Source: an uncultured Chloroflexia bacterium | GTDB taxonomy: Bacteria; Chloroflexota; Ktedonobacteria; Ktedonobacterales; JADMIN01 | DNA: 32,000 nucleotides | Direction of reading: 5' to 3' | Assembly (NCBI GenBank): GCA_963718915.1 | Contig: CAVRAI010000003.1 | Span: forward strand, 690,001 to 722,000 | Notes under the pieces: model-generated | Seen by the model: the letters and a program-made list of their open reading frames with translations, nothing else | Databases searched by the model: none | What the model was told of the DNA's origin: nothing | Shown here: positions 1 to 32,000 of the stretch, one piece after another | How positions within the stretch are numbered: the first letter of the stretch is position 1 | Layout: each line of letters begins with the position of its first letter | Program-made: the position numbers and the translations under genes

Positions 1-105
1 CATGGTCATCGAGACATGTGATTGCAGGAGCACTATCAGGGCGATGGTTAGTGCGGCAACCCCGCGTACCACCGCTACCCACCACGCGTGTGTTAAGGCG
101 ATCAT
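1..105 (-). CDS. 5' end of an unidentified membrane-protein gene running off the left edge (partial)
   Basis: ATG at 105 on the minus strand, with GGAGAGGG (rc of 113-120) 7 nt upstream. The frame is open to position 1. Translation MIALTHAWWVAVVRGVAALTIALIVLLQSHVSMTM is a single hydrophobic helix. It is too short to appear in the ORF track, and a second frame is also open here. Confidence 0.3.
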   Translation of the reverse strand, partial: MIALTHAWWVAVVRGVAALTIALIVLLQSHVSMTM

Positions 106-506
106 GGCTCATCCCTCTCCATGGGCTTTGATGAGCGCCGATCAAATTGGGAGCAGTTATCCGTACCAGGCGACCACTCTAGCGACCGCCTGGCTGGCAT
201 GCGGCGAGTGTGATCAAGTGCGTCATGCGTGTGGATGCAAGTGTAGGAGGAGTGGAGTATACGTGCATGGGCCAAAGGTTGCAACTCCTTGCGCGACAAC
301 AATACCCCTTTTGGCGCGCATGATCGCGTTATGGCTGAAGGTTCCTGACTGGCCGTCGCGCTTATGAAAATCAACGCTGTAATACGGATGCATCCTTTAG
401 CGGATTTCAGGACACGATGGCATGATGCATGCTAAGGGGGGATGCGGGATAAGGGAGTACAAGAACGCGAGGAGTGTGCATTGTGATGTAAGGAAGGGCG
501 AGCGCT

Positions 507-1739
507 ATGGTCACCAATGCTATGGTCGCCGACGATGCTGTAACAATCGTGCAGCAAGATCCCATTCAACTCGTTCAAGCAAAAGTGCCGCTCGACTCGG
601 CCGCGGATACGTTCGCCACCCGAGATGCCTGGGGCCGCATACCGATTGCCATCGTACCAACCAGACTGAGCCATATCCGCAATGACCATATGATTGCGGC
701 GATTGCCATCGCGATCCTGGCGGTGCTGGCACAGACGGCGCTCTCGACCTGGTGGATTGTGCCGCTGATTATCCCACTCGCCCTCGCGCTCATCATCTAC
801 GCGCTCTGGAGCGCCTTCTTCGTATCCATCCCTGAAGGCGCAAGCGGACTCCTTAGCTGGGGTGGCAGATACCTGCGCACCATCAATAGTGGCATGCACA
901 TGGTGCCACCGTGGGTGGTTGTCTCGCACCTGGTGACACTGCGCGAGATCCCCTTCGACATCCCGGTGGTCGAGGCCCAGACCAAAGACAATGTGCGTGT
1001 GACCGTCACCTCACTCTGCACCTTCGCGATAAACGATCCCTATCGTTTCGTCTTCGCGATCCCCGCCGACGATTTCAGCCAGGTGTTGCACGCCTCCTGC
1101 CAGGAGGAGTTGCGCGGTGTGATCCGCCAGGTTCGCGCTGAAGAGGTCGTTGACCTCGTGCGGGCAGAGCGGGAAAACCTTGCCGATGCCATCAGTGCGG
1201 ATGTGGCGCAGTATGGCATTGAGATCATGAAGATGAAAGTGACCTATGTCCGGCTCCCGGAAGAGTTCCTCCGGCTGCAGGAGCAGCGGCAACTGGCATT
1301 GTGGCAGCGCGAGGAGCAAGCCGATTCGCATGCGCTCGCGCGGAAGCAACAGGAGCATACGCACCTGCTTGCGCACCAGGAACTGAACGCGCGCCTCGAC
1401 CGCGACCGCGATGCGCTCCAGTTGAAGATCCAGCAGGCCGAGGCCCTCAAGCAGGTCTCGAAGCTGGAGGCGGAAGCTGAGGAACTGCGGATGGCCAAGC
1501 TCGATGATCGTCTGCGCTCCTTCCCGCGCGCCGCGAAGTATGACCAGGAGATCGAGCGTCGCCGCGCGTCCACTGTTCCGCCAGCGCCCGTGAGCAACAG
1601 CCATCCAAGGGTTCAGGGCGCCAACGTCGGCTCCGACACCGATCCTGGCTCTGACGACATCGCTCATCCGTTCGTGGCGCAGAATTCGCTCCAGCATTCC
1701 GCGCTGCGTTCCTTGGGGGCTAGGAATATACCGGGGTAG
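507..1739 (+). CDS. SPFH/band-7 (stomatin/prohibitin-like) membrane protein with a C-terminal coiled-coil tail
   Basis: 410-aa ORF with AGGAAGG upstream of the ATG. It has N-terminal TM helices (IAAIAIAILAVLAQ..IVPLIIPLALALIIYALW). The following segment is SPFH-like: MHMVPPWVVVSHLVTLREIPFDIPVVEAQTKDNVRVTV...DPYRFVF...ELRGVIRQVRAEEV...YGIEIMKMKVTYVRLPEEF. An E/Q/R/L-rich helical region follows. Confidence 0.85.
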   Translation: MVTNAMVADDAVTIVQQDPIQLVQAKVPLDSAADTFATRDAWGRIPIAIVPTRLSHIRNDHMIAAIAIAILAVLAQTALSTWWIVPLIIPLALALIIYALWSAFFVSIPEGASGLLSWGGRYLRTINSGMHMVPPWVVVSHLVTLREIPFDIPVVEAQTKDNVRVTVTSLCTFAINDPYRFVFAIPADDFSQVLHASCQEELRGVIRQVRAEEVVDLVRAERENLADAISADVAQYGIEIMKMKVTYVRLPEEFLRLQEQRQLALWQREEQADSHALARKQQEHTHLLAHQELNARLDRDRDALQLKIQQAEALKQVSKLEAEAEELRMAKLDDRLRSFPRAAKYDQEIERRRASTVPPAPVSNSHPRVQGANVGSDTDPGSDDIAHPFVAQNSLQHSALRSLGARNIPG

Positions 1740-1785
1740 CGGCCAGGGACGGACAAGCTCTAGCTGGCGGGTCAGCCAGAAAGGG

Positions 1786-2190
1786 ATGCTGGATATGGAG
1801 AGACAGCGCCGCTACCTGGCGTGGTTATTCGCGCTCGTCGCCGCCATCTCGCTGCTGTTTGCCGGGATACGGGGCGCGCAGGTCGCGCTGGACGCCTTGA
1901 GGCAGCTCATGCTCTTCAAGGTGACGCCATTCGCGACGGAGATGCGTGATACGCTGGTGCTGGCAGGGATCGCCCTTCTGGCTGGAACATGCGCCATTCT
2001 CATCGCCCCGCGGCGCGTCACTATTGTCTACCGGATCATCTCCGATAAGCACGAGAAGGGGATTGCGGTCCGTGATGTGCAGCCGAGCCTATCCAATGTA
2101 CGTTTCATGCGGATTGACGCTCGCACGCACGCGCATGGGGAGAAGGCCGTGTTCCACGACCACGGCGCCAGCGGGAAGCGCCCGGCATAA
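1786..2190 (+). CDS. small two-TM membrane protein, likely co-transcribed with the SPFH gene
   Basis: 134-aa ORF starting 47 nt after the SPFH stop, on the same strand. It has two hydrophobic helices (LAWLFALVAAISLLFAG; LVLAGIALLAGTCAILIA). I recognise no family. Confidence 0.5.
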   Translation: MLDMERQRRYLAWLFALVAAISLLFAGIRGAQVALDALRQLMLFKVTPFATEMRDTLVLAGIALLAGTCAILIAPRRVTIVYRIISDKHEKGIAVRDVQPSLSNVRFMRIDARTHAHGEKAVFHDHGASGKRPA

Positions 2191-2208
2191 GGACATCGCG
2201 AGCAGCGC

Positions 2209-3285
2209 TCAGGCGGCGTCAGTCTTTGGCAGAAGCCGCATAAGCCACTCCGGCCTGCTCGCCAGATAGGCTCCCAGCGCCACGACCAGGCCGATAAACA
2301 AGCCAACGACGAGCGTTCCTTGCAGGTTTGCCTGCACCAGCCCCGCCAGCGCCGCCGTGATCTCGTGCGCTGGGCTTGCCGTCACTGCGGCGGGGATGTT
2401 GCCCAATACGATCTGCGCCACCAGCATCGCCACGAGGAAGAGCGCCGCCGTCACGCCTCCCAGCAGCAGCAGCGTTCGCCATCGGTTCGCCGCGAGCCAG
2501 AGCGCCAGTATCGCCAGTACGAGTGTCACGAGAGGCAGGATGACTTGCAGCGCGTCCAGAATGGAGACGATGCGCTGCGCCGTTCTGAGAGTATCGCTCT
2601 GAAACAGGGTGATGAGGCCAAAATCAGGGGCAAGTTGGACGCCCAGCGCTTGCGCAAGCTCCTGCCGCGCCTGTGCTGGGGTCTGAGCGGCAGAGAGGTC
2701 GGGAATCGTTACGCCGAATGGGATGATGCCGGGCGCCGCCTGCTGCAGACGGCTCAGCATCGCGGCGAGTATTGGCAGCAGGTCTAACGTCACCGTGCCA
2801 TTCGCCGTGCCGATTGTGGAGGTCTGGCCCCGCAGCAACGCGACCAGCCCGGCGTGACCCCGGCGCACCTGGGCCTGCCAGAGCGCCTGCCCCTGGTCGC
2901 TGTTGAGGAAATCCGCCGTGCGTGTCTGGACGAAGTCGTGGACGATGCGCTCCAGTGGGCCAGTGAGAAACCGACCGTCAATCGGCAGCGCGTTGGCCGT
3001 CCGGTTCTGGATGTCGAGCGCGGTGACGACCTGATCGGCGACATACTGGCTGACGCTGTTGATGACCTGCGGATCGCTCCCGAGTGGCGCGACCAATGCC
3101 ACGAAGTGATCCGTGTTCAGCATGGTCGATTCGACCCAGATCACCAGCGTGCTCGCCAGCACGCCGCTGCATGTCAGGATAACCAGTATGACCAATAGCC
3201 ACGTGGGCAATGTGCGACGACTGGCGCGGGGCGTGGGTGTAGGCGCCGCCTGACGTTCCGGCTGATGCTCGCTCGCACTGGCCAT
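2209..3285 (-). CDS. integral membrane protein of unknown function
   Basis: The ORF track gives 2209..3312. I prefer the ATG at 3285 (MASASEHQ...), which has GGAGGT (rc of 3291-3296) 5 nt upstream. One N-terminal TM helix, a large soluble middle region, and 3-4 C-terminal TM helices. It is the last gene of a same-strand trio with 3349..4053 and 4144..5076. Confidence 0.7.
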   Translation of the reverse strand: MASASEHQPERQAAPTPTPRASRRTLPTWLLVILVILTCSGVLASTLVIWVESTMLNTDHFVALVAPLGSDPQVINSVSQYVADQVVTALDIQNRTANALPIDGRFLTGPLERIVHDFVQTRTADFLNSDQGQALWQAQVRRGHAGLVALLRGQTSTIGTANGTVTLDLLPILAAMLSRLQQAAPGIIPFGVTIPDLSAAQTPAQARQELAQALGVQLAPDFGLITLFQSDTLRTAQRIVSILDALQVILPLVTLVLAILALWLAANRWRTLLLLGGVTAALFLVAMLVAQIVLGNIPAAVTASPAHEITAALAGLVQANLQGTLVVGLFIGLVVALGAYLASRPEWLMRLLPKTDAA

Positions 3286-3348
3286 GCCCCACCTCCGGCG
3301 ACGAGCCAGCAAAACGTCAGGCGCTCGCGGTGATTGCAGTTCTCGCGA

Positions 3349-4053
3349 TTACCGCTGTACGGCCGGATCCGTCCCGGCTGTGGGTGTCGACGGGAGCGCT
3401 ACGTTGGGCGCATAGGCGCTTGTGCGCTCGGGCCAGTTCGGCTCCAGATTGTATCGCTCGGGGAGGAGTATCTGAACCGCAGCGCCCGCTGCGGCAATCA
3501 ACAGGAAAACCAGTCCCCAGAACCACGAATCGCGGAGAAACGCGCCGACGACACCCCATTGTAGCGCTGCCAGCGGGATGCGGCCAATCGTCAGCAAAAT
3601 CCCCGTCAGGATCATGCTTGCTCCGAGCAGCGCGGTGAGCGCGATAACGAATAACTGTGGCACATTCAGCAGAACGACCAGAATGCAAAGCCCCAGCGCC
3701 ACGACAAGTCCGACGATGAAGAGTACGAAGCCCGACGTGACGCCCAACCCCGACAGGAATCCGGTGACGAGTTCGTAGGCAAAGGCCCCGGCCAGCACGA
3801 CGACTGCCCCATAGTAGAAGAAGTAGGCGATCACCGCGCAGAAGATGCCGACGACGAAGCCGAACACCCAGCCGCTGATGGTTGCCAGGAAGCCCCCGCC
3901 GAACAGCTCCTGAATTGCCTGGGCGGTTACCACAAATCCGCCGAAGAAGCCGATGATTGGTAGCACCAGGACGAAGACCCGGAAGCCAGCGAAGCAGAGC
4001 GCCAGCCCAATGAGGATCTGTAGCAGAGACGCAAAGATGATCTGGAAGAACAT
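3349..4053 (-). CDS. polytopic membrane protein (DUF4203/TMEM198-like by memory)
   Basis: I prefer the ATG at 4053 (MFFQIIFASLLQILIGLALCFAGFRVF...), with GGAGG (rc of 4063-4067) 9 nt upstream. About 7 G/F/V-rich TM helices. The competing same-strand frame 3317..4069 is Arg-rich and rejected. Confidence 0.75.
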   Translation of the reverse strand: MFFQIIFASLLQILIGLALCFAGFRVFVLVLPIIGFFGGFVVTAQAIQELFGGGFLATISGWVFGFVVGIFCAVIAYFFYYGAVVVLAGAFAYELVTGFLSGLGVTSGFVLFIVGLVVALGLCILVVLLNVPQLFVIALTALLGASMILTGILLTIGRIPLAALQWGVVGAFLRDSWFWGLVFLLIAAAGAAVQILLPERYNLEPNWPERTSAYAPNVALPSTPTAGTDPAVQR

Positions 4054-4143
4054 ACCTCTCACCCTCCATCTATGGCACATGCCGTCCGCGCATCTGGTAA
4101 TCAGCGGGCGGACGGCTCTCTTGTGGCTCCGCTAGAAGCCGCG

Positions 4144-5076
4144 CTAGAAGAGCGCGCCGCCAGTGAGCTGATTGACGATCGTTTTCATGCGATTCGAGGA
4201 GATAGCGAAACCGATGCCATTGGCGGCAACCCCGGTCGAAGGCTCTACCGCTGCGAGGGTCGGGATGCCGACAAGCTGCCCTTGCAGGTTGACCAGCGCC
4301 CCACCACTATTGCCAGGGTTGATCGGCGCGCTCGTCTGGATCATGCCAGTGATCGTGAATCGCTGGTTATCCACCACCTCGGTCGCGGAACGATTGAGCG
4401 CGCTGATGATGCCGGATGTGGCCGATTGCTCGAGTCCCAGTGGGCTGCCCACGGCAAGGGCAAACTCGCCGACCACCACCTTGCTGGAATCGCCAACTGC
4501 TATCGGCTTGAGGTCGGTCGCATTGACTTTCAGCACCGCCAGGTCTTCGGAGGGCGCCTCGCCGATCAGCGTGGCGGGAATCTGCTGGCCATTTGCCAGC
4601 AGCACTGTATAGGTAGAGAGGCCGTGAACGACGTGGCTATTCGTCACGATGTAGCCATCCGAGGTCAGAATCTCGCCTGACCCGATGCTTCCGCCCGTGA
4701 GGCCGCCGCGCCCCTGTATCTGCACGACCGATGGATCGACGTTATGGATGACGTTGATGGTGGTCGCCTCGATGTCCGTACCGGAGGGCGCCGATGAGGT
4801 AGACGACGTGCCATTAGTCCTCCCAGCTAACGTCCCCGCCCCAAAGATGAGACCGAAAAGCACAGCCGCGCCGAGGGCAATCCAGAGCGGTCGCCAGGAA
4901 TGGCCTTGTCTCGTCTGTTGCGCGGTCGGTGGTGGCGCGGATGGCGCAATCGATGGCGTGGCTTGTGGTGCGACAGGTGGCGTGGCTGGAGAGGTTGCGC
5001 CATTCACTGGCATACTGGTAGAAACCGGCGAATTAGGTACGTTGAAGGCGCGTGGATCCCTGGAATTGTCTTGCAT
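4144..5076 (-). CDS. trypsin-like serine protease, S1C (HtrA/DegP-like) protease domain only, membrane-anchored, no PDZ domain
   Basis: Catalytic triad contexts are visible: VTNSHVV (His), DLAVLKV (Asp), INPGNSGGALVN (Ser). Pro/Ala-rich N-terminus followed by one TM helix (PLWIALGAAVLFGLIFGAG). The protein ends about 40 aa after the Ser motif, which leaves no room for a PDZ domain. Start at ATG 5076 with AGGAG 7 nt upstream; the track start at 5118 lacks an SD. Confidence 0.9.
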   Translation of the reverse strand: MQDNSRDPRAFNVPNSPVSTSMPVNGATSPATPPVAPQATPSIAPSAPPPTAQQTRQGHSWRPLWIALGAAVLFGLIFGAGTLAGRTNGTSSTSSAPSGTDIEATTINVIHNVDPSVVQIQGRGGLTGGSIGSGEILTSDGYIVTNSHVVHGLSTYTVLLANGQQIPATLIGEAPSEDLAVLKVNATDLKPIAVGDSSKVVVGEFALAVGSPLGLEQSATSGIISALNRSATEVVDNQRFTITGMIQTSAPINPGNSGGALVNLQGQLVGIPTLAAVEPSTGVAANGIGFAISSNRMKTIVNQLTGGALF

Positions 5077-5633
5077 ATAGTGGCTCCTGGTTGGGACGTT
5101 CTGCAGCCCCTTCAGCATTGCCTTACAGCGCGGACTCCAGAAAGCCCTGTTTTAATGGAAGTCTGCCGCTCCACATGAAGTACCCGGACGCCTCACACAT
5201 GATGGAGTATCAGGTATGAGGCGTCGGGCAGATACGCAGACATCGCTGGTCACAAGTGTACGAGTTGGCAGCGCCTGTTTCACCACCTGTCGGGTGAGTC
5301 CAAACGACGTGTTTTGTAGCTGTCCAAAGCTACGACACGCGCCTATCCCGAAGGGGAGCATCGGCTTGCCATGTTGCGTCGCCGATGTGCCATGTCGGGC
5401 GCTCTGGGCCATCCATCGGTGCGCCAACTCACCCTGGAGGGAGATAGCCGCTCACCTTGATGTCTCACCCAGGGTGTGAAGCTCATAGGCAAGGCGCATG
5501 CCTATACTTGGTTTATGCTGGCTGGATTCTGGGGGATTTTCGGCGTCGAGTCAGCGGCTTTCAATGCTGGATTATTGATCCATGGTGTTGACAGAACCAT
5601 TCTGTATGCTTTGCCCGAAGGAGAAGAAACGAC

Positions 5634-6209
5634 ATGAGCGATCTGGTTGCCATCACATACCCAGATATCAATCAGGCACAGAAAACACTCGATACGCTGA
5701 AGCGCATGGTGGTTGAGCATCTGCTTGAGCTAGACGATGCCGTCTATGTCACCAAGGATAGTAACGGCGCGGTGGATATGCATCAGATGATTAACCTGCC
5801 CGCGGCGGGCGCGGCGACTGGCGGCGCGACCGGCGCCCTCTGGGGAACGCTGATCGGCCTGCTCTTCCTCTCGCCACTCGCGGGGGCTGCCATTGGGGCA
5901 GCGGTTGGCGCGGGCACGGGCGCCATCGCGGGAAAGATGAGCGACTATGGTATTGACGATAACTTTGTCCAAGACCTGAGCGCCCATATGCCGCCGAATA
6001 GCTCGGCCATCTTCGTCCTGGTGCGCAATGTGACGGTGGATAAGGTGATCCCAGAGATCAGCAAATATGGCGGCACGGTCATGCGTACCTCGCTCTCGGA
6101 CGATGCGGAACAACGCCTTCAGGCAGCGCTCGCGCAACGATCAACCGCTGGGGCGTCGGCCGCCGCAACTCCACCGACAACCACTGACACGCCATCGCAG
6201 CCAGCGTAG
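5634..6209 (+). CDS. DUF1269-type membrane protein (glycine-zipper)
   Basis: GAAGGAGAAG sits upstream of the ATG. N-terminus MSDLVAITYPDINQAQKTLDTLKRM...LDDAVYVTKDSNG, then a Gly/Ala zipper GAATGGATGALWGTLIGLLFLSPLAGAAIGAAVGAGTGAIAGK, then DYGIDDNFV. This matches my memory of the DUF1269 layout. Confidence 0.8.
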   Translation: MSDLVAITYPDINQAQKTLDTLKRMVVEHLLELDDAVYVTKDSNGAVDMHQMINLPAAGAATGGATGALWGTLIGLLFLSPLAGAAIGAAVGAGTGAIAGKMSDYGIDDNFVQDLSAHMPPNSSAIFVLVRNVTVDKVIPEISKYGGTVMRTSLSDDAEQRLQAALAQRSTAGASAAATPPTTTDTPSQPA

Positions 6210-6342
6210 GCTGGTTAGAAGACAAACAGTCTGAGAAAAGTCTGAGAAAAGCCGGAGGCATCGTGCCATAGATGCCTCTTGCGGAACATAAGCAGGCGCG
6301 CGAGAGCTACGCGCGCCTCGCCAGATGATTGCGAGGCCTGAG

Positions 6343-6774
6343 ATGGGACTTGGCCCGGTCGAATATGTCATGATTGAGTTTCCAGGCGCTACCGAGATTG
6401 GCGACATCGAGCCAGCGCTTCAGGAACTGGTGTCCTCAGGGACTGTCCGCATTATCGACCTGATGTTTATCAAGAAAGATGCGGAGGGGCACATCCAGGC
6501 GCTGGAGGTTGACCAACTCGACAGCGTGAGCGCTCACCGGTATGAGGAGCTGGACGCCGAGGTCGACGACCTGGTGAATATGGAAGATATCGAAATCGCT
6601 GCGGCGGAACTATTGCCTGATAGCATCGCGGTGGTGCTGGTCTGGGAGGATGCCTGGGCCAAACGGTTCGGGGAGACCATGCGGGCCGCGGGCGGGCGTG
6701 TGGTGGAAATCGAGCGGATTCCTAGCGAGGTGGTCGAAGCGGCTATGAGGGCAAGCGTGGGAGCGGATGCGTAG
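6343..6774 (+). CDS. soluble DUF1269-related protein (DUF6325-like by memory)
   Basis: MGLGPVEYVMIEFPG...GDIEPALQELVSSGTVRIIDLMFIKKDAEG. ATG at 6343 with GAGG 6 nt upstream (track start 6325). The acidic C-terminal half includes WEDAWAKRF. Confidence 0.7.
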   Translation: MGLGPVEYVMIEFPGATEIGDIEPALQELVSSGTVRIIDLMFIKKDAEGHIQALEVDQLDSVSAHRYEELDAEVDDLVNMEDIEIAAAELLPDSIAVVLVWEDAWAKRFGETMRAAGGRVVEIERIPSEVVEAAMRASVGADA

Positions 6775-6808
6775 AGCCTGAACTGCGGTAGAGAGGACGA
6801 ACCCGATT

Positions 6809-7222
6809 ATGATGCGACGAGGTGGAGCACTGGGACGGCGCGGCCCTGGCCTGCTTGGAACGATGGCGCGAACCGCGGTGATCGCGGGGACGGCCACGGC
6901 GGTCTCCAAAGGGGTGAGTGGTTCAATGAATCAACGCGCCGCACAACAACAGACGGCGCAGCAACAGCAACAGCAGGCGGCATTTGACGCGGGCTACCAG
7001 CAGGCGCAGACGCAAGAACAGGCGCAACAACAGCAACAGCAACAGCAGCAGATGCAGGCGGCTCAGGCTCAGGCTGGGGCGCCACAGGCCGCTAGCCCGG
7101 CCTCGACTACCGATGCCATGATCGCGCAATTGCAACAACTGGCCGAGCTACAGAAGCTGGGGATTCTGACGCCAGACGAATTCGCCCAGCAGAAGGCGAG
7201 GGTTTTAGGCGGCGCGAACTAA
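6809..7222 (+). CDS. SHOCT-domain protein with a long poly-Q/A linker
   Basis: The C-terminus MIAQLQQLAELQKLGILTPDEFAQQKARVLG is a typical SHOCT motif. The N-terminus is RRGPGLLGTMARTAVIAGTATAVS. The middle is Q-rich (QQQQQQQQQM) and encoded by CAG/CAA runs at about 6950-7060. Confidence 0.8.
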   Translation: MMRRGGALGRRGPGLLGTMARTAVIAGTATAVSKGVSGSMNQRAAQQQTAQQQQQQAAFDAGYQQAQTQEQAQQQQQQQQQMQAAQAQAGAPQAASPASTTDAMIAQLQQLAELQKLGILTPDEFAQQKARVLGGAN

Positions 7223-7292
7223 AAGTATCCAGATGATACTGATTTGGGATAAGGTGTTGTGCTATTACAACGCCGTAGCATGACGCAGGTTT

Positions 7293-7559
7293 ACAAAATA
7301 GGAGGGGCACGCCAGGAGGCAGGCGACTGAAGTCGCGCCTGAAGGGCCTGCCTGCTGCGCCTGCTGCGCACGCTCCGCCACAAAACCCGCCTGCGCGGGT
7401 TGCAGAGACGCACTCCCAACGCGTGTCGCGCGCGTGTCGCGCCGGGCAGCGTCTGGCTCTGGGGAGTCCGCGACGGCGGACTTGGTGGCCGCAGGCCCTT
7501 CAGGCGCGGTTTGAACCGCCCGCGCCCCTCCGCGCATGGCCCTCGTACTTTCTAAAACC
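7293..7559 (-). repeat. GC-rich MITE-like repeat, element A, copy 1 (inverted relative to copy 2)
   Basis: The reverse complement aligns with 13809-14075. Identical blocks include 37 nt (gggcctgcggccaccaagtccgccgtcgcggactccc), 25 nt (gcgcgggcggttcaaaccgcgcctg) and 28 nt (aggcccttcaggcgcgacttcagtcgcc). An internal long-range inverted repeat pairs cgcgcctgaagggcctgc (7334-7351) with gcaggcccttcaggcgcg (7490-7507). Confidence 0.85.
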
Positions 7560-7628
7560 ACATCAGGCTGCGGCGAATGGGGCGGAGCGGCGGGAAATTC
7601 GCCGTAGCGTTCACGCTACGGCCTGCCT
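7553..7628 (+). repeat. hairpin-bearing repeat, element B, copy 1 (abuts element A)
   Basis: It shares a 36-nt identical block (ggaaattcgccgtagcgttcacgctacggcctgcct) plus cggcgaatgggg with 15216-15283. It contains a perfect hairpin gccgtagcg-ttca-cgctacggc (7601-7622). A degenerate related motif lies at about 7661-7687, and a truncated inverted one at about 7262-7290. Confidence 0.8.
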
Positions 7629-7788
7629 CGCCCGCCACGACGTGTGGGGTTCGGACGAAAAAGTGAACGTTCATTACGCTACGGCCAGCATCCTCAAACA
7701 CCAACCCCAGATGTGGATACTGCGAAAAGCGGGGGCGTGATAGTCTGTCATAATGGCTATCATACCCCCGCTCGGTGATTCGGGCTTT

Positions 7789-9108
7789 CTAGTTCGCGGC
7801 AAGCGGGACGGTGAACCAGAAGGTCGAGCCTTCGCCGGGCACGCTCTCGACGCCAACTTTTCCTCCCATCTGTTCGACCAGCTGGCGACAGATGAACAGG
7901 CCGAGGCCAAGTCCCTCGGCGCTAAATTTGCTGGACCCGCTGGCGCGGTAAAAGCGCTCCCACACACGGGGCTGATGCTCCAGGGCGATACCGACACCAT
8001 GATCGCAGACAGCCACCCGCGCCTCGCCGTCGCCGCGCTCCAGCCGCACCTCGACCGGCTGGACATTTGGTGAATACCTCAGCGCATTGGAGAGATAGTT
8101 GCCGACCACCTGCGCGATGCGATCCGCATCGGCCACGACGGGAATGGCCTCCGTGGGTGATTCCAGATGGATGATTCGTCTGCGCCACACCAGCCGCTGG
8201 CCAGCGACCGTATCATGCAGGATCTCGCTGAGGTCGCAGCGCGACGTATGTGTCTCGGCGATGCCGACGCGAATGCGCGTGATATCGGCAAGATCGGAGA
8301 GCAGGCGCTCTGCCATGTTGGTATTGCGGTCGACGAGCGCGAGAGCCGCCGTGGCGCGCGCCACATGCATCGAGGTAGAGTCGGAGGCCATGCGGCTATC
8401 CTCCACCCGCTTCAGCTGGCGCTGCGCGATCTGTGTGCCCAGTTTCATGGTTGTGAGTGGCCCGCGAAGCTCATGGACGATCTGCATGAGCGCCGCTTCG
8501 GTGTTTTCGCTATCCTGGCGCAGTTGTCCCACCGTGTTCGCCCATGCCTCGCGCTCATACATCAGTCGCCCATGATCGAGCGCCAGCGCGACCAGTTGCG
8601 CCAGCGCGCGTGTCCGCAAGAGAACATCCGGCATGACACGCTTACCAAATCGAAACTCGACGATCAACGCGCCCAGCCGTCGCTCGCTGACCAAGAGCGG
8701 CAGCACGAGCCGGACGATTCTGCGTGTGGTGGAGTCGGGAGAGGCAGGATCATGGGTATCACCTTCCTCCCGAACCGCGTGCAGTCCCGTCGAACGAGAG
8801 ATGGATTCGTTGCCTGCCTCGATTTCGGGGATGTCGGCGCATATCTGATCCCACCAGGCGGATGCGCGGCCCGGCGCAACGCCAGCCGTAGCGATCAAGC
8901 GTGGCCGCCTGGCGCGCGCTGACCTCAAAACGATCCCCACCGTCTCGCTATAGAGGGTATAGCGAACCAGATTGGCAAGCCATGTTGCGAGGCCAGTCTC
9001 GTCACGCCAATCGTCGGCGCCAACCAGTGTTGTCTGGCGAGCATCGGTGGGCACGGCAAAACTTACCGTTCCATGTGCCCATCGTCCCTGGTCTCTTCTC
9101 GCATGCAT
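7789..9108 (-). CDS. cytoplasmic sensor histidine kinase (GAF-like N-terminal domain, HisKA, HATPase_c)
   Basis: H-box [12 protein letters not shown]. The ATPase region has [19 protein letters not shown] and [38 protein letters not shown]. No TM helix is visible. Start at ATG 9108 with GGAGG (rc of 9115-9119) 6 nt upstream; the track start is 9129. Confidence 0.9.
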
Positions 9109-9704
9109 ACCACACCTCCCGGGGTTCATTAGTTGAGGGTTCGTTCAGCGCGCACTGTCTGCGGTAAACGCGCGCGGGAGACGCATCACGGCGCTCAATG
9201 AGGATGCGCCCGACGGTTTCTCCTGCTGTGCAGCCAGGGCCTGTCGCTCCAGCGTGTGTAACGTCAACTGAAGGGAGGCTCCTGCCGCACTGCTCACTCT
9301 AAAACGAGAATCCCTGCGCCGCATGCAACAAAGGTTGCAAAAATGAAGTGGCAAGTTTTGTGAGAATACCCCTTATGGTGATGCGGTTTTGTATGATAAA
9401 GTACAGATTGCAGCCTATTCGTCGTAGGAAAACAGCCTGTTTGTATGTGTTAACAGGATCAACATACAACCATCTTAACAACTTGCTTCCTGTATCTGTG
9501 CATCGCGCTCTCAGGCCAGAAGATAGCAAATGGTATACATGGGGAAATGCTCGACAGGCGGGTGTGATCGCACAAGGCGTTGTAGGGGTGTAGGTGTGTA
9601 GGTGTATGCAGGAGGAAGACTGTGTATCAAGCGCCGCGAAGGTGTAGCTGATAGTTGCGGCCTGCGTGCGTTTGACGTTCCCCGATAACAGCGCGATAAC
9701 AGCG

Positions 9705-9749
9705 TGGCATATCTGGCGTATCTGGCATCTTTGGCATCTTTGGCATCTT
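9705..9749. repeat. 9-bp tandem repeat x5 (tggcatatc/tggcgtatc/tggcatctt x3) in the kinase-regulator divergent intergenic region
   Basis: Read directly from the sequence. It is immediately preceded by an 11-bp x2 duplication (cgataacagcg, 9683-9704) and, further upstream, by an 8-bp x3 array (gtaggggt/gtaggtgt, 9582-9605). Confidence 0.9.
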
Positions 9750-9951
9750 TAGCAAGAGTCAGGGGCGGTGCGGGCGGACGTGCGTCTGGGTATTGGCGAT
9801 CCCGCGAGGCCGAGCGGAGGGATCATTTGGTGTGCGAGAGCGGCTTCATCGAACGCTTGCGGTTGGAAGAGGCTCACACACGCGCTCAAATGAGTTCGGT
9901 ACGCGGAACAGGGATCATCGCGACAGTGCCCCACCACGAAAGAGGCGAACG

Positions 9952-10605
9952 ATGGTGAGAATCCTGGTGGCGGAAGACCATGAAGTCATGCGGCGCGGTC
10001 TGCGTGATCTGCTCCTGGAGCACCAGGGATGGGAGGTGTGCGGGGAGGCGCGCAATGGGCGTGATGCGCTCGATCTCGCCGTCCAGTTACGCCCCGACGT
10101 CGCCGTCGTGGATATCTCCATGCCAATACTCAGCGGCCTGGAGGCTACACGCCACATTCGCCAGCAATCTCCTGATACGGAGGTGCTCATTTTTACCCAG
10201 TACGAGAGCGGCCAGTACGTTCAAGAGGCGTTGCGTGTCGGCGCACAGGGATATATCCTCAAGTCCGACGCGGCGCTACACCTGACCGAAGCGGTAGAGG
10301 CGCTGGCCAGACACGAGCCGTTCTTCTCGCCGGGCATCTCGAAAACGATCCTGAATACGTTCCTGAACTCGGAAGAGCAGAAGCGTGATGAGGTTGCGTT
10401 ATCCACGCTCACGACGCGCGAGCGTGAGGTGATGCTGATGCTCGCCTCGGGTAAAAGGAATCGTGATGTGGCCGATGAGCTGTACATTGCCCCAGGTACT
10501 GTCATCACGTATCGTGCTAAAATCATGAAAAAGCTGGGGGTGTCTTCCATTGCCGGGGTGATCCTCTTTGCCGCGCGGAACAACCTCATCGTATTCCAAC
10601 GATAG
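9952..10605 (+). CDS. NarL/FixJ-family response regulator (REC + LuxR-type HTH)
   Basis: MVRILVAEDHEVMRRGL...PDVAVVDISMP...IFTQYE (receiver acidic pocket and phospho-Asp context). The C-terminus LTTREREVMLMLASGKRNRDVADELYIAPGTVITYRAKIMKKLGV is a LuxR HTH. ATG at 9952 is preceded by GAAAGAGG; the track start at 9793 adds an implausible Arg-rich leader. Confidence 0.92.
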   Translation: MVRILVAEDHEVMRRGLRDLLLEHQGWEVCGEARNGRDALDLAVQLRPDVAVVDISMPILSGLEATRHIRQQSPDTEVLIFTQYESGQYVQEALRVGAQGYILKSDAALHLTEAVEALARHEPFFSPGISKTILNTFLNSEEQKRDEVALSTLTTREREVMLMLASGKRNRDVADELYIAPGTVITYRAKIMKKLGVSSIAGVILFAARNNLIVFQR

Positions 10606-11294
10606 GCAATGTACGCGATATGGCGTAGAAACCATGTGAAACGGGCATCTTTGCATACAGTGATTATCGACATAAAATACTACAAAAGCTGTATACAAAG
10701 TCCCATCGACTGGTGCTATAGTACTGGTGTGCTCAAAACGCACCGATACCTTTGTGCAAGGGCATCGTCGCTCCTCCGTCGAATGGCTAATGTACCTGAT
10801 ACTACAGTGTGTCATACGACAATGCGTCCAATGCCTTAGTCCTACCAGTTAACCCCCTCTCAGGGCGCAGTTCTGTGCGTTCACGTACCATCTTCAGGTA
10901 CCCCTGGGAGAGATGCACAGGTCCTTGCAAAGTGTCCTGGATCTGCCACACCGCGTGGCAAACGTAGCACAAGAGCCTGGAGAGTTCTTCCCGATCTTCC
11001 TTGTGACAGGACGGATCCCAACAATTACCAGGAACTGGGATGGAAGACGGGATAGGATATAAGCGGTGATTGCCTCGCTGCCCGTACGGCAAAGAGATGC
11101 TGAGGGATGTGGTAATGCATCCCTGAACATTGGCGAGGCGCTCATTGTGGCGGCATGGCGCACGTCGTTGCACCCCGGCAAGCCGACGTGGCGGAGCCGA
11201 CACTGCCGCGATGCTAGTGCGGCGCTTCACGAGCGCCCTAGCTGCTGACTCTCCTCTCAGGAATCTCCGCATTACCCAAGGGAGGAGACGATCC

Positions 11295-13640
11295 ATGGGT
11301 ATCCCTCTCGTCACAGTTCGGCATGGGCTTGTGAGCGTGTCGATGGACATTGGCTCCGCTGAATGGTTCACCTTGCTCGATAGGATCGACATTTTTGCCG
11401 TTGAGGCACACGATATCTCGTTCCTCGTGCGACGCATGCATGATGGAGCGTTCGCGCTCTGGCTGGCCTTTTGCTCGATTGACAATGACCCACGCTGTGT
11501 TGTGGTGGGTTCGGCGTCGGAACTCACGCGAGAGCGGCTGCTGACGGCAGCGCACCAGCTCGCGAATTGGGATACGGTCACTCCCGAATTTCAGGTAGAG
11601 CTGGAGCGAGAAAGCGCGCCTATGCCGCAGCTGTCTGTCACCAGCCCGGATCTCCTCGTGACCAAGTTAGAGATGCCTACCGTCACCAGCAGGACGCTGG
11701 TTCGCACACAAGCCATTGACCGCATGGCGCGCGCGCTGGATTATCCTCTCACCGTCGTCAACTCGCCTTCTGGCTATGGCAAGACGACCCTCGTGGCAGC
11801 ATGGGCGAGCGAGACCCCTGCGCGGGTGGCTTGGTTGCTGCTGGATGAGAACGACAACGACCCGGTGCGCTTCTCCACCCATCTGCTCGCCGCTCTCGAC
11901 CGGGTTGTCCCTGGTCTGCTTACCGCGGTACTACCCTATGTGCAGAACGCGCAGACGCATCTCTCTGATGGATCGCTCATCTCCCGGCTCATTAATTCAC
12001 TGACCTCGACTGATGGTCACATTGCCCTCGTGCTCGATGGGTACCATACGATCAGTCAAGACAATGCGGTGATCCAGAACGCGATGAACTACTTCATCGA
12101 AAACCTGCCACCCCACGTCCATGTCATCGTCCTGACTCGTACCAGCGTCCCCTTGCGCCTCCCATGGTTGCGCGTTGCCGGGCGGCTGTTTGAATTGCGC
12201 ATTGATGACCTGCGCTTCACGGAAGACGAAGCGCGCGTATTTCTGGAGCGACGGACAGGCTCGGACGTAGCGCCTGAGGTCAGCGCGCGCATTCACCGAC
12301 GCACTGAGGGCTGGGTGGCTGGGCTGCAGCTTGCCGCGTTCGCGCTCGAAGATTCGCGCACTCCCGCGGAAAATGTGGCAGACCTCCTGAGTGAGAATCG
12401 CAATGTCGTCGATTTCATCGCGGAGGAGGTGCTCACGCGACTGCCGCATGCGGTCAGCGAGAATGTCTTGTGGATGGCCGCACTGGACCGGTTCAACGTG
12501 GCGCTCTGCGACGCGCTGCCAGGGATCGTGGACAGCCAGACGACGCTGGAGACCCTCGAGCGCGAAAACGCATTCCTCGTCCCGGTCGATGACCCCTCCG
12601 GCTGGTACAGGTTCCATAGACTCTTCCGGGAGGTGCTCTGGAAGCGGCTTCAACGGACGCACAAAGAAGAGTTGGCCGAGATGCATCGCCAGGTGAGCGC
12701 CTGGTATGAAGCCCATGGCATGACGCGCGATGCGGTTCACTATGCGTTGCATGCGAGCGATGAGCACGCGGTTCTGCGCATCGTTCGTGAACTTGCCAAT
12801 CGTGTCTTCGAGAGCGGATCCTCCCCGTCCGACCTCCGGGCACTGGCGCAATGCCTTGATCTTCTGCCCGCGGACATGATACAGAAGCATCCGCAGCTCT
12901 GTCTGATTGAAGCGCAGATGTTCGTACAATCAGGCGATCTCGACGAGGCCGAACTGTGGCTGGAAGCCGCCGATACGCATATCTCTCAGGATATGACAGT
13001 GGATGGCGAGACAGCTGCATCAGGCGACCATATGCGTATGCGGGACGAGATCATGCAGGTTCGGGGCATCATCGCGCGACTGCGCAAGGGAAGCCCTCCC
13101 GCCGATGGCTGGCAGTCAGCCCTGATGCACGCGCCGCACGCATCGCATTCATCGCATGCGTGGGAGCCTCAAGCCGCCATGTTGTCCACACTGTCCATAT
13201 CGTCCGTATCGTCCGTGCCACCGCGCGCGCAACGCATGCCCCAGCGTACCGATGCGCACCATTCCTCCACCGTTCCTGGACCTCTGGTCATTTACGAGCG
13301 AGTCACCGCGCGCGAAAAGGAGGTTCTGGTGCTGCTCGCCAAAGGCGAACCCAATCAGGTGATCGCTGACGATCTCACCATCGCCGTCGCGACGGTCAAG
13401 CGCCATCTGAGCAACCTCTACCGCAAGTTACAGGTGGATAACCGGACTCAGGCGGTGTGGCGAGCCTGGACCCTTGGCCTGCTCGACGACCTTCCTGCCG
13501 ATGGCGCGGATACATTGGCGCCTCATAGCGACCGGACTAAGCCGGACGAGCGCGGTGCGGGTATGAGTATGCCTCGGTGGAATAACTTCCCCAACAGCAA
13601 TGGCAACGGCAATCTTCCCCCTGGCATCACGCCGGGATAG
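11295..13640 (+). CDS. MalT/LAL-type STAND ATPase transcriptional regulator with a C-terminal LuxR HTH and an extra N-terminal domain
   Basis: Walker A VVNSPSGYGKTTLV and Walker B ALVLDGYH. A long helical/TPR-like middle region follows. C-terminal HTH LTAREKEVLVLLAKGEPNQVIADDLTIAVATVKRHLSNLYRKLQV. ATG at 11295 with GGAGGAG (11281-11287) upstream; the track start is 11130. Confidence 0.9.
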   Translation: MGIPLVTVRHGLVSVSMDIGSAEWFTLLDRIDIFAVEAHDISFLVRRMHDGAFALWLAFCSIDNDPRCVVVGSASELTRERLLTAAHQLANWDTVTPEFQVELERESAPMPQLSVTSPDLLVTKLEMPTVTSRTLVRTQAIDRMARALDYPLTVVNSPSGYGKTTLVAAWASETPARVAWLLLDENDNDPVRFSTHLLAALDRVVPGLLTAVLPYVQNAQTHLSDGSLISRLINSLTSTDGHIALVLDGYHTISQDNAVIQNAMNYFIENLPPHVHVIVLTRTSVPLRLPWLRVAGRLFELRIDDLRFTEDEARVFLERRTGSDVAPEVSARIHRRTEGWVAGLQLAAFALEDSRTPAENVADLLSENRNVVDFIAEEVLTRLPHAVSENVLWMAALDRFNVALCDALPGIVDSQTTLETLERENAFLVPVDDPSGWYRFHRLFREVLWKRLQRTHKEELAEMHRQVSAWYEAHGMTRDAVHYALHASDEHAVLRIVRELANRVFESGSSPSDLRALAQCLDLLPADMIQKHPQLCLIEAQMFVQSGDLDEAELWLEAADTHISQDMTVDGETAASGDHMRMRDEIMQVRGIIARLRKGSPPADGWQSALMHAPHASHSSHAWEPQAAMLSTLSISSVSSVPPRAQRMPQRTDAHHSSTVPGPLVIYERVTAREKEVLVLLAKGEPNQVIADDLTIAVATVKRHLSNLYRKLQVDNRTQAVWRAWTLGLLDDLPADGADTLAPHSDRTKPDERGAGMSMPRWNNFPNSNGNGNLPPGITPG

Positions 13641-13808
13641 CCTGGGCGCCGCCCGCTGGCTATCCCGGTTGGCGCGGAATCTCTCGCAGCGTTTCTCGCA
13701 TCGCCAGGCTGAGCCAATGGCAGGCTCCGTACGTCAGGTCACGAGCATGAGTCATACCAATTCCGGCTGGGTTGTTGTATGTGGGGAGCGTGCCGGAAGC
13801 CCAATGTA

Positions 13809-14075
13809 GTTTTAGAAAGCACCAGGGACACGGGCTGGGCAGCGCGGGCGGTTCAAACCGCGCCTGTGGGGCCTGCGGCCACCAAGTCCGCCGTCGCGGA
13901 CTCCCAGACCGTGTCCCAACGCGCTCCCCGTTGGCGAGCGGTTCTGGGCAACCCGCGCAGGCGGGTGTCGTGGCGGAGCAGGTGCAGCAGGCGGAGCAGG
14001 CGCAGCAGGCGAGGCGCAGCAGGCGAGGCCCTTCAGGCGCGACTTCAGTCGCCAGCCGCCGTGGCGGTCCGTCGT
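13809..14075 (+). repeat. GC-rich MITE-like repeat, element A, copy 2
   Basis: See copy 1 (7293-7559) for the alignment. This copy carries its own internal short tandem arrays (gcagcaggcg-type units at about 13975-14030). Confidence 0.85.
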
Positions 14076-14078
14076 AAT

Positions 14079-15210
14079 TAACGTGAGTTCGGGATAACTA
14101 CAGGGTAACATGAACGGGCATCTCCTGCTCTTGGACGAGGGAGGGTTTCTTGGGTTGGCGGCAGTAGGCGACCAATCCGGCGAAGAGATGCACGAGGAAG
14201 TTGAGCGGGCTGCGGTGGCGGGTATGCTCAATCTGGCAGATGTTCTTGAGTTGGTCGTTGATGCTCTCAATGATCGCCCGTTTGCGGAGCAGGAGTTTGT
14301 CGGCCAGGGGCATGAGCACATGGCGCATATTTTTGCGCAGTTTGGTAATGAGGCGCAGGCGCTGAGTGAGCAAGAGCTGCTCAGCGAGCGCTGCTCAGCG
14401 AGCGCTGCTCAGCGAGCGCCGCCGAGATGTAGCCTTTGGTAGCCTTTGTCGGCGAAGAGGCGGCCGAAGAGGCGACCGAAGAGGCGGACCGAAGAGGCGG
14501 CCGAAGAGGCGATGCGTGCCACGCACCAAGCGTGGCACAGGCTGACGGTCATCGACGTTGCCGGGGGAAGACAAAACGCCAGCAGTTCGCCGCGGTCGTT
14601 GACCACCAGATGCAGTTTGAAGCCGAAGAACCAGCCCACCGAGGTCTTGCCCCGCCGGGCATCCACGCGAAAGACCCGATGCTGGTGGATGCGCGCCGGG
14701 TGACAGACCGCGAGGGCCGTCGAGTCAATGAAGCTGACACGAAGCTGACACCGGTGCAGGTTCCACATTGCGTGCGCAGGTAGACGGCGAGCGGAAGGAG
14801 GACTCGCGGCAGCAATTCGATGCAGCAATTCGATGCAGCGATTCGATGCAGCGATTGTAGCTCACGAGGTGCGGAAACTCCCGGCGCAGATGCACCTGCA
14901 CATACTCAGTATAGAACGCTTTGTATAGAACGCTTTGAAGGTGCGGTAGCCCGACTGCTGCAAGAGGATCGCGATGGTCATAATTTCACTGGGATGCAGC
15001 CGGGTCGCGCGTCGACGACGGCGCGTCCCCGAGACGAGCAACTCGCGCTCCCACCACGGCTCAAAGACCTGCCAGAACGCATCCACGGAGCAGTACAAGG
15101 CGTCCAGGTCGAGTATACTCATGACATGCCTCCATTCAGGGACTGACGGGGTGTCGTAAACCGCATCATATCTCTGTTGAAGGCATTTCGCTTATCCCGA
15201 ACTCACGTTA
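14079..15210 (-). mobile_element. IS982-family insertion sequence (about 1.13 kb) with perfect 19-bp terminal inverted repeats and a disrupted transposase
   Basis: IRs are taacgtgagttcgggataa (14079-14097) and its exact reverse complement (15192-15210). The element sits between element A copy 2 and element B copy 2. I see no convincing target-site duplication. Confidence 0.85.
14098..15122 (-). pseudogene. IS982-family transposase pseudogene, split into 3 ORFs
   Basis: Fragments are 14862..15122 ([25 protein letters not shown]), 14409..14828 ([16 protein letters not shown]...GKTSVGWFFGFKLHLVVNDRGELL...LFADKGY) and 14098..14373 ([52 protein letters not shown]). These match the IS982 transposase motifs as I remember them. 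The frame breaks coincide with the tandem duplications described in the findings. Confidence 0.85.
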
Positions 15211-15215
15211 TTTAG

Positions 15216-15283
15216 TAAAACGACATAAGGCCCCGGCGAATGGGGATGGAAATTCGCCGTAGCGTTCACGCTACGGCCTGCCT
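15216..15283 (+). repeat. hairpin-bearing repeat, element B, copy 2
   Basis: Same orientation as copy 1. Hairpin gccgtagcg-ttca-cgctacggc at 15256-15277. It starts 6 nt after the IS982 right end. Confidence 0.8.
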
Positions 15284-15504
15284 TCCGTATGACAACAGTC
15301 CAACCGGATGGAGTATCAGGAGGATAGCGCGACGATTTGCTCAGGCGCGGATGCTCATGTGGCTTTCTACAACTTTTGGCCCATGCGTCTGACGCGGTTG
15401 TATAGTCTCGTTAGGTTCTAGATGGTGTAGCGCGTAGCGTTGGATGGAGGTGAGCGCGAGAGTAGCGCATATCGCGATGGCGCAGTAGTAGGAGGTGAAC
15501 CGTT

Positions 15505-17652
15505 TTGCGACTCCTGAATCGCATCACGTTCCATGAATCGTATCAGCACTATAGGAAGTCCGTTGCCCTTGCTATACGTCAAAAGATTCAGGGGATATCC
15601 CTGAGTCAGTTGCGTCGTTCCGCGAAAGACGTGGCGGCGAGCCATTCCATGCATGTTGCGGTGTTGGTCGCGGCCGCCTATTTGCTGGGCGCGCAGTTCG
15701 GCTTTTCGCTGCGTTTTCCCGCGTCCCCTCTCTCGGTGATCTGGCCGCCGAATGCTATTTTGCTCGCCGCGTTTCTGCTCACGCCCACCCAGTTGTGGTG
15801 GCCAATACTGCTGGCGGTCTTACCAGCGCATGTGATTGTGGAGTTCCCAAATGGCGTAGACTTCTCGACAATCATGGGGCTTTATGTGACCAATTGCGGG
15901 CAGGCATTGCTTGGCGCGGTTGGCATACGGTACGTGTTTAGCGAATCTGCTCGCCTGGACAGTCTGCGGCGCATTGCGGTGTTTGGCCTGTGCGCCGTTT
16001 TCGCCGCTCCATTTATCGTTTCTTTCCTGGATACCGCCGTCTCTATGCTCACCCATTGGGAAATGCGCAATCAGTTCGCATTGCACTGGGAAGAGCGATT
16101 TGTCTCGAACGCATTGACGACCCTCATCCTCTCACCAGTCATCCTGGTTATCGCGAATCGCTGGCGTGAGTGGTTACCACAGGCGACCCCGCGTCGCTGC
16201 CTGGAAGCCGCCGCACTGGCTATCTCCGTGATGGTGGTTGGGGTTCTTGTCTTTGGTACAGATGTCATCGCGATCTCAGGCCAGAGCGCCTTTTTGTTCC
16301 TGCCACTTCCGTTCCTCATCTGGGCAGCCGTGCGCTTTGGCGTTGGCGGAACCAGCATGGCTCTTCTTGGCTTCGTGCTGCTCTCGACTGGCTGGAATAC
16401 GGAGGCGGCGCATGGGCCGTTCGTCGCGCCCACACCAGCCACCTCGGTTCTCGCGCTTCAGCTTTTTCTCATATCGCTCTCCGCGCCCATGCTGCTGCTT
16501 GCGGCGTTGATCGAAGAGCGTAACCGCACGGCCGCGGAGCTGCGTCGGAGCAAAGAGCAGTATCGCGATCTGGTCGAGACGCAAACGGAGCTTATCTGCC
16601 GCTATCGTCCCGATGGGACACTGACCTTCGTCAACGAGGCCTACTGCCGTTACTTCGGCGCCAAGCGTGAAGAGCTTCTTGGCCGCAAGTTCTTCGATCT
16701 GCTGCCAGTGGAGGCAAGCAAAAGATCCCAGACAGCGCTGGAACGCTTTGCGCGCAAACCCCTGGTAGTCAGCGACGAACATACCGTGGCGCTGTCTGAT
16801 GGGACAATCGGCTGGCAGCACTGGACGGAGTATCCCATCTTTGATTCGGATAGCGACTTTGTGGAGGTTCAGGCGATTGGGCGCGATATCACCGAGCGCA
16901 AGCGCGCCGAACAGGAGGTGATGCGGCTGGCGGGGCATCTGCTGCGCGCGCAAGAGGATGAGCGACGACATATCGCGCGCGAGCTGCATGATGGGACGGC
17001 CCAGACGCTAACGGGCATAGAGTTTATTTTTGGGCGTCTGCACAAGGGGCTTCTCGATGAGTCCATGGATAGGGCAAAAGCCGTCCAGCTGGTGGCCGAG
17101 GGCTGCGAGCTGGCGTCCGACGCTGTGCAGGGGATTCGCTCGCTCTCGTATTTGCTGCATCCTCCTGAGCTGGAGCATATCGGCCTTGCGGAGGCGATTC
17201 AGGCATACGCGGATGGCTTCACCCGCCGCAGTGGCATCGCCGTCTCGGTGGATGCCCCACAGGGCTTCGCCCGTCTCAACCAGGATGCCGAGATCGCGCT
17301 CTTCCGTGTTGTGACGGAGTGCCTCACCAATGTGCTGCGACACTCAGGCAGCACGCACGCGCGCATACGCTTATTCGCCGGTCTGGGCTGCGCCGCGGTG
17401 TGGGTGCGAGATTTCGGCCAGGGGATGGAGCCGTCTGTCGCGCGCCCTGTGGATGGAGATTCCGGCGCGCTCAGTGTGGGCATTCCCGGTATGCGGCAGC
17501 GGATGCTGGAATTTGGTGGGCGGCTCAAAATCAGAACCGGGGCAGGTGGAACGAAGATCATTGCCATCCTTCCGGCGCGACAGACGCCAGCGAGTCGTGC
17601 GCTCGATCCCGATGCGCTCGATATTGGCGTGTCTCTGTCAGAAGCGGGTTAA
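15505..17652 (+). CDS. membrane sensor histidine kinase: MASE1 - PAS - HisKA_3 - HATPase_c (NarX/DegS class)
   Basis: TTG start at 15505 with AGGAGGTG (15490-15497) upstream. The MASE1-like N-terminus has AAAYLLGAQFGFSLRFPASPLSVIWPPNAILLAAFLL and about 8 TM helices. PAS region: YRDLVETQTELICRYRPDGTLTFVNEAYCRYFG...IGRDITERKRAE. HisKA_3 H-box: RRHIARELHDGTAQTL. ATPase region: ECLTNVLRHSG...VRDFGQGM...GIPGMRQRM. Confidence 0.9.
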   Translation: MRLLNRITFHESYQHYRKSVALAIRQKIQGISLSQLRRSAKDVAASHSMHVAVLVAAAYLLGAQFGFSLRFPASPLSVIWPPNAILLAAFLLTPTQLWWPILLAVLPAHVIVEFPNGVDFSTIMGLYVTNCGQALLGAVGIRYVFSESARLDSLRRIAVFGLCAVFAAPFIVSFLDTAVSMLTHWEMRNQFALHWEERFVSNALTTLILSPVILVIANRWREWLPQATPRRCLEAAALAISVMVVGVLVFGTDVIAISGQSAFLFLPLPFLIWAAVRFGVGGTSMALLGFVLLSTGWNTEAAHGPFVAPTPATSVLALQLFLISLSAPMLLLAALIEERNRTAAELRRSKEQYRDLVETQTELICRYRPDGTLTFVNEAYCRYFGAKREELLGRKFFDLLPVEASKRSQTALERFARKPLVVSDEHTVALSDGTIGWQHWTEYPIFDSDSDFVEVQAIGRDITERKRAEQEVMRLAGHLLRAQEDERRHIARELHDGTAQTLTGIEFIFGRLHKGLLDESMDRAKAVQLVAEGCELASDAVQGIRSLSYLLHPPELEHIGLAEAIQAYADGFTRRSGIAVSVDAPQGFARLNQDAEIALFRVVTECLTNVLRHSGSTHARIRLFAGLGCAAVWVRDFGQGMEPSVARPVDGDSGALSVGIPGMRQRMLEFGGRLKIRTGAGGTKIIAILPARQTPASRALDPDALDIGVSLSEAG

Positions 17653-17939
17653 TCACATCAGTAATCACATCAGGACGACCAATTCCCGCACGTATGAAGG
17701 GCGAGGCCAGGCTCTTCCAGAGGGAGGATAGAACACTCCCCCTCCAGTCTCGCCCTGCGCATGGGGACATAGGGTGCGCCGCTGACTATAGTGCATCTAT
17801 GCCCGCCATGTCAGCAGGCGCTACTCCGCCCGCTTCCCGATGAGCCTTATGAGCCGCGTCAATGGCTGGTGCAGGGCAGCGATTCTCCTACTCCTACGAT
17901 CACGAGAAGATGGAATCTTTTCAGAACAGGAGACAAGAC

Positions 17940-18410
17940 ATGGCGGAAGCCACGAACCCAATGGACGCGAATGCCATGCGCGCGGCAAGTTCTCCGCCGA
18001 TGGCGCAAGCGGCCCCTGTCGCAACGACTCGCCCCGGCCTGGTCACGTTCGCTGGCGTGATGCTGTTCATTCTCGGCGGATTTCAGTTGACGTGGGCGAT
18101 TGTCGAGTTCGCGAATGCCGCCTGGCTCGCGGGCACGGTCTATGGCACCTTCAATGGATACCTCTGGCTGTGGGGCATTCTGGATCTGCTATTTGCGGCA
18201 ATCTTGTTCTATGCTGGCTACGATATCCTTCGCGGCGGCACATTCGGACAGGTGTTTGGCGTGCTGATCGCCGGACTCAGCGCCATTCGATGGTTCTTTT
18301 ACCTTCCGGCGGCGCCGTGGGTGGGGCTTGCGGTCATCGCGCTTGACATCCTCATCATCTACGGACTCGTTGCCCATGTGGACTATTTCCGCAGAAATTC
18401 TCCGGCCTAG
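17940..18410 (+). CDS. small 4-TM membrane protein (DUF7144-like by memory)
   Basis: ATG at 17940 with AGGAG 7 nt upstream; the track start is 17862. TM segments: LVTFAGVMLFILGGFQLTWAIVEF, LWLWGILDLLFAAILFYAGYDIL, FGVLIAGLSAIRWFFYL, VGLAVIALDILIIYGL. Confidence 0.65.
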   Translation: MAEATNPMDANAMRAASSPPMAQAAPVATTRPGLVTFAGVMLFILGGFQLTWAIVEFANAAWLAGTVYGTFNGYLWLWGILDLLFAAILFYAGYDILRGGTFGQVFGVLIAGLSAIRWFFYLPAAPWVGLAVIALDILIIYGLVAHVDYFRRNSPA

Positions 18411-18678
18411 TTTGGTATAGCTTGAGCCATAGCTTGGCCATAGCGCACCAGACAGGCAGGCGCTTCGGAATCACCCCGGATGCGGTGTAGACCGTATTCG
18501 GGGTATTTTTTACCCTCCGCCGCGCGCGCTCGCGTGTGATGAACGGCCAGTTTTTCCTATGGCTTGCTTGATCACAATGGTATCCTATCCGAAAGGGTGA
18601 GTTATCACCTCACCCCTGGGGCAGGTATCGCACGGAATCATCATAAGTAATCCTGGCCGACAAGACGGAGTGACGCAA

Positions 18679-19248
18679 ATGCATTATCAGGTTGTGGCAA
18701 AATCTGGCGAGCCTTCTGGCGCCTGGGACTATTACCCCTATTGGGCGCCGGTCCGCGAAAAAGGCGCGGCGGAGCGACTCGCCAGCTATGCCGCTCAAAG
18801 CGGCTATGAGGCCGCCATTCTCCAGAGTGTGACACCCCAGATGCTTGAGTACGTCGCGATCAGGGTGGTGGAGCGGCAAGATACCGACCTGCTGCCTTCG
18901 CTGCGGTATCTACCAGGGGCGCCCGCGGCGCGCATGAACGGCAGACAGCAGCGTGCCGTCGAGACGACGTTTCGGCCATCGCCAGTGCTGGATCCCTACA
19001 CAGACAGCACTGACAAGGCGGAGCTGGACGCCCGGCGCCTCGACGCGGAGCTTGGCCCAGGTGGCGATATTCTGCAGCAGCGAACAACCGTGCGCAGGCA
19101 TCCATCGCTGCCGTTGCGTATGGATATCATCAGCGCCTGGCTGCGGCTCCGGGAAAAAGTCGTTATCGGGGCGGTTGGCGGAGACAATGATGGATTGGCG
19201 GAGGATGTGGAGGGCGACACACGCGACGCGCACGCCCCCTCCATATAG
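18679..19248 (+). CDS. hypothetical protein
   Basis: ORF of about 190 aa. ATG at 18679 lies 8 nt after GACGGAG; the track uses the GTG at 18670. No motif recognised. It is convergent with the kinase at 19276. Confidence 0.5.
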   Translation: MHYQVVAKSGEPSGAWDYYPYWAPVREKGAAERLASYAAQSGYEAAILQSVTPQMLEYVAIRVVERQDTDLLPSLRYLPGAPAARMNGRQQRAVETTFRPSPVLDPYTDSTDKAELDARRLDAELGPGGDILQQRTTVRRHPSLPLRMDIISAWLRLREKVVIGAVGGDNDGLAEDVEGDTRDAHAPSI

Positions 19249-19275
19249 CCCGCATAGGCGCCGTATACACGCCGT

Positions 19276-20496
19276 TCAGGACGCGCTCATCCGCAGGGGA
19301 AGGGTACACCAGAAGGTTGCGCCATTGCCCGCTTCGCTCTCGACCCCTACCTCGCCGCCATGCTGCTCGACGATGAGCCGACTGATGTAGAGGCCAAGCC
19401 CCAATCCGGCATCACTCCCGCTCTGTGGCCTGGTATCAGGCGCCTGATAGAAGCGTTCCCAGATATGCGCCTGAACGCCGGGCGCCAATCCTGGCCCCTG
19501 ATCGCGCACCGAGACATGCGCCATGCCTTCCCCGACGCGCAGATCCACCCAGATGGGCCTGGAGAGGGGGGAATACTTGCAGGCGTTATTCAGATAATTG
19601 GTGAGCACCTGCGCAAGCCGCACGGGATCGGCCAGGATGTAGATGTGGCGATGTCTGTCTAGATGCAGGCGTAGGCGTCGCGAGGGGTATAGCTGGCGGT
19701 GGTCTGCCACCTGCGCGCGTACCAGTGTGACGAGATCGCACCATTCGGGGTGGATCGCGAGTCGGCCAGTGCGCGCATGCGTCACTTCGAGCAAACTGTT
19801 CAGCAGGCTCCCCAGCTTAGTAGATGCCTGTTGCGCGGCGTCAAGAGACTTCCGGAGGGAAGCCGCGGCCGGGGCGGTCGCCTGCCCATCCTGGGGGATG
19901 ATGGCGCTGAGTCTGCGCTCGGCGAGGTCGATCTGTCCGCTGATCACGGCCAGTGGCGTGCGGAATTCGTGGGCAGCTATCGCGATAAACAGTTCCATGT
20001 GGTGTAACGCCTCGCGTTCATCCCTGCCCAGTGTCTGCGCGGTGATGTCGAGGCGCTGAATCAGCGCGCCTGGCTGACCGTGCGCCAGCGGCGTGGCGGT
20101 CAACTGGAACCATCGCTGGCTGGCAGGCGCGGAGTGTGAGGGGTATGGATATTCCAGCATGAAGAGCGCCCGCTGTCCGGCCAGCACCTCGCGGATACCC
20201 TGATACGCCTGCTGGGCAGTCTCTTCGTGCAGTCCGAAGGCGGGGCGACTCACGTCGAAATAGTTCAAGCCGAGACCACTCTCAGGAAACGAGGGGACGC
20301 CGTCTTGGGCGGCGAAACGTCGCCAGGCCTCGTTGACGGCTACGATGCCGCCGTCTCGGTCGAGAATCGCGGCCTGCCAGGGCAGCGCGGAGAGCAGGTC
20401 AGCCCCTCCCGCGCCGCGGTGCGGAGGCAGTGTTTTGAAGGCGGCCCTGATCTTGAAGCGATTTGTTGAATAGATGCGTTTGCTGTTGAGTAGCAT
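19276..20496 (-). CDS. cytoplasmic sensor histidine kinase (PAS-like N-terminus, HisKA, HATPase_c), paralogue of 7789..9108
   Basis: ATG at 20496 with AAGGAGGGGG upstream. PAS-like region: LPWQAAILDRDGGIVAVNEAWRRFAA. H-box: AAHEFRTPLAVISG. ATPase region: NYLNNACKYSP, VRDQGPGL, GLGLGLYISRLIVEQHGGEVGVESEAGNGATFWCTLPL. Confidence 0.9.
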   Translation of the reverse strand: MLLNSKRIYSTNRFKIRAAFKTLPPHRGAGGADLLSALPWQAAILDRDGGIVAVNEAWRRFAAQDGVPSFPESGLGLNYFDVSRPAFGLHEETAQQAYQGIREVLAGQRALFMLEYPYPSHSAPASQRWFQLTATPLAHGQPGALIQRLDITAQTLGRDEREALHHMELFIAIAAHEFRTPLAVISGQIDLAERRLSAIIPQDGQATAPAAASLRKSLDAAQQASTKLGSLLNSLLEVTHARTGRLAIHPEWCDLVTLVRAQVADHRQLYPSRRLRLHLDRHRHIYILADPVRLAQVLTNYLNNACKYSPLSRPIWVDLRVGEGMAHVSVRDQGPGLAPGVQAHIWERFYQAPDTRPQSGSDAGLGLGLYISRLIVEQHGGEVGVESEAGNGATFWCTLPLRMSAS

Positions 20497-20948
20497 CTGG
20501 CCCCCTCCTTACCCTTCGGGCAGACCCCAGGGGCGAACCTGAATGTTGCCCTGTACGCGGCCCGCGCCGATAGAGCTTCCGCTCACGATCCAGTCATGTA
20601 TGCGCTCCATGCCAGACTCATGCCAGACTCATGTCAGGTCACGCCCAATCTACTTCACACATGCGGGATTTATACAAGACCCACGCCCTGGCGCGGAAGA
20701 AAAATGAGCCTGCATACATCCTTTCCTTGCCCCTGGCAGAGGGGACATATCGAAATTCGCCAACGAATCGAGAAGGGTTGCAACTTTCGGCGCATGCGCC
20801 CCATGTCGATGTGCTGCTACACTCCTCATCCTGGGGATAGCACGTCAAGATGGGAGGCTCTGGAGAGGCGGCGGCTTGATTCCTCGCCTGAGCCAGCCTT
20901 CACAAGACGGTGCGCCACATCAGCGACGGCGGAGAAGGAGGTTGCCAG

Positions 20949-21614
20949 ATGACAGGACCCATGGGTGAACTTGGCCGTATGCGTCTGATGATAGTCGATG
21001 ACCATGTGGTTTTGCGGCGTGGTGTCGTCGCCTCGCTGTCGGACTTTGAAGACATCGAGGTGGTAGCCGAGGCAAACAGTGGGGAAGATGCGCTGGTGTT
21101 GTGCCAGACGATTTCGGTGGATGTCGTGCTGATGGATCTGATGATGCCGCCAGGAATGAGCGGGGTGGAGGCCATTCAGGTGTTGCATGACACCTACCCT
21201 GATCTGCAGTTGATCGCCTTTACCAGCTATCGCGATGAGTCGCTGGTGGAGGAGGCGCTGCGAGCGGGAGCGATTAGCTATCTGCTGAAGGATGTATCGC
21301 CTGAGGATCTCGCCAAGGCAATTCGGCTGGCTGGCCAGGGTATGCCTGTTCTCGCGCCCGCAGCGACACAATCCCTGGTTCATGCGCTGGCGCAACGACA
21401 TCCCAAGTTGGGGTATGATCTGACCGATCGTGAGCGGCAGGTGCTTGCCCTGCTGACTGAAGGCCTTTCCAACCACGATATTGCCGAGCGTCTGGTCATC
21501 ACGCCTGCCACAGTGAAGTTCCACACGCGTAGCATTCGCCACAAACTTGGCACCACAAGCCGAACCGAGACCGCTATTCTCGCGTTACAGAACCATCTCA
21601 TCCCGGTTGGATGA
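20949..21614 (+). CDS. NarL/FixJ-family response regulator (REC + LuxR-type HTH)
   Basis: ATG at 20949 with AAGGAGG upstream; the track start is 20910. Receiver region: RLMIVDDHVVLRRGV...VDVVLMDLMMP...AFTSY. HTH: LTDRERQVLALLTEGLSNHDIAERLVITPATVKFHTRSIRHKLG. Confidence 0.92.
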   Translation: MTGPMGELGRMRLMIVDDHVVLRRGVVASLSDFEDIEVVAEANSGEDALVLCQTISVDVVLMDLMMPPGMSGVEAIQVLHDTYPDLQLIAFTSYRDESLVEEALRAGAISYLLKDVSPEDLAKAIRLAGQGMPVLAPAATQSLVHALAQRHPKLGYDLTDRERQVLALLTEGLSNHDIAERLVITPATVKFHTRSIRHKLGTTSRTETAILALQNHLIPVG

Positions 21615-21653
21615 GCGGGAGCTGTTCGTCCGCATCAGCGCCTGCGACAAGGA

Positions 21654-21680
21654 GCCTGCGCCCTCGTGGCGCAGGCCTTT
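21654..21680 (+). terminator. GC-rich hairpin 40 nt after the response-regulator stop (possible intrinsic terminator)
   Basis: gcctgcgcc (21654-21662), loop ctcgt, ggcgcaggc (21668-21676), then ctttc. The stem is a perfect 9 bp, but the U-tract is weak. Confidence 0.35.
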
Positions 21681-22027
21681 CAGTATGGCAGCGCATCACC
21701 GCTATAGCTGGGTTTGTACCTGTCCGCAAGGGGTGTCTGCAACTAGCCTCCAATACACGCCTTGCATCTGTGGTTCTCGCGCGATCTGTGAGATACACTT
21801 CCAAATCAATCAGTATTGAGGACAGGGATTTCTGCTGGGCTGTGTTCATCCTACACGCGACATCAGCCTCGTTTGTCCAGCCGCCACAGACCGAACTGCC
21901 CGTCACTGGATATCTCCAACCTCTGAATGGACGGGTGAGGTTCACCGGACTCAACGGCTATTGGATACGTCGCCTGAGTGCCTGCGTACAACAGAGTCGC
22001 CAGATGACTCAGGTAGGAGAAATCTGC

Positions 22028-22363
22028 ATGGACACCAGCGCGCACAGCGATGCCGAGTATTGGGAGCAGGAGATTGGGCGTCTCCATGCACGCATCGATG
22101 ATTTCGAGGCGCGTTTCGAGGCTGAGTATCATATCCTGCGTGGCATCGTCGATACGCAGATCGCGGAAATGCGGGCGATGGTGCGGAAGGTGGAGAGCGA
22201 CGTCGCCGCTATCCGCCCAGACGCCTATGTGCAACAAGTCGCCGACCAGGTCGCGGAGCTGAAGCTCAAGGGTGATCAGGCCTACGAACTGCTCCAGACG
22301 CGGCTGGTCGCGGACGCCTCGCGGGATACTGATCTGCGTGACGTAGAGCCTCCGGCGTCATAG
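22028..22363 (+). CDS. small coiled-coil hypothetical protein
   Basis: ATG at 22028 is preceded by AGGAGAAATCTGC. It encodes 111 aa rich in heptad-like E/R/A/I sequence (EQEIGRLHARIDDFEARFEAEYHILRGIVDTQIAEMRAMVRKVE). The upstream part of track ORF 21611..22363 looks non-coding. Confidence 0.5.
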   Translation: MDTSAHSDAEYWEQEIGRLHARIDDFEARFEAEYHILRGIVDTQIAEMRAMVRKVESDVAAIRPDAYVQQVADQVAELKLKGDQAYELLQTRLVADASRDTDLRDVEPPAS

Positions 22364-22521
22364 CCACTCACCCCGCGGCGAGGTCGATCCCACCCCTCGG
22401 GCGGGGGCGATGACTTGCTGTGGAAACGCCACCTGGGCACAGTGCTATGGCGAAGTGTCGCGACTATACTCTGCTCACGTGCGCCGGATACGGGAGATAA
22501 CCGCGTGCAGGCCTGAATCTT

Positions 22522-22596
22522 GCGTGATGGGCGTGATGGGCGTGATGGGCGCGATGGGCGCGATGGGCGCGATGTGCGTGGTGATGTGCGCGATGT
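22522..22596. repeat. 9-bp minisatellite, about 8 units (gcgtgatgg x3, gcgcgatgg x2, gcgcgatgt variants)
   Basis: Read directly from the sequence. It is intergenic, about 100 nt upstream of the start at 22693. The long ORFs through it (RPSRPS... and MGVMGVMG...) are repeat artefacts. Confidence 0.9.
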
Positions 22597-22692
22597 GCGA
22601 GTCGAGCACGTTGAGCGAGATGTCAGGGTAGAGGCAATCCGCAAGGCGTCACACTGGGTTGAACGTCGAGCAATTGAAGAGGAGAGGTGGAG

Positions 22693-22938
22693 ATGGGTAC
22701 GCTACGAATCATGTCTCGACGCGGCGATGATCGCGTGCAATGGGATACCAGTCGCGTGCTAGATGGTGAGATGGACGCAGTAGCGGCCGTCCGCGAAGCC
22801 GAACGCATCTTCGAGCAGCAGCGGGCGAAGGGGGCCACCGCGTTCAAAGTCACGAAGGGCCAGGCAGCCGTTCGTATCGATCAGTTCGACCCTGAGGCTG
22901 AGCAGATCATGATCGTCCCACGTGTGGTGGGAGGCTAG
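22693..22938 (+). CDS. small conserved-looking hypothetical protein (81 aa) ending in Gly-Gly
   Basis: ATG at 22693 with GGAGAGG 5 nt upstream. Translation: MGTLRIMSRRGDDRVQWDTS...EAERIFEQQRAKGATAFKVTKGQAAVRIDQFDPEAEQIMIVPRVVGG, then stop. Confidence 0.6.
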   Translation: MGTLRIMSRRGDDRVQWDTSRVLDGEMDAVAAVREAERIFEQQRAKGATAFKVTKGQAAVRIDQFDPEAEQIMIVPRVVGG

Positions 22939-23218
22939 CGACCGTTCGCATCGATCGGTGCGCTCTGCGTATATACCCCTAAATCGAAAATGCCGCCGCT
23001 GGCTCAGCGCATCTCTACGTCTGCCCTCGAAGATTTGCCTGGGCCGGTAGCCCTGTCGCCCAGGCTGATTCTCTGGTTGATTCCGCTGAATACGACGCGC
23101 GGGCGGGTTCTACTGTGCAATCCAAAAAAACATGGCGTAGGGGAATGTATGGCGTCGGAGAATCGATACTCAGCTCGATGCCGGTCTCGATGCCGGGCAG
23201 GATACGACTGGGCGCCCC

Positions 23219-23896
23219 GTGGTTGATACCGGCATTGACGCTTCGCGTATCTTCCGCGGTGAGCGTCGGCTTCCGGTCACGCTGGCGCTGACGCTCCTGG
23301 TGGCCATGGCGCTGCCGTTTTTTTCGCCCGAGAAACTCAGTCTCGGCCCGAAGTGGCTGCTCGTGGTTTTGTTGGGGGTATTCCTGATCGCTACGCTGGT
23401 GGCTGGCCCCGACCTCGTGAAGCGCCGGGCGACAGTGCTGCGCGTGATGGCGTTTGGCGTCGTGGTGGTGCTCGTCTTGAAGGACAGTTGGAGCACCACC
23501 AATCTCCTCGTCGACCTCATCAAAGGTGGCCCAGAAACCAATAACCCGACCGTGCTCCTGATCACAGGGGGAGGGGTCTGGGTAGGCAATAACATCGTGT
23601 TCGCCATGCTCTATTGGGAACTCGATAGCGGCGGCCCGGTGGAACGCGCCCGCCGTACGGTGAAATATCCAGATTTCGCTTTCCCCGGCCAGCTGGCCCC
23701 AGACATTGTGCCTCCAGGCTGGAAGCCCGTTTTCATTGACTATTTGTATCTGGGCTTCACGAATGCGCTGGCGTTCAGCCCCACCGATGTCATGCCGCTT
23801 ACGCACTGGGCGAAGCTCACAATGGCGCTCCAGTCGATCATTTCCGTAGCAATCCTCAGTCTGGTGGTCGCCAGGGCCGTCAATATCCTGACCTAG
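23219..23896 (+). CDS. DUF1345-like integral membrane protein
   Basis: GERRLPVTLALTLLVAMALPFFSPEKLSLGPKWLLVVL... and the C-terminal YLYLGFTNALAFSPTDVMPLTHWAKLTMALQSIISVAILSLVVARAVNIL match my memory of DUF1345. The GTG start has no clear SD, so the start is uncertain. The frame is open back to 23141 and contains a 12-bp x2 duplication (23174-23197). Confidence 0.65.
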   Translation: MVDTGIDASRIFRGERRLPVTLALTLLVAMALPFFSPEKLSLGPKWLLVVLLGVFLIATLVAGPDLVKRRATVLRVMAFGVVVVLVLKDSWSTTNLLVDLIKGGPETNNPTVLLITGGGVWVGNNIVFAMLYWELDSGGPVERARRTVKYPDFAFPGQLAPDIVPPGWKPVFIDYLYLGFTNALAFSPTDVMPLTHWAKLTMALQSIISVAILSLVVARAVNILT

Positions 23897-24198
23897 CTCG
23901 GTCCTGTTGCGGCAAGCTGGTTAGGCCTCTATGCCTGCGGACTGGCTGGTGGCAGATCACCATCCCCGCACAATGCGCAGGCCGCACTCACCCATAGGCC
24001 GGGTAGACAGCCCCCCGCTGGAGGGGCATACGACTAGTCACCGAGACCGCCCACGCGGTCGGCGTCTGAAACGGCGTCACGCGCTACGATGCAGCGGGGG
24101 CTACTGGCGCATACAAACACGGTAGCCGTCAGTTCGCATGTTCGTAATTCAGATACACAGCATGGGCTGGCTCAGGCCAGGAAAGGACCAACCAAGCG

Positions 24199-26550
24199 AT
24201 GACGAAGCCATTCAAGGGGACGATCAACGTCGACATCCGCGACTCGCAGCCCGACTGGGAACCCTTCGAGCCGCCCAAAGCGTCGGAGAGAGCGCCGAAT
24301 GTCCTCTACATCGTGCTGGATGATGTCGGGTTTTCTGCCATCGGTTGCTATGGCGGTCCGGTCGAGACGCCCAACATCGACCGCATCGCCAATAATGGCA
24401 TCCGCTACACCCAGTTCCACACCACGGCGCTCTGCTCGCCGACCCGCTCATGCCTGCTGACCGGGCGCAACCACACCCGCAACAGCATGGCCTGTATCAC
24501 CGAGGCGGCAATTGGCTTCCCCAACGCCAGCGGCACCATCCCGCCTGAAAATGGCATGCTCTCGGAGATTTTGGGCGAACAGGGCTGGAACACCTATATC
24601 GTTGGCAAGTGGCATCTCTGCCCGACCGATGAGATGAACCTCGCCTCCACCCGGCGCAACTGGCCCTCAGGCCGCGGCTTCGAGCGCTTCTATGGGTTTC
24701 TGGGCGCGGAGACGAACCAGTGGTATCCCGAACTGGTCTATGACAACCACCCAGTTGATCCGCCCATGACGCCGGAGGAGGGCTACCATTTCACCGAGGA
24801 CGTCACCAACAAGGCAATCGAGTTCATCCAGGACGCCAAGGCGGTCGCTCCCGACAAGCCGTTCTTCCTCTACTATGCCCCCGGCGCCTGCCACGCGCCG
24901 CATCAGGCGCCGCGCGAATGGATCGATAAATACAAGGGCCGCTTCGACATGGGCTACGAGGCCATGCGGACACAAACCCTCGCCCGCCAGAAAGAACTGG
25001 GCCTCATCCCGCAGGATACAGAACTGCCCCCCATCAACCCGATTGGCACGCCGCAGACGCGCACCGGGCCAGACGGCAAGCCGTTCCCGGAGACCGATTA
25101 CACGCGCCCGTGGGACTCGCTTTCAGCGGACGAGAAGCGGCTCTTCGCGCGGATGGCGGAAGTCTATGCCGGATTCCTCGCCCATGCCGACTATCACATC
25201 GGGCGGCTGCTCAGCTACCTGGAAGAGACCAACCAGTTGGAGAATACGCTGTTGATACTGGTCTCCGACAATGGCGCGAGTGGCGAGGGTGGGCCAAATG
25301 GCTCGGTGAACGAGAACAAACTGTTCAACGGTATTCCCGACGACATTGAAGCCAACCTGGCGATGCTGGATGACCTGGGCAGCCCGAAGACCTACAACCA
25401 TTATCCCAATGGCTGGGCAATGGCGTTCAACACTCCCTTCAAGATGTGGAAGCGCTACGAGTTCAATGGCGGCACCAGCGATCCGTGTATCGTTTCCTGG
25501 CCAGCGGGCATCAAGGTGAAAGGCCAGATCCGCGAGCAGTATCACCATGCCATCGATCTGGTTCCCACGGTCCTCGACGTGCTGGGAGTGGAGGCGCCGA
25601 CGACGATCAAGGGGCATACGCAGAGCCGTTTCGACGGCGTGAGTATGCGCTACAGCTTTGAGGATGCCAAGGCGCCGACCGCTCGGCCTACGCAGTTCTA
25701 CAGCATGCTGGGTTCGCGGGGCATCTGGCATGACGGCTGGAAGGCGATCACCACGCACCCCACCATTAGCGGCTGGAGCCACTTCAACGAGGATACCTGG
25801 GAGCTTTACCATACCGATGTCGACCGCTCGGAGGTCCACAATCTGGCGGCAGAGCAACCGGATAAGCTGCGCCAGTTGATCGGCGCGTGGTTCGCGGAGG
25901 CGGGCGCAAATGGCGCCTTCCCGCTGGACGACCGCTCGGCGCTAGAGATCTTCAATACGCCGCGCCCACAACTCACCAAACCCCAGAACCGCTATCGCTA
26001 CTATCCCGATACTGCTCTGGTGCCCGGTGTCCAGGCGGTCAATACGCGCAACCGCTCGTTCACCATCGGCGCCGTCGTGGACATTCCCGCCCCCGGCGCG
26101 CAGGGTGTGCTCTTCGCGTACGGGTCGCGCTTCGGTGGCCACGCGCTCTACGTCAAGGACAACCGGCTGCGCTATGTCAACAATTTCGTCGGCATCGAGG
26201 AGCAGAAGATCGTCGCCGATGTGGACCTGCCGACCGGCAACGACCTGATTCTCTCGGCGTCGTTCGACAAGGATGGCGAGGTGACGCCTGGGACGGCGAC
26301 GGGGATACTCTCGCTCTACATCGGGGACAAAAAGGTTGGTGAGGGGCGGATTAAGACACAGCCCGGCGACTTCGGCCTGGGGACTGGGGTGACCATTGGC
26401 CGGAGTGCGCGGCAGGTGGCCGACGACTACCCCGGTCAGCGGCCCTGGCGGTTTACTGGAGGCACGCTCAAGATGGTCGCGGTCGATGTGAGCGGCGAGC
26501 CGTATGTGGACCTCGAGCGCGCAGCCGTCGCCATGATTGCGCGTGAATAG
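24199..26550 (+). CDS. arylsulfatase (type I sulfatase, Cys-type formylglycine motif), large AtsA-like form
   Basis: PNVLYIVLDDVGFS, the signature TTALCSPTRSCLLTGRNH (C-x-P-x-R), GKWHLCP, LVSDNGAS, and a long C-terminal beta-rich extension. 783 aa. Confidence 0.93.
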   Translation: MTKPFKGTINVDIRDSQPDWEPFEPPKASERAPNVLYIVLDDVGFSAIGCYGGPVETPNIDRIANNGIRYTQFHTTALCSPTRSCLLTGRNHTRNSMACITEAAIGFPNASGTIPPENGMLSEILGEQGWNTYIVGKWHLCPTDEMNLASTRRNWPSGRGFERFYGFLGAETNQWYPELVYDNHPVDPPMTPEEGYHFTEDVTNKAIEFIQDAKAVAPDKPFFLYYAPGACHAPHQAPREWIDKYKGRFDMGYEAMRTQTLARQKELGLIPQDTELPPINPIGTPQTRTGPDGKPFPETDYTRPWDSLSADEKRLFARMAEVYAGFLAHADYHIGRLLSYLEETNQLENTLLILVSDNGASGEGGPNGSVNENKLFNGIPDDIEANLAMLDDLGSPKTYNHYPNGWAMAFNTPFKMWKRYEFNGGTSDPCIVSWPAGIKVKGQIREQYHHAIDLVPTVLDVLGVEAPTTIKGHTQSRFDGVSMRYSFEDAKAPTARPTQFYSMLGSRGIWHDGWKAITTHPTISGWSHFNEDTWELYHTDVDRSEVHNLAAEQPDKLRQLIGAWFAEAGANGAFPLDDRSALEIFNTPRPQLTKPQNRYRYYPDTALVPGVQAVNTRNRSFTIGAVVDIPAPGAQGVLFAYGSRFGGHALYVKDNRLRYVNNFVGIEEQKIVADVDLPTGNDLILSASFDKDGEVTPGTATGILSLYIGDKKVGEGRIKTQPGDFGLGTGVTIGRSARQVADDYPGQRPWRFTGGTLKMVAVDVSGEPYVDLERAAVAMIARE

Positions 26551-26593
26551 GCTTCACCAGCGCTCGAAAGCCTGAGTCAGCCGAAGTGATTGA

Positions 26594-26655
26594 AGGGAGC
26601 GGGAAGCAGTGGCGATACCTGAGATCGCCATGGCCGGGCCGCTCCCTCTTTCTGC
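26594..26655 (+). terminator. nested stem-loop after the sulfatase gene (possible terminator)
   Basis: Outer arms agggagcgg (26594-26602) and ccgctccct (26639-26647). Inner hairpin ggcgat-acctgag-atcgcc. Followed by ctttct. Confidence 0.3.
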
Positions 26656-26734
26656 GAGGCAACGACCTGGCGTGTGTGGGTAGCGTGTCTCGCCTGGCTA
26701 CGCCGTAAGTCGTAACTCGCAAGAGGATCAGGAT

Positions 26735-27529
26735 ATGCCTGCCAACGACATCTTTCATCAGTTGAACGAATTCGTGGTTGCGGCGCTTATGTTCCTCATT
26801 CTCATCGGCGCTGGTGAGGTCGGATACCTCCTGGCTCGACGCCGACGCGCGGGCAGGAAAAACGAGACGGCTGCCGAAACCCACGAGCACCTGAATGAGA
26901 TTCAGACGGCGATCTTTGCGGTGCTCGGACTCTTGCTCGCGTTCACATTCGCTATGGCTGTTTCACGCTTTGATGCGCGCAAGCAGGCGCTGGTGGACGA
27001 GACCGACGCGATTGGGACAGCCTACCTCCGCGTCCAGTTGCTCCCACCGGGGCAGCAGCCGGCGGCAGCGGCGGTCTTCCGCACCTATGTGGACGCCAGA
27101 TTAAATTCGGCGCGTCCCTACTGGTATCTGGATGCGCGGCTGAAAAACGAGACGAACGAGCTACAGCAGCAATTGTGGACGCAAGGCACAGATGCTGCGA
27201 ACCAGGATCCGCACGCAGTCACCACCAGCCTCTATATTCAGTCGCTGAATGACATGTTCGACGCCCAGAGCGCTCGGGATGCGTCCCGGCTGAACGAGCT
27301 TCCCACGAGCGCGATCTATCTGCTTCTCGTCATCTCTATTCTCTCAACGGGGGTGCTTGGATATCGGGCAGGGCTGGGAGGTAGACGGTCGATCGTTGGG
27401 GCGGTGCTTCTCGCGCTCGTCATCACGCTCGTCGTCGGGATCATTATCGACCTCGACCAGTCCTATCAGGGTCTTATTACGATCAGCCAGCAGGCCCTGA
27501 TCCAGCTCAGACAGAGCATGGGGCCATAA
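26735..27529 (+). CDS. DUF4239-type membrane protein
   Basis: IQTAIFAVLGLLLAFTFAMAVSRFDARKQALVDETDAIGTAYLRVQLLP is the family core as I remember it. Two further C-terminal TM helices are present. Confidence 0.75.
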   Translation: MPANDIFHQLNEFVVAALMFLILIGAGEVGYLLARRRRAGRKNETAAETHEHLNEIQTAIFAVLGLLLAFTFAMAVSRFDARKQALVDETDAIGTAYLRVQLLPPGQQPAAAAVFRTYVDARLNSARPYWYLDARLKNETNELQQQLWTQGTDAANQDPHAVTTSLYIQSLNDMFDAQSARDASRLNELPTSAIYLLLVISILSTGVLGYRAGLGGRRSIVGAVLLALVITLVVGIIIDLDQSYQGLITISQQALIQLRQSMGP

Positions 27530-27636
27530 GGGGCCATAATTCAGCTCAATTGCAAGTGTACGGTAGCGAGGTATGCGCATCCAATCCAGACAAACGCATG
27601 ACCTAGCATGACCTATCCCAGAACAGGAGCGTCGCC

Positions 27637-28464
27637 ATGAACAATGATCCCCATGCAAACGGCCACATACAACCACCATCGGTCTCGCCAGCCGAGACGA
27701 CCAGAGCCAGCCAATCGGGCGACGACCGATTCGACACTACCGCGGCGTTGCTGCGTCTGCTCATGGGTGGCGCGCTCCTGGGGACGCGGGAGCTACGGGT
27801 GCGGCTGGAGCGATGGCAGCAGACCATCCCCAATCCCGCCTCGAGCCAGGCAGTGGCGCCACGAACCGCCTCCCCATCTGACCAGCTCCGTTACACACTC
27901 ATGGGGATGATGTTTGAAACGGAGTCGCGCATGCGGCGGAGATTCTCCACCATGAGGAGGCGTTTCGCACGAGTCTCGCACGAGGCCAATACCTTCTATA
28001 CAACCGTCATGTCGGACATGCGTTATACTCCGCTCGATCCGCTACGCGCGCGTTTCGAAGAAATGATCTACCGCGCGACGATGGCGGTGGATCGGTGGGC
28101 GGATCGGGGACGGATGGAGGAGCAACAAAGCCGCTCCATGGCGCAGGAGGCTGTGGTGAGCGTGATTGATGAACTGCTCGACTACATGGCGCGGAATCCT
28201 GAGGTTCGCCATTTGATCGAGCAGCAGGGTATGAGCATGGCTGAAACCGCCGTGGATGAGGTGCGCGAGCGGACGGCGACGGCGGATATGTGGATCGAGC
28301 GGATTGCGCGGAGCCTGCTCCACCGCCCGGCGAGCGAGAACCCCGCGCCATCGGCGTCATCGGCGTCATCGGCGTCATCGGTGGCTATCTCATCGCCAGG
28401 GACAACAAGCCCGGTAGCGACGACGGTGGAGACGGATACGTCCCTCACCCGGCGATCCAGGTGA
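27637..28464 (+). CDS. hypothetical protein (helical, R/E/M-rich), upstream partner of the RDD gene
   Basis: AGGAG lies 7 nt upstream of the ATG. 275 aa. It contains an in-frame 9-bp x~4 array (28349-28384) encoding SASSASSASS. Its stop lies inside the SD-like AGGTGA that precedes the next gene. Confidence 0.6.
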   Translation: MNNDPHANGHIQPPSVSPAETTRASQSGDDRFDTTAALLRLLMGGALLGTRELRVRLERWQQTIPNPASSQAVAPRTASPSDQLRYTLMGMMFETESRMRRRFSTMRRRFARVSHEANTFYTTVMSDMRYTPLDPLRARFEEMIYRATMAVDRWADRGRMEEQQSRSMAQEAVVSVIDELLDYMARNPEVRHLIEQQGMSMAETAVDEVRERTATADMWIERIARSLLHRPASENPAPSASSASSASSVAISSPGTTSPVATTVETDTSLTRRSR

Positions 28465-28471
28465 TACCGCT

Positions 28472-29017
28472 ATGGACAGGATGACGATTCACAAGTCACA
28501 CACACACACACACACACATGCGCACGCGGGCTTTATTAGCCGCGCCATTGCCTTTGTACTCGACATTGTCGTGATGAGCGTGGCCGTGCTGGCGGCTGTC
28601 GCGCTCTTGCAGGCGCTGCTGGGCTTCTTCACCCTGTATGGGTTGGTCGGGCAACGGGTTGTCCAGTCCAGCCCGTTCCGCGATATCGTCGTCGTGGTGA
28701 TCGCGCTCATCGGCGTCGGAGTGGCCATTGGCTATCCGGTCTTCTTCTGGGTGTTGCTTGGCCAGACCCCAGGCAAGTTACTCATGGGCGTGCGCATCTC
28801 GCGGACGAACGGCCAACCGCTGACGGTCAGGCGCGCGCTGCTGCGCTACCTGGGGTACTGGCTCTCGGCGATACCGCTCGGCCTGGGGTTCTTCTGGGTG
28901 CTGGTGGACGATCACCGCCAGTGCTGGCACGATAAGCTCGCCGACACCGTTGTGATCTATGACTCGCGGTCGCCTGTCCCGCTCCCCTCAGCATCCGCGC
29001 CGCGCTCTGCTCTATAG
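28472..29017 (+). CDS. RDD-family membrane protein with an N-terminal His/Thr tail encoded by (CA)11
   Basis: RDD hallmarks: FISRAIAFVLDIVV (first Arg), three TM helices, GKLLMGVRISR, and WHDKLADTVVIY (final Asp). No in-frame start exists downstream of the CA tract that would keep the first conserved Arg, so the tract is coding. Confidence 0.85.
   Translation: MDRMTIHKSHTHTHTHAHAGFISRAIAFVLDIVVMSVAVLAAVALLQALLGFFTLYGLVGQRVVQSSPFRDIVVVVIALIGVGVAIGYPVFFWVLLGQTPGKLLMGVRISRTNGQPLTVRRALLRYLGYWLSAIPLGLGFFWVLVDDHRQCWHDKLADTVVIYDSRSPVPLPSASAPRSAL
28497..28518. repeat. (CA)11 dinucleotide microsatellite inside the RDD gene
   Basis: cacacacacacacacacacaca read directly from the sequence. It is translated as HTHTHTH. 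Confidence 0.95.
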
Positions 29018-29716
29018 TTGCGCGTCCTCCGATGCCTCCGGTAAGTCCGTCTGTGCCAGGCTCTGGAAATCTGCGACCGACATCCGAAGATAGACGGCGC
29101 TAGAATCGGCATCGTCCACATCTTCCATAGGGATGAAGTGCTGGTGTTTCAGGAGATGTCCAGAGGTTACCACGATACCGCGCAGTTTCCCCTCGTCCGT
29201 CACGCTCAACTCGTGGACATTGCCGACATGACTCCCGTCACCCGCCAGAACCTTGGTGCCTTTCGTGATCCCGAACTCGTTTTCAGAGAGGCTGCTTTGT
29301 TCCGTGACAACGCTGGAGGTCATATCGACATAGCCGATAAAGGGGCCACTGCCGGGGGACCACTCCTGCCCTACCGGGGTTGAACTCCCCAGGCCAGGTG
29401 TGGAGAGCGGCATCATACCACGGCTGGCGCCATCGTAATCCTCCATGCCCGGAGAGGCGCTATTGCTGACAAACTTCTCGACGAAGTACTGCGGAAGCTG
29501 GAGGAACTGCTCTTCGGCGATGGCCAGGTGGATCGTTTCATCGGCATCCACCCGCTCGACCTTGTCTACTGGCACAGTCAAATCGCTGCCCATCCACTGC
29601 GTATGCACCACGAACGAATCCAGCATCCCTTTGCTGGTATCCACAATCAGCTTGCTGACTTTGCCCGCCGTTTTCCCTTCCTGTGTCAGAACATGGGCGC
29701 CCAGCTCGATATGCAT
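29012..29716 (-). CDS. tandem PRC-barrel domain protein
   Basis: ATG at 29716 with GGAGG (rc of 29722-29726) 5 nt upstream; the track start is 29773. Two PRC-barrel-like modules: GAHVLTQEGKTAGKVSKLIVDTSKGMLDSFVV...VPVDKVERVD and GTKVLAGDGSHVGNVHELSVTDEGKLRGIVVTSG...IPMEDVDD. Confidence 0.8.
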   Translation of the reverse strand: MHIELGAHVLTQEGKTAGKVSKLIVDTSKGMLDSFVVHTQWMGSDLTVPVDKVERVDADETIHLAIAEEQFLQLPQYFVEKFVSNSASPGMEDYDGASRGMMPLSTPGLGSSTPVGQEWSPGSGPFIGYVDMTSSVVTEQSSLSENEFGITKGTKVLAGDGSHVGNVHELSVTDEGKLRGIVVTSGHLLKHQHFIPMEDVDDADSSAVYLRMSVADFQSLAQTDLPEASEDAQL

Positions 29717-30098
29717 ATCTGCCTCCTCAGCAATCGCTCTTCTGTCTCTGTCATTGTGTCCCCAGTGCAGCATAGAGGTGAGGATTGGCCGTTGTCGCCG
29801 CGCGCAGTGGGTGTTTACGGGGTTAGTCCAGCGCCTGCCTCAAGAGCGAGCGTAGACCTTGCCTTCGGGTGAGTAGTGGCTTTCGTGGCTGCTGCGTTTT
29901 GGCTCCAATGCGCTTGCCTGGCGACTCTTTCAACGCGAAATATAGCATGCGAGGGAGAATATCACCTTAATGACTGAGTAGAATCGTTGCTTTAAAGATG
30001 CTATACTTGCTCATCAGTCGGCAGGCAGCCATGCCGAACGATTCGATCAGGATCTCTTCGGGAGTATTCTGAACTTTGGCGCAACATCATCAAGGTAT

Positions 30099-30779
30099 GT
30101 GGCGCGCCGCGCACTGTTGGCCAGCATGAGAAGAGGGTTATTGAGTTCGGCCATGGAAACAAAGTATCGTATCATTTCTACTCAGCAGGTTTCTTCCTAC
30201 AGACAACAACTCACAGCACGCGGCATTCGAGTTACCATTGGGTTTCATGCGACCTCTCGGAGTAAAGTTGAATCTATTCTGGAGAATGGCTTTGCGCCAA
30301 GTCGCAATGGGTATGACTGGCTTGGTGATGGCGCATATTTCTGGGAAAATGATCTGGACCGCGCGGCACATTGGGCTAGGAGGCACTTCCGTTCGGAGCG
30401 TGCGGTCATAGGAGTATTGCTGCGTCTTACTGGCTGTATGGACCTTCAGACACAGCGCAATTACTGGTTGAAGACGCTTCAGGCTGAATACATCGAGATT
30501 CGGAACCTGCACAGGCGAAAAAGGATCAAATTGCCCAGGCAGACCCAGGGAGCGAATAGACTCGATTGCCTGGTTTTCAACAGTGCGATTGAACATATGG
30601 CGGAGCGAGGCATTCTTGTTCAATCAGTACGCGAGATGTTTATCGAGGGCAAACCAGCCTGGTGGCGATCCGCGATCCGTACACAATCACATATACAGGT
30701 GCCATTCGGGATGATAGCGTCATTGAGGCAGTCTGGATACTTGAGACACCAGAAGAATTCGCGGACGCTGATCGCATAG
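30099..30779 (+). CDS. hypothetical protein in the low-G+C islet; possible ADP-ribosyltransferase-fold (H-Y-E-like, DUF3990-like) enzyme; start and 3' end uncertain
   Basis: IGFHATSRSKVESILENGF...WLGDGAYFWENDLDRAAHWA resembles the His-strand and G-x-G-x-Y-F strand of PARP-type ART folds. This is a recollection, not a search result. Alternative starts are at 30126 and 30153. A different frame gives a more protein-like C-terminus (see findings). Confidence 0.5.
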   Translation: MARRALLASMRRGLLSSAMETKYRIISTQQVSSYRQQLTARGIRVTIGFHATSRSKVESILENGFAPSRNGYDWLGDGAYFWENDLDRAAHWARRHFRSERAVIGVLLRLTGCMDLQTQRNYWLKTLQAEYIEIRNLHRRKRIKLPRQTQGANRLDCLVFNSAIEHMAERGILVQSVREMFIEGKPAWWRSAIRTQSHIQVPFGMIASLRQSGYLRHQKNSRTLIA

Positions 30780-30828
30780 TATATGGGGATAGATGATGAA
30801 GACTGCCTCAGACAAAAGGCGTATCGCC

Positions 30829-31437
30829 TTAATTCCCTGTAGTTCCTGATTGCTGGAGCAACTTCCTCAAGACCGCATGCGCCTCCGCAAGTTGGCGTTT
30901 TCTTTCTTGCTCCATCCACTGACTTAGCCGGGAATCAGGCGAGCTGAAGCCATGGGGCAATTTCCCACGAAGATTCTTCTGGAAGTCTCGATCAAGTTTT
31001 TGGAGCGTCGCCGCTAAATCCTTGATTGCCGCAAGCCCCTCGAACAAGGAACCTCCCCACTGAGCCAAAGGCGCAGGTTCGTCATGAGCAACACATGCCA
31101 CAAAACGGACACGAGCCTCTTCAAGCAACATAAAGGCTTGCTGGCTCTCACGAGACGCCGATATATACAGCATAACCTGTGGCGCGGACAACAGATCCGC
31201 GGCGTACTTGCTAATCGGGGGTTCCCCATTGGCGCCAGGAGCAGTTGGACCAGAAGCGTCTGTGGTCATCGCACGAGGATGAGGCGCATCATCATGCGCA
31301 GGGCCACCATCCTCTGCCGGACCTGTAAGCTCGGATGAATAATCGGGGTAGGTATTTACCGTAGTATTGGAGGCGACAGCGTGTATACGGCCATCTGATG
31401 GTTGAGAGGCCAAATGACCTCGGGTTCTTCGGGCCAT
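30829..31437 (-). CDS. hypothetical protein (disordered P/A/G/T-rich N-terminal half, structured C-terminal half)
   Basis: ATG at 31437 with GAAGGAG upstream. 202 aa. Convergent with 30099..30779 across a short gap. No family recognised. Confidence 0.5.
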   Translation of the reverse strand: MARRTRGHLASQPSDGRIHAVASNTTVNTYPDYSSELTGPAEDGGPAHDDAPHPRAMTTDASGPTAPGANGEPPISKYAADLLSAPQVMLYISASRESQQAFMLLEEARVRFVACVAHDEPAPLAQWGGSLFEGLAAIKDLAATLQKLDRDFQKNLRGKLPHGFSSPDSRLSQWMEQERKRQLAEAHAVLRKLLQQSGTTGN

Positions 31438-31808
31438 TGTATATCTCCTTCACTGTTCCATCTTGACACAAGGGCGAGATGGTTCTAGTGTAGAGAACGC
31501 CTGTAGTACCTAACTACTATAGGTTAGCAGCTATTCATACACTATATTCAGTCGGCGCCGCATGAGACAGCAGGGCATTCGTGCAGACAAAGCGTGCCCC
31601 AAGTGTCTCACATTGTGTCAATGGCCCCAGATACCCTAAGGACGCCTCAGGTAAGGCAAACATTCCAGCGGATGCCTTGAAAGATCCTTCACGGCTGAGT
31701 AGAGCCGCAGAAGGAGATGCAAACACAAACATCTTGACACATTAGCACAAATGTACTGGCATTGCAAACCATACATCGCGTCAAGACTCCGATGCTATAT
31801 CTAAAAGA

Positions 31809-32000
31809 TCATTCGCTGGCAAGCACATCACGCAGCGCGGTGCGTTGCGGAGCCGGAAGCGCGGCAAGATAGTGCTCGCGCTCACGGGCGCACCACAGTC
31901 GTCGCGCTCGTTCCCAGCGCATCAGCTGAAGGTGTTGTATGCGCTGCCGCCAGTGTGGGCCGATGACCAGCAGGACGGCCAGCGCGGGAACCACGAAGGC
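31809..32000 (-). CDS. 3' end of an unidentified gene entering from the right edge (partial)
   Basis: The frame is open from the window edge to the stop at 31809. G+C returns to the high level of the bulk sequence. Translation: ...VVPALAVLLVIGPHWRQRIQHLQLMRWERARRLW... Confidence 0.35.
   Translation of the reverse strand, partial: AFVVPALAVLLVIGPHWRQRIQHLQLMRWERARRLWCAREREHYLAALPAPQRTALRDVLASE

Follow-up and report, generated by a model that had tools for sequence, protein, structure and literature searches.

Abundant tandem duplications of 8–14 bp in a soil Ktedonobacterales bacterium and several relatives, and their probable origin in a clade-specific mutation process

Introduction

The known spectra of slippage and flap-type events are broad and favour short distances, and the target-site duplications of IS4/IS1-type elements (ISfinder families) have sizes that overlap the range of 8–14 bp. 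In Ktedonobacter racemifer, 601 transposases were reported and COG0675 is the most frequent COG (PMC3236041). The stretch analysed here (32,000 nucleotides, hereafter the window) belongs to the genome of a soil bacterium of the order Ktedonobacterales, in which, as in several relatives, exact head-to-tail duplications of 8–14 bp are 10–30 times commoner than in comparable genomes.

Materials and Methods

Arrays in the window were detected with TRF and an exact-match finder. The chance baseline was obtained from 30 dinucleotide-preserving shuffles of the window, in which exact duplications with a unit of at least 8 bp were counted. Real-genome controls comprised 80 loci (1.6 Mb in total), 77 of them high-G+C and Actinobacteria-type, with their non-coding DNA delimited by a crude ORF/GC3 mask only. 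The related Ktedonobacterales loci compared were L001 (83% identity to the window), L081 (about 95%), L082, L097, L100, L101, L103, L104 and L105. Gene calls covering the window together with six related loci were used to tabulate arrays by frame and coding status, considering units of at least 9 bp.

Results

Exact tandem duplications with a unit of at least 8 bp numbered 22 in the window, against a mean of 0.77 and a maximum of 3 in the 30 shuffles, and their density reached 0.69/kb compared with 0.12/kb in the 1.6 Mb of controls (5.6-fold; Poisson p = 3e-10). For non-3n units of 10–14 bp the corresponding values were 0.41/kb and 0.013/kb (about 30-fold; p = 1e-15). In 50 kb of E. coli K-12, exact duplications with a unit of at least 8 bp numbered zero. 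Per kb of annotated non-coding DNA, the density was 1.2/kb against a rough 0.16/kb in the controls, the latter being approximate because their annotation was the crude mask only. An earlier note on this DNA had claimed an excess of short tandem duplications; the claim held against both the shuffles and the comparable high-G+C genomes, and every array that it listed was recovered by TRF and the exact-match finder with coordinates within 1 nt (Table 1). The arrays at 7350–7369 and 13972–14039 were absent from its list.

The relatives that are 83–95% identical to the window show the same signature, each with its own private arrays. Six loci (L001, L082, L097, L100, L101, and L104) had 0.23–0.50 arrays/kb, including non-3n arrays of 10–14 bp at 0.09–0.20/kb against 0.013/kb in the controls. 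The signature is uneven across the order, as L103 had only 0.13/kb and L105 had zero arrays in the 8–14 bp range. About 40% of the exact arrays of the window lie in or beside its single IS982 remnant, and the window may be an unusually array-dense part of its genome.

Table 1. Tandem arrays and the IS982 remnant in the window (strand "." where none applies).
Feature	Position	Strand	Context
11 bp x2.2 exact, AGTCTGAGAAA	6228–6251	.	intergenic, 19 nt past DUF1269 gene stop
CAG/CAA-type in-frame 6/9/12/21-bp repeats	6936–7075	+	SHOCT-domain CDS
9 bp x2.2 exact	7350–7369	.	convergent-gene gap without supported gene
11 bp x2.1 exact, CGCGTGTCGCG	7420–7442	.	same convergent-gene gap as 7350 array
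8 bp x3.1	9581–9605	.	upstream of response-regulator gene
11 bp x2 exact, zero microhomology	9683–9704	.	
9 bp x5.6	9705–9754	.	directly abuts 9683–9704 array
Two 9-bp in-frame arrays	13127–13156, 13193–13216	+	AAA/LuxR regulator CDS
Nested 9/14/18-bp arrays	13972–14039	.	just beyond left end of IS982 remnant
IS982-family element, 19-bp terminal inverted repeats	14079–15216	-	pseudogene
14 bp x3.1 (+28 bp)	14376–14419	.	inside IS982 ORF
10 bp x2 (+10 bp), without microhomology	14429–14448	.	inside IS982 ORF
12/13 bp x4.8 (+37 bp)	14453–14511	.	inside IS982 remnant
11 bp x2 (+11 bp), without microhomology	14730–14751	.	inside IS982 ORF
13 bp x3.7 (+26 bp)	14809–14856	.	inside IS982 remnant
14 bp x2.1 (+14 bp)	14909–14937	.	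inside IS982 ORF
12 bp x2	17650–17673	.	opens with TAA of MASE1/PAS histidine-kinase gene; L001 has one copy
12 bp x2.4 imperfect, one indel	18417–18444	.	starts 7 nt past DUF7144 gene stop at 18410
11 bp x2.4–2.7	20608–20637	.	between divergent kinase and regulator genes
9 bp x6.6 (22522–22580), degenerate copies to about 22596	22522–22596	.	intergenic; about 8 units overall
12 bp x1.9, 23/24 bases match	23174–23197	.	upstream of first start codon, GTG at 23219
10 bp x2	27520–27539	.	includes TAA stop of bestrophin-like gene
10 bp x2	27596–27615	.	private to window; single copy in L081 (about 95% identical)
9 bp x4.1 in-frame	28345–28384	+	275-aa CDS; 27 bp longer than the single copy of L001 and L081
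(CA)11, encodes HTHTHTH	28497–28518	+	RDD-family CDS; exceeds L081 by 18 bp (3n)

Unit length tracks coding status, as the earlier note had read from the window. The exact arrays in supported CDSs of the window, at 13198 and 28349, have 3n units only, and the imperfect arrays at 2337, 8580, 10341 and 13127 as well as the CAG/CAA runs are also 3n. When units of at least 9 bp were tabulated for the window and the six related loci, one non-3n and nine 3n arrays fell in CDSs, compared with 21 non-3n and seven 3n arrays in non-coding DNA (Fisher p = 5e-4), and array density was 10-fold greater in non-coding DNA than in CDSs. These counts agree with the claim that intact conserved genes are free of non-3n arrays, the single one in a CDS being a 10-mer without length change. 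TRF also returned four low-scoring imperfect non-3n hits in CDSs (4730, 6171, 13257, and 28089), the last two of which have the same length in L001 and are therefore not recent insertions. Non-3n units lie between genes, over stop codons and within the dead IS982. The terminal TAA of ORF 15505–17652 opens the 17650 array and that of ORF 26735–27529 closes the first unit of the 27520 array, the earlier note having correctly placed both stop codons within these first units and the 18417 array shortly past a stop. Non-coding arrays showed no 3n preference.

Six tandem arrays interrupt the IS982 pseudogene, which is further disrupted by a single 1-nt frameshift (G5 run, 14563–14567). In silico removal of the six arrays (126 bp) yields a 1012-bp element with a full-length transposase bar the frameshift, small 6-bp and 9-bp insertions being the only other leftovers, and the restored protein aligns end to end with intact Ktedonobacterales IS982 transposases at 85–88% identity (best local alignment 90%). 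The 14453 array grew from an ancestral in-frame 12-bp repeat, which corresponds to LFG-LFG in the intact homologues, and the 14809 array started from a 9-bp direct repeat that was already present with 13 bp spacing; this growth from pre-existing direct repeats is classical slippage.

Comparison with relatives revealed frequent differences in array content. The 17650, 22522 and 27520 arrays are missing in L001, the second as a 63-bp gap, and L001 has private duplications adjoining them, its own 11-bp and 10-bp duplications lying no more than 25 bp from those of the window. The 20608 array is old, because L001 has the same length there but its copies are degenerate. L081 shares the 27520 duplication, with a substitution in one copy, and L001 and more distant relatives have a single copy. 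L081 lacks, or has in shorter form, the 27596 duplication, the 28345 9-bp array and the (CA)11 run; all indels of at least 3 bp between the window and L081 are tandem copy-number changes. In relatives, the orthologue of the 23174 array is a 12-bp array that lies in the N-terminus of the DUF1345 gene and is polymorphic among strains; in the window, a 1-nt frameshift leaves the first start codon downstream of the array. Moreover, six contigs of a sister species from different samples, 99.6–99.9% identical, differed by six tandem copy-number indels (units of 6, 8, 8, 9, 12, and 13 bp) against 46 SNP columns, and tandem indels of at least 8 bp amounted to 7 per 1880 substitutions in the Ktedonobacterales group versus 0 per 4900 in the controls. 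The differences from L081, from L001 and among the six near-identical strains bear out the view that the arrays are dynamic and not invariant and, judging from these alignments, duplication births are recent and independent in separate lineages.

Across the 27.2 kb annotated as non-coding, units of 6 bp were seen six times (6.0 expected), units of 7 bp three times (1.6 expected), units of 8–14 bp 37 times (0.6 expected) and units of 15–17 bp not at all. An identical spectrum was obtained from Ktedonobacterales DNA totalling 129 kb and was not present in the controls; about 60 events underlie it. Nine births could be polarised, and their extra matching bases numbered 0, 0, 0, 0, 3, 0, 0, 1 and 2 (null mean 0.79); in these nine, the newly arisen duplications are precise and microhomology is not above chance, so that flanking microhomology, which the earlier note had proposed to examine, matches the random-duplication null. 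Two-copy arrays had at most one extra matching base in 26 of 44 cases and at least three in 15 of 44, compared with 7% in the null. No motif or composition bias was detected around 30 duplications, and each array has its own unit, with no common repeat family. The sharp 8–14 bp limit and the missing microhomology, both overlooked in the first reading of the window, are the most informative features of the arrays.

Discussion

The arrays are best read as accumulated products of an insertion-biased mutation process and not as a functional element. A clade-specific mutation process probably generates them, with slippage altering copy number and selection filtering by frame, which supports the earlier reading of high-rate duplication followed by selection; all the tests that were run to refute that reading came out in its favour.

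At birth, a segment of 8–14 bp, about one helical turn, gains an exact head-to-tail copy at what is essentially any site, without filler and with no requirement for flanking microhomology, and we infer that this duplication is location-agnostic. Since two identical copies of 8–14 bp are a good slippage substrate, arrays rapidly gain and lose units through replication slippage or misaligned pairing between the copies, and act as VNTRs within populations. Purifying selection purges non-3n events, and most in-frame events too, from genes, so that arrays accumulate intergenically, across stops and in the dead IS while coding DNA keeps 3n units only; in a duplication across a stop codon, the first copy retains the stop. 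At the level of sequence, the comparison with relatives demonstrates both copy-number change and filtering by frame. The existence and properties of the birth step are likewise established, and its enzymology is what we infer.

We tentatively propose that births start from a staggered double-strand break whose 5' overhangs of 8–14 nt are filled in before the blunt ends are rejoined, a route that is favoured because births lack microhomology and obey a hard size limit. Ordinary polymerase slippage is a less likely birth route. The process is nonetheless mixed, given that two of the six IS982 arrays arose from pre-existing repeats and about one third of the two-copy arrays have at least three extra matching bases.

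Duplications of this kind could also be transposon footprints, left where a cut-and-paste IS inserted and excised cleanly and end joining retained two copies of the target-site duplication, later lengthened by slippage. This would explain precise duplication with two copies at birth and without microhomology or filler, and the 8–14 bp limit falls among the IS4/IS1-type sizes; besides, Ktedonobacteria are transposase-rich, and IS remnants are present in the window and in L104/L105. However, no occupied allele, with an IS between two unit copies, was seen at any locus examined, the array-rich L001, L082 and L097 are without transposase genes, and the comparison of the window with L001 gives about six arrays for every IS insertion. 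The four de novo duplications in a single 1-kb dead IS982 would imply that nested insertion and excision took place repeatedly, one element family would produce a size range narrower than 8–14 bp, and we know of no documented case of end joining at excision sites in bacteria, which altogether makes footprints an unlikely source.

It is similarly doubtful that the births are replication-linked, through ordinary polymerase slippage or a failure (of the rad27/FEN1 or polA 5'-nuclease type) to process 5' flaps while Okazaki fragments mature or during patch repair, in a lineage whose flap nuclease would be weak or whose single-strand exonucleases would be few. Both slippage and flap ligation depend on paired ends, whereas most polarised births have 0–1 bp of microhomology, like the random null, and the lack of excess at 6–7 bp together with the hard stop at 14 bp differs from the broad spectra known for such events. 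What this origin accounts for is the growth of the 14453 and 14809 arrays from direct repeats, the surplus of two-copy arrays with at least three extra matching bases and the copy-number changes in existing arrays, which are classical slippage; in principle, a size limit could also come from flaps or primers some 10–12 nt long.

Arrays that are lineage-private and missing from relatives with the same genes, that differ in every unit and in copy number among near-identical strains, that match no Rfam family and that also lie across stops, past convergent gene ends and, six of them, in a dead transposase gene are very improbable as regulatory direct repeats, helically phased LuxR-type response-regulator sites or phase-variation switches, even though several, among them those at 9581–9754 and 20608, are upstream of response-regulator genes, units of about 10–11 bp would place copies on the same helix face, and (CA)11 lies within a CDS. 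Errors of long-read sequencing or assembly are scarcely credible: the source contig is very long (910 kb) and split genes in some related "contig_N" assemblies may be long-read errors, but similar arrays occur in independent short-read assemblies of other samples (L001, k141; L081, Logan; L082–L087, NCBI, ENA, and Logan), the 27520 duplication recurs in L081 with its substituted copy, and errors would not yield the coding-frame pattern.

Overall, a clade-specific duplication process filtered by selection remains the probable origin of the arrays, and the staggered break with 5' overhangs that we tentatively place at its start would have the same geometry as transposon target-site duplication.

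Density and distribution of the arrays

Tandem Repeats Finder together with an exact-match scan recovered all the arrays listed in the earlier note, with coordinates within 1 nt, as well as two arrays beyond that list. The 32 kb window contains 22 exact head-to-tail duplications whose primitive unit is at least 8 bp long, whereas 30 dinucleotide-preserving shuffles averaged 0.77 and never exceeded 3. Since real genomes exceed shuffles, real-genome controls were needed, and these comprised 80 loci (1.6 Mb) retrieved from species-representative genomes by searching with the arylsulfatase of the window, 77 of them in high-G+C Actinobacteria-type genomes. The density of exact duplications was 0.69/kb in the window, a value inflated by an IS982 remnant and its flank, which hold ~40% of the exact arrays, vs 0.12/kb in the controls (median 0.09, maximum 0.40; Poisson p = 3e-10), and units of 10-14 bp whose length is not a multiple of 3 (non-3n) reached 0.41/kb vs 0.013/kb. 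In 50 kb of E. coli K-12, the scan found zero such duplications. These comparisons confirm the excess of 8-14 bp duplications that the earlier note had claimed. An assembly artefact was ruled out because independent short-read assemblies carry like arrays.

The signature was strong in the window and in the Ktedonobacterales loci L001, L082, L097, L100, L101, and L104, with 0.23-0.62 arrays of 8-14 bp per kb, and weak or absent in L103 and L105 of the same order and in two other Chloroflexota loci (L002 and L003), indicating a trait of a sub-clade and not of the whole order.

The closest match of the arylsulfatase was found in a Ktedonobacterales metagenome-assembled genome (L001), which is syntenic with window positions 12733-32000 at ~83% nucleotide identity. 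Named homologues of a 275-aa hypothetical protein and of the DUF7144 protein came from Ktedonobacterales only. The Pfam-backed genes encode a Band_7 (SPFH) protein, a trypsin-like protease, three histidine kinases, two LuxR-type response regulators, one AAA/LuxR regulator, and DUF1269, DUF6325, SHOCT, DUF7144, DUF1345, sulfatase, bestrophin-like, RDD, and PRC-barrel proteins. Scanning revealed neither an Rfam family nor a tRNA gene in this stretch, and a megablast search against a plasmid database gave no match. A block of lower G+C content near the end of the window, missing from the syntenic L001, may be a mobile insertion. Additionally, a 23-bp imperfect repeat is kept in sequence and length in L001, unlike the other arrays, and may be a structured or regulatory element and not a recent duplication.

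Features of the window and of related loci, with their positions in the respective sequence
Sequence	Position	Feature	Observation
Window	6171-6189	Imperfect 10-bp x1.9 repeat	Within the final 40 nt of the DUF1269 CDS
Window	7350-7369	9 bp x2.2 array	Beyond the earlier list
Window	13972-14039	Nested 9/14/18-bp arrays	Beyond the earlier list
Window	14079-15216	IS982 element	19-bp terminal inverted repeats
Window	14376 (start)	IS982 array	28 bases removed in repair
Window	14429 (start)	IS982 array	10 bases removed in repair
Window	14453 (start)	IS982 array	37 bases removed in repair
Window	14512-14526	Hairpin of the 9-bp IS982 insertion	Perfect 6-bp stem at 14513-14525, TGCGTG-C-CACGCA
Window	14563-14567	G5 run in IS982	1-nt frameshift
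Window	14730 (start)	IS982 array	11 bases removed in repair
Window	14809 (start)	IS982 array	26 bases removed in repair
Window	14909 (start)	IS982 array	14 bases removed in repair
Window	22369-22411	23-bp imperfect repeat	1.9 copies, 80%; directly 3' of the stop at 22363
Window	23140-23220	DUF1345 gene	1-nt insertion after codon 6 vs L001 and L082
Window	27596 (start)	10-bp duplication	+10 bp vs L081, private to the window
Window	27637-28464	275-aa hypothetical protein	
Window	28345 (start)	9-bp array in CDS	+27 bp in the window vs L081
Window	28497-28518	(CA)11 in RDD-family CDS	+18 bp in the window vs L081
Window		(GGC)	+3 bp in L081 vs the window
Window	29873-31822	~1.95-kb block	G+C 0.51-0.55
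Window	29940-29953, 31787-31800	Imperfect inverted repeats of the block	
Window	30099-30779 (+), 30829-31437 (-)	ORFs of the block	Neither with a Pfam hit
L001	13322-13344	10-bp unit TTTGGCTCAA	Immediately downstream of the bestrophin-like stop codon; window ~27540-27552
L100	6737-6756	10-mer, exact x2	Sulfatase N-terminus
L100	6662-9015	Arylsulfatase gene	Split over three reading frames
L104	6649-8846	Arylsulfatase gene	Split over three reading frames
L104	3441-4338	IS605 OrfB (TnpB-type) gene	Fragmented

Unit length and coding status

The relation between unit length and reading frame was assessed in 115.9 kb of coding and 27.6 kb of non-coding DNA from the window and six related loci. Genes were assigned by curation for these frame counts, as an automatic ORF/GC3 mask misplaced IS fragments and one CDS array. 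Non-3n and 3n arrays numbered 26 and 7 in non-coding DNA, 2 and 2 at gene edges, and 5 and 9 in CDSs, and array density was 1.2/kb in non-coding DNA vs 0.12/kb in CDSs. Four of the five non-3n arrays in CDSs were 8-mers of chance size. The fifth, a 10-mer in L100, showed no length change against homologues, so it is not an insertion, and its reading as a frame-breaking duplication was ruled out; adjacent sequence there became identical without any insertion. For units of at least 9 bp, the non-3n to 3n counts were 21/7 in non-coding DNA vs 1/9 in CDSs (Fisher p = 5e-4), and the claim that unit length tracks coding status is therefore correct. The 3n share in non-coding DNA (21-25%) fits the 2-in-7 expected without frame preference.

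An imperfect non-3n repeat in the DUF1269 CDS lies so near the stop that a duplication there would alter the C-terminal tail alone, and it may be a tolerated real event. The arylsulfatase genes split over three frames in L100 and L104 ("contig_N" ENA assemblies) are either real pseudogenes or products of long-read homopolymer errors; both loci were counted for arrays and kept out of the frame arguments.

Copy-number change between relatives and strains

Alignment of the window with L001 showed a single copy at the 17650 and 27520 sites (arrays are named by start coordinate), the absence of the 22522 array and of the extra copies at 28345, and a 35-bp gap in place of the whole segment that bears the 27596 duplication. 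L001 carries duplications of its own, one of 11 bp located 25 bp downstream of the 17650 site and one of 10 bp abutting the 27520 site, whereas arrays 20608 and 23174 have equal length in L001 with diverged copies and are therefore older. At closer range, a 3-kb Logan contig (L081) differs from the window by 127 substitutions in 2865 aligned bases, and all indels of at least 3 bp between the two are tandem copy-number changes. The 27520 duplication is common to L081, where one copy is substituted, so that it predates the split of L081 and the window.

Six contigs of another species, obtained from different samples and 99.6-99.9% identical (L082-L087), provided a population sample with 46 SNP columns and seven indel polymorphisms, six of which are copy-number changes (units of 6, 8, 8 (x4), 9, 12, and 13 bp). 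One of these polymorphic arrays is the orthologue of array 23174 and lies in frame within the N-terminal part of DUF1345. The 1-nt insertion in the window's copy of this gene puts the orthologous ATG out of frame, leaving a GTG at 23219 as the first in-frame start, and owing to this frameshift array 23174 lies upstream of the first start codon; the gene is either truncated at its N-terminus or decaying. Across the pairwise survey, Ktedonobacterales pairs showed 7 tandem and 5 other indels of at least 8 bp per 1880 substitutions, several of the latter being partial units, whereas control pairs had 2 such indels per 4900 substitutions, neither of them tandem. Arrays that are private to the window or single-copy in L001 or L081, together with those polymorphic among strains, indicate that the arrays are dynamic and not invariant. 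Births (the first precise duplication of an 8-14 bp unit) recur independently in separate lineages, copy number changes fast, and survival depends on frame, all of which supports the earlier interpretation of a duplication process filtered by selection.

The 10-bp unit TTTGGCTCAA, which adjoins the 27520 duplication, is present in 1 to ~4 copies depending on the species (L001, L091, L082, L088, and L097), and this site, 3' of the bestrophin-like gene, is a hot spot of long standing for independent events. The (CA)11 run encodes HTHTHTH, and its L001 version is different and interrupted; a dinucleotide run placed within the RDD coding sequence could switch the gene by frameshifting.

Accumulation of duplications in a dead IS982 element

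Deleting the extra copies of the six internal arrays removes 126 bp and restores a 1012-bp IS982 element, whose ORF, on the minus strand, is then interrupted only by a single 1-nt frameshift. The repaired protein is colinear with intact Ktedonobacterales IS982-family transposases (PF01609, PF13612) at 97-100% coverage, with identities of 85-88% along the whole alignment and 90% in the best local one. The family was defined by a DDE transposase of ~290-300 aa with PF01609/PF13612, terminal inverted repeats, and an element of ~1 kb, and the collapsed remnant has such a transposase, terminal inverted repeats, and length. No inverted repeat resembling those of this element was matched in the other loci.

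Along this neutral kilobase, ~ten unit additions of 10-14 bp make up nearly all indel change, and all events of at least 6 bp in the remnant are insertions. Apart from the arrays and the frameshift, the length differs from that of intact homologues at two places, through an imperfect 6-bp duplication close to the C-terminus and through a 9-bp insertion. The latter adds the residues GTH, forms a hairpin, and looks like a templated inverted insertion produced by snap-back or a quasi-palindrome template switch, which is a signature distinct from the tandem duplications. Array 14453 was seeded by a 12-bp repeat of the intact gene, encoding LFG-LFG, and array 14809 by a 9-bp direct repeat of the intact gene with a spacing of 13 bp, while the other four arrays are de novo duplications with a microhomology of 0-2 bp.

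Origin of the duplications

In annotated non-coding DNA, units of 8-14 bp account for 37 events, and units of 6-7 bp show no excess over the shuffled expectation. A like spectrum was obtained from 129 kb of non-redundant Ktedonobacterales sequence, whereas the controls lacked it and had their sole excess at coding-related units of 9 and 15 bp.

Unit sizes of tandem duplications in annotated non-coding DNA, observed and expected from shuffled sequence
Unit (bp)	Observed	Expected
3	393	317
4	104	83
5	32	23
6	6	6.0
7	3	1.6
8	6	0.45
9	7	0.1
10	4	~0
11	9	~0
12	1	~0
13	6	~0
14	4	~0
15-17	0	0
18	1	0

A duplication between direct repeats of m bp produces 2p + m consecutive matching bases, which allows the microhomology at each birth to be read. 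The nine polarized births gave m = 0, 0, 0, 0, 3, 0, 0, 1, and 2, with m of at most 2 bp in eight and zero in six (17650, 27520, 27596, 14429, 14730, and 3376 of L001, each with two copies and a precise junction), whereas simulated random duplications gave a mean of 0.79. Among 44 two-copy arrays, m was 0 in 18 and 1 in 8. Around 30 duplications, no motif, composition bias, or end-base rule indicative of a nuclease or primase was visible.

From these properties, we infer that a staggered break with 5' overhangs, the filling in of both overhangs, and blunt joining would yield the exact tandem duplications, and this route is favored for the majority because the births are precise, without microhomology, and one helical turn long. 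Transposon target-site duplications are produced by this same chemistry. Ktedonobacteria are rich in transposases, with 601 in K. racemifer (PMC3236041), so that a staggered cut by a transposase or another nuclease is plausible. COG0675 is the most frequent COG of the K. racemifer genome (PMC3236041), and RNA-guided nucleases with staggered cutting are therefore abundant in the class. A fragmented IS605 OrfB gene was also observed in L104. It is conceivable, albeit rather unlikely, that the abundant transposases or transposon-associated nucleases of the lineage make staggered double-strand breaks, through insertion and clean excision or through aborted target cleavage. Fill-in and template-free rejoining of such breaks would leave the 8-14 bp duplications as scars, and an insertion bias would follow.

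Paired target-site duplications left by the insertion and excision of transposons are a possible but less likely source; the two copies at birth, the precise junction, and the zero microhomology of six polarized births would be expected of such footprints. However, the clustering of four births in a single dead IS points to a diffuse process more than to insertion-excision, some array-rich loci have no transposases, and the pairwise and population alignments contain no occupied allele, although this last point is weak evidence in a small sample. A footprint should have as its unit the target-site duplication of a resident cut-and-paste element, and its rejoining would require an end-joining pathway such as Ku/LigD in the host; the units span 8-14 bp, and the target-site duplication of IS982 was not readable from its flanks, those of the empty site in L001 being too diverged.

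Polymerase slippage or flap ligation fits a minority of the arrays, such as 14453 and 14809, which are bounded by pre-existing direct repeats, and the tail of two-copy arrays with m of at least 3 (34% vs 7% in the null) marks this slippage-type minority. As a general route, it needs paired termini, and hence a bounding direct repeat of at least 3 bp, more than was seen at eight of the nine polarized births, and it predicts a broad size distribution that favors short distances, against the size spectrum with its lack of a 6-7 bp excess and of any unit of 15-17 bp. Regulatory repeats were ruled out because the arrays are private to lineages and present in dead DNA too, and a dispersed repeat family of the STRR or REP type because each unit is confined to its own array and none recurs at many loci. 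Phase-variable contingency loci, where unit gain or loss in the CDS or promoter of a given gene switches its expression, are unlikely because arrays lie after stops, in the gap of convergent gene pairs, and within a dead IS, those in CDSs being 3n and even (CA)11 differing from L081 by a multiple of 3.

Significance and comparison with known systems

Short tandem duplications and VNTRs are already familiar, and the searchable literature yielded no report of a clade-wide signature with a 10-30-fold enrichment, a hard 8-14 bp limit, and births free of microhomology. We regard it as a mutational signature that is unusual, specific to a clade, and apparently biased toward insertions; it may reveal a distinct route of DNA breakage or repair in a little-studied phylum. 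A deletional bias is held to be general for bacterial genomes. Contrary to it, almost all indels in the dead IS982, the one clearly neutral stretch and the one pseudogene examined, are insertions, and duplications make up nearly all of its damage. Such a bias would bear on why Ktedonobacteria genomes rank among the largest of bacteria. If the duplications were break scars, they would be a bacterial counterpart of eukaryotic transposon footprints, and the resulting insertion-biased indel spectrum could help to enlarge the genomes and intergenic regions of Ktedonobacteria, which are very large. Moreover, with six array polymorphisms per 46 SNPs, the arrays are ready and highly polymorphic strain markers for soil metagenomics of this group.

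The arrays resemble target-site duplications and the familiar excision footprints of eukaryotic cut-and-paste elements in being precise, short, direct duplications of a defined length of about one helical turn without microhomology, but they have no element between the copies and a size range wider than that of one element family. Our literature search for excision footprints yielded eukaryotic cases only, and such footprints are not established for bacterial genomes. Mycobacterial Ku/LigD end joining offers another likeness, since templated overhang fill-in and blunt ligation give exact duplications without microhomology. Fill-in duplications arise by this pathway at 5'-overhang breaks, the known cases being experimentally made overhangs of 2-4 nt, whereas breaks with overhangs of 8-14 nt and their source are hypothetical here; a literature search for Ku/LigD in Ktedonobacteria or Chloroflexi gave nothing relevant. 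In flap-nuclease mutants (yeast rad27/FEN1 and the E. coli polA 5'-nuclease), short tandem duplications are dominant among spontaneous insertions, and two of the IS982 arrays likewise arose between pre-existing repeats. The duplications of those mutants are bounded by direct repeats of 3-12 bp, with sizes between 5 and more than 100 bp, unlike the 0-1 bp of microhomology at most births and the 8-14 bp limit observed here. Tandem duplications are also a recognized spontaneous class in the pyrE spectra of Sulfolobus acidocaldarius, where they are a minority and large indels make up ~10-15% of mutations (PMC7785828), with neither genome-wide accumulation nor a size limit described, unlike in the present clade.

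By definition, the arrays are VNTRs. As in the MLVA loci of Mycobacterium, Yersinia, and Burkholderia, they are head-to-tail arrays with locus-specific units, in frame inside genes, and their copy number varies between close strains (six loci at 99.6-99.9% identity, and +10, +27, and +18 bp relative to L081). Classical VNTR loci are few per genome and have many unit sizes; in contrast, the arrays described here are mostly newborn two-copy duplications, held within a hard 8-14 bp limit, at a density 10-30 times that of comparable genomes.

What the first reader, a model, noticed from the sequence alone, without database searches (positions are those of the whole stretch)
14079..15210. IS982 transposase inactivated almost entirely by six short tandem duplications; collapsing them restores the ORF
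The element keeps perfect 19-bp terminal IRs, yet its transposase is split into three ORFs. The breaks coincide with tandem arrays whose unit lengths are not multiples of 3:
- 14 bp x3 (14377-14418);
- 10 bp x2 (14429-14448);
- 12/13 bp x~5 (14453-~14513);
- 11 bp x2 (14730-14751);
- 13 bp x4 (14809-14860);
- 14 bp x2 (14909-14936).

I collapsed each array by hand to one copy (the 12/13-bp array to one or two) on the minus strand. The reading frame then runs on as ...[71 protein letters not shown]... and ...[39 protein letters not shown].... That is a contiguous IS982-like transposase of roughly 295 aa. The only other lesion I can see is a 1-nt length change in the G5 run at 14563-14567, where the other frame reads PGNVDDRQPVPRLV.

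The 13-bp array sits on imperfect 8-nt microhomology arms (ATCGCTGC / ATTGCTGC, minus strand). This is the signature of microhomology-mediated tandem duplication.

Gene death by duplication alone, with few visible substitutions, implies that duplication outpaces point mutation here. Whether the process is general or targets mobile DNA cannot be told from one copy.
Basis: seen in the sequence. Interest (0 to 1): 0.8.

Follow-up and report, generated by a model that had tools for sequence, protein, structure and literature searches.

The report
Dead jumping gene riddled with duplications
A dead copy of a common bacterial jumping gene was broken almost entirely by small stutter-like duplications, and the non-coding DNA around it carries the same stutter, so this looks like an unusual mutation habit of this soil bacterium and not an attack on mobile DNA.

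Summary
Window 14079-15210 is an IS982-family insertion sequence on the minus strand, with perfect 19-bp terminal inverted repeats.

Removing the extra copies and restoring one base gives a 299-aa protein. It scores 247 bits on the NCBIfam IS982 model and is 91% identical to intact 294-aa transposases of Ktedonobacterales. In a DNA alignment with intact relatives, every large gap is exactly the extra array copies: 132 nt inserted against 2 nt deleted.

Three things are new:
- **The process is not IS-specific.** Perfect arrays of 9-60 bp units occur at 0.59/kb in the window against 0.03-0.05/kb in controls. Other non-coding DNA has 1.75/kb, mostly with unit lengths not divisible by three. Intact genes have 0.08/kb, all divisible by three.
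- **Related sequences show the same lesion.** One long-read contig and one short-read soil contig of IS982 relatives carry it.
- **A second copy shares an array.** It lies on the same 910-kb contig and carries the same 14-bp array with three units, not two.

Four of the six arrays have only 0-2 nt of junction homology, so microhomology-mediated duplication explains only two. My verdict is neutral decay of a dead IS under a duplication-prone, insertion-biased mutational regime specific to this genome.

The parts
14079..15210 (-). Whole IS982-family insertion sequence. It is 1132 bp now and about 1006 bp once the extra array copies are removed.
   Evidence: Perfect 19-bp inverted repeats; the collapsed length and ORF; DNA alignment to the intact relatives L121, L122, L136 and L139.
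15192..15210 (-). Terminal inverted repeat at the transposase 5' end (TAACGTGAGTTCGGGATAA on the minus strand).
   Evidence: The same 19-mer ends the related elements L121 and L122. It is also found exactly in more than 120 genome loci of many phyla.
14079..14097 (+). Terminal inverted repeat at the transposase 3' end.
14862..15122 (-). N-terminal transposase fragment (86 aa). It is in frame for 67 aa and is then shifted by the 14-bp x2 array.
   Evidence: The database holds it as P0127, on a 910,535-bp contig.
14409..14828 (-). Middle transposase fragment (139-aa ORF). Only VSFIDST...ELLAFCL is in the true frame.
   Evidence: P0129 is the called gene.
14098..14373 (-). C-terminal transposase fragment (91 aa), from [15 protein letters not shown] to the stop codon.
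14909..14937 (.). 14-bp x2 array (minus-strand unit AAAGCGTTCTATAC), +14 nt, 1 nt of junction homology. A second copy of the IS shares this array with three units.
   Evidence: Modelling three units reproduces P0128 exactly.
14809..14856 (.). 13-bp x3.7 array, +26 nt. It was built on ancestral imperfect 8-nt arms, ATCGCTGC and ATTGCTGC.
14730..14751 (.). 11-bp x2 array, +11 nt, 0 nt of junction homology.
14562..14568 (.). Site of the single 1-nt deletion. Relatives read CTnACCCCnGG (L-T-P-G); the window reads CTTCCCCCGG.
14453..14511 (.). 12/13-bp x4.8 array, +37 nt. It expanded from an ancestral two-unit imperfect repeat that encodes RLFGRLF.
   Evidence: Homologues all have two units (RRLFGKLFGD). 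P0138 has three units, in frame.
14513..14521 (.). 9-nt in-frame insertion (GTH). It creates the inverted repeat GTGCCACGC/GCGTGGCAC at 14516-14524 and 14530-14538. It may be an older polymorphism, because homologue P0003 has RVAH at the same place.
   Evidence: The coordinates were read from the sequence.
14429..14448 (.). 10-bp x2 array, +10 nt, 0 nt of junction homology.
14376..14419 (.). 14-bp x3.1 array, +28 nt, 2 nt of junction homology.
14122..14133 (.). Imperfect in-frame 6-bp duplication (minus strand CAAGAG|CAGGAG, giving QEQE). All relatives lack it.

Best explanation
This is a dead, non-autonomous copy of an IS982-family insertion sequence in the chromosome of a Ktedonobacterales bacterium (Chloroflexota). 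It is decaying neutrally. Its pattern of decay reflects a mutational regime of this genome and not anything aimed at the element.

**What is shown.**
- The element's identity as an IS982-family member.
- The lesions are pure tandem copies.
- Insertion outweighs deletion.
- Such arrays are strongly enriched in this window's non-coding DNA, and only units divisible by three are found inside intact genes.
- The same kind of lesion occurs in related sequences.
- Copy number differs between two copies of the element.

**What is inferred.** In DNA free of selection, short segments of about 9-14 bp are duplicated in tandem far more often than in ordinary bacteria. This happens at a rate comparable to or above point substitution, and well above deletion.
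- Step 1: a new two-copy duplication arises with 0-2 nt of junction homology. The simplest route is fill-in and end-joining of a break with staggered 5' overhangs. Slippage between short repeats is an alternative where such repeats exist, as at the 13-bp and 12-bp arrays.
- Step 2: once two copies exist, replication slippage changes the copy number, giving x3 to x5 here and x7 to x9 in related contigs.
- Inside intact genes, selection removes units whose length is not a multiple of three. In a dead transposase nothing removes them, so they pile up.
- The 14-bp array at 14909-14937 predates the split from a second copy on the same contig. The already defective element was therefore copied, either mobilised in trans through its intact inverted repeats or by segmental duplication.

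The biochemical origin of step 1 was not tested.
For: **Identity.**
- Pfam DDE_Tnp_1_3 scores 1e-69 and NCBIfam IS982 scores 247 bits against a cut-off of 130.
- The repaired protein is 91% identical to intact Ktedonobacterales-type transposases.

**The lesions are pure tandem copies.**
- Window-specific insertions total 132 nt in six blocks, all of them extra array units. Window-specific deletions total 2 nt.

**The process is general.**
- Perfect arrays (unit 9-60 bp) run at 0.59/kb in the window.
- Controls give 0.053/kb over 772 kb of diverse bacterial loci and 0.029/kb over 170 kb of IS982-bearing metagenome loci.
- Within the window: coding DNA 0.08/kb (2 arrays, both 9 bp); other non-coding DNA 1.75/kb (11 arrays, 8 of them not divisible by three); the IS 5.3/kb.

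**Selection signature.**
- Pooled over the window and L132-L135, intact genes hold 6 arrays with units divisible by three and 0 without.
- Non-coding DNA and pseudogenes hold 8 divisible and 22 not. Fisher's one-sided P is 0.0015.

**Other genomes.**
- L132 has 0.79 arrays/kb, and its IS982 remnant carries 12-bp x2 and 14-bp x7.4 arrays.
- L133 has a 13-bp x7.5 array in a DUF772 transposase fragment. L134 has a 13-bp x9 array.
- L135 is a contig from a soil metagenome (by its scaffold name probably a short-read assembly). It has one perfect 14-bp x2 array with no junction homology, the only lesion seen in its 907 bp.
- L206 has an in-frame 12-bp x4 array.

**Dynamics.** P0128, on the same 910,535-bp contig, equals the window's N-terminal fragment with three 14-bp units in place of two.

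**Few substitutions.**. Apart from the 12/13-bp array, the duplicated units are identical to one another.

**Neighbouring genes are intact**.
Against: - The IS has about 3 times the array density of other non-coding DNA in the window (6 observed, 2.0 expected, Poisson P = 0.016). Some IS-specific contribution is therefore not excluded. Intergenic DNA is not fully neutral, which would produce a difference in this direction.
- The regime is not uniform among relatives. L133 and L134 have 0.10 arrays/kb. The host of an intact IS982 78% identical to this one (L216-L225, 28 kb) has none, and its population alignment shows no tandem duplications.
- The source genome itself could not be read beyond the window, so 'genome-wide' rests on 32 kb.
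- The end-joining origin of new duplications is an inference from the lack of junction homology. No Ku or LigD gene was looked for, and none lies in the window.
- Substitutions since the gene died are bounded only as 0-18.
Confidence: 0.72

Rival explanations
1. An IS-directed process. The duplications arise because the sequence is a transposon. One route is error-prone gap repair after repeated transposase-induced breaks or excision attempts. Another is a host system that recognises repeated or mobile DNA, comparable in role to fungal RIP.
For: Array density in the IS is 3 times that of other non-coding DNA (P = 0.016). All six arrays fall within 560 bp of the transposase body. Other transposase remnants also carry arrays: L132 (IS982), L133 (DUF772) and L135 (IS982).
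Against: - Eleven arrays of the same kind and size lie in ordinary intergenic DNA of the window, and most arrays in L132 are intergenic.
- Across 80 IS982 relatives from metagenomes there is about one array per 68 kb of IS body.
- Intact relatives of this element lack all of the arrays.
- Transposase remnants are simply the largest neutral targets available.
Confidence: 0.12
2. Pure microhomology-mediated or slipped-strand tandem duplication, the first reader's mechanism, accounts for all the arrays, including their origin.
For: The 13-bp array sits on 8-nt arms that match at 7 of 8 positions. The 12-bp array grew from an ancestral imperfect 12-bp repeat. Copy numbers above two, and the 2-versus-3 difference between the two copies, are what slippage predicts.
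Against: - Four of the six arrays have 0-2 nt of junction homology, as do most two-copy arrays elsewhere: at 9683, 17650, 27520 and 27596 in the window, at 393 in L135, and at 7635 and 9945 in L132. That is no more than chance.
- The unit-length spectrum is enriched only at about 9-14 bp. Units of 7-8 bp are not enriched, and there is a sharp stop above 14 bp. Simple slippage does not predict this.
Confidence: 0.15
3. Assembly or sequencing artefact. The arrays were created by long-read basecalling, polishing or assembly of a metagenome-assembled genome.
For: The source is a 910-kb contig. Related contigs are named contig_NNNN, a style typical of long-read metagenome assemblers; that reading of the names rests on my own knowledge. 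The single 1-nt lesion lies beside a homopolymer, so it could be a consensus error.
Against: - Intact genes contain only units divisible by three, while non-coding DNA contains mostly units that are not (P = 0.0015). An artefact would not respect reading frames.
- The neighbouring genes are unbroken.
- The same kind of lesion occurs in L135 and L206, which by their contig names probably come from short-read assemblies.
- Variant units in the 12/13-bp array indicate age.
Confidence: 0.04
4. A functional switch. The arrays are phase-variable tracts that reversibly turn the transposase on and off.
For: Copy number does vary between the two copies.
Against: Five arrays plus a 1-nt deletion are out of frame at once, so no single slippage event restores the ORF. 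The protein database shows no intact copy more than 91% identical.
Confidence: 0.02

Closest known systems
IS982 family insertion sequences (ISfinder family; NCBIfam NF033520; Pfam PF13612 DDE_Tnp_1_3)
   Same: About 1 kb long after collapse, with a single DDE transposase of about 295 aa. The terminal inverted repeats are shared with other family members.
   Different: This copy is dead. It has 132 nt of tandem insertions and one 1-nt deletion, and no target-site duplication is visible.
Microhomology-mediated tandem duplications (described genome-wide in fission yeast; recalled from memory, not read here)
   Same: Short tandem duplications that insert into genes and whose copy number can change. 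The 13-bp array has the arm-spacer-arm structure.
   Different: Most arrays here lack arms (0-2 nt). The host is a bacterium. Unit length is confined to about 9-14 bp.
Bacterial VNTR or minisatellite loci, for example the 12-bp vrrA repeat of Bacillus anthracis and MIRU-VNTR of mycobacteria (recalled from memory)
   Same: Arrays of 9-40 bp units with variable copy number, arising by slippage; in genes the units are in frame.
   Different: The density here is 11-20 times that of the control loci. The arrays are newly made inside a recently dead gene and are not long-standing loci.
Fill-in duplications from bacterial non-homologous end joining (mycobacterial Ku/LigD; recalled from memory)
   Same: Tandem duplications without junction homology, equal in length to a filled-in 5' overhang.
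   Different: Nothing here tests whether the pathway is present or what would produce 9-14-nt staggers.
Duplication mutator phenotype of flap-endonuclease mutants (yeast rad27; E. coli polA 5'-nuclease mutants; recalled from memory)
   Same: The mutation spectrum is dominated by short tandem duplications.
   Different: Those duplications are bounded by 3-12 bp direct repeats. Most of these are not.
Repeat-induced point mutation (RIP) in fungi
   Same: The outcome is the same: repeated mobile DNA ends up inactivated.
   Different: RIP makes C-to-T transitions and is targeted to repeated DNA. Here the lesions are duplications, and unique intergenic DNA has them too.

Membership tests
IS982 family insertion sequence | The transposase matches the family-specific model above its curated cut-off. 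| tested here: met
   The repaired 299-aa protein scores 247 bits on NF033520 (cut-off 130) and 233.8 bits on PF13612 (cut-off 27). The unrepaired sequence exists only as fragments.
IS982 family insertion sequence | DDE catalytic residues, with a K/R seven residues after the E. | tested here: met
   D116, D174/D175, E244 and K251 are invariant in the alignment with ten intact homologues. Assigning them as the catalytic residues rests on general knowledge of the family.
IS982 family insertion sequence | Terminal inverted repeats of the family type. | tested here: met
   The 19-bp repeats are perfect. The same ends occur on L121, L122, L136 and L139 and in more than 120 genome loci.
IS982 family insertion sequence | Length of about 1 kb with a single ORF. 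| tested here: met
   1006 bp and one ORF after collapse plus one base. As it stands, the element is 1132 bp with three ORF fragments.
IS982 family insertion sequence | A short direct target-site duplication flanking the element. | tested here: inconclusive
   The flanks are ...CGTCGTAAT on one side and TTTAGTAAAA... on the other. There is no direct repeat of 3 nt or more, only an inverted-like TAAT/TTTA.
Microhomology-mediated tandem duplication | The duplicated unit is bounded by matching arms of about 4 nt or more in the ancestral sequence. | tested here: not met
   Met for the 13-bp array (8-nt arms, 7 of 8 matching) and for the 12-bp array (an ancestral repeat). Not met for the 14x3 (2 nt), 10x2 (0), 11x2 (0) and 14x2 (1) arrays.
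Slippage-prone VNTR array | Copy number differs between homologous copies or strains. | tested here: met
   The 14-bp unit is present twice in the window and three times in the second copy (P0128). Only this one array could be compared.
Targeted silencing of repeated or mobile DNA (RIP-like) | Lesions are confined to repeated or mobile sequence. | tested here: not met
   Eleven comparable arrays lie in unique intergenic DNA of the window, and most arrays in L132 are intergenic.
End-joining fill-in duplication (Ku/LigD) | The pathway is present, and the duplications depend on it. | not testable with these tools
   The source genome could not be read beyond the window. No Ku or LigD gene is among the window genes scanned.

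The most novel reading that the evidence does not exclude
Some Ktedonobacterales genomes, at least this one and that of L132, run a mutational process that has not been described.
- It makes tandem duplications of about 9-14 bp, roughly one helical turn, without junction homology.
- In neutral DNA it occurs as often as or more often than base substitution, and far more often than deletion.
- This is an insertion-biased indel spectrum in a bacterium, contrary to the general deletional bias of bacterial genomes.
- It may contribute to the very large genomes of this group, and it kills transposons quickly without any dedicated defence.
Probability: 0.4. Interest if true: 0.72.

Novelty: new variant of a known kind. 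Interest (0 to 1): 0.5.

Why it matters
- **The element is ordinary; its mode of decay is not.** Bacterial pseudogenes are expected to erode by deletions and substitutions. This one gained 132 nt and lost 2 nt, and its amino-acid sequence still looks functional.
- **It would be a counter-example to deletional bias.** If the pattern holds across the genome, it is a natural exception to the deletional bias of bacterial genomes.
- **It would be a usable mutational signature.** The unit length is about 9-14 bp with no junction homology. Comparing the repair genes of genomes that have the signature with those that lack it could lead to the responsible repair or replication function.
- **Practical consequence.** Frameshifted genes in such genomes can be repaired computationally by collapsing arrays. 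Annotation pipelines would otherwise report them as unrelated fragments.

Tried and rejected
1. **Genome-collection scan with the 19-bp inverted repeat.** The repeat is conserved in IS982-type elements of many phyla. The loci served as controls for tandem-repeat density.
3. **Protein search with the middle fragment.** It found no matching middle ORF from the second copy. That copy therefore differs there or is truncated.
4. **Metagenome scan with the repaired protein.** It returned mostly intact and distant relatives (50-84% identity). These worked as a negative control but not as a survey of decayed copies.
5. **Population alignment of a related host (L216-L222).** It shows no tandem duplications, so the regime is not common to all hosts of this IS lineage.
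6. **Literature searches.** Nothing in the held library covers tandem duplications in Ktedonobacteria or duplication-biased bacterial mutation spectra.
7. **Rfam and tRNA scans of the window.** Both were empty.
8. **Readings considered and rejected.** A phase-variable switch is ruled out because too many frames are broken at once. An artefact is ruled out by the reading-frame dependence of unit length.
Full report
**1. The observation**

The region 14079-15210 is bounded by a perfect 19-bp inverted repeat, TAACGTGAGTTCGGGATAA. It occurs nowhere else in the window, even allowing 3 mismatches.

Tandem Repeats Finder reports the six arrays at the stated positions (unit splits):

| Coordinates | Unit and copies | Matches |
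|---|---|---|
| 14376-14419 | 14 bp x3.1 | 100% |
| 14429-14448 | 10 bp x2.0 | 100% |
| 14453-14511 | 12/13 bp x4.8 | 91% |
| 14730-14751 | 11 bp x2.0 | 100% |
| 14809-14856 | 13 bp x3.7 | 97% |
| 14909-14937 | 14 bp x2.1 | 100% |

The minus strand carries three transposase fragments of 86, 139 and 91 aa.

**2. Collapsing the arrays**

- I removed the extra units by script.
- Adding one base at the C5/G5 run joins them into a 299-aa protein.
- That protein matches Pfam DDE_Tnp_1_3 at 1e-69. It matches the NCBIfam IS982 equivalog at 247 bits, against a cut-off of 130.
- It is 82-91% identical over 97-100% of its length to intact 291-301-aa proteins. Some of these are named IS982 family transposase of Ktedonobacterales.
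- The protein alignment shows that the ancestral state of the 12-bp array is two units (RRLFGKLFGD in all homologues). The DDE residues are intact.

**3. Independent check with DNA of relatives**

I aligned the element with intact or nearly intact relatives from metagenomes (L121, L122, L136, L139).
- Every large gap is exactly the extra array copies: 14, 26, 11, 37 and 38 (10+28) nt, plus an in-frame 6 nt.
- Window-specific insertions total 132 nt. Window-specific deletions total 2 nt: one in the leader, and the frameshifting one at 14567.
- Relative L122 has the same C5 run, so the missing base is the A before the run and not a change in run length.

**4. How old the damage is**

- The repaired protein has 3 singleton changes at positions otherwise invariant in ten intact homologues. 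Those homologues have 0-6 each.
- At DNA level the window copy has 18 unique differences in 666 columns where four relatives agree. Each relative has 22-60.
- There is therefore no excess of substitutions. The number since inactivation lies between 0 and 18.
- Apart from the 12/13-bp array, all duplicated units are identical to each other. Variation in the 13-bp array is explained by its two ancestral arms.
- At least 9 duplication events therefore occurred in a time that left few, if any, substitutions.

**5. Microhomology**

- Only the 13-bp array has real arms (ATCGCTGC/ATTGCTGC). The 12-bp array grew from an existing repeat.
- The other four arrays have 0-2 nt of junction homology. So do most two-copy arrays elsewhere.
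- Microhomology-mediated duplication is therefore not the general origin.

**6. Is the process aimed at the IS?**

It is not, or at most weakly.

| Sequence set | Perfect arrays (unit 9-60 bp) per kb |
|---|---|
| Whole window | 0.59 |
| 120 unrelated bacterial loci (772 kb) | 0.053 |
| 80 IS982-bearing metagenome loci (170 kb) | 0.029 |
| Window, intact genes | 0.08 (two arrays, both 9 bp) |
| Window, other non-coding DNA | 1.75 (11 arrays, 8 not divisible by three) |
| Window, the IS | 5.3 |

- The threefold excess of the IS over other non-coding DNA has a Poisson P of 0.016. That is modest, and intergenic DNA is not fully neutral.
- Pooling the window with L132-L135, intact genes hold 6 arrays with units divisible by three and none without. 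Non-coding DNA and pseudogenes hold 8 and 22 (Fisher's P = 0.0015).
- This dependence on reading frame is the mark of real mutations filtered by selection. It is the main argument against an assembly artefact.
- The neighbouring genes are intact: Band_7, a trypsin-like protease, DUF1269, histidine kinases, LuxR-type regulators, a sulfatase and others.

**7. Other genomes**

- The source is a 910,535-bp contig held by NCBI and ENA. The nearest named relative of a neighbouring gene product is from a Ktedonobacterales genome bin.
- **L132**, a 24.5-kb contig from a related assembly, has 0.79 arrays/kb with units of 11-17 and 37 bp, mostly intergenic. Its own IS982 remnant carries 12-bp x2 and 14-bp x7.4 arrays.
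- **L133 and L134** have ordinary density. They do contain a 13-bp x7.5 array in a DUF772 transposase fragment and a 13-bp x9 array.
- **L135** is a contig from a farmland-soil metagenome, probably a short-read assembly by its scaffold name. It carries an IS982 relative whose only visible lesion is a perfect, homology-free 14-bp x2 duplication.
- **L206** has an in-frame 12-bp x4 array.
- **L216-L225** come from the host of an intact IS982 78% identical to this one. There are no arrays in 28 kb, and no tandem duplications among seven population variants.
- The regime is therefore specific to particular genomes and is not a property of the IS sequence.

**8. The second copy**

- The N-terminal fragment encoded in the window (P0127) clusters with P0128, a 76-aa protein on a contig of the same length.
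- P0128 is identical for 70 residues and then reads IQSVLY-stop.
- Building the window sequence with three units of AAAGCGTTCTATAC in place of two reproduces P0128 exactly.
- This duplication has only 1 nt of junction homology, so independent recurrence at the same bases is unlikely. The array was most probably inherited by both copies and then changed in copy number.
- The element was therefore already defective when it was copied. Either it was mobilised in trans through its intact ends, or it was copied by segmental duplication.
- The protein database shows no intact copy more than 91% identical. It shows no further N-terminal fragment of this element.

**9. Unit-length spectrum**

In the window plus L132-L135, arrays are not enriched at 7-8 bp. 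They are enriched about 15-25-fold at 10-14 bp and almost stop above 14 bp. I cannot explain this range. It is close to one helical turn, to the length of a bacterial RNA primer, and to the target duplications of some transposases. These are leads only.

**10. Mechanism**

- **Shown:** the lesions are tandem copies; insertion dominates; the process acts on neutral DNA generally; copy number is unstable.
- **Inferred:** new duplications arise without homology. The simplest route is fill-in and joining of staggered breaks. Slippage then expands the arrays.
- **Not tested:** which enzymes are responsible.

**11. Comparison with known systems**

- The element is a member of the IS982 family. Four of the five defining features I listed were met, and the target-site duplication was not visible.
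- The decay pattern resembles microhomology-mediated tandem duplication and VNTR behaviour but fits neither fully.
- It does not behave like a targeted silencing system.
- Searches of the held literature found no description of this pattern in Ktedonobacteria or of duplication-biased spectra in bacteria. Absence from that library is weak evidence of novelty.

**12. Verdict**

What is there is an ordinary dead IS that records an unusual mutational regime specific to this genome. Interest is moderate. It would rise if a whole-genome analysis confirms an insertion-biased, homology-free duplication spectrum.

Noticed in passing
window 9581-9754: Three adjacent tandem arrays lie within 175 bp of intergenic DNA upstream of a response-regulator gene: 8 bp x3.1, 11 bp x2.0 and 9 bp x5.6. 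Arrays tend to cluster locally. Other examples are 7350-7442, 13972-14039 (just outside the IS), 22369-22580 and 27520-27615.
   Followed up: partly
window 27520-27539: A perfect 10-bp x2 duplication (GGGGCCATAA) spans the stop codon of the bestrophin-like gene. The first TAA still terminates the protein, so the duplication is harmless. A second 10-bp x2 array lies 57 bp downstream, at 27596-27615.
   Followed up: partly
window 28497-28518: A (CA)11 microsatellite inside the RDD-family gene encodes HTHTHTH. Two proteins 95% identical to it, from other samples, lack exactly these six residues. It is therefore an in-frame expansion that varies between strains.
   Followed up: yes
window 14516-14538: A 9-nt in-frame insertion in the transposase creates a perfect 9-bp inverted repeat (GTGCCACGC ... 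GCGTGGCAC) with a 5-nt spacer. It looks like a templated, quasi-palindrome type of mutation. Homologue P0003 has a similar three-residue insertion, so it may be older than the decay.
   Followed up: partly
genome loci L001-L120: The exact 19-bp end sequence of this IS occurs in more than 120 loci from Bacteroidota, Cyanobacteria, Acidobacteriota, Chloroflexota, Pseudomonadota and other phyla. That is unusually strict conservation for a transposon end. I did not check that each locus is an IS982 element.
   Followed up: no
source contig, outside the window (protein P0165): A second, more distant IS982-family pseudogene lies on the same 910-kb contig. It is 225 aa and ends in a +1 frameshift at ...LQLVTK|APQEH. 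This one was broken by a single-base change and not by a tandem array.
   Followed up: partly
L132 3640-3751 and 10092-10194: A perfect 37-bp x3 array lies at the end of a called gene, and a 14-bp x7.4 array lies inside an IS982 remnant. The same contig has several split genes (cation efflux, MntP, ISL3 and IS3 fragments).
   Followed up: partly
protein P0251 (Logan contig, 1679 bp): An IS982 relative has an in-frame internal deletion that joins residue ~74 to residue ~271. It is a short, MITE-like derivative that keeps both ends of the ORF.
   Followed up: no
window 6936-7075: A Gln-rich repetitive stretch in the SHOCT-domain gene is made of overlapping arrays of 6-, 9-, 12- and 21-bp units, all in frame.
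   Followed up: no

Follow-up and report, generated by a model that had tools for sequence, protein, structure and literature searches.

In the opa genes of Neisseria (CTCTT pentamer in the leader-peptide codons) and in the tetranucleotide loci of Haemophilus influenzae, a translated 5′ repeat whose unit is not a multiple of three (non-3n) acts as a frameshift switch; these are conserved, multi-locus systems with measured switching rates. Tracts of (CA)n/(GT)n in E. coli, by what Levinson and Gutman are said to have reported in 1987, often frameshift by whole units and are partly restrained by mismatch repair. In Helicobacter pylori, the membrane-protein gene oipA (also sabA, hopZ and babB) has among its first codons a dinucleotide repeat that is translated and whose unit number sets the frame; in oipA this is a CT repeat in the signal-peptide codons, for which 386 ON, 150 OFF and 29 repeat patterns are reported (PMC10564699). 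General statements on SSR frameshift switches are available (PMC3315296, PMC2651432). SSR instability grows with run length and drops with interruptions (PMC7015867). Long mono- and dinucleotide SSRs are generally counter-selected and are tolerated at protein termini (PMC3315296); Lin and Kussell (2012; PMC3315296) give biophysical reasons for the preferential tolerance of SSRs and indels at N- and C-termini. Alternating R-Y runs and SSRs are suppressed in prokaryotes, R-Y runs strongly so in Chloroflexi and in coding regions especially (PMC4060949). No account of SSR phase variation in Chloroflexi turned up in a literature search.

The window, the whole stretch of 32,000 nucleotides analysed here (G+C content 59.8%), comes from a soil-dwelling member of the Ktedonobacterales (Chloroflexota). 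It contains a perfect (CA)11 tract in the first codons of a gene for an RDD-family membrane protein (Table 1). The tract is a coding microsatellite with the potential for slipped-strand frameshifts, in a host unusual for this kind of repeat. As in oipA, the dinucleotide repeat is translated, lies at the very start of a membrane-protein gene and sets the frame by its unit number, with out-of-frame numbers truncating the protein (here by allele simulation); as in opa and the H. influenzae loci, the repeat is non-3n and near the 5′ end. Practically every strain of H. pylori, a host-restricted pathogen that has many SSR loci, carries its repeat, ON/OFF alleles are numerous and the product is a surface adhesin, whereas the tract described here is found in one lineage of a soil bacterium and in an inner-membrane protein; no sign of the multi-locus, conserved setting of the Neisseria and H. 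influenzae repeats was found for it. Ordinary coding microsatellites at protein termini offer a second comparison, as the N-terminal tail of the RDD protein is 10–21 aa long, depending on the orthologue, and the C-terminus shows repeat variation too, but a 22-bp perfect run is far above the counter-selection limit of ~10 bp (PMC3315296) and would be an extreme case. The repeat type is that of the E. coli (CA)n/(GT)n tracts, for which longer, uninterrupted tracts are less stable (in general terms, PMC7015867), although those were engineered reporters. The encoded peptide resembles the (H-x)n segments of CDF and ZIP proteins in its alternating His-x pattern and in belonging to a probably cytoplasmic segment of a small membrane protein; the RDD protein has no homology to CDF or ZIP, however, and the nearest relatives can dispense with the segment.

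Table 1 Coordinates of the features discussed (positions in the window unless a contig is named).
Feature	Position	Strand	Remarks
Perfect (CA)11 microsatellite	28497–28518	+	Codons 9–16 of RDD gene; TRF and raw sequence
Alternating pyrimidine-purine run, 32 bp, unbroken	28497–28528	.	(CA)11 then TGCGCACGCG
RDD-family membrane-protein gene, 181 aa	28472–29017	+	Pfam PF06271, E 4e-25; three hydrophobic segments
True start ATG (M-D-R...)	28472–28474	+	Orthologues have ATG GAY ARR at aligned position
Second in-frame ATG	28481–28483	+	Unconserved; T, I or L in several orthologues
Shine-Dalgarno-like AGGTGAT	28458–28464	+	7 nt ahead of ATG 28472
Shifted frame, n = 3k (6, 9, 12, 15)	28518–28574	+	From ATG 28518 reads MRTRALLAAPLPLYSTLS; TGA 28572–28574
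TAG ending other shifted frame, n = 3k+1 (7, 10, 13, 16)	28537–28539	+	...TCARGLY*
5-bp tandem duplication GCTCT/GCTCT	29004–29013	+	Shifts frame into TAG 29015–29017 (alignment)
Convergent PRC-barrel/DUF2171 gene	29012–29773	-	3′ neighbour of RDD gene
Upstream partner gene, 275 aa	27637–28464	+	Ends 7 nt from RDD start
Partner gene in relatives	L017:1490–2290; L038:9067–9996; L039:9181–9993; L042:9081–9866		Also upstream ORF in L010
Tandem repeat, period 18/9	13972–14011		Near 14 kb
Tandem repeat, period 14	13998–14039		Near 14 kb
Tandem repeat, period 14, x3.1	14376–14419		Near 14 kb; 100%
Tandem repeat, period 12, x4.8	14453–14511		Near 14 kb
Tandem repeat, period 13, x3.7	14809–14856		Near 14 kb
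Tandem repeat, period 14, x2.1	14909–14937		Near 14 kb

The tract and its reading frame

TRF reports the tract with period 2, 11.0 copies and 100% matches. No other perfect SSR of comparable length with a non-triplet unit occurs in the 32-kb window, where the next longest are (GC)5, A7 and T7, and a CA run of 12 nt appeared in none of 100 dinucleotide-preserving shuffles of the window; given the suppression of SSRs and R-Y runs in prokaryotes and Chloroflexi, (CA)11 is a genuine outlier. The codons across it (TCA CAC ACA CAC ACA CAC ACA CAT) read S-H-T-H-T-H-T-H. The alternating pyrimidine-purine run of which it forms the larger part, 32 bp in the window versus 14–26 bp in relatives, is a by-product of His (CAY) and Thr/Ala (RCR) codons and is in principle Z-DNA-prone.

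The product of the gene matches PF06271 with 89.1 bits (cut-off 24.1) over residues 19–157, corresponding to profile positions 2–136 of 137, and the RDD domain thus begins immediately past the CA tract. Across 37 aligned orthologues R24 (the Arg of FISRAIAF), D31, D146 and D154 never vary, and the hydropathy plot has three hydrophobic blocks, in keeping with the conserved Arg/Asp and approximately three transmembrane segments of the RDD family. A loop with six K/R and no D/E (residues 99–126) points to a cytoplasmic (N-in) N-terminal tail. All named members among the ~180 homologues are from Ktedonobacterales (Chloroflexota), represented by soil metagenomes and MAGs. The dN/dS of 0.08–0.17 for the core of the gene is that of a functional gene under purifying selection, not of a decaying one.

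Between the upstream stop and G20 the only in-frame starts are ATG 28472 and ATG 28481. Most of the 37 aligned orthologues start with M-D/E/N-K/R at the position of the former, while the Met encoded by the latter is unconserved and it is therefore not the start. The start fixed by the orthologues and the invariant R24 bear out the proposal of an earlier, sequence-only reading that the tract is translated (S-HTHTHTH) and lies between the true start and the conserved Arg. A start downstream of the tract, which would leave the repeat in the 5′ UTR, was rejected: orthologues begin with ATG GAY ARR, and no start is available between tract and domain. A His/Thr leader peptide (attenuator) was likewise rejected, as the peptide runs in frame into the RDD domain and orthologues show it to be the protein's own tail. 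Two minus-strand ORFs spanning the tract (28489–28728 and 28496–28654) are unsupported and antisense to a conserved gene.

The AGGTGAT ahead of the start, which we take to pair with the 3′ end of the 16S rRNA, overlaps the stop codon of the preceding gene (TGA 28462–28464), making translational coupling likely; CCAGGTRA is kept in most close relatives (CCAGGCGA in contig L004). From this arrangement, the RDD gene and the upstream 275-aa gene are probably co-transcribed and translationally coupled. An Rfam search of the window gave zero matches, and a promoter and terminator scan around the operon gave nothing beyond shuffle expectation.

Alleles with 5–17 CA units were simulated in silico. As each unit is 2 nt, the frame is kept only by changes of three units (6 nt), and full-length RDD protein was obtained only with n = 5, 8, 11, 14 and 17; all other unit numbers gave peptides of 19–36 aa, with no RDD-frame start upstream of G20. 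Alleles with n = 3k end in ...HMRTRALLAAPLPLYSTLS*. The frame from the out-of-frame ATG at 28518 has 18 codons before its TGA, in agreement with the ~20 codons given in the sequence-only reading, whose statement that gain or loss of one unit shifts the frame also holds: changes of one or two units destroy it, and no alternative start is present. With so few unit numbers in frame and no rescue start, the tract is built like an ON/OFF switch. It toggles in silico between full-length and truncated products and, as expected of a contingency locus, is non-3n, uninterrupted and inside the 5′ coding region. The 3′ neighbour is convergent, making the RDD gene the last in its unit, so a frameshift in it would have no polar effect downstream.

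The tract in related lineages

Besides the RDD protein itself, its 90% protein cluster contains P0121 and P0122 only, both 95% identical to it and missing exactly the six residues HTHTHT. Their contigs (L016 and L017) are 92–94.7% identical to the window over 1–2.9 kb, rising to 97.5–97.7% in a 435-nt core of the gene. L017 has the same gene order as the window (Bestrophin-like, hypothetical, RDD) and the 1-kb L016 contig shows the adjacent upstream gene only. Both read ATT CAC ACG TCR CAT GCG CAC where the window has ATT CAC AAG TCA (CAC ACA)3 CAT GCG CAC, i.e. (CA)2 versus (CA)11, a clean in-frame difference of nine units (18 bp) with identical junctions. Eleven versus two units within ~2.5% divergence shows that tract length changes fast. 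In a neighbour-joining tree the window is sister to L016 plus L017, which is compatible with either expansion in the window or collapse in the sisters; whichever the polarity, the long perfect tract is, in the sequences compared, confined to a lineage less than ~2.5% diverged in the RDD gene.

The wider comparison drew on GTDB genomes and JGI metagenomes for 26 orthologous loci, with 16 distinct tail sequences. All 26 are in frame from the same ATG, and their longest perfect dinucleotide run has three units. The tract is not maintained across related strains, with (CA)2 in the nearest relatives and at most three units in orthologues; orthologues neither start downstream of it nor conserve its length, two points on which the sequence-only reading had made its switch depend. 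No out-of-frame (OFF) allele was found among the 26 loci and database proteins, and searches of JGI metagenomes with exact or IUPAC DNA patterns (tract plus downstream flank) gave no same-lineage alleles; (CA)11 is carried by one contig only. The three alleles of the subclade are all in frame, which fits selection for function, the chance expectation being ~1 in 3 per comparison.

Across orthologues the tail (10–21 aa) is composed of several kinds of His-x(-x) repeat; in the window it contains HTHTHTHAH, by its pattern a putative metal-binding segment. In the next clade (84–90% protein identity) tails of 16–21 aa carry imperfect His-x(-x) repeats (HSHTHTHAH, SSAHSHTHTHAH, HASHASHAH, HASHPSHASHAH, HAHTTHAH, HAHARTH) encoded by mixed CAC/CAT and ACR/GCR/TCR codons, and in orthologues of ≤80% identity the whole His-x segment is absent. 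H18, ahead of AGF, is conserved in most orthologues.

In ~155 kb of non-redundant lineage DNA, including 32 kb of its own genome, dinucleotide runs of more than five units are absent apart from (CA)11: there are 75 runs of four units, a few of five, none of 6–10 and one of 11, supporting the earlier remark that such a length is unusual for a high-G+C, free-living lineage. The same DNA contains one homopolymer of at least 8 nt and no tetra- or pentanucleotide arrays.

Explanations for the tract

We favour, with a probability of about 0.65, the reading that slippage gave rise to (CA)11 only recently and in this lineage alone, as an incidental coding microsatellite within a cytoplasmic tail that is dispensable and accepts indels. 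Since the closest relatives lack the tract, it looks like a recent by-product of slippage and not an evolved switch. ACA accounts for 16% of Thr codons in the other ORFs of the window, and is used for 3/3 Thr inside the tract and 0/6 elsewhere in the RDD gene; a minor codon that the gene uses for Thr only inside the tract suggests that perfection of the repeat is mutational (slippage, homogenisation) and not a matter of codon choice. Alternation of His (CAY) with purine-ending Thr/Ala (RCR) codons gives alternating pyrimidine-purine, CA/CG-rich DNA, and the His-x tail would thus be a natural proto-microsatellite. In the proposed mechanism, the RDD tail of this clade (H-A/T/S; CAY plus ACR/GCR) would have provided an imperfect, CA/CG-rich alternating tract to start from, and replication slippage in this proto-repeat would have produced perfect (CA)11 in the window lineage alone; as the tail tolerates indels, slippage products would survive there. 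The current allele, translated from ATG 28472 as HTHTHTH, is ON, while a change of one or two units would create a null allele, making the site a reversible frameshift hotspot. The tract is probably hypermutable, throwing off null alleles, but this mutability would be incidental and the ON/OFF behaviour an unselected side effect.

The sequence-only reading saw in the tract a candidate slipped-strand ON/OFF switch; that it is a genuine contingency locus is unlikely on the comparisons. The anatomy is right for it: a perfect non-3n SSR lies within the first 16 codons, both shifted frames end quickly with no rescue start, switching the last gene of a unit carries no polar cost, and the CT repeat in the signal-peptide codons of oipA is used likewise (PMC10564699). 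Tract length also differs between sister lineages and is far beyond the lineage background. The distribution is wrong, however, as the sisters have (CA)2, all 26 orthologous loci lack a perfect tract and no OFF allele was seen among them or in database proteins, and there is no second long SSR within the ~155 kb of lineage DNA. Steady purifying selection on the gene (dN/dS 0.08–0.17) also speaks against switching, as does the nature of the product, an inner-membrane protein with a probably cytoplasmic tail and not a surface antigen or restriction-modification system, and that of the host, a free-living soil bacterium, when N-terminal SSR excess is reported mainly from certain pathogens (PMC3315296). 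Contingency loci are often strain-specific, and absence from the sisters may be compatible with a recently recruited switch; phase variation by a newborn, functional switch, recruited within the last ~2% divergence by a free-living soil bacterium of the Chloroflexota and hedging RDD expression, nevertheless seems a long shot. Hedging against a phage or toxin using the RDD protein would be one, speculative, example, and an action of the 32-bp pyrimidine-purine run through supercoil-dependent Z-DNA on transcription of the last gene of the operon is more speculative still. Should the tract in fact switch, it would add a documented example, of which there are few, of SSR ON/OFF variation among free-living soil bacteria of high G+C, in a phylum not known to have any, and would show a contingency locus being born from a low-complexity peptide tail outside host-associated pathogens.

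Selection could also act on the peptide, with the number of His-Thr pairs in a putative metal- or proton-binding tail tuning RDD activity and frameshifts being waste. Histidine-rich loops are found in CDF metal transporters, the clade of 84–90% identity retains alternating His-x in its proteins despite differing codons and lengths, and every length variant observed is in frame; the one RDD protein characterised so far works as a Na+(Li+,K+)/H+ antiporter (PMC5996927). We nonetheless regard such tuning as quite improbable, as the nearest relatives and all more distant orthologues do without the extra HTHTHT, and selection on the peptide would need neither a perfect CA tract nor the rare ACA codon. 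An effect on the mRNA, with an unstructured CA spacer past the start keeping the ribosome-binding site open and raising translation, appears highly improbable. The predicted unpaired probability of the AUG does rise from 0.09 with (CA)2 to 0.40 with (CA)8 or more, and downstream CA repeats enhance translation in E. coli according to a passage in PMC9031893 citing Martin-Farmer & Janssen 1999, but the value is 0.34 with an equally long synonymous spacer that has no repeat, so the predicted accessibility effect is not CA-specific. Predicted SD accessibility is unchanged, the gene is probably translationally coupled to one ending 7 nt away, and relatives cope without the tract. An assembly or sequencing artefact, or a wrong unit count in the consensus, has the least claim of all and can almost be dismissed: related large contigs are long-read metagenome assemblies, in which repeat counts are possibly slightly off, yet on both sides the sequence is colinear, base by base, with that of the sister strains, the additional DNA measures exactly 18 bp, is in frame and lies where relatives also carry His-x codons, and known sequencing-error modes do not insert nine perfect dinucleotide units.

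Under the favoured slippage reading, the locus would be an example of His-x codon runs seeding dinucleotide microsatellites. Other assemblies of the species might then show the RDD gene as apparently frameshifted or 'pseudogenised', and the tract could serve as a natural marker for strain typing or for measurement of slippage or mismatch repair in Ktedonobacterales.

The 3′ end of the gene and its surroundings

The sequence-only reading had taken the tract for the only non-3n repeat inside an apparently intact gene. As the sole long non-triplet SSR in the window it keeps that distinction, but the gene is not fully intact: the GCTCT duplication removes a C-terminal tail of ~30 aa present in the next-closest clade. 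Deleting one GCTCT copy restores the conserved ...PPVSPSVPGSGNLRPTSEDRRR* with a stop at 29101–29103 (29011–29103). From the alignment, (GCTCT)2 may be a second slippage-type event in the RDD gene; among relatives, the C-terminal tail differs in numbers of SA, ST and PQASQA repeats. In L016 and L017, homology ends precisely where the duplication lies (CGCTCTAT/). In relatives, the restored C-terminal tail overlaps, in antisense, the last 110–128 nt of the convergent PRC-barrel gene.

The 275-aa protein encoded upstream belongs to no family of Pfam or NCBIfam; its one match, to PCRF (E 0.055), is below threshold. The pair that its gene forms with the RDD gene is found across Ktedonobacterales, with partners of ~260–310 aa usually 4–8 nt apart, and on this conservation the two are a two-gene module. 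A similar ORF (...TAVDEVRG...) is found ahead of an RDD homologue in an actinobacterial MAG. In the window the upstream gene contains a nonamer (GCGTCATCG) x4.1 (28345–28381), encoding SASSASSAS in its C-terminal tail, 90 nt ahead of the RDD start; this is a second low-complexity tail with an in-frame repeat. The order sulfatase, Bestrophin-like, hypothetical, RDD and convergent PRC-barrel is common to the close clade (window 24199–29773, compared with contigs L039 and L044); more distant Ktedonobacterales have DUF2252, DUF1269, hypothetical and RDD instead.

Dense, unrelated short tandem repeats are present at ~13970–14940 of the window, partly in a minus-strand ORF (13812–14321) and mostly in 14322–15504, a stretch with no ORF of at least 150 aa (Table 1). 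In L044, a related Ktedonobacterales contig, an 8-bp unit (TCGCGTCA) is repeated seven times (3220–3275) just 3′ of a response-regulator gene; this non-3n repeat is apparently intergenic. Three ORFs of the window (3317–4069, 30099–30779 and 30829–31437) have a third-position G+C of 0.44–0.55, compared with 0.62–0.81 in the others, and may be recently acquired DNA or non-coding.
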